NCBI GenBank assembly: GCA_905178155.1
Contig: CAJINV010000006.1
Coordinates: 2,954,658 to 3,018,657 of the forward strand
Length of the DNA: 64,000 nt
Direction of reading: 5' to 3'
DNA from: Amoebophrya sp. A120
Taxonomy: Eukaryota > Protista > Dinoflagellata
In this document: positions 1 through 64,000 of the stretch, one piece after another
How positions within the stretch are numbered: position 1 is the first letter of the stretch
Layout of the letters: every line of letters begins with the position of its first letter
The notes under the pieces: generated by a model
Seen by the model: the letters and a program-made list of their open reading frames with translations, nothing else
The model's database searches: none
What the model was told of the DNA's origin: nothing
Translations under genes and position numbers: made by a program

Positions 1-117
1 TTTTCCAAGCCAGATGAGCATGACAAACTCCATTTGTCATGTTGAGGAAATTTCTAATGCAGTGGCTACTAGTATACGAGTTCTAGGTCTAGTGCGATTA
101 CTTTTTGCACTTCATAC

Positions 118-1160
118 TTACAGCTTGGACGGCCGTTAGAAATCATCTTGGCGAATTTCTTGCGAATTTATAGGGGAAAGACCCGCAGCGCGGCCTGGGC
201 ATTGGTGTCGGGCTTGGGATTCTGCGTTGCCAACGCATCTATGACGCCCCGCTCGTATTCCGCGTCTTTTTGGTGTCCCGACGAGGAGGGGCAAAACCAG
301 CAAAATCTTTCCGCGCCGGGCGCCTTGGTCGGTGCCCGAGTTTTGGGCCCAGTGGCTGCACTAATGTGCCCCACCTAGGAGCACCATCGCGCCACACCGG
401 GAACAGAGCTCGCGCGCGATGGACAGGGAGGGCATCAATTGCACCCCCTTCCCCCTGAGTTGTCCTCGAATGCCAAGAGTTTTGCTCTTGCGACAGGTGG
501 GCACAAATCTGTGCATTTTGGAACACAAGGCCTCGGGACTTGGTCTACAGATTTTGCCTCTGCGAATTTAGAAAAGTGGCCCTCGCGAATTTCGCGCGAA
601 TTTAGAAAAGTGGCCCTCGCGAATTTCGAAAGCCCGACCTGAAATTGCGTTTTTTTCTAAATTCGCGCGAAATTCGCGAGGGCCACTTTTCTAAATTCGC
701 AGAGGCCGCTTTTGCAAATTCGCACGGGCCACCTTTGTAAATTCGCAAATCGAGAATACCGCCCTGATTGGGCATGCCTTTAAACGCTTAGCCCGATGGT
801 GCTCTGGTGTTCCAACTTTAGCAAAATTCAAAAATTACATCTGAAGCCGCATGGTATGACGAGAAAGCGGCTGTGATTGTGCGTGACGGCGTTAAAAGTT
901 TCGCATCTGGCGCAAAAAGCTGCTGCTCATAATTGACGCCGTGGCAGTTTCTAAGCCGGCGCCTGTCGCATCGAAAGCGAAGAGGCCCCCTCGATGGTGA
1001 GGCACGGGAAACGCAGCAAATTTCCTTGCGTCCCTCGGAAGGGCATGGGACCGCGAACAGGGTGGCCACGTGATTGGCCACCAGACGTTGGCGCTTGGGT
1101 TTGCGCTGAAATTCGCTTGAAATTCGCGCCTGCTCTTTCTAATGGGTGCCCAAGCTCTAA
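118..1160. mobile_element. Non-autonomous hAT-like TIR element (8-bp TSD)
   Basis: TIR TTACAGCTTGGACGGCCGTTAGAAA versus reverse complement TTAGAGCTTGGGCACCCATTAGAAA. TSD CTTCATAC at 110-117 and 1161-1168. Internal GCGAATTT repeats. The hAT label rests only on the TSD length. Confidence 0.7.
556..706. repeat. Perfect ~54-bp inverted repeat inside the hAT-like element
   Basis: 556-609 GCCTCTGCGAATTTAGAAAAGTGGCCCTCGCGAATTTCGCGCGAATTTAGAAAA is the reverse complement of 653-706. Confidence 0.9.
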
Positions 1161-1167
1161 CTTCATA

Positions 1168-4100
1168 CGAGCTTGGCGCAGCAGAAGAGTAAGAAGCTGA
1201 AGGAAGCGGAATTGAGAATCGAGAAGGAGAGACGCGAACACACGGCGGAGAAGGAGCAGCTGGTGAAAAAAGTCCGGATTCTGAACACGACAAAAATTCC
1301 GGAAATGACCAAGAAGATCCGGTATGAACTGCAAAAGCATCGTACTAGTACAAATTGCATTACAAATTTTCTCAGCATGACAAATGCAATTTGTAATGCT
1401 GTTTTACCTTAGGAAGAAGATTTGTCATGCATATTTGCAATTAGTACGAGTACGATACTTTTGCACAGGATATCCGGCTACTGGAGAAGAAAAACGCGGT
1501 CTACGTGAAAGAACTATCGCCAGAAAAAACTGTTTCACTGTAAACTTGTAATGCAGAGAATGCATCTCACAAGTGTTTGTCTTGCTACACATGCAAGACA
1601 GTGGATTCTTAGCTGTGTTTTCCCTTAGGAACCTTGCATGGCAAATTTTCTCTGTCATGTAGAGCAAACCTGTGATGCAAAACCTGCAAAATCCTTACAG
1701 TGAAACACTTTTTTCGTACGATAAGAACTGAAGGAAACCGAGAAAAAAAACGCGGACCTGAAAATTTTGGTCCAGACGAGCGGCGTAAGTGCCGTGGGGT
1801 GTGCCGCTGGTGCGAAAAACGATTCGTCCACGACAGCACAGCAAAGAAACACTTCTTCTGCGCAACATCATGACTCTCTGTCCATCTCCCACCACACTCA
1901 CGCGCAAAAACTCCAGCCGCTGGCGCATATCCAAGAAAAAAAGATTGTCCGGTATAAGTTTCTTGGAGGAACAGCATGACAAATCCGTTCTCTGGCATGA
2001 GAGCAAAAACCTGTCATGCGCAGATGGTTGTACGGAAAAACGCCACTGAATGGACCTCCCAATGCATGCCCAGCATGACAGACGCAATCATCTTGCAGGT
2101 TGCGCATCACAAACAATGTTCTTTTTTTCGATAGCGCAGCAAATTCGACTACTGAAACAGACGGAGGAGGACCGGCAAGAGCTGGCGTGGAGTATATCAA
2201 AGAAAAAAAGTTCGTCACGATCACTGATGCGCATTTTTGCATTGCAAAACTTTCGGTCATGCGTAAAAATGCACCACAGCCAGTGCCAGACTTCCTAAGG
2301 GGTTTCCCTAAGTTGTACTGTTTCTGCAATACAAGTAGGAAAAGTTGTCATGCTAAAAAAAATTGTAGATGCAAAGCCAAAGCCAGCAAGTTAGTGATTG
2401 TGACAAACTTTTTTCCCTCCATAGAAAAACCGGGAGCTGCAGTGCCGTATCAACTGTAAAAATGTCTGGGTCTGGAAGATTCTGACACTTGTCATGCACG
2501 TTTTGCATGAGCCATGACGTCTGTGATGCATACCCTAGCAATGCAGATTTTTTGAGGGCTTCTTGATGCCTATTCCGCATGGCAAATGCCTTCTCAGCGT
2601 AGCAAAAATTGCACTCCCTTTGCTACTCATGCAATACAGATTTTTTTGGAATCCAAATGCAGCATCACAAGTTCATTCTTCCAGTAGACCCAGACATTTT
2701 TGCATTTGATATGCCGGGTGTTCGATTTGGAAGAGCAGTTAGAGGTTTACCGGACGTATGCCTTGCAAATACGTCTGGGTCTGGAATAATTGGAATTTGC
2801 GATGCAAATTCTGGAACACACAAAAATTTGTGTTGCCTGAGCGCCACCCGTTGCCCATTTCTTGGTACGCAAGTAGGAACAAGTTGCTTATGCGGGACAC
2901 CAGGCATCAAGTAGAGGCGTGCCCAAAACCTGTGATGCTTTTGCCTGCATGAGACACCATTTGCCTGATCCGAAATATGCATGACAAACAATTGTGCACT
3001 CTTCCAGACCCGGACATGTTTGCAATGGATAGGACGCAGATCCAGTTGCTCATGAAGCAGCAGCAAGGCCAAGGAAATTCAAATTACAATGCTGATTCGG
3101 CTACAGGAAGTACAAGTAGTGCAACAGGTGGAGCTCTTCTTGTGCCACCAGCATCTACAACTTCTGCGAGCGGGAGTGAGGACCGAAAAGAAGCAGCAGC
3201 TCATGTAGTTTCGTCACTACATCAAAGCCAAGCTGCCCATGAAAAAAATGCTGTCCCGTCTACTGCGCCTGCTCTAACTTCTTGTTCTTCATCCCTCAAG
3301 AACGACGTGAGCGAGGAAGGAAGAATGGACCAAGTCGCACCGCCAGGAACAAAAGATGTAGTTGTTTCCCCGCCGGTTGCATCCGCGACCGCTCCAGAAA
3401 TACTAGGAACAGATCATAGTACCACACTTCTATCCCATCTACCGGCGCGTGCGTTGCGAAGCAGTGTTTCCGTGACGGCGGAAAGGAGAGGAACCACAGC
3501 ACACCAGCAGGGGGCACGACCAGGCGCTCCGCCCCCAGCGTCGAAAAATCAAGTGCAGAAAGACTTGTACGGAACAAGTTTTGATAACAGGACTGGTCGT
3601 GGTGCAAGAATGGGGAGTAGTGGTCGCAAGCGCAACTCTTACGTCGGTGAGTACAACTCTAGTAGCCGCTCGAGGTCAGGATCGTCATCACCGGTGAAAA
3701 TAAGTCCGTCGATAGCTAGAACTACAGGTCCTCGGGAGGGGCCGCGGAGAGATCAAGATCCAGCTTCAGAGAAGACAGCTGGTAATATAATAAAAACCGG
3801 AGCTGCTCCTGTGGCGGTGGCCGCAACTAGTAGTACGGCAGAAGCATCGTCACGAGCCCCGCCGACCGGAGCAGCGGGGAAAACCACACCAAAAACATCG
3901 TCCCCCACGAAGCTGTATCAAGTGCAAATATGTCTCCGTCTGGAAGGATGCAACTTGTGATGCTACGGTCCAAAGGTAGCCTACCTTTGGACTCTACATA
4001 TATCAAAATCTGTATTGCATAAACAGTAAAAGAGGTGTAATGTCGTGTGCTACGCAGAGAGGGCATTTCTCATGCGGTATGAGCATGATCAGAAAGCCCT

Positions 4101-7100
4101 CGCAATATCTCTGATGCTAGGGCATGCATCACAGACCTCATGGGTCATGCAAAATCTGCATGACAGACATACTCCTGCATTCTTCCAGATCCATACTTTT
4201 TTGCAATCCATAAGCTGAACCCCAGTCCGGACTTCTGGACGAAGCAGATTCACAAGCTGGCCGCGCGAGGGGGAGATGGTGCACCAAGCTCTTCGTTTGC
4301 CTCTATCAGGGGGACGAAAAACCTCTATTAAAAAGAAAAATCCCCCCTCCCCGCATCGGAAACGAAATTTGTGATGCTGTATTTGAGTACACAAATCGAC
4401 TTGTATTGCTAGAAGGCCAAGAGACGCAGTTGTGGCCTGAATTGCAGGGAATTTGTCATGCTGTTTCCCACTTCCAGTTGCCTCGCGTCGTGCTGGAGAT
4501 GCAACACTTTCCCACGCTAGCTAGCACTACAGTCCGCATCTTTTGCCTTCTAGCATCACAATGCTGATTTGTGACCACAAATCTGCATCACAGACTTCCG
4601 TTTTGATATGGGGAGGGGGGATTTTTGTTCTTGATAACCTCGCGGCGGCGTCGTGGTCTCCAGCCGGGAATAGCAATAGGATCAGAGCTATGCATTGCAA
4701 ATGTCCCTGGATGTCTGGAAGAGTGCAACTTGTGATGCTGCATTTGGATTCTAGAAAAATCTGTGTTCTTGCATGAGCAGCAATGGGTGGAATGTCATTT
4801 TTGCTACGCGGTAGTAGGGGTATTTGTCATGCGGAATAGGCATGATCAAGAAGCCTGGAAAAAATCTGTGATGCTAGGGCATGCAACACAGATCGATCAC
4901 GGCTCATGCAAAACGTGCACGACAAGTCTCAGAATCATCTTCCAGACATCCAGGGATCATATCTGCATTTGATAAGAGCTAGCGGTGCCGGAGATCATGA
5001 CCCCGCGCCGGTGCAGTTCCAAGACGCCCCTGTGGCGAAGCTTAGCACCCTTGGAACAGCAGGGTCATTATCAAGTGGGGCGGCCTCTTTTTCGACATCT
5101 TTGCCGTCGATGAAAAAGGACTATTTACTTGAGGACTTGCTAAACCGCCACTCCGATGTGGACTTTCACCTGACGAAAAGTGCTACTGAGTCCTTGGAAC
5201 TGCATATGACATTGCACAAGAACTACACCCCTGCAGGAGCTTGATTGGATTCGTCATGCGAAGGCGCGATGGACATCCCAGCCGGTGCTACCTTGAGATA
5301 AGTTAGTAGGGCTGCCACGCATGACTATGACAAGCTAGCGCACTCCAAACCGAATTGCATTCCGTGATTGGGTTTGTCATGCAGAAGCTACGTAGTTCTT
5401 TCCACTGCTGTTGTTTTTGTTGCTGTTCATCATGCCAACATACAAATGAGGAGGAGAAGTAGAGGAACTTGTGCATTGTCATACTGCAGGCTTTGCGGAA
5501 GCAGATCGCGACTTTGCGGAAGGAGATAATACCCTACGTGTACACGAACGGAGACGACAAACCAGATGAGGCGCAGGTGGAAATACAAGTAAAAGAACAG
5601 CAGACCGGACGTCGAGAAGAAGTGTTAAAAGAGGCAAAAGCAGCTACATCGCTGCAGCAAGACAGGAACCACGCCCACGTTCAGGAGAGGGACAGCCACT
5701 CATTCTTGTCCAGTAGCACAGAAAAGAGCGATGTTGGCGTTGGCCAGGAGCACGTAGGACCACGCGAAAGAGCTACTGCCACAAGTGCGCCCATGTTCAA
5801 CAAAAATTTGCTCTGTAGCGAGAACCACCTGGACTACCGAAAACAAGGTAATAAAATTACAGATGCATCCGAGGAACGACAATGTGAAGACCTGAGTGCT
5901 GGCCTCTGTGCTGGTATAAGAACATCAACCAGCAGAGGCACTGATGTGAAAACAGACCTGAAAGCGATTGACGACATGCGGAATTTTATCAGGAATTGGA
6001 GCTCGGCGAAGTTTGAAGAGCAGGATAGTAAAAACAACCACGAAAAGATTATGCAGCAAGACGAGCAGGAGATGGAGAACAACGCCACCAGTGACATCAA
6101 CCTCTCGACCACATCTTCAACAAACGCGGTAGAAGTAAAAGCAAGAACATCGTCGTCCACCAAGGCCGTACTAGCAGAGAAAAACTACACTAGCTCCTCA
6201 TCTTCCTGCGAGAGTCCCAAGCAAGTCCCCTGGGCAATTTCTTCCTTCGGCGGAAGATTTTTATGCACTGCAAAAATGTCATCTGGGCTTCTGGAAATTT
6301 GTGTTTCTGTTGATAGTCGCATCCGCGTAGGGTAGCTCCTGCTTGCATGGCATAGCAGCATCAGAAGCTCTGCGAGGCACGAGCTCATTACAGACTCACT
6401 TTCGAAGCGCATGACAAACTGAGTTTTATCTTTTACAGCGTGACAAAAAAACTGGGTAGTCGTATTTTATTATGCATCACAAATCATGATCCTCTTCCTC
6501 GCTGTCCTTCATCATTCGCATCACTACAAATGGATCCCGACCCAGATCTTCGATAATTTGCAATGCATACTTTTTCGGCAGTAGCAACATCACGAAAAAT
6601 ACAAACACTGGCCTGCTCGTCAACAGTAGCGGCTCGGCGAATATCCTGTGCAAAAGTACGTACTAATCGCAGTCATGCAAGACAAATTTCTTTTTCAAGC
6701 TAAATCAGCATGAGAAATTCCATGTGTCATGCCGAGCTTTGCAATACTACGAGTGCGATACTTTTGCAGTTCATAGCGAATTATACAAATTTGCAGGAGG
6801 AGGTAACGTGTGACGACCTGGCACTGACCAACGTTTTAGAAGTAGACGACCAAGTTTTACTTGTGAGCAATAAAGAGCAGCAAGATCATCTTCAACCTGG
6901 TGAACAAAATCATCTACGAAGGACGCTAAAAGCTGCAGATGAGCAGGCCCCCGCTGCTGCACCAGGACGAGGACCAAACCCTGCTTCATCTGCTGGCGCT
7001 GCAGCACGCCCAGGATCTGCTTCTAGAGCAGGCCAACATCAGTCGAGTTGTTCTAGTAGAGCAGGCCGCTTGGACTCCATTTCTGTAAATCAGAGCCTCG

Positions 7101-10100
7101 GAACGATGACCGAAGCGTCTTCGGGGGTTCTGTTTGCCTCCGTGCTCGCAGGAAGCTGCGAAGTAAAATCGGCAACGAGCCGCAGAAGCGAGCAGAGTGC
7201 GATGAGTGGGTGGCAAGGTGGTAGTGCCACTTTTGTTGGCGGTGGAGGAACTGAAGATCATCAAAACGCAAAAATACAACTGCAAAACCCGCCAGCAATT
7301 GCAACACAGAGGAGCACGACCGACAACTACCAGCAGGAACAAGGTTTCACCATCCCGCAGAGCGGTGGTAGTAGTAAGAGAACGGGTGGAGCGTCTTCGG
7401 GCGCCTCGGAAGATAGTAAAGTAGACCACCGGACGAGCTTTCTCACGAGTTACCACTCGCTCTACCTCGACAGCGTGGTTTATGGAAGCGTCAGGATTGA
7501 AATCGTAAAAGTTGAATTAGTTTGTGATGCATAAAATGCAACCCACACAGTGCCTGTCTTGGAGAGTAGGCAAGGGAGGCAGATTTCAAGCCTATTGAGG
7601 GGTAGAAATCGGGCTGCTAAAGTAGCACGACAAAAGGGATCTTCCTTACCCAAATAGCATGACAAACTGGATTTCGGTTCTACCCAAATTTGTCATGCGC
7701 CACTTGGAAACTGGTTTACAACTGGCATCCGTTTTATGCATCACAAATTATTTCAACTTTTAGGATTTCGATCCTGACGCTTCCATATGGTTTTACAGCC
7801 GGCGGGGACCACGAGAAGTAGTCGAGACGACGGCGGGAAGACAGAGAATACACACGGAGGTGGAGCTGCAACGGTTTTCCACAATGAAGACCTTTATTCG
7901 GAGCAGAACAGCACGATGGGACAAGACCTAGCCGCTTCCGGGGGTATGATTCCGGCCGGCCCCCCATCCGTCGTAGAAACCCACGAGTGGTCCTGTCACG
8001 AGGACTCCGATGCGGTATCAACTGCAAATATGTCCAGGTCTGGAAACTTACTTGTGATGCAAGGCAGGGAACATTTCATTAGTGCGCACACTGTATTGCG
8101 CTCCTGTCAAGCATGACAAGTGTTTCCGCGGTTCTGAGTTGCGTACTCCGCATGAGAAACTGCGCTTTCGCATTACAGCCAAGAGGAGCTCATCTTCGCG
8201 GCCACGCAATAGAGAGTTCAGAGCCAACACCCAGACAAGCATGACAACTCTCGGAATTTTCCAGACTCAGACATACTTGCAGCGCATGCGCGGACGAACA
8301 AGGGACCATCAACTCAGGTCGTGCCAGCGATCTTCATATGGAGCGGTTGGTCGGGGCACTGGAGCACGCGACGGGCGGTCCTACTGCTGCTGCAAGTGAT
8401 TTTTCGCCGCGACGAGGGCCCGTTCTTCTAGTAGCGCACGAAGAGAAACAAGAAGAACCTCCTGCCGTGAAGAAACAAGGCGCCCAAGTAGAGATGAACA
8501 ACGATGTTGACGTGGACCACTACGATCATCGCGCGGCCGGGGACAACATCAACGGCGCAACTCCTGAGCGTCTAGAAGTTGTACCCAAGAACGAACCTTC
8601 CTACGCCGAGGAAGTGGAGGAAGAAGTTCGGCTAGACAACATGATGTCACAACCTACACAGCAAGAAAACTGTGTTACAGCTAGTACAGGAGATTCACAG
8701 ATGAAGTTTGGCACCACGGACAAGGACAACTTCGACCACCTCGTCCACTGCGAAGATGACAACGCCAACAACAATATCGAAGATATGGCGTTCTCAACCG
8801 TTACATCCTCAACTGTTACATGGATTTGTGATGCAAGAACGGCAACAGTGAAAGAGGGGACCTTGCGCGTCTTGCATGACAGATTTCGCACGGATTCTCA
8901 GCCTGTTGGGCTCTTCGAGAATTTGTATTGCGAAGCCGCTTGATCATCGTGTCGATTCTGATTGCAATTCTGCATGACAAATCATGTAACAGTTGAAAAT
9001 GTAACATTTGAGAACGCCATAGAAGAGGAAATTTTCCAGTCCCTTGAAGATATGGAAGTGAAAAACAGGTTTGCGACTACCGCGAACCCGGACTACCTAT
9101 CAAGTGCAAAAGTATCTAGGTCTGGAAGAATGCATGGTTGTCATGGAAGTTTGGCATGACTCTTGAATCTGTCATGCACGTTGCCCAAGCGCTCCATTTT
9201 TCTTTCATGCAGAAACGCAGTTTGTCATGCAGAATAGGCAACAACTAGAAGCTCAGAAACTTGTCATGCTGAGCCAGCACTTGTGGCGTCATCATGATAC
9301 GCCACCCAGCATCACAAGTTTCCAGACCCAGTAGACATTTTTGCATTTGATACTATCCGAGCTTTTTCGATTCTGCGGTGGAAACGGAAACGGAGGTATC
9401 AAATGCAAATATGTCTGGGTCTGGAAGATTGTGAGACTTGTCATGCTTGTCTGGCATGACCAAAAAGTTTGTGATGCGTTTCCAAAAAGAGATCCTTTTG
9501 CCTGTCATGCAAAAACGCAGTTTGTCATGCGAAAAACGCAACACAAGGAAGCGCAGATATTTCTCATGCTTGGCGGTGCATTGCAGAGCATTCACTGTTC
9601 CCAACGCAGCATTACGAGTTTCCAGACCCAGTCATTTTTGCAGTTGATAGGAGGTGTGTGATGCGGAGGAAGATGAGCAGCATGGGGATGAAAACCAAGA
9701 TTGTCCACCTCGTGGATCATCCGACGTTGGTAATATCAAAGATTCCACTTCTACTACTTCTGCGACCGAGCAAAGCGAAGAGGTGAGGACTTTTTCCGAC
9801 GCTTTAAGGACCGCATTGGAGAAGGAAGTTGAGAGAAAGTTTGCTGGTGAAAATGACGGAGCGGATTCTGTTTATGCATTGCAAATATGTCTGGGTCTGG
9901 AACGATGCAAACTTGTGATGCGGATGCTGGAACACGCACAAATCTGTATTGCGTAGTCAGCAAAAGGTACCTGATTTTTGTCTCCAGAAAAGGGCATCTG
10001 TCTTCATGCGGAGAAGGCATTGAGAAGCCCCCACAGAGTTTGTCATGCTCTGTGTGCATTCCAGACCTTTTTGTAGATGTGAAAGATGCATCACAAATGT

Positions 10101-13100
10101 CTAACTTCTTCCAGACCCAGACATATTGGCAGTGGATTCTGTTTCTCCCAGTGCAATAAAATCTTCTTCCAGTCCTGGCAAGAAACTAGAACACCATTGT
10201 CATTCCACAGCAGCAGAAATGAACCCCTCGTGTTCCTTGTCAGCGAAGAACCCCTCGCCCCTATCGTGAGGAAAAATCCCCCCTCCCCATATTGAAAAGG
10301 TATGTTTCCAAAAATTTGCGTTGCGGATTCGAGGTCACAAATCACATCTGTATCGCAAGAAGACAAGGGCAGAAGCTTCCGCCCCGTTATGGAAGCGATT
10401 TGTCATGCTGTTGGGCCTAAAGGAGAGCCGTTTGCCGTGCTGAACAACTAGGCCCGTACGCCCCTACCTAGCCTGGGGATCTGGCCGCCATGCCTCCCTG
10501 CAATACAAAGCTGATTTGTGGCCACAAATCAGCATCAGATATGGGGAGGGGGGATTTTTCATTTTGATACCCGCCCCCGAAGAAGCGACCTCTCCCCCCC
10601 TTTTTCACGAACGGAAGGCAAACGGCGAGTTCTTCGTCCTTCGCTGCGAATGGTGATTATGCAAGAAAAAATGTGAATGTAAGTCTGTAATGGAGAAAAT
10701 GCAAAACTGTTGACACTTGTCATGCTGAATCTGCGTCATACTCATAGGCTACTTTCATACGTGTTTCCGCGTGCAACTAGTTGCGCATGACAGGTTTTCC
10801 CTGTAATGCCAAACGAATCTGTGATGCTGCTCTTGCTTCCTACAAAGTTACACTTACACAGTTTTTTTCCTGGATAGTGATCTTGGAAAGAACTACAGAA
10901 GCGGAATTTTTAATCAGAAACATCAGCAAGGAGCTTTGATGTCCCCTTCGCGAGGAACTAGTAGCTCCTCAGCACAACAAGCGTCTTCTACTCTGCACAA
11001 AGCCACTGCAGCGTCCAACTCCCGGGCAACTGCGAACACGGCCACGCTGAAGCAGCAACAGTATCAAATGTAAATATGTAGTCTGGGTCTGGAAACTTGT
11101 GATGCTAAAATCTTGATGATGGAAACAGTTCCGAATGCAACTTAGCATGACAACTTTGCAGAAGGAATGCTTTCTTGTAGGCAATCCGCATCAGAAACTG
11201 TGTGTGCGCATGTACAAAAGAGGCTACGACTGTTGTAGCTTATGCAATACAGATTTTCATCTAGGTATGGAAACTTAGCATTACATCCGGACCCAGACAT
11301 GTTTGCAATGCATAAACAGCAAGCCGCGGGGTCGAGTACTGCTTCTAAAAGTGTTGAAAACAAGAAACTGATTCTCGCTTCCACAAGGATCGTATGAACT
11401 GCAAAAGTATCGTACTAGTAGAAATTGCATTACAAATTCACTTAGCATTACAAATTGAATTTGTAATGCAGATTTGCCTCAGCAAAGAGATTTGTAATGC
11501 ATAAACGCAATTAGTACGAGCACGATACTTTTGCACTGCGTAGATCGTGAAAACGGAAGCAGAAATCGCGGAAATCCGGGCGAAATCGAGGATCCACACG
11601 TTTTATCCTGTGCAAAAGTATCTGATACTCGTATTGCAATCATGCATTACCAATCTTTGTCTTAAGGTAAACCCGCATTACAAATTTTATTTCTCATGCT
11701 GAGAAAATTCGTAATGCAATTTATATATACGAGGACGATACTTTTCCTTTTGCAGTTCATACGTTTCCCGCTCCTGGCACGAATAGTAAGCCCAAGCCAA
11801 ATAAACTGGTACCGCAGCATATCCTCAGTAAAAACATCCTCACCCCAGAGTTGTCATGCAGATTTGCAACGGCAGGAAGATTTGTAATGCGCACCCCAAT
11901 GAGAGGCATTTCAAATCGTGTTTTGGAGGTTCTGATGCTGTAAACAGGATAGGTACATGGGTTTGTGATGCGGCTGCACTTGCTAGACTGCACGAGGAAC
12001 TTGTCGTTGTCATGCGTGACTCCCAAAGCTTCTGGATTTGTGTTGCAAGATCCCGAGCTTTACTCTGGTGTGGGGACGTTTTTACTCGCAATGCAGCAGC
12101 GTATTGACGTCAGGAAAAAGAGTCCCAATGAACAACTGCAGGAGCAAAATATCCTGAGTACAAACGTCCCCGCGCCAGAGTTAAGATGGGAAATCGGCTA
12201 TACAAATCAACAGCAAGCTCTGGCTGTTGCAGCGCATGACAACTGTGGTGGGTGCGCAGTGTAGTCGCATTCACCTAGTGCAGAAGCATCACAGATCTAG
12301 CAGCTCATGCGGATTTGAGCATCACAGATTCCGAAACGCAGTGAGAAAGCGCTCCTTTTGGGACTCCGCATCAGAAACATTTTGAGCGTGCAGATTTGCA
12401 TGACAAGTCTGGGATGGGGACGTTTTTAATACACAGGATACAAAATTTGTGCAAGGGAACGGGTGCGGAGGTAAGTGAATTCCTTTGCGCGGCTGGAGCA
12501 CCTGGGGCGATGCAGGGTACGAGATAGCACAACTCCCCCATCCCCTCATTTGTATGGTATGAGCAGCAATACAGCACCAGCGGAAATGGAGCCTGCCGCG
12601 CATGACAAATCTTCTACACACGGATTGTAGTGCTGTTTGTGTGGTTCCAAAATTTGTCATGCAAACTGCGCTTACAGACAAGATGTGGATTTGGGTTTTT
12701 GCATCACAAATGAGGGGGAGGGGTCGTGGTTGTGCACTTTCATACAGTGGCAGGGGCAAACAGGAGTGGAGGTGGATGACCAAGTGAAAGCGTACATGGA
12801 GATATGTATCAACTGCAAAAATGTCTGGGTCTGGAAGAGTCGGAACCTGTCATGCACATTTTGCATGACGCGTGAGGTCTGTGATGCTGGTGCTCGCATC
12901 ACAGAGTTTTTGAGAGCTTCTTGATGGTAATTACGCATGAGAAATGCCCTCTCCGCGTGCCAGGAGCTGACTCGTCTTGCTGCTCATGCAACACAGATAT
13001 TTTTAGAATCCGCAGACAGCATTACAAGTTCCACTGTTCCAGACCCAGACATTTTTGCAATCCATAATATGAGAGAGAACACGACAGCTCCCCCTCCCCC

Positions 13101-13346
13101 TCTTCTGTAATGCAAAACACCAAATGCACAACCACATCTTGGTCTTCCCTGCAAGGATTCATTGTTTGCACGACAAATTTTTGAAGCTCCAGCAGTACCA
13201 CAGTCCGCTCGCAGGTTTGTCATGCCGAAGCGACATTTCTGCCGTTGCTTCTGTTGCTGCCCATGCGGTAGTTTCAATGCGGGTGGGGGGGAAATTGTGC
13301 ACTCTCATACGAGAACCTGAATTCGCAACTGGAGGCGTTAATGTGA
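1168..13346 (+). CDS. Large low-complexity/coiled-coil protein gene (5' end upstream of window), split by 27 TAT..ATA introners
   Basis: Removing element + 5 nt at 1323-1472, 1515-1723, 1928-2133, 2195-2423, 2448-2711, 2757-3031, 3916-4212, 4326-4636, 4689-4974, 5205-5483, 6262-6569, 6642-6775, 7481-7787, 8016-8288, 8784-9021, 9098-9352, 9397-9649, 9873-10138, 10262-10569, 10658-10876, 11062-11314, 11393-11542, 11604-11761, 11820-12093, 12150-12440, 12518-12744, 12803-13309 gives one frame (LAQQKSKKLKEAELRIEKERRE...KKIR|LLEKKNAVYVKE|LKETEKK...MENLNSQLEALM*), TGA at 13344-13346. No recognisable domain. Confidence 0.85.
1323..1472. mobile_element. Introner family B (TATGAACTGCAAAAGTATCGTAC..GATACTTTTGCACAGGATA), ~150 bp
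   Basis: TSD TCCGG. Other copies start at 6642, 11393, 11604, 14687, 17284, 18880, 27889, 29530, 31445, 46500, 47108, 48167, 51803, 53850, 59262, 60070, plus a partial copy ending near 116/1167. Confidence 0.95.
1515..1723. mobile_element. Introner family H (TATCG..AGAAAAAACTGTTTCACTG)
   Basis: TSD AGAAC. Other copies at 29907-30153 and 30920-31134. Confidence 0.9.
2448..2711. mobile_element. Introner family A (TIR TATCAAATGCAAAAATGTCTGGGTCTGGAA), ~37 copies, mostly 250-300 bp
   Basis: TSD TGCCG here. Other copies start at 2757, 3916, 4689, 6262, 8016, 9098, 9397, 9873, 11062, 12807, 14921, 15600, 16981, 17484, 17809, 18578, 27492, 28901, 29233, 30248, 35049, 35392, 42424, 43206, 45140, 45477, 46185, 47631, 48836, 49571, 51152, 51996, 53117, 58200, 58521, 63810. 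Confidence 0.95.
4326..4636. mobile_element. Introner family D (TAT....AGAAAAATCCCCCTCCCC), ~310-340 bp
   Basis: TSD ACCTC. Other copies start at 10262, 18178, 30564, 32970, 49163, 50273, 53498, 58858, 59635, 60291. Confidence 0.93.
7481..7787. mobile_element. Introner family E (TATGGAAGCGTCAGGATCGAAATC), ~305 bp
   Basis: TSD TGGTT. Other copies start at 16071, 28528, 41779, 52741, 54409, with a diverged copy at 22394-22645. Confidence 0.93.
8784..9021. mobile_element. Introner family I (TATGGCGTTCTCAA)
   Basis: TSD GAAGA. Related copies at 36839-37108, 21313-21550 and 22136-22362. Confidence 0.9.
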
Positions 13347-14543
13347 TAAAAATAAAGAAAAGAATAAAATAACTCGTTTACATTGCGGCGATCATCTTCA
13401 CATCACAGCGCTTTTACATGCCAAATGCACGAAGCAGAGCGAGTATGCAGATTTGAATTTCTCACGAAACTCATTGCGACTAGTAAACGTCACTGCTGGA
13501 AGTGGAAGACCACGCCATGGAAAGCTGTGGATTCATTTTCTTAAGCATTTAGAACACGGCAAGAGTAAGAAAAGTAGCACGCGCGGAATTAGTCGACGAG
13601 AATTACTAGACATTTCTTCAAGATGAAATCTCCACAGCAAACATTGTGGAGAAAATGTCGCCGGACTGCTCACATCAATGCTTCTGGTAGCGAGGAGTCC
13701 ACGTGAACTGATTTCACTTCTCGGTCAGAAAGTCGTGCGTTTGTAGTTACCTCGAACAACAATTGTCAGTAGAGTCAGCTCTTCTATACTTCGGTGCAAT
13801 CGAGGTCGTATTACTACAGTGCTAAGGAGCAGCACCGACAATTATCCTGACGGAGGGGTTGAAAGTAAGTACTTGAGAGATGAAAGGAGTACGTACAGTC
13901 GAGTTAACAAGAGGTGAACTCGGTAAATTAAACTTTGCATCAAGGGCCGGGGGGTAGATAACTAAGAAAATCGTGTTTTCGCTGTGTGTGCCCTGATGTT
14001 CGACAGCACTTTGAAGTGCTTTCTTACACACAACTACATGCATCGTATTTTTTTCAATTTTCGTCCTACCCTGCCTCTCTCCATTTTCTTTTTCCCTCAG
14101 GTCTTTTTGGCTTCGCGACTGAAGTGCAGATCTTGAACCACCTATAATTTTTTTCTACCCATCAGCTATTTCGACGTCCCATTTCGTTGCATGGCATAAC
14201 AACATCAAATTTATCATTCTTGTCAAAAATATAAATAACCACCTTCTTTATAATTATTCCGCCCACATTTTTTCATTCTCAGTAGTACGAAGTCGCTAGT
14301 TTTTTTTTGGCGCTTGTTCTATCTTGTGATAGCACATCCAATATCATTTTGTGAGCTTTATTATTCTATATTCTTTTTTTGGGGCTGTGTGCAGCTTTTT
14401 CTTGTCAAATTGTTTTACACCTTCCTGATTTTTCCTCTTTCTGCCTTCATGTAACTTCCTCTTGCCGTTGCTTTTGAATTTGAATTTGCATACTGTACTA
14501 CTTCACCACATTATACTATCGCAATCAGAAACAACACCAAACT

Positions 14544-17500
14544 ATGGCGACCAGCATGATGAGGAATTCATTATTTGCAAGCAGAGGCACCAGCGCAGCC
14601 GCAGCGTCGTCACTTCTCGGTGGCCCGGCCATGATTTTTTTCTTCTCTACCATTCTCTTCCTCGCACATCAACCGGTGACGGCTTTTATCAACTGCAAAA
14701 GTATCTTACTAGTAGCAATTGCAATACAAATTTTTAGCTCAGCATGACAACTGGAATTTGTCATGCTGTTTTACAATTGGCATGGAAATTTGTAATGCAT
14801 GATTGTGATTACTACGAGTACGAAATACTTTTGCACAGGATAGTTTTGTCCCGCTGGCAAGTGTCCTACCAAGATGTGGGCTCTGAGGACTACGTGCTCA
14901 CGATGTCGTGGTACCACGATTATCAACTGCAAAAATGTCTGGGTCTGGAAGATTCTAAACTTGTCATGCTAAATCTGAAGCATGCAAAAATCTGTGTTGC
15001 ATGATTGCCAAAAGTCGTCCAGTTTTCACCAAGTCGGGAGGGAGTTTCTCATGCAGGATAGGCATGAGAGAGATCGCACAGAATCTGTCATGCTAGGTCC
15101 TGCATTCCAGACCTCATGGGTCATGGAAAAGCAGCATGACAAATTGCGCATTCTTCCAGACCCAGACATTTTTACATTTGATAACGATCCCCAGCTCGCG
15201 ATTGTCGGGCGTGACCTAGCGAAAAATCCCGGCCTATGCTGTGCAACAGCGTCCCCATCCCAGCGTTGGGAAATCTGCAAGACAAATCAACAAACCTTGG
15301 CTGTTTCGCATGACAAGTTTTGGCTCGCAATGTCGCCGCGTTTAGCTAGTGCAGCAGCATCGCAAATCTAGGTCTAGCCTCTTATGCTGTTCCGAGCATC
15401 ACAAATTTGAATTTCAAAACAGCACTAGAAAATGCGTCCCATGGGGCTCCGCATGAGAGGCACTTGTAGCATGCAGATTTGCATGACAACTCTGGGGCGG
15501 GGACGTTTTTACACAGGATACGGTCAGCAGGACGGATCGACCTCGAAGACCAAAGCTGCTCTAGGGGTGTGCGACCCTCAGTCCACCGCAAAAGCGGCCT
15601 ATCAAATGTAAAAATGTCTGGGTCTGGAAACTTGTGATGCTGGGTGGCGTCTCATGGTGAGGCTACAAATGCTGGCTCAGCATGACAAGTTTCTGAGCTC
15701 CTAGGTGTTGCCTATTCTGCATGACAAACTGCGCTTCTGCATCTTCTTCTTCCACTGCGTGTCTCCACCTAGGGGTATCGGCAGAGGCTAAATCTGTTCT
15801 AACGCCCAGGTATTGGCAGAGGCTAAATCTGTTCTAACGCCGACCCGCCAGGAGTTAAATGGTACTACTACTACTACTACTACTACTACAACTGCATCTT
15901 CTTCTTCACAGAAAAACCAAGCTCTTGGGTAACTTGCATGACAGATTTAAGAGTCATGCCAGACAAGCATGACAAACATGAATTCTTCCAGACCCAGACA
16001 TTTTTACATTTGATACGGCCGACGGGAAGCTGTATTGGGCGCCCAGGATTTTTCCGCAGCCGGTTTCGGCTATGGATGTGTCAGGATTGCAATCGACAAA
16101 GTTGAAATAACTTGCAATGCATAAAATCGATACCAATTGGACCCACAGTTTCTAGTCGGTGCATGACAAATTTTATCCGTAGTACCGGAGGCCAGTTTGT
16201 GATGCTGTTTCGGGCAAAGGGGCTCCCCTCTGTCATGCTAATCAGCAGCCCAATTGTTCTCGACCCTTACCAGCACTACAAAAATCTGCTTCTCTTGCGT
16301 CCCCTGCAATAGAGGCAATTTCTGCGTTGCATTTCATGCATGGCAAACTATTTCATCCTGACACAACCATATCGGCTGAGGTGACGAGAAAAACCGGGAT
16401 TCACTTTGCTTCCGTCGACTGGCAACCCTGCGGACACAAGGACGTATCCTGAGTAAAAACGTACCCACACCAGAGTTAGGATGAGGGTTTTGCAACACAA
16501 ACCTACGAGTTTTGTGCGTCACGCATGACAAGTTCAACTCTGCAGTGTAGTGCAGGTTAGCAAGTGCAGCCGCATCACAAATCCAGCTGCTCCTCCTGTT
16601 CACAGCATCACAAATTCCAAAACACGATTGGAAATGGCTCTCATGGGGATGCGCATTATAAGTCTTCCTGTCTTTGCAAATCTGCATTACAACTCTGGTG
16701 TGGGTACGTTTTTACTCAGGATAGGACGTCGTGATTTGTCATGGCGAGTCCCACTACGACTTTCACCTCTATTACGTCTCGCAGGCGGAGTTGAATGGGT
16801 ATACGTGCAGCAATCCAAACCCGGTGTGCCCAGATTTGGATGACACCAACCAGAGAAACCACAAGTTTTACAAGCTCATGAAGGGCAACATTCCCTCCTT
16901 CGCGGACAAAGCCACCGGAGACACGCAACAGTTCAACTTCTGCGTGGACCCGACGAGCGCGATGCCGAACTCGGGCATCCTATCAAATGCAAATATCCCT
17001 GGATGTCTGGAAGGATGCCAACTTGTGATGCTGCCTTTGGATAATTCTACACGAAATCTGTATTGCGTGAAAAGCAGTAAAAGAGGTCCACTCTTTGCTA
17101 CGCGGAGAGGTGGGCATTTCTCATGCGGTATGGGCATCGGAAAGCCCTCGCAGAATCATCACAGACGTCGTGGGTCATGCAAAAGCTGCATGACAATAAA
17201 CTTCTGCACGACTCTTCCAGACATCCAAGGATATTTGCATTTGATACATCCACTACGGGGACAAATCGGAAACGCTTTCCGAGTATCCTGTGCAAAAGTA
17301 TCTGATACTCGTATTGCAATCATGCATTACAAATTTTTTTCTTGAGGTAAATCAGCATTACAAATTTTCTTTCTCATGCTGAGGAAATTTGTAATGCATT
17401 TATACGAGTACGATACTTTTGCCATTCATACCGAGTGGAGAAACCCGGTGACGGTGCTGGGGTCCTACGACTGCAAGTTGACCTATCAAATGCAAAAATG

Positions 17501-20500
17501 TCTGGGTCTGGAAGGTTGGAACTTGTCATGCTAAATCTAAATCATGCTAAAAACTGTGCTGCGTGATTGCTAAAAGTTGTCCACTTTTGACCTAATCGGG
17601 AGGGAGTTTCTCATGCAGGATAGGCATGAGAGAGATCGCACAGAATCTGTCATGCTATGTCCTACATACCAGACCTCATGGGCCATAGAAAACCTGCATG
17701 ACAAGACTGGCAATCTTCCAGACCCAGACATGTTTGCGTTGCATATGACCTTTTTCGAGCCCATGTTCTCCTGGAAGTGGGTACAGGGGAAGACGGGCAG
17801 CGGGGAGCTATGCATTGCAAAAATGTCTGGGTCTGGAAAAGTTGAACTTGTGTTGCATGTCTTGCATTCCTGAAAAATCTGTGTAGTTGCACAGCCAGCA
17901 AGAAAGGCGCTACTTTTTCGTCCTGCAAAAACGCAGTTTGTCATGCGTGCTACGCATCAGACGGCGTCAATCATGCTTGGCTGCACTTGAGAGCGCCAGT
18001 CTCATCCAAACTTTAGCATCACAAATTTCCAGACCCAGACATATTTGCATTTGATAGGAGTGGCCCAAATACGACAGCGGCCGGATCACATACGACGAGA
18101 AAAATTTCCGCCCTTTACCGGACTCCTGGTCGGTGGAAGTCGACCGGGTGGCCTGCGCGACAACCAACCCGAGCTCGTATCAAAAACAAAAATCCCCCCT
18201 GCCCATATCGAAAACGAGATTTGTCTTGCTGTATTTGAGTACACAAATCACATTTGCGTTGCAGTGGAGCACTGCACGCAGATTGCAAGCCTAGCTAGGG
18301 GCCTTTTGGTGTAGGCGCCTAGCATGGTAGACGGCTGCGCTGTAAACCTTACAGCGTCCTCACAAATCGCCTGCATGGCGTGACTGACAGCCTGGACTTG
18401 CCTCCTTGCAAGACAGACGCGATTTGTGGCCACAAATCTGCGTCGCAAATTTTCAGACGGATGCGCTTTCAATATGGGAAGGGGGATTTTTCCTTGCGAT
18501 AGCTCGGATTGCAAAATCACGGTGACCATCCGCGGCAAGCGGTGCGGCGCCAGCGGGTGCGGGGCCCTGCCGCAGGATATCTGCTGCAAATATGTCTGAG
18601 TCTGGAAGATTGCCGCGCTTGTCATGCAGGTTTTGCATGACCCATGAGGTCTGATTTGTAGGACATAGCCTGACAAATTCTGTGACAGTTCTATAATCAT
18701 GCCTATTTTACATGAGAAACTGCCTCTCGGTTAGGTCAAAAGTGGACAGCTTTTGGTAATCATGCCACTACTACACAGATTTTTGCATGTTCTTTCAGTG
18801 TTAGCATGACAAGTTGCAGAGTTTCAGACATCCAGGGATATTTGCAATGCATACAGGAGTGTGGCCTGCAACGGAACTGTATGAACTGCAAAAGTATCGT
18901 ACTCGTATAAATGCATGACGTCGCCTCGGTAGTGTCGTGGCCTCGGTACGCCACTACAATTTGGCGCACCGAGGCTAGAAGAAGTTTCTTTAGAACGCGC
19001 ATACAAAATGGCGCACCGAGGCCAAAAGTGCCAAGTTTTCGGAGTGGCCGCCTCGGTGCACCGAGGCCGACGGCCTCGGTACGCCAAATTGTATGCCGGA
19101 ACGAAGCAGCAGACGGGCGGAACACAATCACGAAAATGGAGAAAAGCGCTCCGGGCGCAGCGGTGCCAAGATTGGTTTTTTTGGGGTGAGACGGTGAGAC
19201 ACGTGAAACAAATTCGATGTTGTTGCCGTGCGTTTGGGGCAGTGCTCGTCGCGCGACGCCGCGAGCAGAAGCTCCCGCGGAAGGCAGGGGGCGACGCAGG
19301 CGCGGGCGTGTGCGAAGCGAAAAAACGCACGCGAAATCGCGAAGCATGCAAGCGCAGAAAAAATCAAAACGGAGAAACTTCTCCAGCCCGCACACAGTTG
19401 CGCTGCGATGCGTGTCTGTAAAATTAGGACTCTATAGTAAAAGAAGCTGGTCGCAAAAGTTTAGCGCAAGATAGTCCCGCGCGAAAAGGAAAAACAAAAA
19501 GCGCGGCAACAGATATAAAATAAAACAGAGCACAGCGATGAAAATGAGCAAAATCCTGAATAGGTACCGGCATGGCTGCAGGCGCGCTGGCATTATTTAG
19601 TAATTGAGTAAGCTGCGCGCGGCTATAGTTACACGGTGGAGCCACAGATTATAGATCGGATAATATTGCAGTGCGGATGACATAAAAAGGCGCGAACTAG
19701 ACGAATTGCGTTGCAGAGCGGAACGGGACAGACAAAAAAAACTACAGGCTGCGCTATGTACCACACAAAAAAAAAGTAAAATCTAGTAGAGAGAAGCGCA
19801 GCACTGAGGGGTGCGCGAGCATGGAGTGAGTTGCGTCCAGTGTGAGGCGGAGGTGGTGCAACGACGTGAATGAGCCGAAGCTCATCCAATGCGTCAGATT
19901 GGACCACCAACGCGCCCCCACCTGGGCGGAAACAAATGAAAGGCAAGTTTTTGCAGGAGAAAGTAATGATCTTGGTTCATAGTACTGGAACTTACAGAAA
20001 AAAGCAGAGCAAATAAAATCAGTTGCGGTGAGCGAAAGTCGCAAGCTGGTGCGCTCGACGTTCGCGACGCTGCACGCTACTCACACCGCGTCCAAGAGGG
20101 AATCGGGGTGGTTCGCCATCGTCGCTGCCATTTCGCGAAATTGGACGGGCAGGTCGGCGCGCGCCGCGACTTCGACGTGCCAGGCTCCGCACAGGACTCC
20201 CGGCAACCCGTTTGCCACCTTGGCTTTGCGCAGCTTCGTCCCCGTCAGGTGGACACACCAAACGGGATCGGCAACCGTTTTGGCGTAGTTGACGGTCGCG
20301 CGCAGCTTCGCGCGCTCGTCGCCAGCTTTGTTATACCACCAAATCTTCGCGCGCAGGCCGCCGGCACTGTACAGGACCGCGTACATGCCGCGCGAAATGA
20401 AGCGCACCGAGTCCGCAACCGCGCGGAACTGGCCCACGTCGCGGTAGTCGGCGTCGCCAAGGTCGCGAAACATGGCCGGCGGCTGCTGCAGCGGCGCTGC

Positions 20501-23500
20501 GATGTGCCAAGCTGCGGAGCAAGCGCTTGGAGACACGCGGGGGGGAGCGGGCGCAGCTTTCCCCGGCGGGCCGGGTGGGCCGATCGCGTCTTGCAGGACC
20601 TCGAGCACGCCAACAGCGGGCGGCGGCGCAGCGGCTGCCTTTTTGGCGGCGGGCTGTTTCGCTTTCGGCGGCGCGGCGAGTCGCCCGCCCGTCTTCGGCG
20701 GCGGCGTTTTAGACGGAAGCAGGGGCGCAAGCGTATCCGCCGCCGCCGGCAAGAGGGTCGCCGCGGCTGGCTTCAAGTTGTCCCGGTGCTGCCCACGATA
20801 AGTGCGCCCATCGATGTCAATGTCAGCAAGCTTGCCCGTGAGCGCCACCACTGTCCCGGGCCCGTGCCAACCTTTCCGCCCGAGCTGCGTATTTTTCAAA
20901 AATACGCTCTGCCCGATTTGCAGCTCCGGCGGCTCCGGCCGTTGCCCCCCCTGCTTGTTGAAAAACTGCTTGCGATTCTTGGTCGCGTTGGCTGCCGCCA
21001 CGTCCTTGGCCGCAGCAATGGACGCGGGGCGGTCCTGCTCAATGCGCTCCACCGCAGCAGCACGTTCGCCGAACAGCGATTCGGCGTCACTGCTGTCGGG
21101 CGACGGGGAAGAAGCGCTGTCGCCCGGACGCGGCGTCTCGAGCGCTGGCTCCTCGTCGGTCGAAAAATCGGCGTCCCAGGCGCCTTCGAACTCGGCCCGA
21201 AGAGCGGGCAAAGGGTCCGGCTGCGCGGAGCTGCTTGCAGCGATGGACAACGCGGCAGCTTGGTCCAACGTGCGCAGGTCAACGCCGTACAACAGGCGCG
21301 CCGCGCTTGTTTTATGGGGCGCTCAGGCGCGACGCGCTCAGCCGCGGCAGGTGTTGCCATGCAAGCACGCAGTGCGACGGAGGCAAAGTAACTGCGCCCC
21401 GCATGAAAAACGCGCGAGAGGCCACGCAGCAGGCAAATGGAAGCGAGGCCCGTGAGCAGTGCCAGCAGTTTACGTGCCTCGCAGGGGCTGTTCTTTCATT
21501 GCATGCAAAAGGGCGCCGCGGCTGAGCGCGTAACGGCTGGCGGCGCCATACTTGCCGCGGGCGCGGCGGGAAGCGGCTGCGTTCGTTGCCAGCTGCACCA
21601 GCGGAACATATTCCGGCCAGCGGCTCAGGTCCCGGCGCGCCAACTGGAGGGAAACGCGACCCACCATTTTTTCGGCCTGTCCGTTGGACATCGGGCGCCC
21701 CGGCGAGATCGTCGTGTGGCGAAACCCGAGAGCCTCCGCAAGGCGCTTGATGGCGGCAAATTCCGTCCCGGCATGAACACGAAAGCCGCAGCGCACGCGG
21801 CCCCCCGGTGATAGCAAAAGCCTGGCGCTTTTGCCGAGCCGGGGGCGAATGCGGCGCGGCTGTTCACTTGCTTAACCGTTGTCCGTGTGGTATTCCAGGC
21901 CAACCCCGAAAAAGCTCACCAGCTTGACCTGTCGTAAGGATCGCAAAAGCGTTTCGATTTGGAAAAGCAAAGGCGCGGCGCGCCTACTGAATGCAAAAGC
22001 AAAAGCGCAACGAAGAGGCACGGCACCAAAAAAAAAAAAGAGGGAAAAAACAAGAAGCATACCCAGGCACCGTGGACGCACGCCATCGACTTCCGCTCGA
22101 TGGGTTCCAGGAAGCAATAGCCCGTGACCCACGCCTATGGCACTCGCAAACGTTGCCCCCCCAGCTCTCTCGCGCATGAATTTGCAACGCAAGAACGGCG
22201 AGGCAAAGCGGAAACGGGTAGATTGCGCCCTTTGCGTTACAGAGGCAGCACAGATTTAGGCACTGTCTAGCCCTGCGGATAGTTGTCATGCCAGAAGCAG
22301 CTTAATCGCGGCGAATGCCAAAGCGCGTAGCCGCTGGGAAGGCAACAACTGCGAACGCCATAGCTCGACCGCCACAAAAAGGTATCGGCAACTTATGCAG
22401 GCGCCGAGACCGAAATAGGCAAAATCAAAAAAGAAAAATCTGGCGCCCCCCCTGGCGGGGTGCTGGACTCTCGCTTTTCGATTCTGACGCCCTCGGGCCT
22501 CGTTGGCCAAACTAGCCGTGGCGGCATGCTTGGGCGCGTCAGAATCGAAAGGGGCTCCGGAGGGGGTGACTTAGTTTCGTCCCTCCCCCCAAGGACTGCC
22601 AGAATTTTTTTTGCGATTTTGTCGATTTCGATCGTGGCCCCCATACGGTTTTCGACGAGCGGCATCTTTTTCAAGTCCAAAGCCCAGCGGTCGAGGGGCG
22701 CGGCCTGCTCGAAGGCGGCGCGCTGGAAACCGCTGCGGAAGGTCGCTGGCGCGCTGAAGGGCGCAGACCGCTGGCAGGCCAGGCAATCGGTTTTCGCTTT
22801 CGCCGCTGCTTCTTTCATCCCACGGAAATACACCTTCCAGCGCTGCAGGACAGATAACGTCGCCTCCCGCCCCCCGTGCGTCTCCTCATGCGCGCGGCGA
22901 GTGAGATCCGCGGCGCGCTCGTCGTCCCAAACGATTTCGTGCCATTGTCCCCGCAGGCTGTCATTGGCTTTGCCCAGGAAGCGCGTCCCCATGCGCACCA
23001 GAATTTTGCCGTCGCCCCACATGAAATCCTCTTCCCGCTGCTTCCACCAGCGGGCCGCGTAGCGCCCCAGCGGCGCCGCCAATGGTTCCCCCTGAAGCAG
23101 CGCGGCCATCTGGTGCTGCGTCACCGGAAACAGCTCCGCGGACGCCGGGTCTGCTGCTTCCAGCGGAAGTTCGGGCCCCGCGTCCTCGCCCAGGAACAAG
23201 AGGTCCGAAACTTTCGGTGAAGGCGGGCGCTTCGGGTTGCGCAGGTTGCGCTCGACCGCGACAACCGGCACGGCAGACGGGTCGAACATGAGGACGCGGC
23301 AGGTGAAGCCGTTCTTCGGATTGACCGAGCCGACGGCTCGGCCAAGTTGCCCGCTGCGATTCGCGTCCGGGTCGGTGTTGTTGTACTGGTCGTACAGTTC
23401 GGCCCGGGTTGCGTCCGCCTTCACCTGCGTGGCGAACGCGTGCCAAACCTGGTAATTCCCACCCCCAAACAGCGCGTCGGCGGCTCCCGCTCCGCTCGTT

Positions 23501-26500
23501 TGCGTGACCAAAAAGGCGCCCCAGACCTTTGCGCCGTCCACCAGGGTCGCGGCCGTGCGGCTGTAGTCGTCGACCAATATGCCACCAAAGACACACCCCC
23601 CCCTTACCGACTTCCCCCCCCCGCGAAGAGCACGAAGCCCGATGGACAACCGGCGAAAGGACCTTTACGGCCGAGAGGTAACATTGCCCGGATACCGATC
23701 GGGCGGAGAAGTTGCCGCGCACCTAATTCCGCTCGGGAATTCCGAAAACGCAGCGCGGCGGGGCGCAGCTGTGGGCCCGTGGCCGCCAGAAGTGGGGCGG
23801 CTCGCTTGGCGCATCGCGCGCGCGGCGCCCCTGCTTCACTGAATGAGCTTGGGCGGGCTGTCGCCCGCTTACGACCTGAGTCCGCCGAAATGGCGTCAGC
23901 TAAACTTCCAGAACCCGAAAAAAATACGAGAACAAGCAGCAAAAGCAAGAGAAGCTGCGAGGCAAATCAGCAATTTCCGACCGTAAACGGTGGCGGCCCC
24001 GCTCGAGCAGGGCCGCCGCCCTTGCATGCAGAACCTCAGCGCCTAGCTTACAGGGGGGGGGGCGGGGGGGGGGCGCGTCGCGCTTCTTAATGTCCACCAT
24101 CACGTACGGCGTGCCAAGCGGTTTCCAAAAACAGTGACTCCCCTGGGCGGCCGTTTCGTCGATGGCCCGCTGCCAGGAACCTTGGTCGCAGGCGGAAACC
24201 GTGGGCAGCTCGGTCCGCTGCCGCCGGCTCTTGTCGCGCGGGATGACCGACAGCTCCACGGGACCAACGAGCGCGCGGCAGATCTGGGCCATGTCCACAT
24301 CGAGCGCACGCACGTCGCCCGCACTGGGGTCCACAGGAGGCGCGCCGTCCGCGTTCTGCGCCGGGGTGCTGGCGGCTGCCTGCTGCGCCGCGGGTTGACC
24401 GAGCGGCCCACGAGAAGCTCCAACCAGAAGCGGCGCGGTTGTCGCGGCAGCGGTTGGCGCAGCTTTCGGCGGGACGGTAGGCGGCGCCCCGGTCGATGGA
24501 AGCGGCGCGGCCGTCGCGGTCGCCTTCGCTTTTTTCGCCGCAGGCCACATGGCCGACGAGTCGCCCGCGCCATCGTCGCCCGGTGGGAACTGCGGCGGCG
24601 GCGCGCCGTGTTGTGCGGCGATGCGGGCCAGGCAGGTGCGCTGCTTTTCCGACCAACGCGCGTAGCAAGGCAGCTCCTTCATGAAGGTGCGCTCCCAGTC
24701 CGTCAAGTTTCCCGCCCCAATGTCGTCGCGGACTTTGTCGACAGTGGATTTTTTCAAGCGGACCCCTTCCAGCTTCCGCTGAATGCGGTCCCACGTCGCC
24801 GCCCGCCTTTCCGTGTTGTCGACAAATTCGGGCGGCTTGTCCAACAGGTACTGCCGCTCGAATTTATCCAGGTACATGTGGAGCTCGGGATCGATCAGCT
24901 CGTCCAGGGCGGTGCGCGGCGGGGGGGCGTCCGAATCCCCCGACGAAGCCCGCGCCATGAAGTCACTGGCCCAGCTGGCTCCCGGCTGCGCGTCTCCCGG
25001 GGCACCCGCGCCCGGGTTGCCCCCCTGATCCTGTTGCCCGCTTTGCTGCATCGCTGTGCGTGCGTGCGCTGTTCGTTCGCTTTCCCTGCTGCTTTCGTTC
25101 GCTGCGTGCTGTCCCTGCGGGCGGTTGCTCTGCTCGGTTTCTTGCTGCTAGTTGTCTCCTGCTTGTGCTGCTCGCGCCAAGTTTTTTTGTGCGTTTTCCC
25201 CTTTAAGCGTTTGCGCTAAGTGTTTCGAGTTTGTTTGCGAAAGTTTTGCGACTAAATCCTTAACCTAGTGAAATCCCAAGCGGATACGTAGCGCCCTTAT
25301 AAAGAGTGGGTGAGCTAAGTTACCGGGTCGGGGTGTCATCGCTGTGGCATGGGGGGGATCGAGGCAAAACCTTCGCGAGATGAAACGAAAACTCCAACAC
25401 GGGAAACTAGCGCGAAAGCGAAGCCCGCAGGACGAAGGCAGCGCACAGCGCCTGCTGCACACAATGCAAAAAGAGGAGGCCAACGAGCACCGAGCGGCCC
25501 CGCCCGTGGCAGCGGACCGCGTGCCAAACATGGCGAAAACGACCGACCACGGGGCCCGCGCGGACTTTCGCGGAGTTGCCCCTTCGTTTGTGTCTTTGTA
25601 CGAATACCGAACGACTTCGATTTTTCTTCGCACGATTTACCGACAAAGAGCAGCGGGGCCTCAAAGTTTTTTTTGGTTTGCACGATACACCGAGCCAAAG
25701 CGTTCGCACGACAGGCCGAGCAGCTGAGCCAGGCACGGAAGCGAGGGAAGCGGCTCGCGCCATAGTCTAGAGGGAACTTACGCGCCAAAAGCTTGCTTGC
25801 ACATCAGACAGACAGGCCCGGGCGAAGTCCCGCCCTAATTGCAGACTAAAAACTTGCTAAATTGAACCGGCGCCCGGGCCCCGGCAGGCTTTGGGGTTTT
25901 CCGTGTTTTCAAGGCCCAGCGCAGCCGCGCAGCCGGCTCTTCTCTGGGTTTTCAGCTTTGGGGGCTTGGCCGCATTTTCGGCGGCCTTCCGGACGGTGGG
26001 TATGTCGCCCGTCTTGCGCGTATTTTGTGGCACGGGCCTGCCGGTTTGTCTCTCTGGGGTCCGGCTCGGAAATTCCGGCCTTCGGCGGGGTAGGGTTCCG
26101 GAGTCCGCTAAATTAGTCCGCTAATCGGGTCGCAAATTTTCAGAAAAGTGCCCAGAACGCAGTTGCTAATTTGCATTTCTAATAGTCAGCTAAAATTTTG
26201 GGCCTTTTCCGGAAGGGGTCTGCTAACCCCACTCCTAATAGTCATCTAATTGGTTCGGGCGTTGTGTTTTGGGTCTGCTAACCTGTAGCTAATTGCGCAA
26301 GGCAAGAAAATCCAATGGGATTTCCCTGTTGTTCGAGCAGGGTGTGAACAGCAGGGAAATCGCATTGGTTTTTGGCTTTGCTGACAAATTAGCAGACGCA
26401 TTCGCGCCCCGGGGGGGGCTTAATTAGCAGACAAATTAGCAGACGCATTAGCAGACACCAAAAAAAATTAGCACCCAATTAAAGACCCAATTAGCAGGGG

Positions 26501-29500
26501 CTTTCTTGGAATCGTCTGTGGCGTTTAGCAGACTCCCGCGAGGGGGTCGGGGGGGTAAAATTAGCAGACAAATTAGCACGGTTATCTCCGAGGTTGGTTT
26601 CCGTGCGGACATATTTGGGTTACCTTGGCCGGGCGCTTGGGCGCTCGTATTTGTTCGCGAGAACCGGCTTCCGGTAGTTGTCTGGCTTTGTTATCTGAAT
26701 TGCGTTAGAGGGCAGGTCGTCGCGTCCTCCTTCGTCCTTGTTGGCAGGCTTCTTTCTGTTGTGCCTCCGGGCATGGTTTCTGGCTTCGGGGGATTTGCAA
26801 ATTAGCAACTTTTTAGAGTCCGATTAAAGTTATTAGGTCGCCCGGGCCTGTCTGCCTGATGCACAAGCGCGCGGCCCCCGAAGCAACTAGAAAAAGAAAG
26901 AAACCCGCCGCCCCCCCTCGCCCCTCGCCTTCTCGGGGGGGGGGGACCGGGGGCCCATCGGCTAACTCGCGAGGCCATGGACGCGCGCGGGCCTTGGGGG
27001 GCAGAAAAACAAAACCCGCACCCTGGCTCGCGTCCGAGGGCAAAGTAAAAAACGCAGGAGGCGCAGCCGTCTGCGCCACCTGGGGGGGGCGCGCGATGGG
27101 ACGTCTTTGCGCGCCGCCTCGGTGCGCCAAAATGTATTGTGAAGGCGCGCCGCTACAATACAAATTTTGTAGGTGGGCAAAAAGACATACTTTCGCGGGC
27201 TCGGTGCTGCCATACGTTACAAACCGCACCGGGCTCGGTACTGCTTTTTGGCGGGTTTTCTCAATGAAAAAAGCGCGAAAATTGTAACGCCCCACATACG
27301 ATTTGGCGCACCGAGTCGTATGTGCGTACCTAGGCCACGTCATGCATTACAAATTTCCTCAGCATGAGAGATGAAATTTGTAATGCGGATTTACCTTAAG
27401 TAAAAGATTTGTAATGCAAGACTTGCATTTATACGAGTGCGATACTTTTGCACAGGATAAACTGCATCAACAATCAATTCATGGGCAGAATTATCAAATG
27501 CAAACACGTCTGGGTCTGGGAGATTTGTCATGCTAGTCTGGCATGACTCTGAACTCTGTATTGCGTGGCCGCAAAGACGAGCCCCCCTTGCCTGTTATGC
27601 AAAAGCGCAGTTATTTCTCATGCGGAGTACGCAATTCAGAACCACGTCCACGGGAAAACTTGTCATGCTTTGCAGCGCATTACAGTTTCCTCACTTTATT
27701 TCCTTCCTCGCATCACAAGTTTCCAGACATCCATGGATATTTGCATTCGATAAGAATGCCAGCGGTGGTTCCGAGCCCCGTGCCGGCGCCGCAAAGCACT
27801 GCTGCAGGCGTACCGGCTCCCGCACCGGCATCCAGTGCCAGTAGTAGAACAACGCCAACAACGACCAATTACGTCCAATCGAGCAGTCTATCCTGTGCAA
27901 AAGTATCGTACTCGTACAAATGCAAGTCTTGCATTACAAATCTTGTTCCCAAGGCAAATCTGCATTACAAATTTTATCTCTCATGCTAAGGAAATTTGTA
28001 ATGCATTTATACGAGTACGTGTACGATATTTTTGCAATGCATACAGTCCGTCAGCCAGCAACTACAACAGCAGTCCTTCGACTGCAAGCATCCTGGCAAA
28101 CGCGGCGAGTAGTCCGAGCCCGTCGCCGTCAGTTGCCTCCTCCTCGCCGTCTCCAGCGGGAGTCAGCCCCACGCCGCTATTCTGAGTAAAAACGTCCCCA
28201 TCCCAGAGTTGTCATCCAATTCTGCATGCCAAAAAAGTTTCTCATGCGGAGCCCTATGAGGAGCGTTTTCTCCTCGTGTTTTGGAATTTGTGGTACTAGA
28301 ATCAGAACGCTATGCTAGATCCGTCATGCTTCTGAACTAGCAAAACAGGATTACACTACGAGGACAAACTTGTCATGCCAGACAACCAAGGCTGGCTGAT
28401 TTGTCTAGCACATTTCCCATCTTGACTCTGGTGTGGGGACGCTTTTAATCAGGATAGCCTCTTCCCGCACCGGCACCCCTCACGCCGGAAACCATCACCC
28501 AAAACGCCGTACAAAAGCAGTTTGAGGTATGGGAGTGTCAGAATCGAAATCGACAAAGTCGAAATAAAATCTGCAATGCATGTAAACGTAAGACACGCAA
28601 GGCCTGTTTTGGGGACCAGGCAAATGAGACCGATTGCAATCCTCTTTAGGGGAGGGCGATGTGCTGCCAGAGTAGCATGGCAGGAGCAGTCTTCTTTGCC
28701 GAAACAGCATGACAGACTGGATTTTAGCGCTCCCAAAATTTGTCATGCGCTACTTGCAAACTGGGGCTCCAACCAGTATCGATTTTATGCATCACAAATC
28801 ATTTCGATTTTGCTGATTTCGATCCTGACAGTTCCATATGAGGGGATCCAACGGGTGCAGGTCTTGGGATTGAACGGCTACATCATTCCCTCGCACTTTG
28901 TATCAAATGTAAAAATGTCTGGGTCTGGAAGAATGCACCTTGTGATGCTGAATTTGGATTCCAAAAAAATCTGTATTGCATGAGCAGCAAAGGGAATGCA
29001 ATTTTTGCTACGCGGAGAGGGCATTTGTCGTGTGGAATAGGCATCGCGAAGCCTTCAAAAAGTCTGTGATGCTAGGGCATGCATCACAGACATCGTGGCC
29101 AATGCAAAACATGCATGACAAGTCTCAGAATCTTCCAGACCCAGACATTTTTACATTTGATACTTTGAGGAGGCCATGCGGGGGGGTTTTAGCCGGTACC
29201 TGGGGATCAACGTGTCGCAGATTACCATCAAGTATGGATTGCAAAAATGTCTGGGTCTGGAAGAATTCAAGACTTGTCATGCCAATTTTAGATGACCCAT
29301 GACGCCTGTAATGCATATCCTAGCATCACAGATTTTTACGATGCTTCCTGATGCCTATTCCGCATGAGAGACGCCGTCTCCGTGTAGCACAAACTGGACT
29401 CCTCTTGCTGGTCATGCAATACAGATTTTTTTAGAATGCAGAGACAGCATCACAAGTTGCAACCTTCCAGACCCAGACATTTTTGCATTTGATATCAAGC

Positions 29501-31331
29501 AGATGAGCGTGGTCGGGGACACGAGAAACTATCCTGTGCGAACGTATCGTACTCGTATAAATATGCAAGTCTTGCATCACAATTCACAAATCTTGCTCTT
29601 CAGGTAAATCCGCATTACAAATTTTATTTCTCATGCTGAGGAAATTTGTAATGCAAATGCATTTATACGAGTGCGATACTTTTGCAATGCATAGAAACTC
29701 GTTGGTGATGAATTCTGCACGGCAAAGGCTTTTACTCGACGACCAGATGTTGGAGGACAGAGGAGAACAAGGCGAACCTGACCGGCATATTAGCAAATCT
29801 GATGTCATGCTAGTAGAAAACAAGAACCTCCAGCAAACAAACTCCCTGCTCACCGAAGTTATTTCATCGTCCAACGCGCGCAGGCTACAGACGCGGAGTC
29901 AAACCTTATCGTACGAAAAAGTTTGTTTCGCTGCAAGCATTTTGCAAAAACTTTTGCATCTTCACAAGCGTGCTGTTTATGTTCTACATCACAGAGAAAA
30001 TTTGAATTTGCCGTACGAGATTTTTCCTAAGGGAAAACACAGCTGGAAATTAATCCATCGTCTTTCATTTCGTGTAGCAAGACAAACACTGCTCAGATAC
30101 ATTGTCCTCTGCATAATTACAATTTTACAGTGAAACAGTTTTTTCTTGCGATAAACCTCGATCGACGTGCACTATGTCATCGAAATGGTGGTTCTCAACT
30201 CGTCGGCGGCGCAAGCGACGTCTACCGATTCGCAGGTGCAGAAGGTGTATTCATTGCAAAATTGTCTGGGTCTGGAAACTTGTGATGCAACTTGCATTAT
30301 GCAAGGAAGGGAATGGTGGCGTCACTATGTATTATGCGCGGGCTAGCATGACAAGTTTTTTCGTGGTTCTGTGTTGCGTATCCCGTATGGAAAACTGCGT
30401 TTTTGCACGACACGGAGAAAAAGCTCTTTGCGGCCACGCAATACAGAGTTTAGAGTCATGCCAGACTAGCATGCCAAACCTCGCAATCTCCCAGACCCAG
30501 ACATATTTGCACTTGATAAGGTCGAATCGCTGACAAACGGCGCGGTAAACGCGAACACGAGTGTATCGTAAGGAAAAATGTCCCCTCCCCAGATTAAAAA
30601 CGTACTTCTCAGAAAATTTGTAATGCTGATTCGTGACCACAAATCTTTTTGTCTTGCAAGAAGGCAATTCTACAGTCTCCGCCGCATTATGCGGACGGTT
30701 TGTGATGCTGCTTGGGCTACAGCGTAGACATTTGCGATGCTAAGCGTCCACGTCAGAAGCCCTGTACTCAGGCGCGGCATATGCCTGCAGTCCTCTACTG
30801 CAAGACAGCTCGGATTTGTGTACGGAAATCCAGCATAAGACAGCTTCGTTTTGATACTGGGAGGGAAAGCTTTTTACTTTTGATAGAATGACGCGGAGCT
30901 GTTGCGAGCGTCACTCGACTATGCAAAGAAAAAACTGTTTCACTGTGATGATTTTGCAAGATCTGCATCACAAGTTTGCTACACATGAGACTAAAAACCT
31001 GTCATGCGCGTTTAATACCAAGGGAAAACACGGTTGAAACTCCAATGCTCTATGCAGGTGTAGCAAGACAAATACGTTGTGTGCTCCATTCTATGCATCA
31101 CAAGTTTACAGGGAAGCAGGTTTTTCGTGCGATATCGACATGGAGATCTCTACTAGAGTGCCCGGTCTCACCGTATCATCCGCCACGGCGATGCAGCCTG
31201 CGAGAGGGGATTTGTCCAGCAACGCAGTGACGCGGTATGGAGCTTCTACAAGCGGCTCGTTACTCCTGTCGCATTTCGTTGCAGGCATCGGGTTCTGGTT
31301 CGGGATGTTTGGGTTGCTGGTGTTGGGGTGA
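14544..31331 (+). CDS. Secreted/surface protein with DUF5602 (TTHB210-like) domain, S/T/P-rich linker and hydrophobic C-terminus (TM or GPI signal); 24 introners
   Basis: Spliced product has an N-terminal hydrophobic segment (MIFFFSTILFLAHQPVTA), then HFASVDWQPCGHKDVVICHGESHYDFHLYY, AMPNSGIHYGDK and TVLGSYDCKLTFFEPMFSW, which match my recollection of DUF5602 motifs (WNPxGH, PHFDFHFY, GSYDGxxxFxEPM). It ends FWFGMFGLLVLG*. Introners: 14687-14842, 14921-15183, 15235-15520, 15600-16015, 16071-16371, 16445-16723, 16981-17246, 17284-17430, 17484-17745, 17809-18056, 18178-18501, 18578-18853, 18880-27459, 27492-27752, 27889-28043, 28178-28456, 28528-28838, 28901-29162, 29233-29494, 29530-29693, 29907-30153, 30248-30518, 30564-30885, 30920-31134. 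Confidence 0.85.
15753..15891 (+). mobile_element. 5'-truncated non-LTR retroelement (LINE/SINE) 3' end inside an introner
   Basis: 16-bp direct repeat CTGCATCTTCTTCTTC at 15737-52 and 15892-907, a (TAC)n tail, and an internal tandem copy of GGTAT[C/T]GGCAGAGGCTAAATCTGTTCTAACGCC. Confidence 0.7.
16445..16723. mobile_element. Introner family C (TATCCTGAGTAAAAACGT.CCCAC.CCAGAGT), ~280 bp
   Basis: TSD GGACG. Other copies start at 11820, 12150, 15235, 28178, 31639, 37263, 46733, 48375, 49923, 57585. Confidence 0.95.
20081..23649 (-). CDS. Retroviral-type (rve) DDE integrase/transposase with HHCC zinc finger and GPY/F-type C-terminal module; multi-exon
   Basis: AHEETHGGREAT...YFRGMK...CLACQR (HHCC); PLDRWALD (D1 ~22675); RYLFVAVE; WVTGYCFLEPIERKS; FFGVGLEYHTDNG|TEF (D2 ~21881); SPGRPMSNGQAEK (E ~21671, D-33-E); GKSAARLLYG; LQIGQSVFLK...WHGPGTV...HRDNLKP. 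Interruptions: introners 22394-22645, 22136-22362, 21313-21550; GT-AG intron 21929-22062; GT..CG intron 21769-21876. The true 5' end is uncertain. Confidence 0.88.
23900..25051 (-). CDS. Upstream ORF of the Ginger-like element (unknown function; possibly the first exon of the integrase gene)
   Basis: 383-aa ORF with a protein-like core (LDELIDPELHMYLDKFERQYLLDKP...WERTFMKELP). A GTAAGC donor-like site near 24050 suggests splicing to downstream exons. Confidence 0.55.
   Translation of the reverse strand: MQQSGQQDQGGNPGAGAPGDAQPGASWASDFMARASSGDSDAPPPRTALDELIDPELHMYLDKFERQYLLDKPPEFVDNTERRAATWDRIQRKLEGVRLKKSTVDKVRDDIGAGNLTDWERTFMKELPCYARWSEKQRTCLARIAAQHGAPPPQFPPGDDGAGDSSAMWPAAKKAKATATAAPLPSTGAPPTVPPKAAPTAAATTAPLLVGASRGPLGQPAAQQAAASTPAQNADGAPPVDPSAGDVRALDVDMAQICRALVGPVELSVIPRDKSRRQRTELPTVSACDQGSWQRAIDETAAQGSHCFWKPLGTPYVMVDIKKRDAPPPRPPPCKLGAEVLHARAAALLERGRHRLRSEIADLPRSFSCFCCLFSYFFRVLEV
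25795..26868. mobile_element. ~1.07-kb foldback/MITE-like segment inside the Ginger-like element
   Basis: Inverted ends GCTTGCACATCAGACAGACAGGCCCGGGCGA / TCGCCCGGGCCTGTCTGCCTGATGCACAAGC. Interior has many GCTAAT/ATTAGCAGAC repeats. No clear TSD. Confidence 0.6.
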
Positions 31332-31924
31332 GCGTGAACGTGGAAGGAAGTTTTTTTTCCACTTCTTGTGCGTTTCTGTTTTCTTCGTTTTGAGTATAAT
31401 TTTTGACTCTTCAAGAACAATTTCAATTGCAATAAATTGCACAATATGCAGTGCAAAAGTATCGTACTCGTATAAATGCATTACAAATTTCCTCAGCATT
31501 ACAAATCAAATTTGCAATGCTGATTTACCTTGAGAAAAAGATTTGTAATGCATAAATGCAATTACTACGAGTACGATACTTTTGCACAGGATACACAAGT
31601 GCTCCTCGCCGTGTTGGCGAATCGTGTCTATCTTTTTCTATCCTGAGTAAAAACGTACCCACACCAGAGTTGTAATGCAAATCTGCATGCTGAAAATGTT
31701 TCTCATGCGGAGCCCCATGAGAAGCATTTTCTAGTCGTGTTTTGCAATTTGTCATGCTCCAATCAGCATGGTATGCTAGATCTGTGATGCTGCTGAGCTA
31801 GCTCAAACAGCACTACACTACGAATCCAAATTTGTCATGCAAAACAGCCAAAACTTGTGGATTTGTCTAGCCGATTTCCCATCTTGACTATGGTGTGGGT
31901 ACGTTTTTACTCAGGATATTTTCT

Positions 31925-32940
31925 TGTGGCAGTGGCAGAAACTTTTTCCTTCAAAACTTTTTTTTTTTTCCATGCGCATCACCCAGCGCGAAAAGTAGAT
32001 ATCGTCTCAGCGGCGACTATCTCACGCGTGAGCGCTGCGGCTCTATGCCCGTGGCAAATTTGCTGGTCTGCATGCAGGAACAGGACGGACTTTGCCGCCG
32101 GTTGCGTCCCGGGTCCGGTCCGTGACGGCAGGCGCAGGAGCCGGACAAACACCGTATGGAATGGCGCTGGTCGGATAAAAAGAATCAATTATGCAGCCAA
32201 GCCGAGGCCGTCTGTGCCGCGGCTCGTAGCAAAGAGCCGGCCCTTGCCCCGGTAGGCAAAACAGGTGGCCACGTCCGGTTGTCAAACAATTCAAAGCTAA
32301 GCGCGACGGCCCCAATGACTTAGGCGCCGCGGATACGCCACGACTTCGGGTTTTGGTCTCGGGCCAGCGCTTTTCAGCCCCGGTTGTTTTACAAAGAGCA
32401 AAAGGATGTTGCGTCTCCGTAAGCAAACAAAAGCCCCTAGGGGGTACCCCAGAGGCACCCCCAAACCCCTTCCTTTTTGGGCCTCCTCAGAGGGGTACTC
32501 CCCATTGGCATCTCCACGAAGGGGGGTCCCCCAACCCCCCCCCCCCCCCCGGGGGGGCCGAGCCCCCTTTTTGCTTCCGCAAGTTTTCAGCTTTTCAAAA
32601 GCGATGTCCGGGAAAATGATCACGCGAACCCGGTAAGGATGGGTTTTACACAGCCGGGCCCGGAATAAAGTGGACGACTTTATTGGCTTCTGCGCCTACA
32701 CTGTCTGCGCCTCACAGAGTACTTTGGAAGCAAGGGCGCGCCAGGTCCCCTGGCCATGCTCGTTTGAGACTGCCGCCCTTGTGCGATCCGTCAGACTTGC
32801 GCCGCTATATCCTGCACTACTTCTCGATCTCGACGCGCCAAGGCCGCGGCGGGGGACCTACCTGCCGCGCACCTCTAGGCCAAGGCGCTAGGGACGAAAA
32901 AAAAGAAGTTTTGAAGGAAAAAATTTCTGCCAGTGCCATA
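31925..32940. mobile_element. 1.0-kb non-coding TIR element (TGTGGCAG.. / ..GTGCCATA)
   Basis: ~45-bp TIR T[G/A]TGGCA[G/C]TGGCAGAAA[C/T]TTTTTCCTTCAAAACTT. Flanked by a 29-bp direct repeat (31611-31638 plus 31924; 32941-32969). Confidence 0.8.
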
Positions 32941-34790
32941 GTGTTGGCGAGTCGTGTGTATCTTTTTTTTGTCAAAATGAAAAATCCCCCCTCCCCATAT
33001 CAAAACGGAAATTTGCGATGCTGATTTGTGGCCACAAATCAGCTTTGTATTCCAGAGAGGCATTGCGGCCAGATCCCCAGGCTAGATAGGGGCGCATGGG
33101 TCTAGTTGTTCAGCATGGCAAACGGCCCCCCTTTAGGCCCAACAGCATGACAAATCGCCTCCATAATGGGGCGGAAGCTTCTGCCCTTGTCTTCTTGCAA
33201 GACAGATGTGATTTGTGACCTCAAATCCGCAACGCAAATTTTTGGAAACATACCTTTTCAATATGGGGAGGGGGGATTTTTCCTCTCAATATTTCTATGT
33301 CAGAAGTTAAGCTTTTTTTGTGTGGAGGTTGAGGGCAAAAGCAAAAGCAAAACCATTTCGCCCTCTACCCTATTGCTATTTAAATTTTATTTATAGACGT
33401 TCTTTTTCTGTTACTGTTTGACTTTGAGTTTGTTCTAGAACTTCTACCCCAACCACCAATTCTTTTTCGTTCGGAACTTTTTCCCTAGTGTTCAGCGGGT
33501 CGTGAATTTTTTTGTTCACGTCGAGTTTTTGTTCTCTAGTAGGTAGCTCTACAGCTACTTTTTTCAAAAACATGTGTTAAGATTGCGAAACAAACAATGG
33601 CTACTTACGTAAAAAATGCTGTACGTAAAAATGTGTGAAGATGAATTTCGACCATAATAATTTGAGAAGCACAAACGGAACGGAGCCAGGAGAAGCTCCG
33701 GTCGTGGTCAGCCTGTGAATACAATGCGTCTCGGAGTGAAACACTTCAGGAACAGAATCTTCTTCAATTATATTGTCCTCTCTTTCGGTTTATTGAACAC
33801 ACAAGCTGCGCCTCCGTAGTTCCGCAAGACAAAAGACGAAAAACACTCGGCTCTTCGTGCGGACGAGCGGCTTGTGCTGTAGATACGATTAATTACGTAG
33901 TAGTACCTCTACAAGAACATGCGACGTAGTAGTGTCGGTGCTAGTGACTAGTATCTTTAGCAAAACTTCATTCATAGCTTGTCAGAGCCCCGCTCTACTA
34001 CTTCATCGGTAAAAGTAAAGTATACCATCGGTGTTTTCCTTACCTCGATTCAACAACATCGCTTGCGTCTCATCTGGAAAGCTGTCTGTCTGTTTGGCGT
34101 TGATTGTGATTCGGTTGGTGTGCGGGGGACGAGATCGGGCTGTTTAGTGCCACATAATTATACAAGAAGGCGTGCAAATGATCAGAGTCGGTATGGCTGT
34201 GTATCCTTGTCGTGGTTCATCTTCATCTGCCGTACAAGATAGATGCAGAGGCTGCCACCTGGAATCGGTTCTTCGTTCTTAGTACAACTCAATCGTCGAA
34301 GCCACGATATAAAAAATAGTCGTACTATTCTTTCGTTCCTTGCAAAACTATCGCTCAAACATGGAAATTGTTTGCCTCGGTTTTCGTGCATCATGTTGCA
34401 GCTCGTGCAAGGAAGCACTTTGCAAGACCTGGGTCTTGTCTTCTGCAGAGCATGTAAGTCTAGTGCTGAGTAGTGTTATTTGAGTATCTTCCTTAAAACC
34501 AAGTAAAAAACAGTCGTAAAAATAAAATCCACAACTACTTCTGCCACAGCTGCAACTCATCCTCCCCTGTAGTTCTTCAAAGTAAAAGAATAAGAATCCT
34601 CTTCCGGGCGTCGTCTTGTGCTTTTCTTTGTGCAAGCAGTTGTATTCTTTTTCCCCACTTGCTGACACGACAGAGCGGAGTTTTTGCGCAAACTAAGCTC
34701 CTTTTGACAACCTTAAAACTAACGAGATTTCTTTTCGAACTGAACACACCAAAAAACTTTCTCTCACTCCACTAAAGAGCTTTTCTTGAA

Positions 34791-34996
34791 TATGGAGAGA
34801 AAAAAGTTTGTCACAGTCACTAACCTGCAGGTTTTGCATTACAAATTTTCTCAGCATCACAAACTTTCCTTGTATTGCAGAAACAGTAGGGAAATCCCCG
34901 ATGAAGTGTGGCTCTGATGCGTTTTTACGCATGACAGAAAATTTTGTATTGCGAAAATGCGCATGAGTGATCGTGACGAACTTTTTTCCTTTGATA
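34791..34996. mobile_element. Introner family J (TATGGAGAGAAAAAAGTTTGTCAC)
   Basis: TSD TTGAA. A copy in the opposite orientation lies at 2195-2423. Confidence 0.88.
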
Positions 34997-36789
34997 TTGA
35001 AGTGGATGGCGAACGAAAATAACTGAAGCGGAAAACTCAGCTACACTGTATCAAGTGCAAATGTGTCTCGGTCTGGAAACTTCTGATGCGGGTTGGTCAA
35101 TCATGAGCACTCGGCGATGGATTGGCAGCCCAGCATGATAAGATTCTGACTTGCTAGAAGGTGATGGTCATTCTGCACGGCAAACAGTGTTGCTGCATGA
35201 CAGAAAAATGCGGCCTTGGGGTACTGTGCATGACAGATTTGCATTTGCGAATGCTGCTAGCCGAGCATGAGAGCTCTTGCATCTTTCCAGACCCAGACTC
35301 AGACATATTAATTTGAACTCGATACACTACTTATCTAAACGAAACTCAACGAATAACGGAGACCGAACTCAAGCCGAAAAAGAAGTTCGGATATGCATTG
35401 CACATTGATTTGTCTGGGTCTGGATTTGTAATGCAAGACTTCAAGGACAAGGACAACAAGATCAAGATCTGTGATGCATGACTGCGATTGGTCATTTTTT
35501 TTTTGTCGTGCTGGAAGCGAGATTGTAATTCGAAACGCGAATGGACCCACAATAAGCTGAGGATAACTTGTCATGCTGCTATACCGTACAAGCGCAAGCA
35601 GCCAGTCTGCAATGCAAGTACAAGTAACACGAGTTTCCAGACCCACACAAGTTTGCATCTGATATCGAACAGCTTTCAACCACTTGACAAACGAACGGAA
35701 CAACTCTGCAAGCAGAAGGAGACGCGACGGACAAAACTATACAGCGACCTGAACAACAAAAAGCGGCGTGAAGCTTGCGCCCTTCTCGACGAATCCTCAC
35801 ACAGAAGCGCAGGACCTGGGCCCAGCGACAGGAGTTTTACCGTATTCTTCTTGCGCTTCTTTTTTGATGCTCTTATTCGAGAAAGAGAAAACTTAACACT
35901 GAGAGCCGAAAAGTTTGGTTCTGAGTTTGCGTTTAGTTGTGCGTAGAGCTCGCCTTCCTTCATTACATTTGTTTGAAATAAGTTGTCATTGGTTATGGTT
36001 TATTGTGGAGGTTGTGTGTCATGTGTGGTTTCGGGTTTTCCTCATATCGCTCGCGACTGTCGGAATCATTATGCCTGACCCTAGAGAAAGAATGATATTT
36101 ATTTTTGAACGGAATTCATCCAGGACCCACTGACGACCAAAAGACAGAGCAAGAGCATCGAACTACGCCCCGGCCAGGTTTTTGCCAGGTACTTACTCAC
36201 TTTTTGACTTCGCCCGCAAACTTCTTTCATTGCAACTCGAAGAGCAGCGTGCTTCTTCTCCCTCTTGCTCTTCTGACGCCAAAGAGAACGAATGAAATCC
36301 GTGTCCTAGGTGACGAGAGATACGGGAGAATAGTTGTGTAATTTATCACATGCTCCTGCATGTTTTTGTTTTTTGAAAGAAAAGCGATTTGAAAACATGA
36401 TTGAAAACTTTGCAGCGCCAGGGGGTCACTACACGTATACGATGGTGGGCACTTTGTTGCAGCTTGCGGCCGTTTACCTCCTGCAGACATGTCGTCTGGG
36501 TCTGGGATGAAGGTCGCAAAATTTGTCATTTTTGTCTCACACGATTCGGAACTCTGTGATGCATTGGCGCGAAAAAGTCGTCTTATCTTTGCCAGCCATA
36601 CTGCAGAAGCGCAGTTTTTTTTTATGTGGAATACAACGCAGGGCATATTAGGAGCGCAAAAATTTGTCACGCTTGGCTGCGTATCGTGGTACACCCGCCA
36701 TCATTCGTTCATAGACTTGCACTTACAACTTCCCTGACCGAGACATTTTTGCAGTTGATGCCAGCGCCTCGTGCGGCTTGGTCGCTGCG

Positions 36790-37627
36790 ATGGAAGTGCA
36801 GAAGAACGACGGTGGGCAAAAAAACCTGCTGAAGCGCGTATGGCGTGCTCAAAGGAGACAATCTCAATTGGAACAAGACAGAGCCGGAATGTCTCATGCA
36901 AAAGATAAAAGACAAAAGTATGAGGCTACTTATGAACATTGGAGTATGGCGCATTTTTTTCCTTTGCTTCTCCGTCAGGAACTTGTCATGCAAAATGTAG
37001 AAGATACCACTGCGATTATTTACGTAGGCAGCTGAGGCGCATGATTTCATGTCGGAAGTTGCTGCTGCCTCAATCTCGTTTGAGATCGTCGCGGCTGAGC
37101 ACGCCATAGCGTGGGCGCGGTGGCGGCGGGACGGGTCAGACTCAGGCTCAGCACATCACTTCTGATGGCCCCGACCAGGAAGGACTGGTTGACGACGACC
37201 ACACTGTCTTCGAACACGCCACGGCTTCTGCTTTGGACGACCCCCCGCTTGATGATGAAGGTTATCCTGAGTAAAATCGCCTCCAAGGACCCAAAGTTCA
37301 TCGTGGCAGCTTTGTTGCACAAGGCCCAGAAGCTCGCTCGAGCTGTTGCGCATAAGTAGCGCAGTCGTAGGTAGGTTGCGCTGTTGCGTCTTGCGTCGGG
37401 TTCTTCATATAAGTAATGACAGAGTCCCAAGAAGCAGCAGGGCAAGTATATTGCCCCACATGATGGGGCTGCCGCTGCGCATATATAAGACGCAGTCTGG
37501 GCATGCCAATCCGGAATGGGGAATATGTTGAGGAGGTGTAAGCGTTTTTGCTCAGGATAAAGTCCCGGCGCTGAACACCACGACGGCCGCGACTTACGGG
37601 TTCCTGCAGAAGCGGGATATTCCATAG
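36790..37627 (+). CDS. Possible small gene or gene fragment with two introners (start uncertain)
   Basis: Removing 36839-37108 and 37263-37559 gives MEVQKNDGGQKNLLKRGRGGGGTGQTQ...PPLDDEGPALNTTTAATYGFLQKRDIP*. The TSDs are imperfect. Confidence 0.35.
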
Positions 37628-37631
37628 AAAA

Positions 37632-37658
<27 letters not shown>
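37632..37658. repeat. (AC)n microsatellite
   Basis: Directly visible AC run. Confidence 0.95.
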
Positions 37659-37666
<8 letters not shown>

Positions 37667-38915
37667 CGTGATCTCGTTTACAGAATGCAGATTATCTGCA
37701 GATGAAATATTTTGTTTTCCTGGGAGGGGGAGCTGAGGCGCCAGAAAGTAAAAAAGAAGATGTGGTGGCACATTTTTGCCATGAAAAAGCCGGCGCTTGA
37801 TCATGTTGAGGCAGCAAGAGGGATAGCAATTCAAAATCCAGACAGTAGTGCCTGCTTGCCGTTCAGAATATTACAGACTGTAAATTGCAACTTCTTCGAG
37901 ATGCCCTACTGTTCTTTCAGGATCTCGGCCAGCATGATCTTCAGGGCCAGCAATTTCATCGGATTGATGTCGGACTTTCCGGTCGCCGTGCTGATGCAGA
38001 TGCTCGCCCAGATGTCAGTCAAGGCGCTGGCCGGATGGTGCGACCAGAACTGCGTCGCCGTCTAGAAGACCAACGATCTGCAGCTGTGTTGGCATCATCT
38101 AGGCCATCGGACCCCAAGCGCTGAGCGCCGGGGCAATGCGATGCCTCCCTAAAAAACCGGCTGCGTTGCTTGCTTGATAAAAATGCAAGCAGGGACAGGT
38201 CGCCCGAGTAGATAGGAAGTCGCGGATCCAGATGCTGATGTACTAGATGCTGACTTTCCGCCAGCTCCCAAGAAAAGTAGTGCTTTGGTTGTACCGCCAA
38301 AAAAAGAACCCGTCAGAGAATCTGGCGCGTGTGTGTTTTTCTATTCGATAAAGAAGGAAACGCCGTTGTCGACCTTGGCCCAAAGCGGCAAAAAATGGGC
38401 CCAAGCAGGAGCCAAAAACTTGGCCCAAGGAGCCGGAAGATGGGTCCAGAAAAACAAGGGGTTGGCTACGGCAATTGGTGCAGCTGCAACCGTTGGCTTT
38501 GCTGGGATTGCAGCCGCGCGGCGGCGGCAGCGGTATTTGCATACTTGTAACGAGACAGGCTCAGCATCACACTCACGCAGTTGGTTCGTACCAGCCACAG
38601 CGATCTTACATATATGGTCCAAGTTCATTGCTTTTTGATTTCGCATCGAAGTCCTTCGCTTTCGTTTCTCCCTGTTTGGTTTGCGGCCTAGAGACGCCTG
38701 ACTGTATTTAGCAATCGCGGCAAATGGTGAAGAAGGCAGAAACGAAGAAGAAGCCCTACCGGCGGCTCACTTGGAAGACGCAAATGAATCGGAGGACTCT
38801 CGCAAGCATTGGCGCTTTGGCTTTTTCCTGTCTGACCTCCGATCGCCTGCCCTTCGTAGAAGTGCTTCCGCTGGCTTCGAGTTAGGAGTCGGCAATCAGC
38901 TGTACTTTGCCAGCC

Positions 38916-40150
38916 CTGTGACAAGAACTGCGGGGCGCCGGAGTGCCAGTTGATGGAGAAAAAAGAAATCGCCGGCATAGTTGCAAAAAGGCGCGCCGGT
39001 CGCAGGAGGGCGGCCGGGCGCTCTTGGGCATGGCAAGAAGCCAGGGCGGGCCGATCAAGAGTAGCATGGGCCAGCGCGACGTTACAGCGCATGCTGCCGG
39101 CAATTGGCCTAGCTGCTTTTCCATCCGCAGCAGAAGCATGACCACCAGCGCGGGAAAAATGCTTAGAATAGAACCCAAATGATGTCCATGTCCACTGGCG
39201 CTCTTTGTTTGTAGTTGTATGGGCCGCGCTGGGGGGTATGTTGAGTCTTTCGCCTTTTCGTCGCCACTTGGGCAATTATGTGTCCTGGATTTCTGCGGCT
39301 TGCGAAACTATGAAGCCCAACTTTGATGGAAATAAATACAGGAAGCGGCGAGCAGCTGCGCGAGCTCGGGAAGCCGGAGCTGCGGGCGCCGAGCGGTATC
39401 TTTGTTTCGCGTTTATCTCGTTCATCTTGTCAACACCTTGCTTCCGCTCTAGATGCGAAGCAACCTCATTGCTTTTGTAAAGCGTTTCTGTTGCCAGTTG
39501 ATGGCCCTTCACGTACCTGCAAGAAGGCCCGGCTTTCGTGGGGAGGTAGCGATAGAGATTTTTGGCAAGAGCAGCCTGGCCCCACGCGCGTCAGCGCATT
39601 CTGGCAACCTGCGGCGGTTGTATCCGCATCAGAAGCATAACTATGGATAGTAGACACTTAGGGAAAAGTGTGAGGCCATATGTCAGCGACGCTTTCGCTT
39701 GGCTTTTTCTACCCTGTTCAATGTCGTGCCTCGCTGGCGGTCCCTGGGAAGAGCCGCCTGCATCTTCCTAGGATTATCTGCCTATGTTGCATGCCCCTAG
39801 GAAAATCCTCCGAAGCACAGTAGGATACGCTCTGCGTCATTCTTTCTCGAAGTTTGGCTCTCACTTCTCCGGGGCCCGGCCCTCTGACAAGAACTGGGGG
39901 GCGGCGGAGACGGAGCGTTAGTGGGGGACAGAAGAAATCGCCGGCGTAGTTTTAGTAGAAAAATAAAAAGGCGCGCCAGAGCCAGTCGCAGGAGGCCGCG
40001 CGCCCTTGGGCATGCATGGGCAGAAGCCAGGGCGGGGCAATCAAGAGCAAGATGCGTGGGCCAGTGCGCAACAGCGCGCGCCACTGCTGGCAATCACCCT
40101 AGCCATTTTTCTATCCGCGGCAGAAGCATGACCCCCAGCGCGAAGGGATA
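38916..40150. repeat. Degenerate ~250-bp direct repeats
   Basis: 38916-39160 and 39882-40150 share TGACAAGAACTG..AGAAATCGCCGGC..GAAGCCAGGGCGGG..CAGAAGCATGACC. A weaker copy lies near 39490-39650. Confidence 0.7.
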
Positions 40151-40870
40151 TGAAGTGTAAACGATGCGTATCCCCGCTGGTGTTCTTTGTCTGTTGTATT
40201 AATTTGTTGGGCCTGGAAGCAATATTGGGCGGCAGTGTGTGGAGTGGTCCGGGCAGCCTGTGCACCTTATCGCCGCGCGAGGATGCTGCGTTCAGATCCT
40301 GTTCTTTTTCTGTCTTAGTTTTGCTGCGGGCGCGGGCGGCGCGCATGCAGAGCCAGCCAGCGGCGCAGGGATAATACGCACAGGGGAATAGAAGTAAAGT
40401 GGATAAATAGCCGCCATCGGCGGGGCAGCTAGGGTGAAGAGGAAGTGATGGAAAGTCAGTGGGCACGCTCTGTTGTCTGCGAAGCTTAGTCCCAGTCTAA
40501 ATCCATAGCCCCAAGCCCTACTGCCTGTTCTTTTTATACTTTTGGTTGCTCACCAAGCTAGCCACAGTCTGCGGCGTGTCTTAGCGTGCCCCGGAGCGTA
40601 ATTTTTTAGCGAATCCTGCACACCCAGCAAAACTGCCGAAAGACATAGATAGGCGCCAGGGAGGATGGTTTCCGTAAAATCCGCTTCCGGGGTGCCGCCG
40701 GGCTGCAGAAGTTCCCTTCATTCCAGGGGCCGCGCGGTGTTTCGCTTTAGAGGCCAGACCCGCAGCCGGCCTCCAGGCTTTTCGACAGCCACGGCGGATC
40801 CGAAAGAAAATAGGAGCTAGCAAGTGCAAAAAGTGTTACTTCTAGAGGCTGCGCCCTTTTTCGGTTCAGA

Positions 40871-41443
40871 TTGGAGCCTAGCTCGCGCCACGATGCGGCA
40901 CCCCATAAAGAAAAACGTAGAGGCCGCCACTTCGGCCTCCTGCCAACCATTGCCATGCATCAGCTTGCCACACTCCGTAGTGCCCCGCACTCTCTCACCC
41001 GCCCGCCTCCCATTTGCTATCCGCAGTGCAACATGAGAATGCAAACCATATCCCCGATGCGATACAGGGGCGGCACGCTGGGTGGTGCTACTCCGGATCC
41101 TGCCTACGTGGAAGAGCGCTCGACGAAGCTCCAGCGCGCCGAGAACCTCGCGAACTCGCTCATGACCACGGGCGAAGGGCCCCAGGAAGTGCTCGATCAT
41201 GCCGTGCGCGAAGGGCGCCAGGAAGCAGGCGCCGAGCTCGAAAAGCGGTTGCAAAATGTACGGGAAGCGGAATCGCCTAAGCAGTTCTTCGACCGTTTGA
41301 GCGAGTTCTGTTCTGCGGCGGCCAAGCTCGCAGGGATGATTCCTGCGAGCGCTTGGGGAAACAGGCAGTGGGAAGCGACCACGAAAACGGAGATCGGGAG
41401 CCTCCGCCTCGATGCGCTCAGCGCATCGATGCGCTTCGGCTGA
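40871..41443 (+). CDS. Hypothetical helical protein ORF in an introner-poor GC-rich block
   Basis: 190-codon ORF whose 3' two-thirds is protein-like (ERSTKLQRAENLANSLMTTGEGPQEVLDHAVREGRQEAGAELEKRLQ). No motif recognised. Confidence 0.3.
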   Translation: MEPSSRHDAAPHKEKRRGRHFGLLPTIAMHQLATLRSAPHSLTRPPPICYPQCNMRMQTISPMRYRGGTLGGATPDPAYVEERSTKLQRAENLANSLMTTGEGPQEVLDHAVREGRQEAGAELEKRLQNVREAESPKQFFDRLSEFCSAAAKLAGMIPASAWGNRQWEATTKTEIGSLRLDALSASMRFG

Positions 41444-42296
41444 AACGCAAGAAGGAAGTTAAAGCGTAGGCGGTGAGTCGCGGAGGGTATTTGTCGTCCT
41501 TTTTCGGAAAGCAATGCACAGCGCTGCTGCTGGTCCTCCTCCTCGCGCTGCTTCGGGCCGTCGAACGAACAGTCATTGAGGGCGATTAGCGTGTGGGCGT
41601 GTGCGGTGTGAGACAAATACTCATGATCGTCAGCTTGTTTATCAGCTCCAGTTCCAAGCTTTTCTGATTCTGATGAATTCGCATTCAACGAACGTAGCTA
41701 AAATCAATCTGAGCGGCGACGAGGAAGACCATGTTCTGTTGAGCGACAGTCGGAGTGGACTCGTCGCTCACAGCCACCTATGACAGCCTCAGGTTGGAAA
41801 TCCTCAAAGTGGAAATAATTTGTAATGCAAAAAAACGACTCCAGTTGAAGCGCCATTTGTAGTCGGCGCATGACAAATTTCCTGGGCCCTTAAAGCATAT
41901 CTGTCATGCAGGGTAAGGCAAAGGGGTGCCCTTCTCGCGTGCTAAGCAGCACTCCAATCCTTCACCCCTAGCAGGACAATAGTCGGTCTCCATTGTGTCC
42001 TCCGCAATACAGTCTTTTTTGCCTTGCATTTCATGCATCACAAATCATTTCCACTTTGAGGATTTCCATTCTGAGGCTTTCATACCGCCAACAAGAATCG
42101 TCGTTAATTATGATCGTCTGGCACAGACAAACGCTGTAGTATTTTCATCTCTTTTGCAACTTAAGTATATTTATATTATTTTAATTTCTTCTCCGAGAGT
42201 TGTGTGAGGGCGGACCAAGCACGCATGCACAGCGGAGCAGCAGCAAGGCTGCATGGCTGCACCTTTATAACAAACCTCGCTCCTCCAGTTAGAGTT

Positions 42297-42994
42297 TCAG
42301 TTCGCGCCTGCTATTGTATTTGATGGCGGGTCTTGCTGTATTTCTAACGGGGGGTAGCTGGTCCTGGTTTTGAAAGGGGTTCGCCCTAGAGGTTCGTAGG
42401 GGTCATGGTCATCGTTCTTCACGTATCAACTGTAAAAATGTCTGGGTCTGGAAGATTGCCGGCTTTGTCATGCACATTTTGCATGACTCCTCAAGTCTGT
42501 GATGCATGCCCTAGCATCACAGATTTTTAGAGGGCTTCCTGATGCCTATTCCGCATGACAAATGCTCTTTCCGTACTGCAAAATTTGGACTCTCTTTGCT
42601 GCTCATGCACTACAGATTTTTTTCGAATCCAAAATCAGCATGACAAGTTGGATTCTTCCAGACCCAGACATTTTTACCGTTGATATCACGGTCGCCAAGA
42701 ATCGCTATGACAGTACACAAGCCCCCCTCCCCCTCAATTGTATAGCATGAGCGGCGGTTGTAGTACAAGCATCAGCAAGGGTGCCGGTTTTGGTAGACAA
42801 ATTTTGACTGGTGTGTAGTGCTATTTCAGGTGCCAGAACTTTTCGTGCAAACAGTGCCAAGAGGCAAAGGGTGGACTCGGTATTTTGCATGACAAATGAG
42901 GGGGAGGAGGGGTTGTGCACTTTCATAATCGCTGTCGTGCATGATCGGCGCTCCCTGATGTTATGTTGGTGCATTTGATCTCCTCAGACTTCAT
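42297..42994 (-). CDS. Possible ~68-aa ORF across two introners
   Basis: After removing 42706-42927 and 42424-42685 the minus strand reads MKSEEIKCTNITSGSADHARQRFLATVKNDDHDPYE...AGAN*. It is short and could be chance. Confidence 0.2.
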
Positions 42995-45027
42995 TTTTGA
43001 TATCGCTTTGCAGTTTGCATTACTCAATACTAGTACTTATTTTAACGTTTGAAAGTGCCGAATGTATATGTACCTACGCAGTTTCGCATGATCGAGTTTT
43101 TTTTTCAGAAGAACGCATAAGATAAAGTAGTTTCATTTTCTATAAACGATTGAGGTCGTCGCGTCGAAGTTGTAGTGCGTGGTAATTTAGTCATGAGAGT
43201 TTCTCTATCAACAAATGTAAAAGTGTCTGGGTCTGGAAGATTGCAACTTGTCATGCTAAATGTGAAGCATGCAAAAATCTGTGTTGCATGATGACCAAAA
43301 GTCGTCCAATTTTGACCAAGTCGGGAGGGGGTTTCTCATGCAGGATAGGCATGAGAGAGATCGCACAGAATCTGTCATGGTAGGTCCTGCATTCTAGACC
43401 TCGTGGGTCATGGAAAAGCAGTATGACAGGTCGCGTATTCTTCCAGACCCAGACACCTTTGCACCTGATATTCTCAGCAGAGAGATGATCCGACTGAGTC
43501 GTCGGTTGTGCTGCCACGCTTGTGTGAAGTGAAGTCATGATCTATATCGCGACGCTGGTACCATTATGAGAGTTGATCCACACTATGAACAAACTTGCGC
43601 CAACAGCTCTCCACCGTTTACAACACAGAGGGAGTAAAAAATCAAACATAACTCACATACACATACGCTTTAGTACATTATATACATACTTCCAAAAATT
43701 CAGTAAGTTTACTGGAGTTTGTTTCTTGGTTTTTTTTTTATTTTCTACGGGTGTGCTGGCACGCTCGTGTGAAATAATAATCAAAAACCCGGAATCTGTT
43801 GACTTTTGTTGTGTTGAGTGAACCTTTTATTTTGGCGAGAAGAAGATGAAAGAATTTCTCGTGCTGAAATGCGAAACCAACACGAACAATTTCAATCTAT
43901 GTCAGCAGTCTTTTTTGGGAGTATCAGCCAAAGGGTCGAGAGCGAGACCTGAACAAAGTGGAGCTTTCTTTTGCGCTTCGCGTGTTCTTTGTGGTTCGGT
44001 CTACGTCGGTCAATGCTTGCGCGTGACTTCTATTGCCCATCATCGTCGGCTTCTATCGACCGTCGCCCTGTCGCGCTTCTTTTCCCGCACGATCGATGTC
44101 TGCGCACAACTACACGGCTTGCGACTATACAACAGGATGTGCAGGAAACTTTTTCTGAAACGAGCAAGGAAACGTGGAGCAATTATATGGAAGCATATCA
44201 TTCTGAAGAGATACTAAGATGAATCAGTGGCCTCCTCCGGCTAGAAGTTTACCACCCCCCAACAAACACACTTCGTCGGTCGCTGGTAGTCTCGAGGCCG
44301 CGCATGTCGGTTCCTAATCTAAGACGGACTTTAGGAGGCAACTCTGCCAGAAGCTGCAGAGCATCTTCTCGGTTCTTCAATCTAGTGACGATTTTGCCAC
44401 ATAACTTCTCTCGGTAGCAAAACTTTAACTTCCCTCGTTATCGGTAGTTTGCAAAGCGACAGACAGACAGATAAAAAAAGTCGGTGTTTCCTCGTGCGGG
44501 CGATAATGCCCACACGGACACGACCAGACTCAGTTTCGGTTTCGTTCTCGACCTGTATCGTGCGAGCCAAAACTTCGTACATGTGTTTCGTCCAATTTGG
44601 AAGGTTGTGCAACTACAGCCTGTCGTGGTCGTCCAACTCAGCCTGTCGCGCAAGCGACTGAAGATTCACGTTCCACCACCTTCAGACTTATTAAAGGCGC
44701 GTTGTGAAGAACTTCGATTTTTATTTTGATATTCATACACATAGTAGTGTCCTGTCCAAGAGTTGGCTTTTCACCCTTGTTTTCAACAGACACTCCACCA
44801 CCCAATCTTCCACCCGTTGTGTTTGCACCCTTATATATACTTTTAGCATGAATTATTTAATTCCCTCCGAACCGAAAGCAAGCACATGAGCTGTTCCTCG
44901 CGTTCGATATTTCTTACGTCGACGTCACAGCACGACCAGTGACATTGCTTTGAAATATACAACGCCTTCTTCAATCAGTTTCAGTTTCTATTCTACGTCG
45001 AAGAACTAGTTCACAGAACGCCAGACA

Positions 45028-48000
45028 ATGTACGACCGCATTTCGCAAATGGACCTGGAGCAGCAGCAGTCTCCACCCCCGTCTAAAACCGTTGCGGGTA
45101 AACCTGCCCTGTTCGGCTCCGCGCAGCAACAGCAGCAGTTACCAATGGGAAACATCCCTGGACGTCTGGAAGGTTGGAACTTGTGATGCTAACTTTGGAG
45201 TCTAAAAAAATCTGTGTTGCATGACGAACAGCAAAAGGAGTGCACTTTGTGGTACGCGGGGACGAGGGCATTTGTCATGCGGGATAGGCAACATCAGGGA
45301 GCCTTCTAAAAATCTGTGATGCTTCTACGTCATGCATTACAGGCGGCATGGGTCAGGGAAAATCTGCATTACAAGTCTTGCACCCTTCCAGACCCAGACA
45401 TATTTGCAGTTCATAGCAGTACTACAACAATTACAACGAACGGGGGACGAGGACCATGTCAAGCCTAGGGGCCGATTATCAAATGTAAAAATGTCTGGGT
45501 CTGGAAGCTTGTGATGCTGGACGGCGTCTCATGTTGAGGCCACAAGTGCTGGCTCAGCATGACAAGTTTCTGAGCTTCTAGGTGTTGCCTATTCTGCATG
45601 ACAAACTGCGTTTCTGCATCGCAGAAAAGTGGGGCTCTTGGGTAACGTGCATGACAGATTTAAGAGTCATGCCAGACAAGCATGACAAACCTGCATTCTT
45701 CCACCAGACCCAGACATTTTTGCAATCCATACCGATATGGAGAATGTGACGAATCTGCAAACGCCACTACAGGATTTTTCCAAACACCAGTATCCAGGAA
45801 AAAAACTGTGCGAGTGTAAGTTTCTTGGAGGAATAGCATGACACAGATTCATCTCTGTCATGCGCAGCTAGTACGTGAAACTGAAAGCACGTACGAAAGT
45901 TGCTTCTGATGCATGTGCAGCATGACAAGTGTAACAGTTTTGTATTTTCTGCAACACAAAGTTACACTAACGCAGTTTTTTTCTTGGATAACCAGCAGCC
46001 CTCGTCCACCTCGTCGCCCTACAACTACCAGCCGGCGAGCCGGTCTCCGGAGCAAATTTTACAAGAAAAGCTCCGATTAGGCTACCACGACCGCCACGCG
46101 CCGGTGAGCGGCGTGAAGAAAAATTTAGATAAGCACGCCGAGCACTACAAGGGCACCGATTTAACCGTCAGTCACTTGGACGTGTATCAAGTGCAAAAAT
46201 TTCTGGGTCTGGAAGAATGCAAGTTTGTCATGCTTGTCTGGCATGACTGTCAAATCTGTGATGCATGAGCAGGAAAAGGGCGTCTTGGCTGTGGTCATGC
46301 AAAAACGCAGCTCGTCATGCGAAAAACGAAACACGCACCAGCACAAAAAACGCGTCATGCTGGGTCCGCCCACCATTCACAAATGAGCATCACAAGTTTC
46401 GTCCAGACCCAGGCATATTTGCAATCCATAACGTGAAAAAGAAGTCAAAGGGGCGAAGCTCGCTGGGAATGGACATGGGGAGTAAACTCTACACCTCCAT
46501 ATGCATTGCAAAAGTATCTTCGTACTCGCATAAATGCATCACAAATTTCCTCGGCATGAGAAATATATTTTGTAATGCGGATTTAGCCTAAGAAAAAGAT
46601 TTGTAATGCATGATTGCAATACGAGTAGCAGATACTTTTGCACAGGATACTCCAATTGGAATCACGATTGGGACGACAAAACGATTGCGCGGAACAAGGC
46701 CATGATGGGACTGGAAAACCAGCAAAGTAGCATATCCTGTGTAATATTAACGTCCCCACCTCCCCATTGTCAAGATGGGAATTCTGCAACACAGATCCAG
46801 AAGTTTTGGGAGTCACGCATGACAAGTTTTTATCTGTACGGTAATCGCGGGATAGCAAGGACAACCGCATCACAAAGCCATCCTGGTATCCTGTTTACAG
46901 CATCAGAAATTGCATAAATGCGATTGATGGAAATGCGTCTCATGGGGACGCGCATTACAAGTTTTCCTGTGATTGTAATTCTGCATGACAACTCTGGGGC
47001 GGGGACGTTTTTACACAGGATATAGCAATCTGGCGCTAGACCCCAACAGCAAGTTTGACGACTACGCGACCTTCCGCACCGGCCCGGGCTTCATGTCCCT
47101 GGCGGTCTATGAATTGCAAAAGTATCGTATTCGTAGTATTGCAATACAAATTAGCTCAGCATGACAAATGGAATTTCTCATGCTGAGTCAGCTTGAAACA
47201 GAAATTTGTCTTGCATGACTGCGATGAGTACGAGTACGATACTTTTGCACAGGATACGGTCCCCGCCTCGGCAAATGGCCTCCGACGGCAGTTCGACGGG
47301 CACAAAAACGAGTCCACGATGCAAGACCTGCTGCACGACGGCTATGCAAGAGAAAAACTGCGTAAGTGCAAATTTGTGTTGCAGAACATGCAACAGAGTC
47401 ATTACACCTGTCATGCCAGACAGCCACGAAGCCCTCTTTTCATGTGTGTTTTGCCTTACAAGCCACGCATGACAGCAGGTTTTCTCTGTCATGTAGAGCA
47501 AATTTGTGATGCGGTTCCTCAAAGACAGTTACACTTACACACTTTTTTTTTTTGGATAACGGCCACCACGCCCACATTGATTTTGGCACCGGTAACACGA
47601 TGGAAGAAGAGGAGCAACGGCAGCAGATGGTATCAAATGCAAAAGTGTCTGGGTCTGGAAGGATGCAGATTTTTGTCATGCTGTTTTTCCATGACCCGGA
47701 AGGTCTGGCAAGCAAGGTCTAGCATTACAGGTTTTGAGAAGCTGCGTCGATGCCTAATCCGCATGACAAATCGCATATTTTCTCGGTAATACAATGGGGC
47801 AACTGTTGCTGTCTATGCATGAGTAGAGATTTTTGTGTGTTGTGAGATGCGCATCACAAGTCCCGTCTTTTCAGACTCAGACACTTTTACACTTGATAGA
47901 TGGCGGGCTACGTCAATTTCGGCCTGCAGGCGACCAAGGGCTACCGATCCAGCTCTCCCAGCTCCAAGCAGGACCAAATGCGCAGCAAGTACGCAGGTTC

Positions 48001-51000
48001 GGGGCAGAACGTGTTCGGACAAGGGGCGCAACCGGGGACAACGGGCGCGACACAGATTTCCGCGAACAACAAAAATCCGAGCAACAGTAACAACAACCTA
48101 GGTCCAGGCAGCAAAACCTCGCAGCCCTTCAACAACCCCTTGGTGGACTTGTCCGCCACGTTGCAATATGGATTGTAAAAGTATCGTACTAGTAGTAAAA
48201 ATCGCAGTTATTCATTACAAATTCTTCTCTTTGGGTAAACCCGCATCACAATAAATTTACATTTCTCATGCTGAGGAAATTTGTCATGCGATTTGTACTA
48301 TCACGATGCTTTTGCAGTGCATATGCAGATGATCAATGTCTACAACGCGGAGGTGAGGATTTACCACTACACCCTATCCTGTGTAAAAAGGTCCCCACCC
48401 CAGAGTTAACTTGGGAATTCTGCAACATAGATCCAGAAGTTTTGGGAGTCACGCATGACAAGTTTTTCTCTGTACTGTAATGCGGGTTAGCAAGGACAAC
48501 CGCATCACAAATCCATCCTGGTATCCTGTTTACAGCATAACAAATTTTTGCATAACACGATTGAAAATGCCTTTCATGGAAATGCGCATTACAAGTTTTC
48601 CTGTGATTGTAATTCTGCATGACAACTCTGGGGTGGGGACGTTTTTACAGAGGATTCACCCAGCTCCACGGCATGTCGTTGCACGTTCTCCTCCGGCACT
48701 GCAACGCTTTGGCAGATTCGCTCAAGAAGGACGCTCAGCTTGAGGTGTCGTTGCCAAAAACGCGCACGGTGGAAGAGTTAGTGCGGTGGCTGGTGGCCAC
48801 CGAGTGCCACCTGCTCCTCGGGTTTTACCTGCACCTATGGATTGCAAAAATGTCTGGGTCTGGAAGAAGTCAAACTTGTGATGCGCATTTCAGAACGCAG
48901 AAAAATCTCTCATGCATAGGCAGCAAAAGTAGTTGCCCACTTTCTGTCACCAAAATGGGGGATTTGTGATGCGGATCCGGCATTGTTGCGGAAGCTTCTG
49001 GATGAAACCTGTGATGCTAGAGCTTTCATGCAACAGACCTTCTGTGTCATGCAAAAGAGCATGACTCTTCCAGACCCAGACACTTTTGCATTTGATAGCG
49101 CCCAGAATTTGACAAGGAGCACATGTTCGACCACTTCAGCTCGGTCGAGAACCCAGACGACCTATCAAAAGGAATAATCTTCTCTTCCCATATCGAAAAC
49201 GAAATTTGTGATGCTGTATAGTATTTGAGTACAGATGAAATCGACTTGTGTTGCTAGACTGCCAAGAGCCGCAGTTGTGGCCTCGTTTGCAGGCAATTTG
49301 TCATGCTGTATCCCACTTGCAGCGGCCTCCTGTCATGCTGAAGATGCAAGACTTTCTCGCGCAGCCCAGCACTACAGACCGCATCTGTTCCCTTCTAGCA
49401 TGACTAAGCTGAGTTGTGCCCACAAATCTGCATCACAGGTTTCCGCTTTGAGATGGGGAGGGGGGATTTTTCTTCTTGATACGACCCAGCGGCACACCTG
49501 AACCCGGAGATCGCGCACGAACTCGCGCAAATGGAGCACGTGGTGGCGAGAAAGCGGTCGATCTTGACGGTATCAAATGCAAAAATGTCTGGGTCTGGGA
49601 GGATGGAACTTGTGATGCGTCCTGTGGGGCACACAAAAATCTGTGTTGCGTGATCACCAAGAGTTGTCCTTTTTTGACCAACATGAGCGGCAGTTTCTCA
49701 TGCAGGATTTAGGCGTGATAGCGATTTCGCAGAATCTGTCATGCTAGGTCCTGCATTCCACACCACATGGGCGGGCATGGAAAATATGCATGACAAGTCT
49801 GCATTCTTCCAGACCCGGACGACATTTTTGCATTTGATAGACGGACAAACTGCTCTCTTCCTCCGATGCCGTAAACAAGCAGCGCAGCAGCGAAAACAAC
49901 CGGCAGAAACATTTACAAGCCGTATCCTATGTAAAAACGTACCCACCCCAGAGTTGTCATGCAATTCTGCATGCCAAAAAAGTTTCTCACGCGGAGCCCT
50001 ATGAGAAGCATTTTCTATTCGTGTTTTGGAATTTGTGATGCTAGAATCAGTATGGTAGGCTAGATCTGTAATGCTTCTGAGCCAGCGAAACAGGATTACA
50101 CTACGAGGAAAAACTTGTCATGCCAAACGACCAAAGCTGTGTGATTTGTCTAGCAGATTTGCCAACTTGACTCTGGTGTGGGTACGTTTTTACTCAGGAT
50201 AAGCCGCGACGCTGCACAAACCAGTCGACGAGTTGATTCCGGACGAGCACCCCATGAAGGAAATGGCCATGCTATCAAAAGGAAAAATCCCCCCTGCTCC
50301 CCATATTGAAATGGAAACTTCTGTTGCTGGATTTGTGTACACAAATCAGGTTTGTCTTGCAGGAGAAGATTGCAGACACATATCAAGCCTAAGTAGTAGA
50401 GAGGCTTTGGCCCCCTAGGCGCTTAGCATGACAGACGTCTACGCGGTAGGAGCAAGAGCATGACAAACCGCCTGTAGAATGCGGCGGCTGTCTGTGGCGT
50501 TGCCTTCATGCAACACACAGACCATTTGTGGTCACAAATCAGCAACACAGATTTTCGAAAACGCAGACGCACCTTGTCAACATGAGGAGCAGAGGGGATT
50601 TTTCCTTACGATACATGCTGATGCGGAAGCTCGGCGCCCCCAACGCAATGATTGCGTTGGAACTCCGGAAACCGACGAAACCCTTCCACGACCACCACCG
50701 AAAATTGCACGCAGACGGGCTCCGGATGGTAGAGCAGGCGAAACTGTACGGCGGCATGAGCTACGCGGGTGGAAGAACAGCGGATCGGGGAGATCTGAAA
50801 GCCGCCGCGCACTTCGACGATGACGCCGCAGGTACTATGCTAGTACTGTAAATTTGTGATGCGCAACATGCAATAAGTTGATTGCGCCACCTATCATGCT
50901 GTGGCTGCATTGTGCGGCCCGTTTAAGCAGGGCGTTTGCACGTACCATCTGCGCATGACAGGTTTTTGCTGTCATGCGAGAGATATTTGCTATGCTAATT

Positions 51001-54000
51001 CTCTAAAAAAGTTTAAGCCTACAATTTTTTGTTTGGCATTGATTTTTTTTTTTAGACCACGAGCATGAGAACAAGTTGATAAGTAATTTCGAATACAACC
51101 ACTCCAGGCGAGCGCGTGAAATCTGAGATGGAATACGGACTGGGGCATTTGTATGAAGTGCAAATATAATGTCTGGGTCTGGAAGGATGCCGGGTTCTTT
51201 GTCATGCACGTTTTGCATGACCCATGGCGCCTGTGATGCATTGCCTAGCATCACAGATTTTTCGAGGGCTTCCTGATGCCTATTCCGCATGAGAAATGTC
51301 CTCTCAGCGTAGCTGCATAAACTACTGGGCTCCTCTTGCTGGTCATGCAATACAGATTTTTTTTATAATCCAAGGACAGCATCACAGATCCAGGGGTATT
51401 TGCAATGCATAATTTGAAAAAACACGAGTTCCACTACGACACCGATGCCGCGGGACAGCGGCACGAGGAGTTTGGCCTGGGCCACCACATCCACTTTGTC
51501 GACAACTACGCTGTCATATGAGAGTGCACAACCCCACCCCCTCCTCCTCATTTATGTGGCATGATGAACAGCAACACAAGCGCTGGCAAAGTAGATAAAT
51601 GCAGCAGCTTTTGCATGACAAATTCCGAGAGGACTGCAGTGCAGCTGTTTTGGGTCATTCCGGAGTCTGTCATGCAATCAGTGCTAGCAGGCAAATGGTA
51701 GATTTGGAATTTTGCATGACAAATGAGGGGAAGGGGGGGGTTGTGCACTCTCATATGTCACGCACGACAAGTCCGCGGCGGGCGTTGCAACCGAGCGGCT
51801 AATATCCTGTGCAAAAGTATCGTACTCGTATTGCAATCCTGCATTACAAATTTTTTTCTGAAGCTAAATCCGCATTACAAACTTTATTTCTCATGCTGAG
51901 GAAATTTGTAATGCATTTATACGAGTGCGATACTTGTGCAATGCATAGCTAAGCGAGAAGCTGATTCAGTTTGGGTCGGCCCACCACCAAGACAATATGG
52001 ATTGCAAAAATGTCTGGGTCTGGAAGAATGCGCGATTTGTCATGCAGCTTTTCCATGACGCAAGAGGTCTGGAATGCAGGACCTAGCATGACAGACTCTG
52101 TGCGATATCTCTCATGCCTATCCTGCATGAGAAACTCCCTCCCGACTTGGTCAAAACTGGACGACTTTTGGTAATCACGCAACACAGATTCTTGCATGCT
52201 TCAGATTTAGCATGACAAGTTGCATTCTTCCAGACCCAGACGTTTTTACATTTGATAGACAAAAATTGCACGCAAAAATTGCGGGTGCACAGCCCACTCA
52301 GACACTCGCACTTTCAAGGTATAATGTTAATCGAGAATGATTTTGTTTTTGTTTTTGTACTAGCGACGATGATCATTTGATGCTATCAGCTGAAACAACA
52401 GAGGCTGATCAGGAACGTTGCAGATGCTGAGCAGGGATAACGTCGGTGTCTGTTTTCATTCACGACGGCTGCACACAGCATGCGTATCAATCGTAAAAAT
52501 TGACTCGCGACTTCTTGTAGGCCACAAAAAAAACCGGAAAGATTTCTTCTATGCAATCCAGATGTAAGTACTTTGTGTTTGTCGCATCTTGTATCCAATC
52601 AATCTGCTCGCATCTTCACCAACACAGATGAGAATATCATGGCACATAATCTTAAATCTGCAATGCAAAAAACACTACTAGGCTCCGACGTCGTGCACCG
52701 GGTGGAAATTAGCCCAGGAGAATACCGGGTCGAGGATCGTTATGGAAGCGTCAGGTTTGAAATCGACAAAGTTGAAATGATTTGCCATGCATAAAATGGA
52801 TGCCAGTTGTAACCCAGTTTTCAAGTGGCGCATGACAAATTTGGGTAGAGCCGAAATCCAGTTTGTCATGCTGTTCCGGCAAAGAAGACTGCTCCTGTCA
52901 TGCTATTTCAGCAGCTCAGTTGCTACCACTCAACAGACTTACAATCTGCCTCACTTGCCTACTCTGCAAGACAGGCACTTTGTGGGCTGCATTTTTTGCA
53001 TGGCAAATCATTTCAACTTTGACGATTTCAATCCTGACACATCCATAATCGGCAGAAATTCGGACTTTCGCGGCGGCATTACGATCAGGAGTACAAAGAC
53101 GCTTTTACCACAACGCTATCAAATGCAAATAAAAATATGCCTGGGTATGGAAAAACCGTGTGATCTGATGCCAAAATGTGGATGATGGAAAGAACACTTA
53201 TTCCGGATGCAGCCCAGCATCACAACTTTCCAGAACTACGCTTTCATCTCATTGGCAGGCCGCATGAGAAACTGCGTTTTAATATTTGCAGGACAAAAAA
53301 ATGGCTGCAACTCCAACTTTATTTGTTGGTCATGCAATACAGATTTCACAGGAATGTAAGGCCAGCATTACAACTTCCAATTTTCCAAACCCAGACATAT
53401 TATTTGCATTTGATACGAGCCGAAGGGCGACGGGGGATTTCAGCCCGGGCACAAGCAGAGACGGCATATTTCCCCCTTGAGAACGGACGGATTGAATTAT
53501 CAACGTGAAAAACACCCCCACCCCACATGAAAAAGGAAATTTGTGTTGCTGGATTTCTGTACACAAATCAGCTTTGTATTGTGGCAAGGGCGTGAAGGCA
53601 TTTTTCAAGCCTGGTTGGGTATGCAAAAGGCTAGCAGCTAGGCATTACAGACAGGTTTGCAGTAGGTAAAAGCGCATGACAGATTTGCTGTCGGATGCGA
53701 GATATGGCTCCCAATTGCCTCATGTGCAAGACAAAGCTGATTTGTGGTCACAAATCAGCATCACATTTTGAGTACGGGGAGGGGGGATTTTTCCTCGCGA
53801 TATGAATGGGGAAATGTTTTCTGCAGATGGCCGATCCAATCAGATCGTGTATGCACTGCAAAAGCATCGTAGTACTAGTATGAATTGCATTACAAATTTT
53901 CACAGCATGAGAAATGGAATTTGTAATGCTGATTGACCTGAGGAGAAAGATTTGTAATGCATAGCGTGCAATTAATATTACGAGTACGATGCTTTTGCAA

Positions 54001-54795
54001 AGCATATCGTGTATGTGGGGACAAATTACAGTAATCAAGTGCAACGAAGCCAACCGAACCAAGTAGTACCGCCAACATCTTCTTCAGCAGCCGCCGCCGC
54101 GGGCTACTCGAAGTTTTTGCCACCATATGAAGTGTGCACAACTCCACCCCCTCATTCTCATTTCTCGTGCAAAATCCCGAATCCAAGCGCTTCCCTTGTA
54201 TCACTTTTATGCATGACAGATTCCGGAAGCCCAGCCAGGACTACACTAGAACTGCATGAATTTTTTGTCATGCACAGGCTCCACGTGTGCTGGTGTTTGT
54301 ATTGCTGTGCCTGCAATACAAATGAGAGGGAGGGGGAGTTGTGCACTCTCATACACCACGGCAGATTGTGTCCGAAGTAACGCGGGGAAATAACTTCGGG
54401 GTGGGAAATATGGATGTGTCAGGATCGAAATCGACAAAATCGGAAAATTTGTGATGCGTAAAATGTAGAGCAGCACTGAAGGCCTTTATTCGGGAGCAGG
54501 CAAATGAGACCAATTATGAGCCTGTTTAGGGGTATGCAATGTGCTGCCAGAGTAGCAAGACAGGAGGAGTCTTCTTTGCCCAAACAGCATAACAGCCTGG
54601 ATTTGGGTTCTCCCGAAATTTGTCATGCGCCACTCGGAAACTGATGCTCCAACTGACATCGATTTTGTGCATCACAAATTTTTCGATTTTGTCAATTTCG
54701 ATTCTGACACTCCCATAGGAAACAACACAGGGGCAATGGACCTGCCACCCACGGTTTTCGAGGGCCACGGATCAGTCCTGCGGGGGCAAAAGTAG
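45028..54795 (+). CDS. Hypothetical protein, 26 introners plus 2 canonical GT-AG introns
   Basis: ATG 45028 (MYDRISQMDLEQQQ) to TAG 54793-54795 (HGSVLRGQK*). Introners: 45140-45415, 45477-45731, 45791-45990, 46185-46430, 46500-46649, 46733-47022, 47108-47256, 47343-47558, 47631-47898, 48167-48323, 48375-48656, 48836-49097, 49163-49481, 49571-49839, 49923-50201, 50273-50613, 51152-51411, 51517-51755, 51803-51947, 51996-52257, 52741-53047, 53117-53415, 53498-53802, 53850-54006, 54126-54353, 54409-54717. Inferred GT-AG introns 50832-51107 and 52319-52681 keep the frame. Confidence 0.8.
45791..45990. mobile_element. Introner family G (TATCCAGGAAAAAAACTG), ~200-220 bp
   Basis: TSD ACCAG. Other copies start at 1928, 10658, 47343. 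Confidence 0.9.
51517..51755. mobile_element. Introner family F (TATGAGAGTGCACAAC), ~230 bp
   Basis: TSD TGTCA. Other copies start at 5205, 12518, 12803, 42706, 54126. Confidence 0.92.
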
Positions 54796-55688
54796 TTTTA
54801 TTGTGTGGCTCCTAGATTCCCATTCATTGGATAGTATTATGGCATTTTAGCTTTCTCATCTACATATTTTATTTTTTGTGAGGTGAAGCATAAGATAGCC
54901 TGTAGCTGTACCTGTTTCTTCATTACAAGTAGTTGCACGACGGTGGTGCTGTGACAGCAGGCTCTCCCAGCAGCTGCTCATTGCAACATAACATTCCCCA
55001 GGCCTGAACCCTCGTTTTTTTTTGTTTCTCACCAGTTGGCTCGGCTTTTTTTTCGAATTTTTTACATGATTCAGTACGACGAGAGTGCGACTTGTTGTCT
55101 ACACTAGTATTTTTTCTCTCTTCTTGTTTTTTTTCCATATCCATTCCCATTTGTCTGCGCACGCAGCTTCAGTACTATCATCCCCTCCGTATGTAGTAAT
55201 TTGCGATTCATTTCTTTCCATGTCGATGTAAGCTATTCCTATTTCAGAGGGGCCCCAGGTTGGAACAAACAACAGTCACGCACTTCAAAAACACGAGCCA
55301 GCTTGGAAACCAAAACAATGCGTGACCGGCGAAAATTGATGCTCACCCTCCTGAGCGAGACTCGTGTTGAGCGACCCATGACGGCACGATGACATCCTCA
55401 ACGAAGGAGCCGTAGTACTAGTACCCCGAAAGTAGTAGCACGTGCTGCATCAAAATAGTACACGACGGGGACAAGCCTGCAATGTTAAACTTTTGAAAGA
55501 CATTCGAACGAAAACCGTTTCAGCCGCTGCTCGCGGACGAAGTTGGCTAGCTGCAGGGTTTGGCACAAGCCTACTCAGTCGTGTTTCCGAGTACGAAAAT
55601 AGCAGAGCAGGAGTTGCTGCTGCATCCGGTCGTGTGCTGGTCGTTTTAACGAATCAAGTAAATGACCTATTGTCCTGTACGTAAGTTC

Positions 55689-56895
55689 TTGTACGAAGTG
55701 GAACCGACTGCAGGTGATGACGCACAAGCACCAGCTGGGTGCAGGTCATTTCTCCTGCCCATTTGTAGTTGCGCTGTCGTTGAGACGAAGCATTCCACAA
55801 AAGAGCAAACGCTGCGGAGAACTTCTACAGGAAGGCATCTTCATGTATGGTCGTGTAATTCAATTACAATTAAATAATTGGATTTTTAGCACTGTTGCTG
55901 TTTCTTCTTGGCAGCTTCGGTTGATCTATCATCTTCCCCTTCGTTATTTCATTGCTTCGTACGTATTTCTGTTTGCGCTTTCTTGCGTGTCGTCGCGTTC
56001 GGGTTGGTTCTGCCCTTTACAGCAGCTTCTGTTTTTGAAAATGTCTGGTGTATTTATAGTAATCATGAAATTGCAGTGTAGCTGTAGTGTGTCAGAGTGA
56101 AAGACTAAAGACATGCTGTAGAAGAATTTTTTTCCAATTTTTTGGCAAAAAGTCACGTTTTTCATTTTTAACCTTCAGAAGGTTTTGAAAAATCAACCTT
56201 CAGAAGGCCAAAACCTTCAAGAAGGTCCAAAGTCAATGCGTGCCAAACCTTCAGAAGATTTTTTTGATCAAAAACCTTCTGAAGGTCAAAGGCACACCTT
56301 CTGAAGGTAATTACCTTCTGAAGGTTCACAAAAAAAAATAAATTTTCGCGGCGCAGGATCTGCTTCCGTTTCAATTTTGGTCGTTTTTTGAACTGCTATT
56401 TTTAGAACCTTCTGAAGGTTCGTCGACTCTTCTGAAGAGTCTTCTGAAGAATTTTCTTCTGAAGGTAGTTTTGATTTTTTCCCTTATAGTCCTTCAATTA
56501 GTTGTACGAAGTGGAGCCGACTGCTGGTGATGACGCACAAGCACCAGCTGGGTGCAGTTCATTTCTCCTGCTTATTTGTAGTTGCGCTGTCGTTGAGACG
56601 AAGCCCAAGCCCTGAACAAAAGAGTAAACGTTGCAGAGAGCGTCTCTCTACAGGAAGTCATCTTCATCTGTAGCCGTGTTGTAATTGGATTATCACTGTT
56701 CTTTCTTGTTGGCTTCAGTTGATGATTTCGTCCCCTTCGTTAATATTTCATTGTTTCGTATGTATTTGCGCTTTCTTGCGTGGTGTCGTGTTTGGGTTGG
56801 TTCTGCCCTGTACAGCGGCTTATGTTTTTAGAAATGTCCTTGCTGTGATGTAGCTTGCCAGAGTGAAAGACCACTAAAGACATGCTGTAGAAGAA
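55689..56895. repeat. Diverged ~400-bp direct repeat flanking a block of CCTTCWGAAGG palindromes
   Basis: Copies 55689-56126 and 56502-56895 both start TTGTACGAAGTGGA.CCGACTGC.GGTGATGACGCACAAGCACC and end ACTAAAGACATGCTGTAGAAGAA. The middle has about 10 CTTC[A/T]GAAG units. Confidence 0.85.
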
Positions 56896-57163
56896 GAAGT
56901 TCTTTCGAGCGGCTTTTTTGTTGCGAGGACAGAGAAAATATTTTCAACATCGTGAGAACCAGAACTACAGAAAGCAAGGCGAGTCAGTTGTAATGTAAGG
57001 ACTGCTAATATCCAGATCAAAAACAAAATCAAAATAGCAAAGTTCAATGCAAGGTGGCCGCTAGTCTTGTGCCGGACTAAACAAGCATACAAGAAGAACA
57101 GAAAAAAAATAAAACTATGCACCCGGAGCAGCTTCTACACCATCCGCTCTCAAAGTCCAAATC

Positions 57164-60100
57164 ATGAATCCGCTCTCAAAGTCCAAAAGCTTTGATCACA
57201 AGCAGGACATAGCTCACCGGGAAGCCAGCACGCTGAAAGAGCGACAGGATGCGGCTAGCGCGGCGAGTTTGTTGATATCGTGAGAAAAAGCCCTCTCAGT
57301 CTCAAACCTTTTTGCTTTGCAAATTCAGCAATAAGTACAAATTGAAATTTGCTCAGCATCTTGACACGGAAATAAACCCGTGATGCGTCGAATACAAGGG
57401 AAATAAACACCTATAGCTGCAGACGATTAGGATTATCTCGCATGCCGAGCATGACATAAAACTGTCTCAAGGAAGTTGCTCATCACAAGTTGAGACTGAG
57501 ACAGTTTTTTCTCAGGATAGTTGACTAAGAAAAATTACCAATACGGAGGTTCCTCCGCTTCGACCTCGAAAAATCCGCATTTGATATTCTGAGTAAAAAC
57601 GTCCCCACCCCAGAGTTGTCGTGCAATCCTGCATGCCAAAAACGTTTCTCATGCGGAGCCCTAGCAGAAGCATTTCCTATTCCTGTTTTGAACTTTGTGA
57701 TGCTAGAATCAGCATGATATGCTAGATCTGTGATGCTTCTGAGCTAGCTAATCAGGATTACACTACGAGGACAACCTTGTCATGCCAAACAACCAAAGCT
57801 GTGTGATTTGTCTAGCAGATTTCCCATCTTGACTCTGGTGTGAGGACGTTTCTAATCAGGATATTTGAACAGACAAAACTACGGTAATGATGCAGCGTCT
57901 TCGAACACGCAGCCCAGCCGCCTGTACCCGACAACTTCTGCGCAAGATGATCATATCCCTAGGACCACGAGGACCGGAACATCATCAACCCCAAGAGCTG
58001 CACAACAAGATCAGTGGCGGCACCCCGACGCGCCCGCCCCGCACCCGCAGCGGAGTTTGAAGCGGTGTTTGTTACTGTATGAACAAGCCGTGAACCTGCA
58101 GCGAAGAAGAACGCAGCTGTCGGCGCGGACCTTGCACGAACAGCAGGGCAGCAATCCTTACCACGAGCAGAACTTTTCGTCTGCTTACCTGGATGATCAT
58201 ATGAACTGCAAATGTGTACTCTGGAGCTGGAATAAACTTGTGATGCTATTTTGTAAATGGTGGGCGCACTGCGTTATGCAGCCACGCATGACAAGTTTGT
58301 GAGGTCCTGTGTGTTTCGCTTCGCGTTCGCGCATGACAAACTTCATTTTTACATACGGGTGCCTTCCTGCTCATGTAATACAGATAGAAGAGTCATGTGA
58401 GACAAGCATGACAAGCTTGCATTCACTTCCAGAACCAGACATATTTGCAGTTGATAGATCAAGACGTCGCGCGGGGCCGCAGCAGAACGGCCGCTAGCCG
58501 CATGTTTACACCAGAGTCACTATGGATTGTAAAAATGTCTGGGTCTGGAAGATTGCCAGGTTTGTCATGCATATTTTGCATGACCCATAAGGCCTGTAAT
58601 GCAAGAGCTAGCATCACAGACTTTTTGAGGGCTTCCTGATGCCTCTCCCGCATGACAAATGCCCTCCCAGCGTAGCACAATCTGGACTCCTCTTGCTGGT
58701 CATGCAATGCAGATTTTTTTAGAATCGAAAGACAGCATGACAGGTTGCGATCTTCCAGACCCAGACATTTTTACATTTGATAGTCACGAGTTAGGAACAA
58801 CATTTTCCCACGCGCCATTTCGACGAGCACCATCATCACTGGCCACAGCCGGTCCGTTATCGCAGAGGAAAATTGGCCCTCCCCATAGATATCATCAAAA
58901 TGGAAATCTGTGATGCGGGATTTGTGTTGTACACAAATCCAAATCGATTCTGTTTTGCAGTAGAGGACTGCACGCAGATCCTATGCCTAGGTGAGGGCAT
59001 TTTGGTGTAGACGCCTAGCATGGTAGACGGCTAGTTTCCTGTAGGCCTACATAGCGTTACAAAACGCCACCATAAAAACGAGGCGGACAGCCTGAATTCT
59101 GTGCCTTCTTGCAAGACACTCACAAATCTGCATCTTCACAAATGTGCTTGTAATATGGGGACGAGGGGGGGATGTTTCCTTGCAATATCCGTGCCGCAGA
59201 CACCCACCACCAACCGATCTTCGAGCAACGTGTGGCGGAGTCTGGATGAAGACCACTTTTCTATCCTGTGCAAAAGTATCGTACTCGTACGTAGTAATTG
59301 CAAATGCGATCATGCGTTGCAAGTCTTTTTCTGAAGGTAAATCTGGACTACGAATTTTATTTCCCATGCTGAGGAAATTTGTAGTGCATTTATACGAGTG
59401 CGATACTTTTGCAGTTCATATTTTCCACCCCGAAGCAACTTCGCGGACGGGGACTGACCTACGGGGAACAGCTACAAGGCGGGCTCCGCTCCCGGTCACA
59501 GCCGCCCGACCATAGTGCAACTACCGGCGCGGACCACCCGCCGGACGAAGTTGTCAACACCGGGGCTGACGACGCACAAGCCGCCGGGGAAGATCCGAAT
59601 TTCACTGATGATCCACAAAGTACGAACAGAACCCTATCAGAAGGAAAAATCTTCCCTCCCCATATGGAAAAGGCACGCCTCAGAAAATTTGCAATGCTGA
59701 TTTGTGACCACAAATCGTGTCTGTCTTGCAAGAAAGCAACGCCACAGGTTCCGCCCCATTATGCAGATGGTTTGTGATGCTCATGCGCCTACAGTATAGA
59801 CGTTTCTCATGCTGATTGCCTAGGCCAAAACCTCGCTACTCTGGCATGATGTGCGCCTTGCAGTCCTCTACTGCAATAGAAATCTGATTTGTGCGCAGAT
59901 TCAGCATCAGAGCTATCGTTTTGATGTGGAGAGGGAGGACGTTTCCTTCTGATAAACCCTCCAGAGATCCTTCTCGGCCCGCCCCGCGAACACCGAGCCG
60001 CCGTCGAGTGGGGGCGGGGGGGCCACGACGAGCAACTTCTATAACCGGTCCGTCTCCGCGAGCCGGCGGTATCCTGTGCAAATAAAGTATCGTACTCGTA

Positions 60101-63100
60101 TAAATGCAAGTCTTGCATTACAAGTCTTTTTCTTAAAGCAAATCCGCATGACAAATTTTATTTCTGATGCTGAGGAAATTTGTAATGCTAATGCATGTAT
60201 ACGATTACGAGTGCGATACTTTTGCAGTTCATAGACGGGCGAGGACGCCGACCTTTCCCAACGGCTACGCGCAGGTGGTAGACAGGCTGATATCAGCAAG
60301 AAAAATCCTCCCTCTCCATATCAAAACGGAAACCTGTGATGCAGATTTGTGATCACAAATCAGCCTTGTCATGCTACAAGGGAAAAGATGCGGACTGTAG
60401 TGCTAGGTGGCTTGGGAAATAAGCCTCGCATCTTCAGCATGACAGGAGGCAGCTGGAAGTGGGGAATAGCGTGACAAATTGCCTGCACACGAGGCCACAA
60501 CTGCGGCCCTTGGCCTTCTAGCAATGCAGGTCGATTTGTGTACTCAAATATATAGCGGCGGCAAAAGCTTATTTTTTGGAAAATTAAAAAAAGCATTGGG
60601 TGTCATAGATACTGGCCGCGAAGAGCACCACCATCGCCACGTGTGTCGAGCATGCTCGGCTGCGGCGCCTGTGCAGCCTCGGTTGGAATTAATCGGAGGA
60701 AAAGAAGGTCGGGCGCCTGGTTGACATAAATAATAGGTCCGGGGGGCTGGGCCTTACGAACTGCACTGCACTCGCGGGCCCGCGCTCTGGCTCGATGCCC
60801 CGCCGAGACCTGCGCCGATAGTAGTGGAGCCGCCGGCAACCGGGCCCTCGTGGCATGCTTGCCAGTGGCCTAGCGTATGTGTTTTGGCAGCGCGCCGGGC
60901 AGCAGGATGGGCCGGGGAGATGTGGCGAGGAGAAGCATTTCCCTGCCAGGTTTGTGAAAAGGCCTCGCGTAATGGCCGCGAGAAAATAACAACGCGCCCC
61001 GGGCTGCTAGGGGTGTGCGCTTTCCGCCTCCCGCAGCCCTTTCCGAAGCGTCGCCCGGCGGCTCTTGCTGCTTTTCTACCAGCTCTGGTGGTTGGCCCTT
61101 CGAGGGGCGATCGCTGGCGCGCCGGGGTTTCAGAGGGGCCGCGAAAGGGTCACCGGACTGGCAGGAGAACATGAAAAAAGCCCCGGAAACATGCGGCGGC
61201 CAAAAGCCGCGCCCGTTTTGAAACCTGGGAGTCAGAGCGCCTGCCGCCGGAGTACCACAACCAAACTCCGGGCTGGAGGGGCGGAAACTCTTGGTCGCTG
61301 CGGCTGTGTCACTCCCACCCCGGCCCCTGGAGGGGGCGTGGCAAGCAATTGGCCCGACCGAATGCCCGCCGCCCGGCACACCCCCAAAGCGCGGGGCTTT
61401 TGCCTCTTTTGGGGGGGCATGAAACGGCACCAAGCGGACTGCCTCTCCTGCGTGCGTTATGCTCCGCAAGGGCAGTGGGGGTTCGCAGAGTAAGCCAGGC
61501 CAGAAGGGCTTCATTGACCGCCAAAAGCGCCGCAAGCCCTGTCCCTTTCCTTTTTGCCGCGCCATAATCGGATCGGGACAAAGCACGTGGCCGAACCCTA
61601 CCCGCTCGACCAGTCCTACCGACTGCGCCAGGTCGGGCACCTTCAAAGGGGGCCAAGGACAGGGCGACGAAGATGCGCACCCACGGCCAAGGAAGGGGGC
61701 GCGCGCCCGCGAAGAAACGGCCGCCCACCCCTTCTGTGTGTTATCTCCGAGGCATGTCCCTAGCCCGCCCATCCGCGGAAACCCGGGGAAGCGGCAGGGC
61801 CCCGGCCGTGCCAAACGGACGAAAACCTCCCCCCCACCCGAGCATGCGCCGGCGGCGAGAGGAGGGGGAGCAACCTGAGCCGAACTTGTTGGGCCCTCTC
61901 TTCCGACAACCCGGAAACTGGTCGTCTCGAATGGGCAAAGGTTTCGTGGAACGGCGCGTGCCGAGCAGCCCGGGCCCAAGTGACACGCTTGTCGCTACGA
62001 CGGAGCTTCGGGTGGGAGGCTTCCCAACGGAAATGCGGGCCGGGCAACCGGAAACACCTTCCGGGGGAGGCTAAAGAGGCACCCCCCCAAAGTGGGTCCG
62101 TAGCATGCGGGGTCGCTCTTGCTTAGGGCCACTTTTGGAGACCCTATCCGGGCACCCCCGGCCGCGGGGCCCGGGGGGAGGCCGGAAGTGGAAAGCCAGC
62201 GGCGGCAAGGGCGGTCAAGCAGCACGCGGCCGACTTGCACCCCGGAGCGGCCGCGGGGCTGCGCAGCTGCCCGGAAGCGTGGCGCCGATTGCCTCGGCAA
62301 ACAAGAGCGCCGGCGATCCTGGCGCCCCACACGCGCTGGCTTCTGGTTTTGGCGCCATGCGTCCCTCGGTCTGGCCGAAGAAAAACAGCGACAACTAGCA
62401 CGGCCCACAGAATGCAGGTAGTGTTTTCCCCGGCAAATTGGTCCGCGTCCGCCCTGCATTGCCAGCTGGCCGGCTTCGCAATGTTGGCAGGGCGGCGCGC
62501 CGAAAGAGTAGGGCGTCCGTGAGGGTCCTGATGTTTTTGGCATCCTCTAAAAGGGCCCCGGGCGCCGCGCACCTCTGCGCCCTACCTCCGGCGCAAGCGC
62601 TGTGGGCCTCGGATCGGGCCAGGAAAACAGTGGGGCGGCGGAGCCAGGCCCAATCCTTTCCGCCGTACATTTTTCCGGAAATCGGCCAAAGGCACGGCGG
62701 TCGGCCGAGGGGGCTTTTCAGGTTGCCGCCCGCCCTGGTTGGGGCCACTAGAGCACGGCGCGCCGCGGTCGGGCCCCCCTTGCGCGGGCCGTCTGATCAG
62801 TTCCCCACCTGCAAAAAGGGGGGCCCGGCTGCCCCGCTGTGTTGCCCCGGGCTGTGGCGCTTGTACTCTAGCCTCCAAGCGTGCTGGCAGTGTCGCCGGG
62901 CGGCTGTTTTCCGCGAAATTTGTATACGAAATGCCGTCGGGTAGTTCTTGTAAGGAATCCCGCGACTTGGCGGAAGCTCGCTAGGGGGTGGCTTGGGAGG
63001 TGTAACCAAACCGCAGGCGCCTTGGTTGGGATGGAGCCACGCTTCCGCCCGCTTTGCAGAAATGGGGCTACTCGAAAAGGGCGAGCGCCGCGCGGTTGAG

Positions 63101-63809
63101 GAATTTATTGCGGTCGGCCGAGCGGGAGTCGTGGGCGGCGGCCGAGGGGTGTTGCGGCACCTCGCCGGGCAATCAGGGATGGGCATTGCGGCCGATGATG
63201 CCGCCTGAACGGGGCGCAGGAGCATGGCCCCTGGGCATCTGGTGCGGCGCAAGGCGCTCGCCCATTCCATATCACGCCGTGCCTTTGGCTTGGGCAGATT
63301 CGGCCGTGCCTGCCGGGCCTCCGCCTGCCCCGACCAAATTCGGAGCGGCGCAGACCTGGCGGGATTGGCCCGTCTAGGGGTCAACGACGGGCCCGGCCCC
63401 CTGCCCAGGATGCCCGCTCTGGCGTGCGCGGACGTTAAAGCTGACGCAACCTCTCGCGCCTTCTGCTAGGGGTTCTCTCTGCGGTGGTGTGATGTGTTTG
63501 ACTTTGCGGCAGCACGGCAGAGCAAACTGGGTAAGCGCTGCGCCGGCGTGGCTCTTACGCCGTCCTGAGTCCAGAAGCGTGATGATTCTGATGGGCTGCG
63601 GGGCCCACGATAAAGCCACCCAGTATTTTTTTTAATTTTCGCAAAAATAAGCTTCTGCCGCCGCTATACACAAATTTCGTTTTCGATATGGGGAGGCGGG
63701 GGGGTTTTTCCTCTTGATAGTTGAAGTATGGCGTGTCCTACCGGCAGTCCTACAATCATCCGAACCCGGTGATTCGGTCCCTGGACGGGTTGGGCGGGCA
63801 GTCGGTCGA
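57164..63809 (+). CDS. Hypothetical low-complexity protein, continues beyond window; 10 introners in window
   Basis: ATG 57164 (MNPLSKSKSFDHKQ). Frame is restored across 57276-57519, 57585-57863, 58200-58456, 58521-58782, 58858-59187, 59262-59420, 59635-59954, 60070-60233 and 60291-63719 (…VVDR|LKYGVSYRQSYNHP…). The next introner starts at 63810. Confidence 0.78.
57276..57519. mobile_element. Introner family K (TATC.TGAGAAAAA....TCTCAGTCTCAA)
   Basis: TIR present, TSD GTTGA, and removal restores the frame of the 57164 gene. Confidence 0.85.
60551..63668 (+). mobile_element. 3.1-kb TIR element with TAT..ATA ends carrying a decayed integrase, inserted in a family-D introner
   Basis: ~50-bp TIR: TATAGCGGCGGCAAAAGCTTATTTTTTGGAAAATTAAAAAAAGCATTGGGTG versus the reverse complement of the right end TATAGCGGCGGCAGAAGCTTATTTTTGCGAAAATTAAAAAAAATACTGGGTG. 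Interrupts introner 60291-63719. No clear TSD. Confidence 0.85.
61250..62510 (+). pseudogene. Decayed retroviral-type integrase (HHCC + DDE remnants)
   Basis: Motifs occur in the correct order across frameshifts/introns: EYHNQT..AGGAETL (61250-61292), LFWGGMK..DCLSCVR (61404-61457), KPGQKGFID (D ~61516), FLFAA / STWPNPTRSTSPTDCA, GGFPTEMRAGQ (62015-62047, second D position mutated), VVFSPANWSAS..RAERV (E ~62502). Identified by eye only. Confidence 0.6.
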
Positions 63810-64000
63810 TATCAAATGCAAAAGTGTTTGGGTCCTCTGGAAGAATGCAAGTTTGTCATGCTTGTCTGGCATGACTCGAGAGTCTGTGTTGCATAGGCAC
63901 GAAAAGGCCCTCTTACCTGTCATGCAAAAACGCAGTTTGCCATGCGGAATACGTGAGACGTGGCAGCTAAAAAATTTGCCATGCATAGCTGCGTATTGCA

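Follow-up and report, generated by a model that had tools for sequence, protein, structure and literature searches.

How do genes stay readable when sequences shaped like transposons interrupt them dozens of times, and where is each interruption cut? The window analysed here, a stretch of 64,000 nucleotides from Amoebophrya sp. A120, raises this question in four plus-strand genes. An initial annotation, made from the letters alone, had counted about 90 coding interruptions, and the tally stands: 86 hairpin elements with TAT..ATA ends lie in coding sequence (27 in g1, 24 in g2, 26 in g3 and 9 in g4), together with a nested element (12807), a decayed one (50833) and two truncated at the ends of the window. 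The resemblance it saw to Amoebophrya introners holds as well. Public proteins P0001 and P0008, from A120 according to their source, match the spliced genes and are 100% identical to the window exons, which places the sequence in strain A120. The elements are the introners of Farhat 2021 (PMC7789003), and are known rather than new, as class and genome are already published. What is new here is the cut position, given as unknown in PMC7789003 and read below from repeats whose two copies differ. The genes and their elements (start to end of the terminal inverted repeats, TIRs) are as follows.

1168..13330, plus strand: g1, 3' part; low-complexity protein, open frame after element removal.
1323-1472, 1515-1723, 1928-2133, 2195-2423, 2448-2711, 2757-3031, 3916-4212, 4326-4636, 4689-4974, 5205-5483, 6262-6569, 6642-6775, 7481-7787, 8016-8288, plus strand: g1 elements 1-14.
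8784-9021, 9098-9352, 9397-9649, 9873-10138, 10262-10569, 10658-10876, 11062-11314, 11393-11542, 11604-11761, 11820-12093, 12150-12440, 12518-12744, 12803-13309, plus strand: g1 elements 15-27.
14545..31330, plus strand: g2, 704 aa; spliced product equals P0001 (704/704 identical).
14687-14842, 14921-15183, 15235-15520, 15600-16015, 16071-16371, 16445-16723, 16981-17246, 17284-17430, 17484-17745, 17809-18056, 18178-18501, 18578-18853, plus strand: g2 elements 1-12.
18880-27459, 27492-27752, 27889-28043, 28178-28456, 28528-28838, 28901-29162, 29233-29494, 29530-29693, 29907-30153, 30248-30518, 30564-30885, 30920-31134, plus strand: g2 elements 13-24.
45028..54796, plus strand: g3, 842 aa; open frame after element removal.
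45140-45415, 45477-45731, 45791-45990, 46185-46430, 46500-46649, 46733-47022, 47108-47256, 47343-47558, 47631-47898, 48167-48323, 48375-48656, 48836-49097, 49163-49481, plus strand: g3 elements 1-13.
49571-49839, 49923-50201, 50273-50613, 51152-51411, 51517-51755, 51803-51947, 51996-52257, 52741-53047, 53117-53415, 53498-53802, 53850-54006, 54126-54353, 54409-54717, plus strand: g3 elements 14-26.
57113..63809, plus strand: g4, running past the window end; open frame of 402 codons after element removal.
57276-57519, 57585-57863, 58200-58456, 58521-58782, 58858-59187, 59262-59420, 59635-59954, 60070-60233, 60291-63719, plus strand: the nine g4 elements; a tenth begins at 63810.

The spliced g1 product is identical to P0008 over 1694 residues, the sole difference lying at the last element. 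Pfam searches with P0001 and P0008, and with five open reading frames in the 60.5-63.6 kb insertion, gave no match.

What are these elements? At a TIR score of at least 12 there are 81 TAT..ATA pairs, against 0 in each of three shuffles, with selection blind to the flanking repeat; a perfect 5-bp repeat nevertheless flanks 67 of the 103 pairs selected in the repeat-blind scan. Within the curated coding set the repeat is perfect in 67/86 and mismatched in 19/86, and among metagenome loci it is perfect in 245/325 and never 6-8 bp long. TAT stands at 84 of the 86 element starts, and 73-78 of the 86 have A at TIR positions 11-13. In-register pairing averages 0.66-0.85 at TIR positions 1-3 and 8-20, and a terminal stem is predicted in which at least 30% of the first 20 nt pair with the last 25 (81/83). 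Such inverted ends, starting with TAT and carrying an A run, are described with a hairpin and many families for the A120 introners of PMC7789003, as are direct repeats of 3-5 nt (5 bp in the Fig. S19 legend) and RNA-supported non-canonical junctions. When 98 elements are clustered by BLAST, they fall into 20 groups under the most permissive threshold, 10 of them with at least two members, and into 25-31 under stricter thresholds, in keeping with the at least 11 TIR families first proposed, and orientation is balanced within families (18:17, 9:8, 5:5, 5:3, 3:3). The repeats had been called arbitrary, and at each of their five positions the composition does match that of the coding background (chi-square p 0.42-0.96); neither target-site preference nor palindromy was found in the window set or the metagenome loci. 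Gozashti et al. 2025 (PMC12130899) trace A120 families to TIR DNA transposons, as is done here, and among them family 38 is Ginger, with a 5-bp target-site duplication (TSD) and TA/TA termini, features that the window elements share. An integrase-like (Ginger-type) transposase may have made the insertions. No autonomous copy with such a transposase between TAT ends occurs within the window, and the best 60 BLAST matches among the metagenome loci include no empty or orthologous site of a window gene.

How much is removed? Keeping an element breaks the frame in 86/86 cases, and removing its length plus 5 leaves it open in 86/86, as the initial annotation held. Removing length plus 8 likewise leaves all 86 open, so that frame alone fixes the removed length only modulo 3. 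The exact length comes from transcript-like contigs, which represent the major form only, from two samples of one study, their RNA status being the tool's guess. All 25 displayed junctions of intact elements skip exactly the element plus 5, and 26 of the 86 coding elements are displayed as removed from RNA with non-GT-AG ends. In g2, 13 of 24 removals are displayed as joints in sets X1 and X4; in g3, where X4 has no coverage, all 13 elements within 47905-53495 are displayed as +5 joints (X1-X3). The raw-read set X9 placed 4 of 3.3 million reads. Retention of the elements, or shifted GT-AG sites, had been named as grounds for abandoning precise removal: intron-retaining RNA contigs are present only at low depth, and no register explains the junctions as GT-AG. 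Brute-force enumeration of GT-AG pairs in g3 was uninformative.

A perfect repeat conceals the cut. Where the two 5-bp copies differ, the junction is informative, as it shows which copy survives; there are seven such cases in RNA.

17804..18061, plus strand: base-5 mismatch, the base in the transcript is that of the 3' copy, which puts the cut no later than base 4; joint 17803-18057, both=4.
28173..28461, plus strand: base-4 mismatch, the base in the transcript is that of the 5' copy, which puts the cut no earlier than base 4; joint 28176-28461, both=2.
32965..33296, plus strand, 3' untranslated region: TGT start, base-4 mismatch, 5' copy retained, T-run context; joint 32968-33296, both=1.
48162..48328, plus strand: base-5 mismatch, 3' copy retained; joint 48161-48324, both=4.
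48831..49102, plus strand: base-3 mismatch, 5' copy retained; joint 48833-49101, both=2.
52736..53052, plus strand: base-5 mismatch, 3' copy retained; joint 52735-53048, both=4.
53112..53420, plus strand: mismatches at bases 1-3, 5' copy retained, removal still exactly +5; joint 53114-53419, both=2.

Mismatches at base 5 (three) always resolve to the 3' copy, and those at base 4 (two) and base 3 (two) always to the 5' copy. A single cut is compatible with all seven, exon|N-TAT...ATA-NNNN|exon, between repeat bases 4 and 5 (register 4); under a uniform register their agreement has a chance of 0.016. Register 4 fits all 27 displayed single joints, register 3 fits 25, register 5 fits 24 and register 0 fits 21. 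Registers 0 (intron ending at ATA) and 5 (intron starting at TAT) are contradicted by four and three intact-element junctions, respectively. Second-hand evidence comes from the public proteins, where five further non-synonymous mismatches agree with the register and two of them require at least 4. A 24-letter exon from 32945, as judged from the 'side' value, points to a cut 4 (or 5) bases after ATA in an element that lacks a matching repeat. Register 4 may be common to all copies; the informative junctions come from plus-strand genes, the only kind in the window. Is the register set by the element or by the gene? Family members in opposite orientation (48836 and 53117) both require a register of at least 3; cut polarity therefore follows transcription, and the idea that the register depends on how the element is oriented was rejected.

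With the register set, the intron ends can be read. The initial annotation had found no fixed splice dinucleotide. This stands for GT-AG, which is no commoner than chance, but not for position +2, which is T in 86/86 window elements and in 153/153 metagenome loci (the strand-resolved set; 173 of 326 were dropped for want of a strand call or a repeat match of at least 4/5). The TIR forces T at +2 once the register is set, so that the invariance may be coincidental. Positions +1, -1 and -2 are unconstrained. GT...AG ends occur in 2/86, matching chance, and in 4/153; neither set shows enrichment of G+1 or terminal AG over chance, nor a pairing bias of first and last intron base (p 0.13 in 86, p 0.59 in 153). 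A hidden GT-AG reached by sliding was rejected, registers -2 to 7 giving at most 6/86 G[TCA]..AG pairs. A repeat ending in AGG yields GT..AG at register 4, as at 9397, 28528 and the decayed 50832 intron. Mutations at the ends of 239 stranded elements are asymmetric, with the first TIR base changed 0 times at the 5' end versus 5 at the 3' end and the third base 6 versus 2 (Fisher p 0.02, post hoc); this is expected if T+2 and A-7 are constrained, and offers a weak hint of conservation at A-7. Two introns that are not intact elements do have GT-AG ends.

50832..51107, plus strand: GT-AG intron from a decayed element family; joint 50828-51105; 74% over 188 nt to 1928-2133, BLAST E 2e-26.
52319..52681, plus strand: GT-AG intron without element similarity (no BLAST match, no internal motif); joint 52316-52680.

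The inverted ends of the first have decayed, and its GT lies in the same 5' register as in intact elements. As evidence for the register it is weak, because the family alignment suggests an original 3' end about 45 nt upstream of the present AG.

What machinery could cut in this way? The reading we favour, with a probability of roughly 0.6, is that non-autonomous TIR transposon copies, with TAT..ATA ends and a 5-bp target duplication, are removed together with one repeat copy, likely by a U2-type spliceosome of the host that takes the predicted hairpin between the intron ends as its ruler and dispenses with U1 and with recognition of an AG. One whole repeat would be restored at any target sequence, and insertions may have spread because each is thereby predicted to be silent in protein. 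A more specific version is put forward tentatively, as rather doubtful in its details: a U1-less A120 spliceosome that needs neither G+1 nor a 3' AG would read T+2 as the U of a GU donor, use the A at position -7, which opens the terminal ATA, as branch point and cut at a fixed distance from it, with scarless removal whatever the size or orientation. According to PMC7789003, 83 of the 89 spliceosomal proteins are found in A120, as are U2, U4, U5 and U6, and no U1 was detected; U1 is present in an Amoebophrya with canonical introns. The second spliceosomal step normally depends on a first/last intron base pair, a bias not seen here, and a hairpin would probably bury bases that U6 must read, which counts against a spliceosome.

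Transposon-derived, mostly non-GT-AG introns are also found in Fritillaria borealis, where a modified U2 spliceosome processes the non-canonical ones (PMC13326754, PMC11282704). That species keeps U1, its ends are mostly AG-AC or AG-AT, and about half its terminal pairs are G-G-like, whereas in A120 the pairs are unbiased and U1 is undetected. Polarella glacialis class 12 introners of the NNAGG type, as reported in bioRxiv 10.1101/2020.10.14.339549, combine a 5-nt duplication with the same 4+1 register, the donor being formed where the final base of the duplication meets the first base of the element. In Polarella the target site must supply G and AG; A120 takes any target.

Could the same 1+4 register be the work of a dedicated endonuclease that measures the hairpin, with a ligase, outside the spliceosome? 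This has been proposed for the nonconventional introns of Euglena, which share non-GT-AG ends, MITE-like inverted ends and fixed stem-to-cut spacers, and for which the authors of PMC12501133 prefer non-spliceosomal proteins. The lack of constraint on +1, -1, -2 and their pairing would suit such an enzyme, as would the undetected U1 and the strong predicted terminal hairpin (z averaging -6.5 over a sample of 20 introns). The Euglena code, on the other hand, is N3-CDG...CH'G-N5-6 followed by a purine, a signature missing from the window introns, which follow N1-TAT...ATA-N4 with T+2 and no purine preference (exon first base A20 C25 G27 T14). T is second in 9/9 predominant A120 motifs and 9/9 A25 motifs of Table S4 in PMC7789003, although the inverted ends of the two differ; mutated first stem pairs are tolerated on the 3' side, element 48375-48656 ending in ATT yet being removed exactly; and the decayed element at 50832 has become a GT-AG intron whose 5' end keeps the register. 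A dedicated enzyme is thus rather unlikely, while still the main rival to the spliceosome. The mechanism had been declared unreadable from the sequence; this was too cautious with regard to excision of DNA, which is very unlikely, as discussed below.

It is improbable that there is no single register, the cuts varying within the repeat and their agreement reflecting chance or major isoforms. Splice sites were described in PMC7789003 as variable relative to the hairpin, with border positions marked unknown or variable and no clear splice signature; here there is one register and an invariant T+2. The 2025 introner table of PMC12130899 likewise gives mixed assignments among A120 families, and in the 22 of its 58 A120 rows considered, automated TSD lengths run from 2 to 5, with three splice-site recruitment classes and no common register. 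The sample of seven is small, and if cuts were shared between registers 4 and 5, the outcome at the three base-5 mismatches would be expected in one case out of eight. Yet one register fits 7/7 RNA and 5/5 annotation cases, the published variability is what is expected when an aligner slides along a perfect 5-bp repeat, and the share of GT donors in large A120 families, 26-30% in PMC12130899, is that expected from a chance G at repeat base 5.

That the elements are cut out of the DNA itself during part of the life cycle, with one repeat remaining, is very unlikely: they are transposon-shaped, and assembled contigs hide rare DNA variants, but the 4+1 polarity tracks transcription and not element orientation, and low-depth RNA contigs retain introns. 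The element-free alleles that had been suggested for comparison would show as joints in the DNA-like set X6, whose joint count is incomplete; depth there is 0 at each of the 13 transcript joints displayed, and single-copy contigs continue from exon into element. Two X6-only joints (18056-29233 and 29494-32972) connect one repeat copy to another and were discounted as artefacts of the repeats.

An apparent lack of rule thus becomes a rule, N-TAT...ATA-NNNN, by which about 30,000 A120 introners can be re-annotated in one register, and which tells what nucleotides to seek in lariats or circles. If the spliceosome is responsible, this would be natural splicing without G+1, AG or U1, and would bear on how far the terminal-pair requirement of the catalytic core can relax and on how transposons turn into harmless introns.

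Some individual copies stand out. Element 11393-11542 terminates in GTA and so has no proposed branch A. Two others carry insertions.

12807..13066, plus strand: element nested in the first bases of the outer element 12803-13309, recognized from sequence.
18915..27344, minus strand: insertion of 8.4 kb with TG..CA inverted repeats and a 4-bp duplication, lying within element 18880-27459; ends approximate to a few bases.

The 12803-13309 element would presumably be removed from transcripts; the public model P0008 reads into it instead of removing it. The larger insertion carries matches to an integrase zinc finger and an integrase core that fall short of the Pfam cut-offs (E 5e-5 and 4e-3), and a homolog search with this integrase region found none. 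X1 and X4 both lack the whole 8.6-kb intron, nested transposon included; their joint 18577-27460 retains the 16 exon letters in between.

Inverted TAT..ATA pairs scoring ≥12 number 81 in the window versus 0 in three shuffles, in a scan blind to flanking repeats, and a perfect 5-bp repeat flanks 67 of 103 selected pairs. A hand-curated set consists of 86 elements across four plus-strand genes. Retention of any single one breaks the reading frame, and removal of the element plus 5 bp keeps it open in 86/86. The initial annotation had held that exactly the element and one repeat copy must go; retention and the 5-bp result agree with this, but removal of the element plus 8 bp also keeps the frame. 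Its views that the repeats are arbitrary and that at least 11 families are present both stand, as the repeats do not differ from coding sequence in base composition and the families number 20 to 31, depending on clustering threshold. Both orientations are about equally frequent within each large family.

Are the elements removed from transcripts? Contigs of RNA-like runs (RNA status putative) were compared, X1 and X4 over 14400-33400 and X1-X3, from one sample, over 47905-53495. In the former region, 12 single joints skip the element plus 5 bp (among 15 of 1,097 joint rows listed), and one double joint, which includes the 16 intervening exon letters, removes 18578-18853 and the 8.6-kb 18880-27459. 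In the latter, the 15 rows listed of 16 comprise 13 such joints and two GT-AG introns. Removal is displayed for at least 26 of the 86 coding elements, plus one untranslated element; mapping across non-canonical junctions, the check proposed initially, thus finds the elements skipped at the listed joints. Element-free DNA, also suggested initially, was sought in the DNA-like run X6, where depth is 0 at all 13 listed transcript joints of 14400-33400 (the X6 joint count is incomplete) and single-copy contigs run from exon into element.

Where does the cut fall? A perfect repeat lets it slide over six places, and mismatched copies reveal the surviving base. At base-5 mismatches (17809, 48167, 52741) the downstream copy survives in the transcript; at base-4 (28178, 32970) and base-3 mismatches (48836, 53117) it is the upstream copy. 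All 27 single joints, taken together, are compatible only with a cut after repeat base 4, and the probability of the observed mismatch pattern under a uniform register is 0.016. Public proteins concur at another five non-synonymous mismatches, and a pair of these require a cut no earlier than base 4; this evidence is second-hand and perhaps not independent of the RNA runs. The mismatched repeats and single joints define the intron as N-TAT...ATA-NNNN. At this register, base +2 is T in 86/86 elements, base +1 is free (G in 26, C in 25, A in 20, T in 15), as are the last two bases (AG in 8/86), and the first/last base pair is unbiased. The notion that there are no fixed splice dinucleotides is therefore correct for base +1 and the last two bases, but T at +2 is invariant. 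Within one family, members in opposite orientations both require a cut no earlier than base 3. Polarity therefore goes with the transcript, a result not expected of a symmetric DNA process.

The same families recur in environmental sequence. One scan of metagenome contigs gave 128 loci (392 kb) with 326 distinct elements, whose repeats are perfect at 5 bp in 245/325 and at 6-8 bp in none; the invasion is thus present in an environmental population. For 153 of the 326, the strand was callable and the two repeat copies agreed in at least 4 of 5 bases; on window tiles the strand-call method was right on 11/11 called, with 12/23 uncalled. T+2 is intact in 153/153. With metagenome and window pooled, mutations of the first TIR base number 0 at the 5' end versus 5 at the 3' end, and those of the third base 6 versus 2 (Fisher p 0.02, post hoc). 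These end mutations are a weak hint that T+2 and the A at -7, which might serve as branch point, are constrained.

The window elements are a real, already published class. The exons match, at 100% identity, two proteins that their source assigns to Amoebophrya sp. A120, and the spliced g2 product equals the public protein P0001 over 704/704 residues. As described in PMC7789003, A120 has >60% non-canonical introns and 1,954 introner families, with inverted repeats that begin TAT and direct repeats of 3-5 nt. The elements match this description; thus the class was already known for that genome, and the initially proposed link to Amoebophrya introners holds. A figure legend there gives the border position as remaining unknown, a 2024 review again refers to high variability, and a 2025 table shows mixed splice-site classes among 22 of 58 A120 rows (PMC12130899). 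No paper giving a fixed 4+1 register for A120 introners was found in the literature searched. One Polarella class has the same 4+1 geometry, but an NNAGG target is needed there. The fixed register is a modest yet useful addition, and it makes the splicing mechanism directly testable.

Removal by a U2-type spliceosome is favoured, with a probability of roughly 0.6, because of the T+2 placement, by which the element's first T would take the place of U in the donor GU; a decayed family member that today forms a GT-AG intron beginning at the corresponding 5' position; T as second base in all 18 predominant motifs of Table S4, in two strains with different inverted ends, a pattern to which aligner placement may contribute; and a spliceosome machinery reported as nearly complete, but with U1 not detected (PMC7789003). 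A canonical-intron relative does have U1. Against the spliceosome, the elements are without the terminal-pair constraint normally needed for spliceosomal step 2, and the predicted stem, which runs end to end and stops at the repeats (one unpaired base before, four after), would hide the donor. The argument takes the snRNPs in their established roles. A dedicated, Euglena-like enzyme is a serious rival, although a considerably less probable one than the spliceosome. Left and right ends often differ at TIR positions 4-7 in most elements, and predicted pairing falls to 0.40-0.57 there. These positions correspond to intron +5 to +8, close to the expected site of donor reading by U6.

Several insertions depart from the simple pattern.

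Nested, unusual and additional insertions in the window
110-1168, insertion of 1,043 bp within the last bases of an introner, inverted ends TTA..TAA, 8-bp duplication
12807-13066, element inserted in the donor end of the older element 12803-13309, stwintron-like
18915-27344, nested inverted-repeat element with integrase-like sequence, on the strand opposite to the host gene
31925-32940, element of 1,016 bp, long inverted ends (TGT../..ATA), no 5-bp repeat, flanked by a ~29-bp duplication
34791-43470, nine more TAT..ATA elements between g2 and g3, outside gene models, mismatched repeats in 5/9
60550-63670, 3.1-kb GC-rich insertion with ~50-bp inverted ends starting TATAG, inside element 60291-63719

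The 110-1168 insertion strands the introner's complete inverted end at a distance of 1 kb upstream, and only a 7-base remnant adjoins the exon; in the public protein P0008 the junction enters the exon past this remnant, and the site offers a natural test of the need for a whole hairpin. P0008 equals the spliced g1 product over 1,694 residues and differs solely at 12803-13309, removal of which would yield a short normal C-terminus; the public model reads into the element instead. The 31925-32940 element begins 6 bases after element 31639-31918, and the following exon appears to begin 4 bases past its ATA (X1, X4); judged by exon length, the cut appears to lie 4 or 5 bases after ATA, and stepwise splicing may be required. 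Five ORFs of the 60550-63670 insertion have no Pfam match. In surveys that cluster introns, nested passengers such as 18915-27344 could be misread as long families that generate introns.

An autonomous TAT-ended copy was not found in the window; a table of PMC12130899 assigns A120 family 38, which has a 5-bp TSD and ends in TA, to Ginger. An internal 8-10 base motif (GCATGACAAA-like) is common to the element families, in both orientations and at about four per element, with 359 matches in the elements (21.5 kb) versus 8 in coding sequence (11.4 kb). It is possibly a transposase or splicing-factor site.

Follow-up and report, generated by a model that had tools for sequence, protein, structure and literature searches.

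Introners in both orientations and a likely common cut register in genes of Amoebophrya sp. A120

The 64,000-nucleotide stretch of DNA analysed here (the window) carries on its + strand a reading frame of 1698 codons, at 1161-12804, that is present only once a series of inserted elements is taken out. Conceptual removal of 26 elements, each together with one copy of its flanking 5-mer, turns positions 1170-12804 (+) into residues 163-1857 of the database protein P0002 with 0 mismatches, and the protein encoded in the window is identical to this Amoebophrya sp. A120 protein. Residues 1-162 of P0002 were not located within the window, and no Pfam family was matched by this part of the gene. The exon at 3037-3915 shows 100% identity to P0002, which is named as Amoebophrya sp. 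A120 and so places the elements in A120 genes. A preliminary description, made from the DNA letters, had stated that removal restores the frame; this holds, with the refinement that the element leaves together with one 5-mer. The removed lengths of the 79 copies that lie in open reading frames are spread over the three remainders modulo 3 as 23/28/28.

In the window as a whole there are 97 elements with inverted repeats reading TAT…ATA and with 5-bp duplications, two weak candidates (33791-33885 and 44031-44403) being left out of the counts. These are not chance occurrences, as a search for the TAT…ATA, TSD and TIR pattern gave 93 candidates in the window, whereas each of 10 order-3 Markov controls yielded 0-3. 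Ninety of the 97 fall into 8 multi-copy families and, with sizes of 134-416 bp, a 5-bp TSD and many copies in families, the elements have the structural features of MITEs. The left end reads T, A and T in 97, 96 and 95 of the 97, TAT being in part a search criterion, and A occupies positions 11-13 in 80, 84 and 89. The 5-mer repeats, perfect in 73 of 97 and imperfect in 24, never extend past 5 and show no marked base bias. The end triplets are altered at 7/498 sites, compared with 21/415 mismatches in the repeats (Fisher p=0.0017), and the first T of TAT is unchanged in all 83 of 83 copies, its partner A being altered in 4. The elements are Amoebophrya A120 introner elements (Farhat 2021), with which they agree in each of the four respects compared, and the introner system itself is already known: in PMC7789003, A120 is reported to have 29,850 copies with non-canonical ends, whose repeat starts with TAT followed by 7 variable nucleotides and at least 3 A, with direct repeats of 3-5 nt. 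A Pfam scan of 23 long open reading frames in element-free blocks gave no transposase; the hits were H2C2 zinc-finger matches below the cut-off, which sit in an element with ends unlike those of introners, and one weak unrelated match.

Relative to their host genes, the 90 family copies in the window are oriented 47:43, and all 8 multi-copy families are present both ways (17/17, 7/9, 5/5, 5/5, 3/4, 3/3, 2/3 and 1/1). The preliminary description had proposed that introners work in both orientations from two inverted pairs, and both pairs are confirmed. Family B occurs forward at 1323-1472 (+, TATGAAC…CAGGATA, repeats TCCGG at 1318-1322 and 1473-1477, predicted intron 1322-1476, hairpin z=-7.2) and reversed at 6642-6775 (-, TATCCTG…GTTCATA, repeats GCGAA at 6637-6641 and 6776-6780, predicted intron 6641-6779, hairpin z=-2.15), and the reverse complement of the latter aligns end to end with the former and with four further family-B copies. 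Family E occurs forward at 7481-7787 (+) and reversed at 52741-53047 (-), both in + strand genes, with 264 of 317 alignment columns alike when flanks are counted. The elements at 1323, 6642 and 7481 all lie in the single frame 1161-12804. Removal of the first is supported by P0002 and by a contig whose length puts its start at 1169; that of the second by contig pieces in X1 and X3, which leave the expected 66 nt, and that of the third by 224 nt found for 224 expected, both being length arithmetic with which P0002 agrees. Removal of the fourth is seen directly as a joint, 52735->53048 (skip 312), in X1, X2 and X4.

The transcript evidence consists of assembled contigs (X1-X4) from two samples of one study, RNA-like by a tool's guess, while X5 consists of DNA-like contigs. 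All 25 displayed element joints in the RNA-like contigs, which cover four families in both orientations, skip exactly the element length plus 5. Twelve consecutive introners of one gene (14687-18853, +), among which families 0 and 1 are each represented both ways, are skipped in 12/12 cases in X1 and 11/12 in X3, and their joints have depth 0 in X5, whose contigs read through the elements at 2757, 5205 and 6262 with 0 differences. A single X1 contig displays thirteen introner joints over 48167-54006 (+), the element at 52741 among them, and also drops two canonical GT-AG introns, 50832-51107 (+, starting GTAC) and 52319-52681 (+, starting GTAT). Since both of these lie on the + strand, the transcript strand is +. 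X3 contigs have no joints across 47950-54120 and are uninformative for that span; the raw RNA run X8 gave 54 matched reads, 53 of them only partly matched, and was not informative. A canonical GT-AG reading of the elements themselves was ruled out, as GT/GC-AG ends are possible in just 5/97 in any register.

Where the 5-bp repeat is imperfect, the base that is kept bounds the cut. Among copies on the - strand, 15235-15520 mismatches at position 4 and keeps the upstream base (joint 15233->15525; registers 4-5), 17809-18056 mismatches at position 5 and keeps the downstream base (joint 17803->18057; registers 0-4), and the reversed family-B copy 48167-48323 likewise keeps the downstream base at position 5 (joint 48161->48324), as the contig does for the repeat of 52741-53047, also imperfect at position 5. 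For 2195-2423 (+, positions 3 and 4 differing) and 12518-12744 (-, position 4 differing), P0002 is obtained only with registers 4-5. Register 4 is the sole register shared by all 25 joints, with a chance probability of 0.032 from the joints alone and of 0.0025 when two piece ends and the two P0002 cases are added (at most 0.015 after multiplication by six); it is bounded by three cases per side, two of them taken from the annotated protein. It is therefore likely that the copies share one register, N-TAT…ATA-NNNN, a result new here, in which the cuts fall 1 nt ahead of TAT and 4 nt past ATA. Because of this register the intron opens with N-U-A, like a canonical GUA (both GT-AG introns above open with GTA), and ends without AG. 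GT/GC…AG ends in register 4 occur in 2/97 elements, which sets them apart from canonical U2 introns. A purine follows the 3' cut in 52/97, indicating no preference, and an association of the first base of the intron (+1) with its last (-1), p=0.034 from a sparse 4x4 table, is not relied on.

One family-B introner (18880-27459, +; 8580 bp with a perfect 5-bp repeat) is split by a nested element of ~8.4 kb. The composite appears to be spliced as 8585 nt in one contig: an X1 contig has a loose end at 18886 and resumes with the letters of 27472 onwards and 27758 onwards. Because this interior is dispensable, there is no orientation bias and no strand-specific motif is found, the signal for removal can be placed in the symmetric ends. 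The preliminary description, which had named a strong orientation bias or a strand-specific branch motif as evidence against its view, went further, inferring that a terminal stem brings the two 5-mers together and acts in place of a branch point or pyrimidine tract. The window shows no such bias, and k-mer and skew tests near the 3' end of the elements gave no strand-specific motif (best 4-mer p=0.007 of 248). The inference is thus supported in part: the symmetric location of the signal stands, the stem may or may not take precedence over linear signals, and the asymmetric cut departs from a simple meeting of the two 5-mers. Orientation does not tell a stem from a linear signal here, because in mirror-image ends a U-tract and a branch-like motif are found whichever way the element faces: TTT lies at the same place in 66/83 copies in sense and 67/83 in antisense, and GCATnAC is found at 15-60 nt from the 3' cut in 46/83 and 37/83. 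The core stem is predicted to be paired in 79/83 copies, and the arms, which the preliminary description had suggested testing for compensatory changes, covary at positions 8-15 (617 against 593+/-5.4 in family shuffles), although transposition and subfamily structure would be expected to produce covariation too. Positions 4-7 show none (p=0.32) and are paired in just 212/388 cells. On the transcribed strand there is no excess of G·U over A·C (112 vs 120 ungapped, 60 vs 52 isolated mismatches), the sense duplex is not more stable than the antisense (p=0.28), and a whole-element energy test gave no sign of selection for RNA-level pairing (p=0.084). Arm duplexes as weak as -7 kcal/mol occur, and one such copy, at 3916, is removed according to length arithmetic and P0002.

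The explanation that we favour, with somewhat better than even confidence, is that the A120 introners, transposon-derived elements lying about equally often in either orientation in + strand genes, are likely cut at one constant register that their mirror-image ends determine. A DNA transposase would have inserted the elements in random orientation, creating the 5-bp duplication, and, since TAT-N7-AAA is read inward from either end, the transcript would begin N-U-A-U and end UUU-N7-AUA-NNNN either way. Least certain are the last steps, in which +2U/+3A may serve a U1-less U2/U6 spliceosome as a relaxed donor, with the terminal stem perhaps holding the ends together and setting the 3' cut by distance instead of by AG. 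Counting against this are the missing G·U excess, the often unpaired and non-covarying positions 4-7 and the tolerance of weak arm duplexes; in addition, the boundary placements of Table S4 in PMC7789003 could reflect an aligner preference for GT-like ends. The missing G·U excess and the tolerated weak stems also weigh on a non-spliceosomal excision, of the kind put forward for the nonconventional introns of Euglena, in which a dedicated nuclease/ligase would read the terminal stem, cut at fixed distances and probably release circles. We consider this rather unlikely, even with a stem predicted in 79/83 copies, covarying arms, no GT-AG requirement (5/97), fixed spacers that recall the 3-nt and 5-nt spacers around CAG/CTG in Euglena (PMC12501133, seen in part) and the report that U1 was not found in A120 (PMC7789003, likewise), since a cutter guided by structure would not need the U and A that the elements share at +2/+3 with canonical donors. 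Of the alternatives, this one lies nearest to the view of the preliminary description.

Less probable still are purely linear symmetric signals, by which a relaxed spliceosome would use an N-UAU donor and UUU-N7-AUA with GCATnAC as tract and branch, the hairpin being a by-product of the repeats. The same orientation result would be predicted, since TTT and GCATnAC occur both ways, and the missing G·U excess, the often unpaired positions 4-7 and the apparently spliced 8.6-kb composite all suit it; however, GCATnAC lies in range of the 3' cut in barely more than half of the copies, arm covariation exceeds the family shuffles, and, with AG missing, a ruler is needed for a precise 3' cut. That the elements were lost from DNA, or that empty alleles or artefacts of assembly account for the joins, could be argued from contigs, rather than reads, whose RNA status is a tool's guess. 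We regard it as very improbable, given that the same X1 contig drops two GT-AG introns, that none of the 12 displayed joints is present in the X5 contigs, which retain elements, that imperfect repeats settle in one register and that such introns are backed by RNA-seq in PMC7789003.

The available text of PMC7789003 proposes that a hairpin joins the exon boundaries and reports U2, U4, U5 and U6, with U1 not found; it calls the splice position variable or unknown, whereas here balanced orientation is combined with one register, and that text, figures aside, does not give orientation relative to host genes. Its top Table S4 motifs start N-T in 9/9 for A120 and TT in 9/9 for A25, whose repeat starts TTA. 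From the parts seen of Roy et al. (bioRxiv 10.1101/2020.10.14.339549), introners of Aureococcus and Polarella are likewise TIR/TSD transposons of which several classes form introns either way; however, they take GT/GC/GA and AG from the element or duplication and classes 6, 8 and 10 are biased to one orientation, whereas A120 copies need no AG and are unbiased. Euglena nonconventional introns (PMC12501133, in part) share direct repeats, a suggested MITE origin and a terminal triplet that is paired and keeps a constant spacing to each cut, but the triplets are CAG/CTG with spacers of 3 and 5-6 nt, and the 3' cut is followed by a purine, against TAT/ATA with 1 and 4 nt in A120. The A120 elements lack the N3-CDG…CHG-N5-6 and purine pattern and are thus alike in geometry without being members. 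Fritillaria borealis also has mostly non-GT-AG introns in a genome without a minor spliceosome, but, in the portion of PMC13326754 seen, that genome has U1, and its 3' ends are read by divergent U2AF paralogs, while A120 has a free 3' dinucleotide and no U1 was found in it.

A broader possibility, about which we are doubtful, is a U1-free, AG-free code, N-UAU…AUA-NNNN, in which the terminal repeats would define both cuts as an 'end ruler'. An inserted element would then turn into a seamless intron whatever its target or orientation, even when it carries an 8-kb cargo. Strain A25, with repeats unrelated to those of A120, would share the +2U/+3A start, which would point to the spliceosome as catalyst, convergent with the Euglena geometry. 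The findings bear on how tens of thousands of non-GT-AG introns are removed in Amoebophrya without detectable U1, a question posed since 2021. We found neither orientation neutrality nor the cut register in print, as far as the text of PMC7789003 was available. Balanced orientation limits the signal to symmetric ends; with a fixed register, a boundary that was ambiguous becomes a concrete code, testable genome-wide with existing RNA-seq. Together they make the removal mechanism testable, and also explain how transposons could come to occupy coding sequence at low cost.

The family-B introners at 1323-1472 and 6642-6775 and the family-E introners at 7481-7787 and 52741-53047 all lie where the preliminary description had placed them, and both pairs prove to be mutually inverted. 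Once reversed, 6642-6775 can be aligned over its full length with 1323-1472 as well as with four further family-B copies, and 264 of 317 alignment columns are common to 7481-7787 and reversed 52741-53047. Scanning the window for TAT…ATA segments that have complementary arms and a 5-mer on either side returned 93 candidates; 10 Markov controls gave 0-3 apiece. The set used here comprises 97 elements (84 non-overlapping candidates, minus 2 weak ones, plus 15 added by hand from relaxed scans). Not included are three composite copies, a degenerate one around 36.5 kb and two that the window boundaries cut. With orientation called from element interiors, after cutting 28 nt off each end, 90 of the 97 fall into eight families, and strand calls agree on 416 of 419 edges. 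Orientation counts per family are 17/17, 7/9, 5/5, 5/5, 3/4, 3/3, 2/3 and 1/1; none departs from 1:1 in this one window, and the strong orientation bias that would have told against two-way function is absent. Six long plus-strand frames, open only once the elements are removed, hold 79 of the copies (12/16, 6/8, 5/4, 4/5, 3/4, 3/2, 2/1 and 1/0). The ORF test assigns no transcript strand to the remaining 18, four of which lie within the span of a plus-strand contig. All six frames (1161-60349) being on one strand fits the blocks of co-oriented genes that have been reported in Amoebophrya.

Deletion of 26 copies, each with one 5-mer, yields residues 163-1857 of P0002 without mismatch, bearing out the claimed frame restoration, P0002 being an annotation of the same organism and not independent data. 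This A120 protein was the sole match to exon 3037-3915 (100% identity; 7985 candidates scored). Removed lengths of the 79 copies in frames divide 23/28/28 modulo 3, an even spread, so translation does not run through the copies. Contigs whose RNA origin is a guess (two samples from one study) contain at least 12 element joints in the first region (12 of the 15 matches listed, the others being DNA-like X5 joins between repeat copies) and at least 13 in the second (13 of 15, the others being GT-AG introns on the plus strand). All 25 element joints listed skip the element length plus 5. Those listed cover both orientations of families 0 (4 and 6), B (2 and 2), 2 (1 and 3) and 3 (1 and 3); family E has direct joints for two reversed copies, and its forward copy at 7481 follows by arithmetic. 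The copies at 6642 and 7481 correspond to exact gap lengths in the RNA-like contig sets X1 and X3 (66, 224), while removal of 1323 is based on P0002 and on a contig whose implied start is 1169. Loss of the elements at the DNA level is very improbable: the X5 contigs, which may themselves be the source of the assembly, have zero depth at the first region's 12 joints and read through elements 2757, 5205 and 6262 with no differences.

A perfect 5-mer hides the cut place, so that the register, the position of the cut within the duplication (0-5), must be read from imperfect repeats, present in 24 of 97 copies. With a mismatch at position 5, the contig retains the downstream base (3/3; 17809, 48167, 52741). 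At position 4 the upstream base is retained in 3/3 informative cases (15235 in a contig; 2195 and 12518 in P0002), copies 9098 and 10262 being silent, and at positions 1-3 it is again the upstream base (14687, 48836, 53117, 6262, 8016). Thirteen imperfect copies are uninformative, these two silent ones and eleven without a joint among the matches listed. Only register 4 is consistent with all informative cases, and the intron would therefore consist of one base, the element and four bases, beginning N-T-A-T; the window's two canonical introns begin GTAC and GTAT. The chance of this under uniform registers is 0.032 for joints alone and 0.0025 with four extra cases, or at most 0.015 after allowing for six registers. 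One common cut register is thus well supported. In the accessible parts of Farhat et al. 2021 (PMC7789003), Table S4 gives 9/9 predominant A120 motifs beginning N-T and 9/9 in A25 beginning TT, the A25 repeat itself beginning TTA. These starts agree with the register but may reflect aligner preference. A legend there calls the border variable or unknown, and Figures 3, 4 and S19-S25 may already imply the register.

The interpretation that the excision signal is the symmetric terminal stem, and not a linear branch point or pyrimidine tract, is partly supported, while the observation beneath it is confirmed. That the ends matter is suggested by end triplets altered at 7/498 sites, against 21/415 mismatches between repeats (p=0.0017), and by the family-B copy at 18880-27459, which holds a large insert (below). 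TAT/ATA served in part to find the elements, a circularity eased by these copies making up a census of continuous frames. Pairing is predicted for core positions 9-13 in 79/83 copies. The arms covary at positions 8-15 (617 versus 593±5.4, reached by 0/5000 shuffles) and 16-25 (p=0.007), covariation that transposition or subfamily structure also predicts. Other results speak against pairing: positions 4-7, about half unpaired, show no covariation (p=0.32), the terminal three pairs are predicted in just 55/83 copies, two copies have arms of -7 kcal/mol, the transcribed strand shows no preference for G·U over A·C (112 vs 120, and 60 vs 52), and sense arm duplexes gain no stability (p=0.28).

An enzyme that excises the elements by structure only is a less probable alternative. 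The covarying arms accord with it; the weak arms and the missing G·U preference do not. Removal directed by linear motifs alone seems somewhat less probable still. Element tests on the window copies found no strand-specific motif or skew, including the branch motif that would have counted against a stem, but TTT is offered both ways (66 vs 67 of 83 copies), as is GCATnAC within 15-60 nt (46 vs 37 of 83), so orientation alone does not settle the matter against a tract or branch point. We marginally favour a mechanism in which a U1-less spliceosome would read +2U/+3A of the intron as donor while the stem would fix the AG-free 3' cut by distance. U6 touches intron positions +2 to +6, for which the accessible part of PMC13326754 is a partial source. 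The elements' symmetric ends, balanced orientation and exact removal are themselves demonstrated. Their orientation may stem from random insertion by a TIR transposase, a behaviour established for MITEs; Pfam scans of long ORFs in the window's element-free blocks found no transposase.

Several composite structures accompany these copies. A family-B copy at 18880-27459, its perfect repeat retained, carries a GC-rich element of approximately 8.4 kb (18916-27341; TG…CA ends, short inverted repeats, 4-bp duplication), whose minus-strand ORF 22396-23664 gives a weak Integrase_H2C2 match (E=4.8e-05, below cut-off). It is possibly an integrase-type TIR element resembling an A120 family in the available portion of PMC12130899. 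One X1 contig runs from the left edge of 18880-27459 on into downstream exons, and a single gene appears to span the ORFs at 14.5-18.9 kb and 27.4-31.3 kb. In a twintron-like pair at 12803-13309, element 12807-13066 lies inside the opening bases of a family-6 element; P0002 reads into the inner element and RNA-like contig pieces restart at 13311, so the P0002 C-terminus is probably mis-annotated. A 3.1-kb insert interrupts a family-2 element at 60291-63718; the insert has terminal inverted repeats of ~52 bp (60551-60602, 63617-63668) and a 374-codon minus-strand ORF that gives no Pfam match. Positions 1-1167 probably represent the tail of a long intron: the window lacks P0002 residues 1-162, and these positions contain a family-B right end closing at 116, a palindrome of 151 bp with repeats (556-706) and, ahead of the exon, an ATA end at 1167. 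The GT-AG intron 50832-51107 contains introner subterminal motifs without clear ends and may be an old introner turned canonical. Element-free blocks hold direct repeats of ~440 and ~250 bp (71-74% identity; 55689-56895 and 38910-40142) and palindromic AACCTTCAGAAG units (56158-56420).

Aureococcus and Polarella introners are described, in the accessible portion of bioRxiv 2020.10.14.339549, as lying in either orientation with recognisable splice sites, with orientation bias stated for three classes. The search described in part of PMC9860276 admitted opposite-orientation insertions, and a tested code in Euglena combines fixed spacers with a paired triplet (PMC12501133, in part). The available portions of PMC12130899 and PMC11282704 yielded nothing on orientation or register of A120 introners, and a search of openly available papers and preprints, which covers Roy et al. 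in the bioRxiv version and not that of Current Biology, found no report of either for Amoebophrya. According to the parts of PMC7789003 available, the inverted repeats of A120 introners start with TAT, continue through seven variable bases and then have at least three A; the direct repeats measure 3-5 nt, and a hairpin is proposed to join the exons. The window copies match this description. The elements are members of this already known system and their behaviour is a real feature of it, to which the present analysis adds transcript-supported balanced orientation and a candidate fixed register.

Follow-up and report, generated by a model that had tools for sequence, protein, structure and literature searches.

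In the 64,000 nucleotides of Amoebophrya sp. A120 DNA analysed here (the window), an 8.4-kb element with terminal inverted repeats (TIRs) and a retroviral/Gypsy-type integrase gene was located inside a 149-bp introner. There is good reason to regard it as a DNA element with Ginger-like cut-and-paste movement that is probably spliced out with the introner. A full-length transposase hidden by introners is new; targeting of introners by the element, which would also be new, is possible at a little below an even chance. The coordinates are collected in Table 1.

Table 1. Features of the composite introner, the inserted element and its transposase gene (positions within the window)
Feature	Position	Strand	Remarks
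Introner target duplication, left, AACTG	18875..18879	+	5-bp
Family-B introner, left arm, 36 bp, last bases = duplicated TGCA 18912-18915	18880..18915	+	inverted identity to 27424-27459 31/36
Integrase-type TIR element, 8,427 bp, TGAC…GTCA	18916..27342	-	interior identical to contigs 19304-24063 and 24092-25838, 0 differences
Element left end: 16-bp TIR and subterminal 14-bp repeats	18916..19096	.	common to ~10 copies; contig depth 209.6 vs 20-23 inside
Last exon: integrase core end, SH3/GPY-F-like tail (WHGPG, about 20750-20950), Pro/Ala linker, C-terminal 135 aa	20081..21308	-	stop 20081; GC3 0.77 vs 0.48 after stop
Nested intron G, introner-like with TATG…CATA hairpin; duplication lost	21313..21550	-	inverted identity 28/35; fold z -3.0
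Exon: catalytic E	21552..21768	-	rve_3 E 0.0013; IS481 model E 2e-4, well under its cut-off
Nested intron F, decayed hairpin	21773..21875	-	ends chosen to fit frame; z -3.5
Exon: second catalytic D (HTDNG)	21877..21928	-	gapless alignment to P0001
Predicted GT-AG intron E, without hairpin	21929..22062	-	z -0.7
Nested intron D, TATG…CATA, relatives elsewhere in genome	22136..22362	-	fold z -3.1; maximum depth 299 (22262-22278)
Nested intron C	22394..22645	-	related to host introners 28528-28838 and about 54420-54715; fold z -7.3
Exon: N-terminal part, HHCC zinc finger, first catalytic D	22647..23573	-	
Predicted intron A, TAAG…CATA, least certain	23578..24050	-	links first frame to integrase exon in frame; without hairpin signal (z 0.2)
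First coding block, 333 aa	24052..25051	-	GC3 0.80, like integrase exons
Non-coding TIR element in transposon, 1,056 bp, TCAG…CTGA, TGCACA duplicated	25804..26859	.	depth 66-100; 3 contigs with other flanks per end
Element right end: subterminal repeats and 16-bp TIR	27114..27342	.	contig depth 233.4
Second TGCA and rest of family-B introner	27343..27459	+	91% identity over 124 bp to copy 27883-28006
Introner target duplication, right, AACTG	27460..27464	+	5-bp

The stretch 18880-27459 is a family-B introner that measures 149 bp without the insert and without one TGCA and has AACTG on both sides, in agreement with the earlier note (about 150 bp, duplication intact). A pattern search of the 64-kb window gave 15 introner matches (14 distinct, one matched on both strands), with the 5-bp duplication perfect in 12 and carrying one mismatch in 3. 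Among host introners, 15 of 16 duplications were perfect. The host exon is identical to Amoebophrya sp. A120 protein P0004, a gene model, and the reading frame is kept across the insertion site in P0004 and its homologue P0005, the composite intron being 8.6 kb long. Removal of the unit plus 5 nt, the host introner rule, yielded the P0004 sequence, and GT-AG sites with an altered frame were discarded on this ground. The description of the host gene as DUF5602 was not upheld: the host protein and four homologues had no DUF5602 match in Pfam at E up to 1, and the likeness is one of motifs.

Empty introner copies read AAATGCATTAC, while the filled copy reads AAATGCA/TGACG…CGTCA/TGCATTAC. This comparison confirmed the boundaries proposed before, namely an 8.4-kb insert that splits the introner at ATGCAT, with TG…CA inverted ends and a TGCA duplication. 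The duplication can be read two ways, as TGCA (insert 18916-27342) or as ATGCAT around GACG…CGTC (4 vs 6 bp). Both ends carry the terminus TGACG, so the termini are indeed TGAC rather than TGT. The TIRs match at 14 of 16 bases and diverge beyond them; random end pairs were as good in 4 of 200,000 cases. A subterminal 14-bp motif was matched 8 times in the window (0.77 expected), each time no more than 230 bp from one of the element ends, and 8 matches were reached in 0 of 100 shuffles. The motif occurred in none of the window's introners, and its search in metagenome and viral contigs returned no related loci.

Building the spliced protein had been suggested in the earlier note. Removal of six predicted introns left a single open frame of 1,172 aa, from ATG 25051 to the stop at 20081, which we take as the predicted transposase. 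Of 243 offset combinations tried, 12 kept the frame open, one of them the all-5 combination that follows the host introner rule. A G-run near intron A (24064-24091) was unbridged by contigs, and an additional exon beyond the stop was dropped because of its GC3 of 0.48. The flanks of the nested introns match at 0, 2, 2, 3 and 1 of 5 bases, compared with the 15 of 16 perfect duplications of host introners. The proposed nesting of gene, introner, transposon and introners was confirmed. In RNA runs X5 and X6 no match at 99% was obtained and the host exons were likewise uncovered, so these runs carry no information on expression.

In the spliced model, H-x3-H-x30-C-x2-C and D(56)D(33)E are followed by an SH3/GPY-F-like tail. 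All Pfam scores on the element were below the curated cut-offs, including those of the HHCC motif (Integrase_H2C2, E 4.8e-5) and of the integrase core piece (rve_3, E 0.0013-0.004). The HHCC and D-D-33-E assignments of the earlier note thus stood, by sub-cut-off match and by the triad in the spliced model respectively, while the GPY/F-like tail was recognised by eye only (WHGPG), with no Pfam or PDB match for the tail; its WHGPG and HRDNLKP stretches fit the GPY/F pattern on inspection. In the YPYY region upstream of the zinc finger, inspected by eye, P and F are present and the outer aromatics are both L. A homologue search among 1.84 billion protein representatives gave one match, P0001, which is collinear with the spliced model (28% over 275 columns, E 2e-24) and also D(33)E. 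P0002 as query returned no homologues. A search with profile A1 among longer proteins found P0001 alone (the middle part of A1 is poorly aligned), and A1 against the PDB matched foamy-virus integrase only (E about 1e-4, 5 of 6 rows). The protein search of metagenome and viral contigs gave no related loci, and the transposase gene is missing from the protein libraries searched. The first coding block had no significant match in Pfam, PHROGs or NCBIfam, and the N-terminal block gave nothing in the Atlas; the C-terminal 135 aa lie near kinase-clan clusters there (0.91-0.95), below the recognition threshold and a lead only. Single-sequence folds were unusable (pLDDT 42.8 and 34.7); a fold search found no match at E up to 0.001.

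The reading of the earlier note, a Ginger-like integrase-type TIR DNA transposon, is supported as an account of the element's likely working mode, but membership of Ginger1 or Ginger2 is not supported: the TIRs are 16 bp long, the ends are TGACG, the target is neither CCGG/CCGT nor RTATAY, OTU/Ulp1 is lacking, and a GPY/F-like tail, absent from Ginger2, seems to be present. Ginger1 (PMC2836005) has in common with the element a single transposase of integrase type that carries HHCC and DDE (and, judged by eye in the element, a GPY/F-like tail), TG…CA ends, a duplication of 4 bp on the TGCA reading, introns in the transposase gene and a low copy number. Ginger1 has TIRs of about 40-270 bp (tables of PMC2836005), a TGTNR terminus, a CCGG/CCGT 4-bp duplication and a C-terminal OTU or Ulp1 domain in all but one family, whereas the element has 16-bp TIRs, a TGACG end, an AT-richer TGCA target and no OTU/Ulp1/PHD match; its last exon gave no family in Pfam, and no OTU or Ulp1. 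The D(33)E spacing, the 1,172-aa length with long N- and C-terminal parts and the introner-derived introns also set it apart. Ginger2/TDD resembles it in protist hosts, non-autonomous derivatives and a 4-bp duplication (5-bp in TDD) central in a 6-bp palindrome, RTATAY in Ginger2 vs ATGCAT in the element, and differs in its TIRs (45-297 bp in Ginger2) and TGTNR ends, according to the same tables and text; Ginger2/TDD has HHCC and DDE but lacks GPY/F, whereas in the element a GPY/F-like tail seems present by eye. The symmetry of RTATAY is matched at the site, its core is not, and the duplication is 4 bp only if the ends are TG…CA.

The statement that such elements were undescribed in this lineage was too strong, since TIR elements reminiscent of Ginger are reported from A120 in the relevant part of PMC12130899. 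Introner family 38 described there (5 copies of 808-810 bp, 49-53-bp TIRs, TA/TA ends, 5-bp TSD, itself an intron) shares the host, the TIRs and the homology to LTR integrases; our element, which sits within an introner, is ten times longer, with TG…CA ends and a catalytic triad that is complete. IS3EU/GingerRoot and IS481EU have a related integrase DDE core, with a weak IS481 model match in the element, but their descriptions in PMC6839031 and PMC10045372 give no HHCC and ends of TA…TA with a 6-bp TSD, or TNT…AYA; membership was ruled out on HHCC and TG…CA ends. Polinton was ruled out on HHCC, ends that are not AG…CT, and no pPolB motif.

Copy number was analysed in DNA run X1, a single run and possibly the source of the window, where contig depth is a rough guide. 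The coding interior was at single-copy depth (20-23) and the ends were ~10-fold deeper. Two internally deleted forms, with joints 19126>26994 (depth 81) and 19332>26936 (depth 37.6), retain both element ends, and run X1 held no other copy of full length with a likeness of at least 80%. The short deleted copies may be non-autonomous derivatives of the element. Deleted derivatives, the nested 1.06-kb TIR element and signs of repeated use of the introner site go beyond the earlier note.

Junction contigs point, indirectly, to one or more further insertions at this introner site, seemingly in reverse orientation. More than one copy at this site could have arisen by targeting or by travel inside the introner. 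Targeting, in which the integrase would pick the AATGCATT position of family-B introners in either orientation as a harmless, self-renewing landing site, is a serious candidate that we place slightly under an even chance. Two loose contig ends, at 18910 and 27348, read as the reversed introner flanks; counting the 6 matched bases, they carry 24 and 19 flank letters, that is 31-7 and 31-12, and 7 and 12 are the first two positions at which the TIRs differ. These lengths are those expected of branch points in a graph of 31-letter words, suggesting that two different ends are joined to one flank, whereas a lone junction should retain about 29-30 flank letters. Moreover, 8 of the 68 matched contigs cross the element ends with introner flank, none of the rows (best 6 of 28) had at least two unrelated flanks at either end, against 3 per end for the nested 1.06-kb element, and the homologous site makes up only 6 of the 65 ATGCAT and 6 of the 641 TGCA sites of the window. 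On the other hand, both loose ends are letter-identical to the reversed flanks of the element's own locus, so that mirror placement via the TIRs is possible, the 31-letter assembly word length is a presumed value, and the signal comes from contig ends rather than from a second insertion read as sequence.

Common introner flanks and the lack of unrelated ones are also accounted for, with no specificity, by a single insertion into a family-B introner, the composite and deleted forms then being copied by the introner machinery or by segmental duplication. The intact introner arms (31/36) and 5-bp duplication agree with this account, but it leaves the reversed flanks unexplained on its own and demands a cargo of 8.6 kb, more than fifty times the introner size; we consider it rather unlikely.

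In the preferred reading, a DNA transposon of the Ginger manner, the 1,172-aa protein would bind the TG…CA ends and the subterminal repeats and join the ends to target DNA with a 4-bp stagger. Movement would proceed without an RNA step, because the gene retains old introner-derived introns with erased 5-bp duplications while the element's own duplication is perfect. The insertion would lie where the terminal stem of the introner has its inner tip; the stem is then predicted to survive, lengthened by the element's TIR, and co-folding of both ends gave 28 contiguous introner pairs running on into the TIR.

Descent from an LTR retrotransposon through loss of RT and LTRs, the first coding block being Gag, is disfavoured and very unlikely. 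Gypsy-type HHCC, the SH3/GPY-F-like tail and TG…CA ends would suit it, and LTR elements are reported from Amoebophrya sp. A120 (PMC7789003). However, the ends are inverted rather than direct and bear subterminal repeats, the integrase gene retains old introns and both ends are present in deleted copies. The longest exact direct repeat was 20 bp, the six-frame motif scan of the element gave no YxDD, protease, gag-CCHC or pPolB motif, and 13 of its frames gave no protease, RT or RNase H family in Pfam, in line with the earlier report of no LTR or RT. It is likewise very unlikely that the integrase is the missing enzyme moving TAT…ATA introners in trans: no putative transposase was found in A120 in the analysis concerned in PMC7789003, a TA-ended family with 5-bp TSDs is tied to LTR integrases in the account in PMC12130899, and the gene is hidden by introns and not in the protein libraries searched, but the ends are TGAC vs TAT, the duplication is 4 or 6 vs 5 bp and the subterminal motif is in none of the window's introners.

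The failure to find a transposase in A120 has been an argument against transposase-driven introner spread there (in the part of PMC7789003 that treats it). The DDE gene described here looks complete yet is interrupted by six predicted introns and buried in a host intron, which shows that such genes can escape detection; the mobiliser of TAT…ATA introners thereby becomes searchable once introners are stripped from the sequence. The 8.6-kb non-canonical intron with its terminal stem intact offers a natural experiment on hairpin-guided splicing in a host organism with U1 snRNA undetected, and the divergent D(33)E integrase brings an alveolate into the question of LTR/Ginger origin.

Taken further, and tentatively, the element may belong to a new lineage of integrase-type DNA transposons living as site-specific parasites of introners. 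In either orientation it would enter a family-B introner at the tip of the terminal stem, its own TIR extending the stem, the host splicing out 8.6 kb and the multiplying introner serving as a safe haven, with its own gene colonised by the same kind of introner. If targeting is true, the element would be a DNA transposon with a second mobile element, and a spliced one, as its fixed target; the literature searched held no report of this kind. Dada is a precedent as a DDE transposon at a fixed site of a multicopy sequence, although its enzyme is MuDR/hAT-related and its targets are snRNA and tRNA genes in the families described in PMC3706591, whereas the putative target here is a spliced mobile element. 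Another large TIR element lies inside a different introner of the same window; nesting in itself is not special.

Inverted-repeat units of 145-420 bp, starting with TAT, ending with ATA and flanked by 5-bp direct repeats, are packed through the window. Their anatomy fits the non-canonical introners (small mobile introns) described for Amoebophrya sp. A120 in the accessible part of PMC7789003. A script detected 16 such introners between 15600 and 29693, with a perfect duplication in 15; the mismatched duplication of the remaining one shows that splicing joins the exons no earlier in doubt than its fourth base, with the junction lying behind that base or further upstream. The 16 units belong to several families and all share the TAT…ATA ends and the 5-bp duplication, which suggests a single class of mobilising enzyme. 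When each unit plus 5 nt was excised, the frame stayed open across 12 of the 16, until one unit missed by the script. The reconstructed host frame, compared by eye, equals P0004 (the gene-model protein of the host gene from A120) except for one residue at the mismatched duplication, and one host exon is 100% identical to it.

The nesting of the integrase-type element within a family-B introner of this gene was confirmed, except that the Pfam search gave no support to the label DUF5602 used in the earlier note for the host gene. The introner duplication AACTG, described there as intact, is present on both flanks. P0004 and its homologue P0005 are both in frame over the insertion site, so the published model takes 8,585 nt as a single intron. 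The element junctions are compatible with TGAC…GTCA ends and a duplicated TGCA, or with GACG…CGTC ends and a duplicated ATGCAT. We tentatively prefer the 4-bp duplication over 6 bp, as TG…CA is the integrase-type terminus according to the available portion of PMC2836005. The terminal inverted repeats (TIRs) are identical at 14/16 bases (matched by 4 of 200,000 random end pairs), and a subterminal 14-mer occurs eight times, in each case close to an element end, with no further match in the window. Co-folding of the two ends predicted that 18887-18914 pairs with 27425-27452 over 28 contiguous introner positions, in a stem running directly into the TIR stem of the element. The sequence ACGTCATGCATTACA, the same as the right junction, also lies within another introner (45322-45342), probably by chance.

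Nested elements and their host introner
Feature	Position	Size	Remarks
Family-B introner	18880-27459	149 bp when empty	AACTG kept on either side
Integrase-type element	18916-27342	8,427 bp	Breaks the family-B introner after base 36
TIR element nested in the transposon	25804-26859	1,056 bp	Non-coding; TGCACA 6-bp duplication; internal AATTAGCAGAC repeats
Second large TIR element	60551-63668	3,118 bp	Inverted ends 39/42 bp, starting TATAGCGGCGGC

On the minus strand, removal of four hairpin units (C, D, F and G), GT-AG intron E and the less certain unit A gave a transposase model that is 1,172 codons long and contains just one stop; GC3 in its coding blocks is 0.77-0.81. The HHCC and D-D-33-E claimed for the element are both present in this spliced model (H562-x3-H-x30-C-x2-C, D633, D690, E724). 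No RT, protease, gag or pPolB motifs and no LTR-sized direct repeats were found in the element, in agreement with the earlier claim of no LTR or RT. The only match among 1.84 billion representatives was P0001, which aligns collinearly with the transposase core and also has D(33)E. The gene of this homologue (P0001-P0003), found on contigs of 3.8-7.6 kb, is intron-free and encodes HHCC-D(62)D(33)E. Pfam returned Integrase_H2C2 and rve-type matches, each below cut-off, and the PDB search returned foamy-virus integrase. No domain was assigned to the first 560 or the last 135 residues of the model. The C-terminal 135 aa (20084-20488, minus) gave Atlas scores of 0.91-0.95 to clusters including kinase-clan families, below the recognition threshold, and resemble a kinase N-lobe by eye.

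Units C, D, F and G appear to be old introners retained as introns, because C and D have relatives elsewhere in the genome and all four fold better than shuffled sequence (z -3.0 to -7.3), yet their flanks agree at only 1-3/5 bases. Their retention in the transposase gene argues for movement without reverse transcription. This hidden full-length predicted transposase bears on the question of what moves A120 introners.

The proposed Ginger class held in part. The element probably works like a Ginger element, with a tail that looks Ginger1-like by eye and a target site of Ginger2-like palindromic symmetry, but TIR length, terminus and target differ from both Ginger1 and Ginger2 as given in the portion of PMC2836005 available. 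IS3EU/GingerRoot, IS481EU and Polinton were excluded by the HHCC (PMC6839031 and PMC10045372, both in part). The suggestion that such elements had not been described in this lineage was too strong: PMC12130899, of which available sections and 57/58 A120 rows of the family table were covered, already reports TIR elements reminiscent of Ginger in A120. Family 38 there is unlike the element in size, ends and duplication. A literature search, with subscription journals and Repbase outside its scope, yielded no report of the element or of an introner-targeting transposon.

In DNA sequencing run X1, contigs covered the element interior with 0 differences at a depth of 20-23, similar to the 27-30 of host-gene contigs. 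Depth at the element ends was 210 and 233, corresponding to roughly ten copies, although contig depth is no strict measure of copy number. Joints 19126>26994 and 19332>26936 point to two internally deleted forms, no shorter than 560 bp and 824 bp respectively. Of the 68 contigs placed on the locus, 8 extend across the element ends into introner flank. Among the best 6 of 28 loose-end rows (places where contigs leave the locus), two were introner flanks reversed, at the opposite end, and there was no cluster of unrelated flanks at the element ends; by contrast, the nested 1.06-kb element showed such clusters. The reversed flanks break off after 24 and 19 letters, which is what the joining of one flank to different element ends would produce. 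It is quite likely that more than one copy of the element occupies the family-B introner site. Mirror placement, instead of a second copy, is a possible explanation of the reversed flanks, whose letters equal the locus's own flanks. Beyond repeated occupancy of the site, true targeting by the element is a tentative reading, somewhat short of even odds. The introner site represents just 6 of the 65 ATGCAT hexamers in the window, so its choice is hard to attribute to a mere liking for palindromes.

Nesting is common in the A120 genome. The second large TIR element, GC-rich and with a longest open frame of 374 aa, sits inside an introner (about 60291-63720), and the element nested in the transposon has further copies at other flanks. 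Two similar GC-rich stretches seen by eye about 980 bp apart (38900-39250 and 39880-40200), within a GC-rich block at 37-42 kb, are possibly a decayed repeat element.

Follow-up and report, generated by a model that had tools for sequence, protein, structure and literature searches.

Did a DNA transposon of Amoebophrya sp. A120 go on jumping after introners had entered the gene for its transposase, or did the introners land in a copy that was already dead? The first-pass annotation of this locus favoured the former: it placed three introners inside an integrase-like catalytic core, and proposed that the transposon had kept functioning through a non-canonical splicing pathway and would passively spread introners. 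We consider it fairly probable that the introners were gained without a change in the protein, that the transposon lineage stayed active by way of host splicing, and that its last jump was into an introner that still splices.

The host gene and the landing site

Elements of 150–340 nt that start with TAT, end with ATA and carry inverted arms are dense across the 64-kb window (the whole stretch of DNA analysed here, 64,000 nt). Our census gave 82 candidate TAT..ATA pairs, 80 of them outside the transposon region; the flanking 5-mer is perfect in 53 of these 80 and matches at 4/5 positions in 10, and some of the remainder are mis-paired ends. Introner elements of A120, in the available part of Farhat et al. 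(PMC7789003), have TAT-starting inverted repeats, direct repeats of 3–5 nt over the junctions, a length of about 240 nt and a hairpin, and the TAT..ATA elements of the window are these introner elements. One of them, at 15600-16015, is 416 nt long, exceeding its family's length by about 150 nt; its arms are perfect, and inside it lie a 41-nt tandem duplication and a (TAC)n run. In addition, an introner that begins near 60292 appears to contain a GC-rich 3.1-kb element, at 60551-63668, whose 52-nt terminal inverted repeats (88%) start TATAGCGGCGGC; no long ORF of a recognisable family could be seen in this element.

The features that frame the locus are as follows.

14849..31331, plus strand: host gene (the part checked), predicted secreted or surface protein, with 23 TAT..ATA introners within the stretch
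18880..27459, plus strand: young host introner, split by the transposon; 149 nt without it
18916..27342, minus strand: DNA transposon of 8427 nt (8.4 kb), ends TGACGT..ACGTCA; its gene is antisense to the host gene
18933..19096, no strand: left sub-terminal repeats, with a second copy of the terminal motif and a TTTGGCGCACCGAG-type motif three times
27114..27342, no strand: right sub-terminal repeats and terminus, with relatives elsewhere in the genome

The host gene matches CAD7953920.1 / GSA120T00020745001 of Amoebophrya sp. A120, one exon doing so at 99%. When the 23 elements are removed from 14849 onward, each with 5 nt, 655 of 656 residues are identical to CAD7953920.1, and the rule of element plus 5 nt is good for 23/23 host-gene introners, with the cut lying 1 or 2 nt upstream of TAT, as placed by two imperfect duplications. 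Because this removal reproduces a public protein, the rule is independently calibrated. The family to which the gene belongs has a layout (14849-31331) of a Cys/His-rich domain, a Ser/Pro/Thr linker and a hydrophobic tail; it includes an A25 orthologue and 14 further matches in eukaryote and metagenome sets, none of them with a Pfam domain.

One of the introners of this gene is the landing site of the transposon, a nesting that the first-pass annotation had overlooked. Its 5-nt duplication is perfect (AACTG at 18875-18879 and 27460-27464), ten members of its family in the window are 76–89% identical to it, and by its sequence it is young. The CAD7953920.1 model omits the whole 8.6 kb between these duplications and joins the exons exactly as element plus 5 nt. 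Since the public protein is continuous there and the A120 gene annotation was made from transcript alignments (PMC7789003), splicing likely removes the 8.6-kb unit from the host transcript in one piece; the ends of the introner likely still define an 8.6-kb intron, and the host gene would have been spared. The 6-mer RTGCAY, the target of the transposon here, occurs at 3.4 per kb in the 62 listed introners against 1.4 elsewhere, and once in 1.8 kb of host exons. This density may steer insertions toward introners, with one insertion site known.

A transposon with a split integrase gene

The two termini of the transposon are inverted at 14 of 17 end bases, and past these bases the alignment is only patchy. 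TGCA is perfect on both sides and gives a 4-bp duplication; a 6-bp reading, ATGCAT with non-TG ends, is formally possible. Ends of the form TG..CA with a 4-bp duplication suit integrase chemistry better than the 6-bp reading does. The TTTGGCGCACCGAG-type motif has five matches in the window, all close to the transposon ends, a number that 0 of 100 shuffles reach.

Copy state was judged from contigs of one DNA run (X1), which may be the source of the assembly and in which depth is not copy number. With that reading, the interior (19317-25838) lies on two unique contigs of depth about 44–45 with 0 differences, and the ends lie on contigs of depth 148–393 with 3–4 differences (the one at 27114-27308 has depth 393 and 4 differences), together with a more diverged relative of the left end. 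No further interior copy carrying the three introners was seen in the X1 contigs, and no second integrase copy lies elsewhere in the window. The pattern reads as one full copy and a few derivatives with common ends; the end relatives elsewhere are likely non-autonomous derivatives. The two interior contigs abut without overlap in a long G run (24052-24072), and the homopolymer length near the end of ORF1, an upstream reading frame, may be uncertain. The noncoding segment 25795-26868 contains nested inverted repeats (25795-25825 with 26838-26868), a hairpin (26307-26373) and repeated AAATTAGCAGAC motifs; its relatives reach a depth of about 150 in X1, and it may have inserted separately or have a regulatory role.

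The integrase gene lies on the minus strand and is given here in the direction of reading.

24089..25051, minus strand: upstream ORF1, 321 aa from the first Met, GC3 0.79, no Pfam or PHROG match
23603..24107, minus strand: inferred candidate sixth intron, GT..AG, one of many frame-keeping joins
22647..23598, minus strand: exon with an N-terminal region of no known family, H2C2 zinc finger and first catalytic Asp (WALD)
22394..22645, no strand: old introner 1, predicted intron about 22390-22646; arms resembling family E of the window
22364..22389, minus strand: micro-exon, RYLFVAVE strand of the core
22136..22362, no strand: old introner 2; predicted intron about 22132-22363
22063..22131, minus strand: exon, VTGYCFLEP ... 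HGAW
21929..22062, minus strand: canonical GT-AG intron, 134 nt, pyrimidine-rich
21877..21928, minus strand: exon with second catalytic Asp (EYHTDN)
21769..21876, minus strand: non-canonical GT..CG intron, 108 nt, splitting TDNG from TEF; the junction slides 1–2 nt
21552..21768, minus strand: exon with catalytic Glu (NGQAE), D-33-E spacing like that of the homologue P0001
21313..21550, no strand: old introner 3, 65% GC; predicted intron about 21309-21551
20081..21308, minus strand: last exon, about 408 aa, with the core end, a helical linker, a GWHGPG stretch, a Pro/Ala linker and a C-terminal domain

It had been claimed that removal of the three introners, each with 5 nt, restores the core. 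The frame is indeed kept at each site, but a stop remains at codon 397. The core has five interruptions, three introners, a GT-AG intron and a GT..CG intron, the last two of which were overlooked by the first-pass annotation. With all five removed in silico from 23598 onward, the frame runs for 847 codons and ends at a stop; this spliced frame has an H2C2 finger, and its D, D-33-E triad (D308, D365 and E399) is intact. Only when the intron at 21769-21876 is taken out does the frame hold and the DNGTEF motif of P0001 align. Canonical AG acceptors within it were rejected, as they give the wrong frame; its CG end may mark a non-canonical intron of the genus or a dead acceptor. As for the 5-nt spacing, homology to P0001 favours it at the middle element, where +5 scores 242, +2 scores 236 and +8 scores 234, but at the outer two the values +2, +5 and +8 score equally, so that +5 there follows from the host-gene rule. 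A further intron, for which many frame-keeping joins exist, probably links ORF1 to the integrase exons. The GWHGPG stretch of the last exon, we assume, resembles a GPY/F module.

Each transposase exon alone scores under the Pfam cut-offs: PF17921 in the N-terminal exon reaches E 3.2e-5, below its cut-off, and rve_3 in exon 21552-21768 reaches E 0.0013. The last exon matches no Pfam family, and a YPYY motif was not seen in it by eye. Against 1.84 billion representatives, the N-terminal exon found one match, P0001, and no annotated A120 protein, although the host protein CAD7953920.1 is present in the same collection; silence or repeat masking could account for the absent A120 annotation. P0001 is uninterrupted and shares the DNGTEF motif and the D-33-E spacing; in an alignment of 275 columns the spliced frame is 28% identical to this intron-free protein (pairwise E 6.5e-26). 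Other searches added little. None of 7995 candidates among longer proteins matched the N-terminal exon, the core of P0001 as query found itself alone among 2891 candidates, and viral contigs held no related locus. All matches to the N-terminal region in an atlas search were under 0.9, and the C-terminal exon had no usable match there and folds as a single sequence at pLDDT 42. A PDB sequence search with P0002 gave none, PHROGs gave weak transposase matches only (E 0.02–0.27), an exact look-up of two versions of ORF1 found both absent, and an Rfam search of 18000-28500 gave no match.

Metagenome contigs yielded 0 of 541 candidates in one search and 1 of 139 in another. That one, L001, was rejected as a related element, being an ordinary Gypsy retrotransposon: its segment 687-9164 encodes a Gypsy-type polyprotein of 2825 aa. 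By eye, what we take to be a nucleoside-kinase-like segment and a PHD finger lie between its RNase H and integrase. The A120 transposase aligns to its integrase over finger and core at 30% identity (180 columns, pairwise E 1e-11). Unlike a Gypsy LTR retrotransposon, the A120 transposon has no detected LTRs or other terminal direct repeats, no detected protease or RNase H, and no Pfam match to a reverse transcriptase domain in the five frames scanned.

Among known DNA transposons, Ginger1 and Ginger2/Tdd combine a Gypsy-type integrase, with H2C2 finger and DDE core, with the lack of a reverse transcriptase; their ends are TG..CA and the duplication is 4 bp, 1–4 introns occur in some Ginger1 transposases, and one Ginger family consists of a single autonomous copy and non-autonomous copies with the same ends (PMC2836005, as far as the accessible text goes). 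The A120 transposon is like Ginger1 in its H2C2 zinc finger and Gypsy-like DDE core, and like Ginger generally in its TG..CA ends, 4-bp duplication, introns and lack of a reverse transcriptase. By the same accessible text (PMC2836005), it differs from both groups in that its ends read TGACG on both sides rather than TGTNR. Unlike Ginger1, it has an inverted repeat of about 17–19 nt with sub-terminal repeats rather than one of 40–270 bp, its target at the one known site is TGCA rather than CCGG/CCGT (the length of 4 fits if the ends are TG..CA), and it has an extra upstream ORF and no YPYY, OTU or Ulp1 that we could see; unlike Ginger2/Tdd, its target reads ATGCAT and not RTATAY (PMC2836005). 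Ginger1 introns are nearly all GT-AG, whereas this gene has three transposon-derived introners and one GT..CG intron (PMC2836005).

Two further systems come close. GingerRoot, an integrase-related DNA transposon of 4–13 kb, has TG..CA ends in a minority of cases and mostly TA..TA ends, inverted repeats of 100–150 bp, 6-bp duplications and no HHCC finger (PMC6839031, in part); the TG..CA ends and zinc finger of the A120 transposon do not agree with this. Family 38 of A120, an inverted-repeat element with LTR-retrotransposon-like homology that has been discussed as Ginger-like, is about 0.8 kb long, ends in TA/TA, duplicates 5 bp and gives rise to introns itself (PMC12130899, in part), whereas the transposon described here is 8.4 kb long with TG..CA ends and a 4-bp duplication, contains the complete integrase core, and forms no intron by itself. 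It is, on its sequence features, a Ginger-like integrase transposon; we do not file it as Ginger1 or Ginger2, because it departs from them in its ends, repeat length and target sequence.

Age of the inner introners and order of events

The three inverted-repeat elements stand where the first-pass annotation had put them, with a TAT start and an ATA end in 3/3. Their arms span 52 nt (73%), 31 nt (77%) and 37 nt (76%), and they fold into long terminal stems (z −2.89, −3.34 and −5.97). An ungapped 20/30 scan of 20084-23598 found 2 such pairs, against a mean of 0.002 (maximum 1) in 500 shuffles; a scan of this kind misses the third element, which has an indel in one arm. They are like published A120 introners in their TAT-starting inverted repeats and hairpin folding (PMC7789003). 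Unlike them, they interrupt the enzyme gene of a transposon, at least when set against the accessible part of that paper (PMC7789003), and their junction direct repeats match at only 5/15 positions, which we read as decay since element plus 5 nt keeps the frame. That the flanking 5-mers have diverged while the frame is kept had also been claimed, and it holds site by site: the matches are 2/5, 2/5 and 1/5, and element plus 5 nt is in frame at 3/3. The 23 host-gene introners, by comparison, match at 110 of 115 positions (Fisher p 3e-8).

The earlier family labels, E for introner 1 and I for the other two, survive at the arms, where introner 1 matches at 26/28 nt (E 2e-6). They do not extend to whole elements: identity there is 46–60% against a shuffle null of 46%, with the bodies near that null, and family E members are 66–85% alike. 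The GC content of the inner introners is 56–65%, vs 42–46% in their window relatives, and is shifted toward that of the transposon exons (66–68%). At 88% identity or more, they show little or no extra depth in X1 (bins of 44–58, and one of 99 through a short arm match).

All three inner introners are old and their landing site young, and the transposon would most likely have arrived already carrying them: this order is the most likely because the inner duplications have decayed while the landing site is young. The exons were likely under selection while the introners aged; in a neutral simulation of the spliced frame, 0.05–0.2% of 2000 runs were stop-free at 10% divergence, and 0/2000 at 20%. 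The stems of the introners, too, look maintained. The stem of introner 2 has, on the sense strand, 6 G-U and 0 A-C mismatches, but the excess of G-U over A-C pooled over the inner introners (8 vs 4) is not significant (p 0.19). Measured against the relative at 8784-9021, introners 2 and 3 carry 5 and 8 changes that are the same in both arms, every one of them A/T to G/C; measured against the relative at 36839-37108, only 4 are shared. With one or two references, and distant ones, such changes could also be subfamily states inherited from an ancestor.

The sequence of events that we propose runs as follows. Introners would have entered the transposase gene of an ancestral copy and would have been spliced out along with one copy of the 5-nt duplication, leaving the protein unchanged because they depart with that copy. 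The lineage would then have continued cut-and-paste transposition, with its TG..CA ends and 4-bp duplication, while selection held the exons open and the terminal stems paired and the intron interiors drifted. A final jump would have placed the transposon, in antisense, within a host introner whose ends still define an 8.6-kb intron. Under this scheme the transposase is likely made through the host's non-canonical splicing; three RNA runs (X4–X6) have 2, 1 and 0 partial reads on the stretch, next to none, host exons included. The suggestion that the transposon kept functioning gains from the age order, the open 847-codon frame and the intact DDE triad, all of which fit a jump after introner gain. 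The suggestion of passive introner spread is carried as far as one inferred jump; beyond it, the interior looks single-copy in X1 and only the ends have relatives.

It is unlikely, though the best of the alternatives, that the introners were tolerated at an earlier stage only and that this copy is now silent or recently dead, was moved in trans, or has a captured or domesticated gene as its interior. The single-copy interior between ends with relatives would be expected of such a copy, as would the missing annotated protein and the non-AG acceptor at 21769-21876, and neither ORF1 nor the C-terminal domain has a known family. However, frame and triad are fully intact, and in this genus >60% of introns are non-canonical (PMC7789003, in the part available). 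The integrase class also fits the transposon's own TG..CA ends and 4-bp duplication.

Still less probable is descent of the 149-nt introner family from the entire TAT..ATA unit at 18880-27459, which would then be its autonomous parent, with the integrase as mobiliser and the short members arising by internal deletion through TGCA microhomology. The unit does carry the ends and the 5-nt duplication of an introner around an integrase; its left break coincides with the inner edge of the 36-nt introner arm, and family 38 of A120 has been classed as Ginger with ends of TA/TA and a duplication of 5 bp (PMC12130899). Yet the inner unit has inverted ends of its own exactly at both breakpoints (those 14/17 bases) and its own sub-terminal repeats, features that a deletion would not create, and its terminal and sub-terminal motifs occur nowhere else in the window. 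Nesting is also not rare, as the unrelated inverted-repeat element at 60551-63668 lies in another introner.

Least credible of all, and very improbable, is that the three introners are post-mortem insertions into a transposon that had landed and died, since, for all the density of introners here (80 candidate pairs outside the transposon) and the lack of another copy showing the three, such insertions must postdate the host introner, and yet their duplications match at close to random levels (5/15 vs 110/115), their bodies are unlike those of their relatives, and the surrounding exons are stop-free over 847 codons.

Implications for introners and transposases in A120

Ginger transposases with introns and A120 genes with introners are both on record. 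A prior report of introners in a transposase core whose transposon in turn lies in an introner, or of this transposon, was not found in the literature covered, mostly non-subscription papers. The locus offers a dated example of two-way nesting of mobile elements, with introners in a transposase and the transposon of that transposase in an introner. If they are spliced as predicted, introners are harmless enough to sit in the catalytic core of a selfish element through rounds of transposition, and the ends of an introner are able to define an intron of 8.6 kb.

There is also a bearing on how introners are thought to move. Farhat et al. ruled out a general transposase-mediated mobilisation of introners, partly from the lack of an A120 transposase, putative transposases being reported in A25 only and none in A120 in the part of the paper available (PMC7789003). 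Exons that score below the cut-offs could explain why a domain search reported no A120 transposase. Split transposase genes would be easily missed by searches, and the DDE enzyme at this locus becomes visible only once the introns are removed. The transposon itself is probably not the mobiliser of the TAT..ATA introners, because its ends differ from introner ends.

A bolder reading, which we hold tentatively and would not expect to stand in full, is that this is the live master of a new integrase-type group, that its enzyme is made solely by the genus's hairpin-guided, non-canonical splicing, that it hides in introners because they are richer (about 2.5-fold) in its palindromic target, RTGCAY, and that other A120 transposases, the introner mobiliser included, may be similarly hidden. 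If A120 transposases are indeed hidden in exons too short for domain searches, the published argument from their absence would be overturned. A search for transposases on a de-intronised genome would make the question of the introner mobiliser directly testable.
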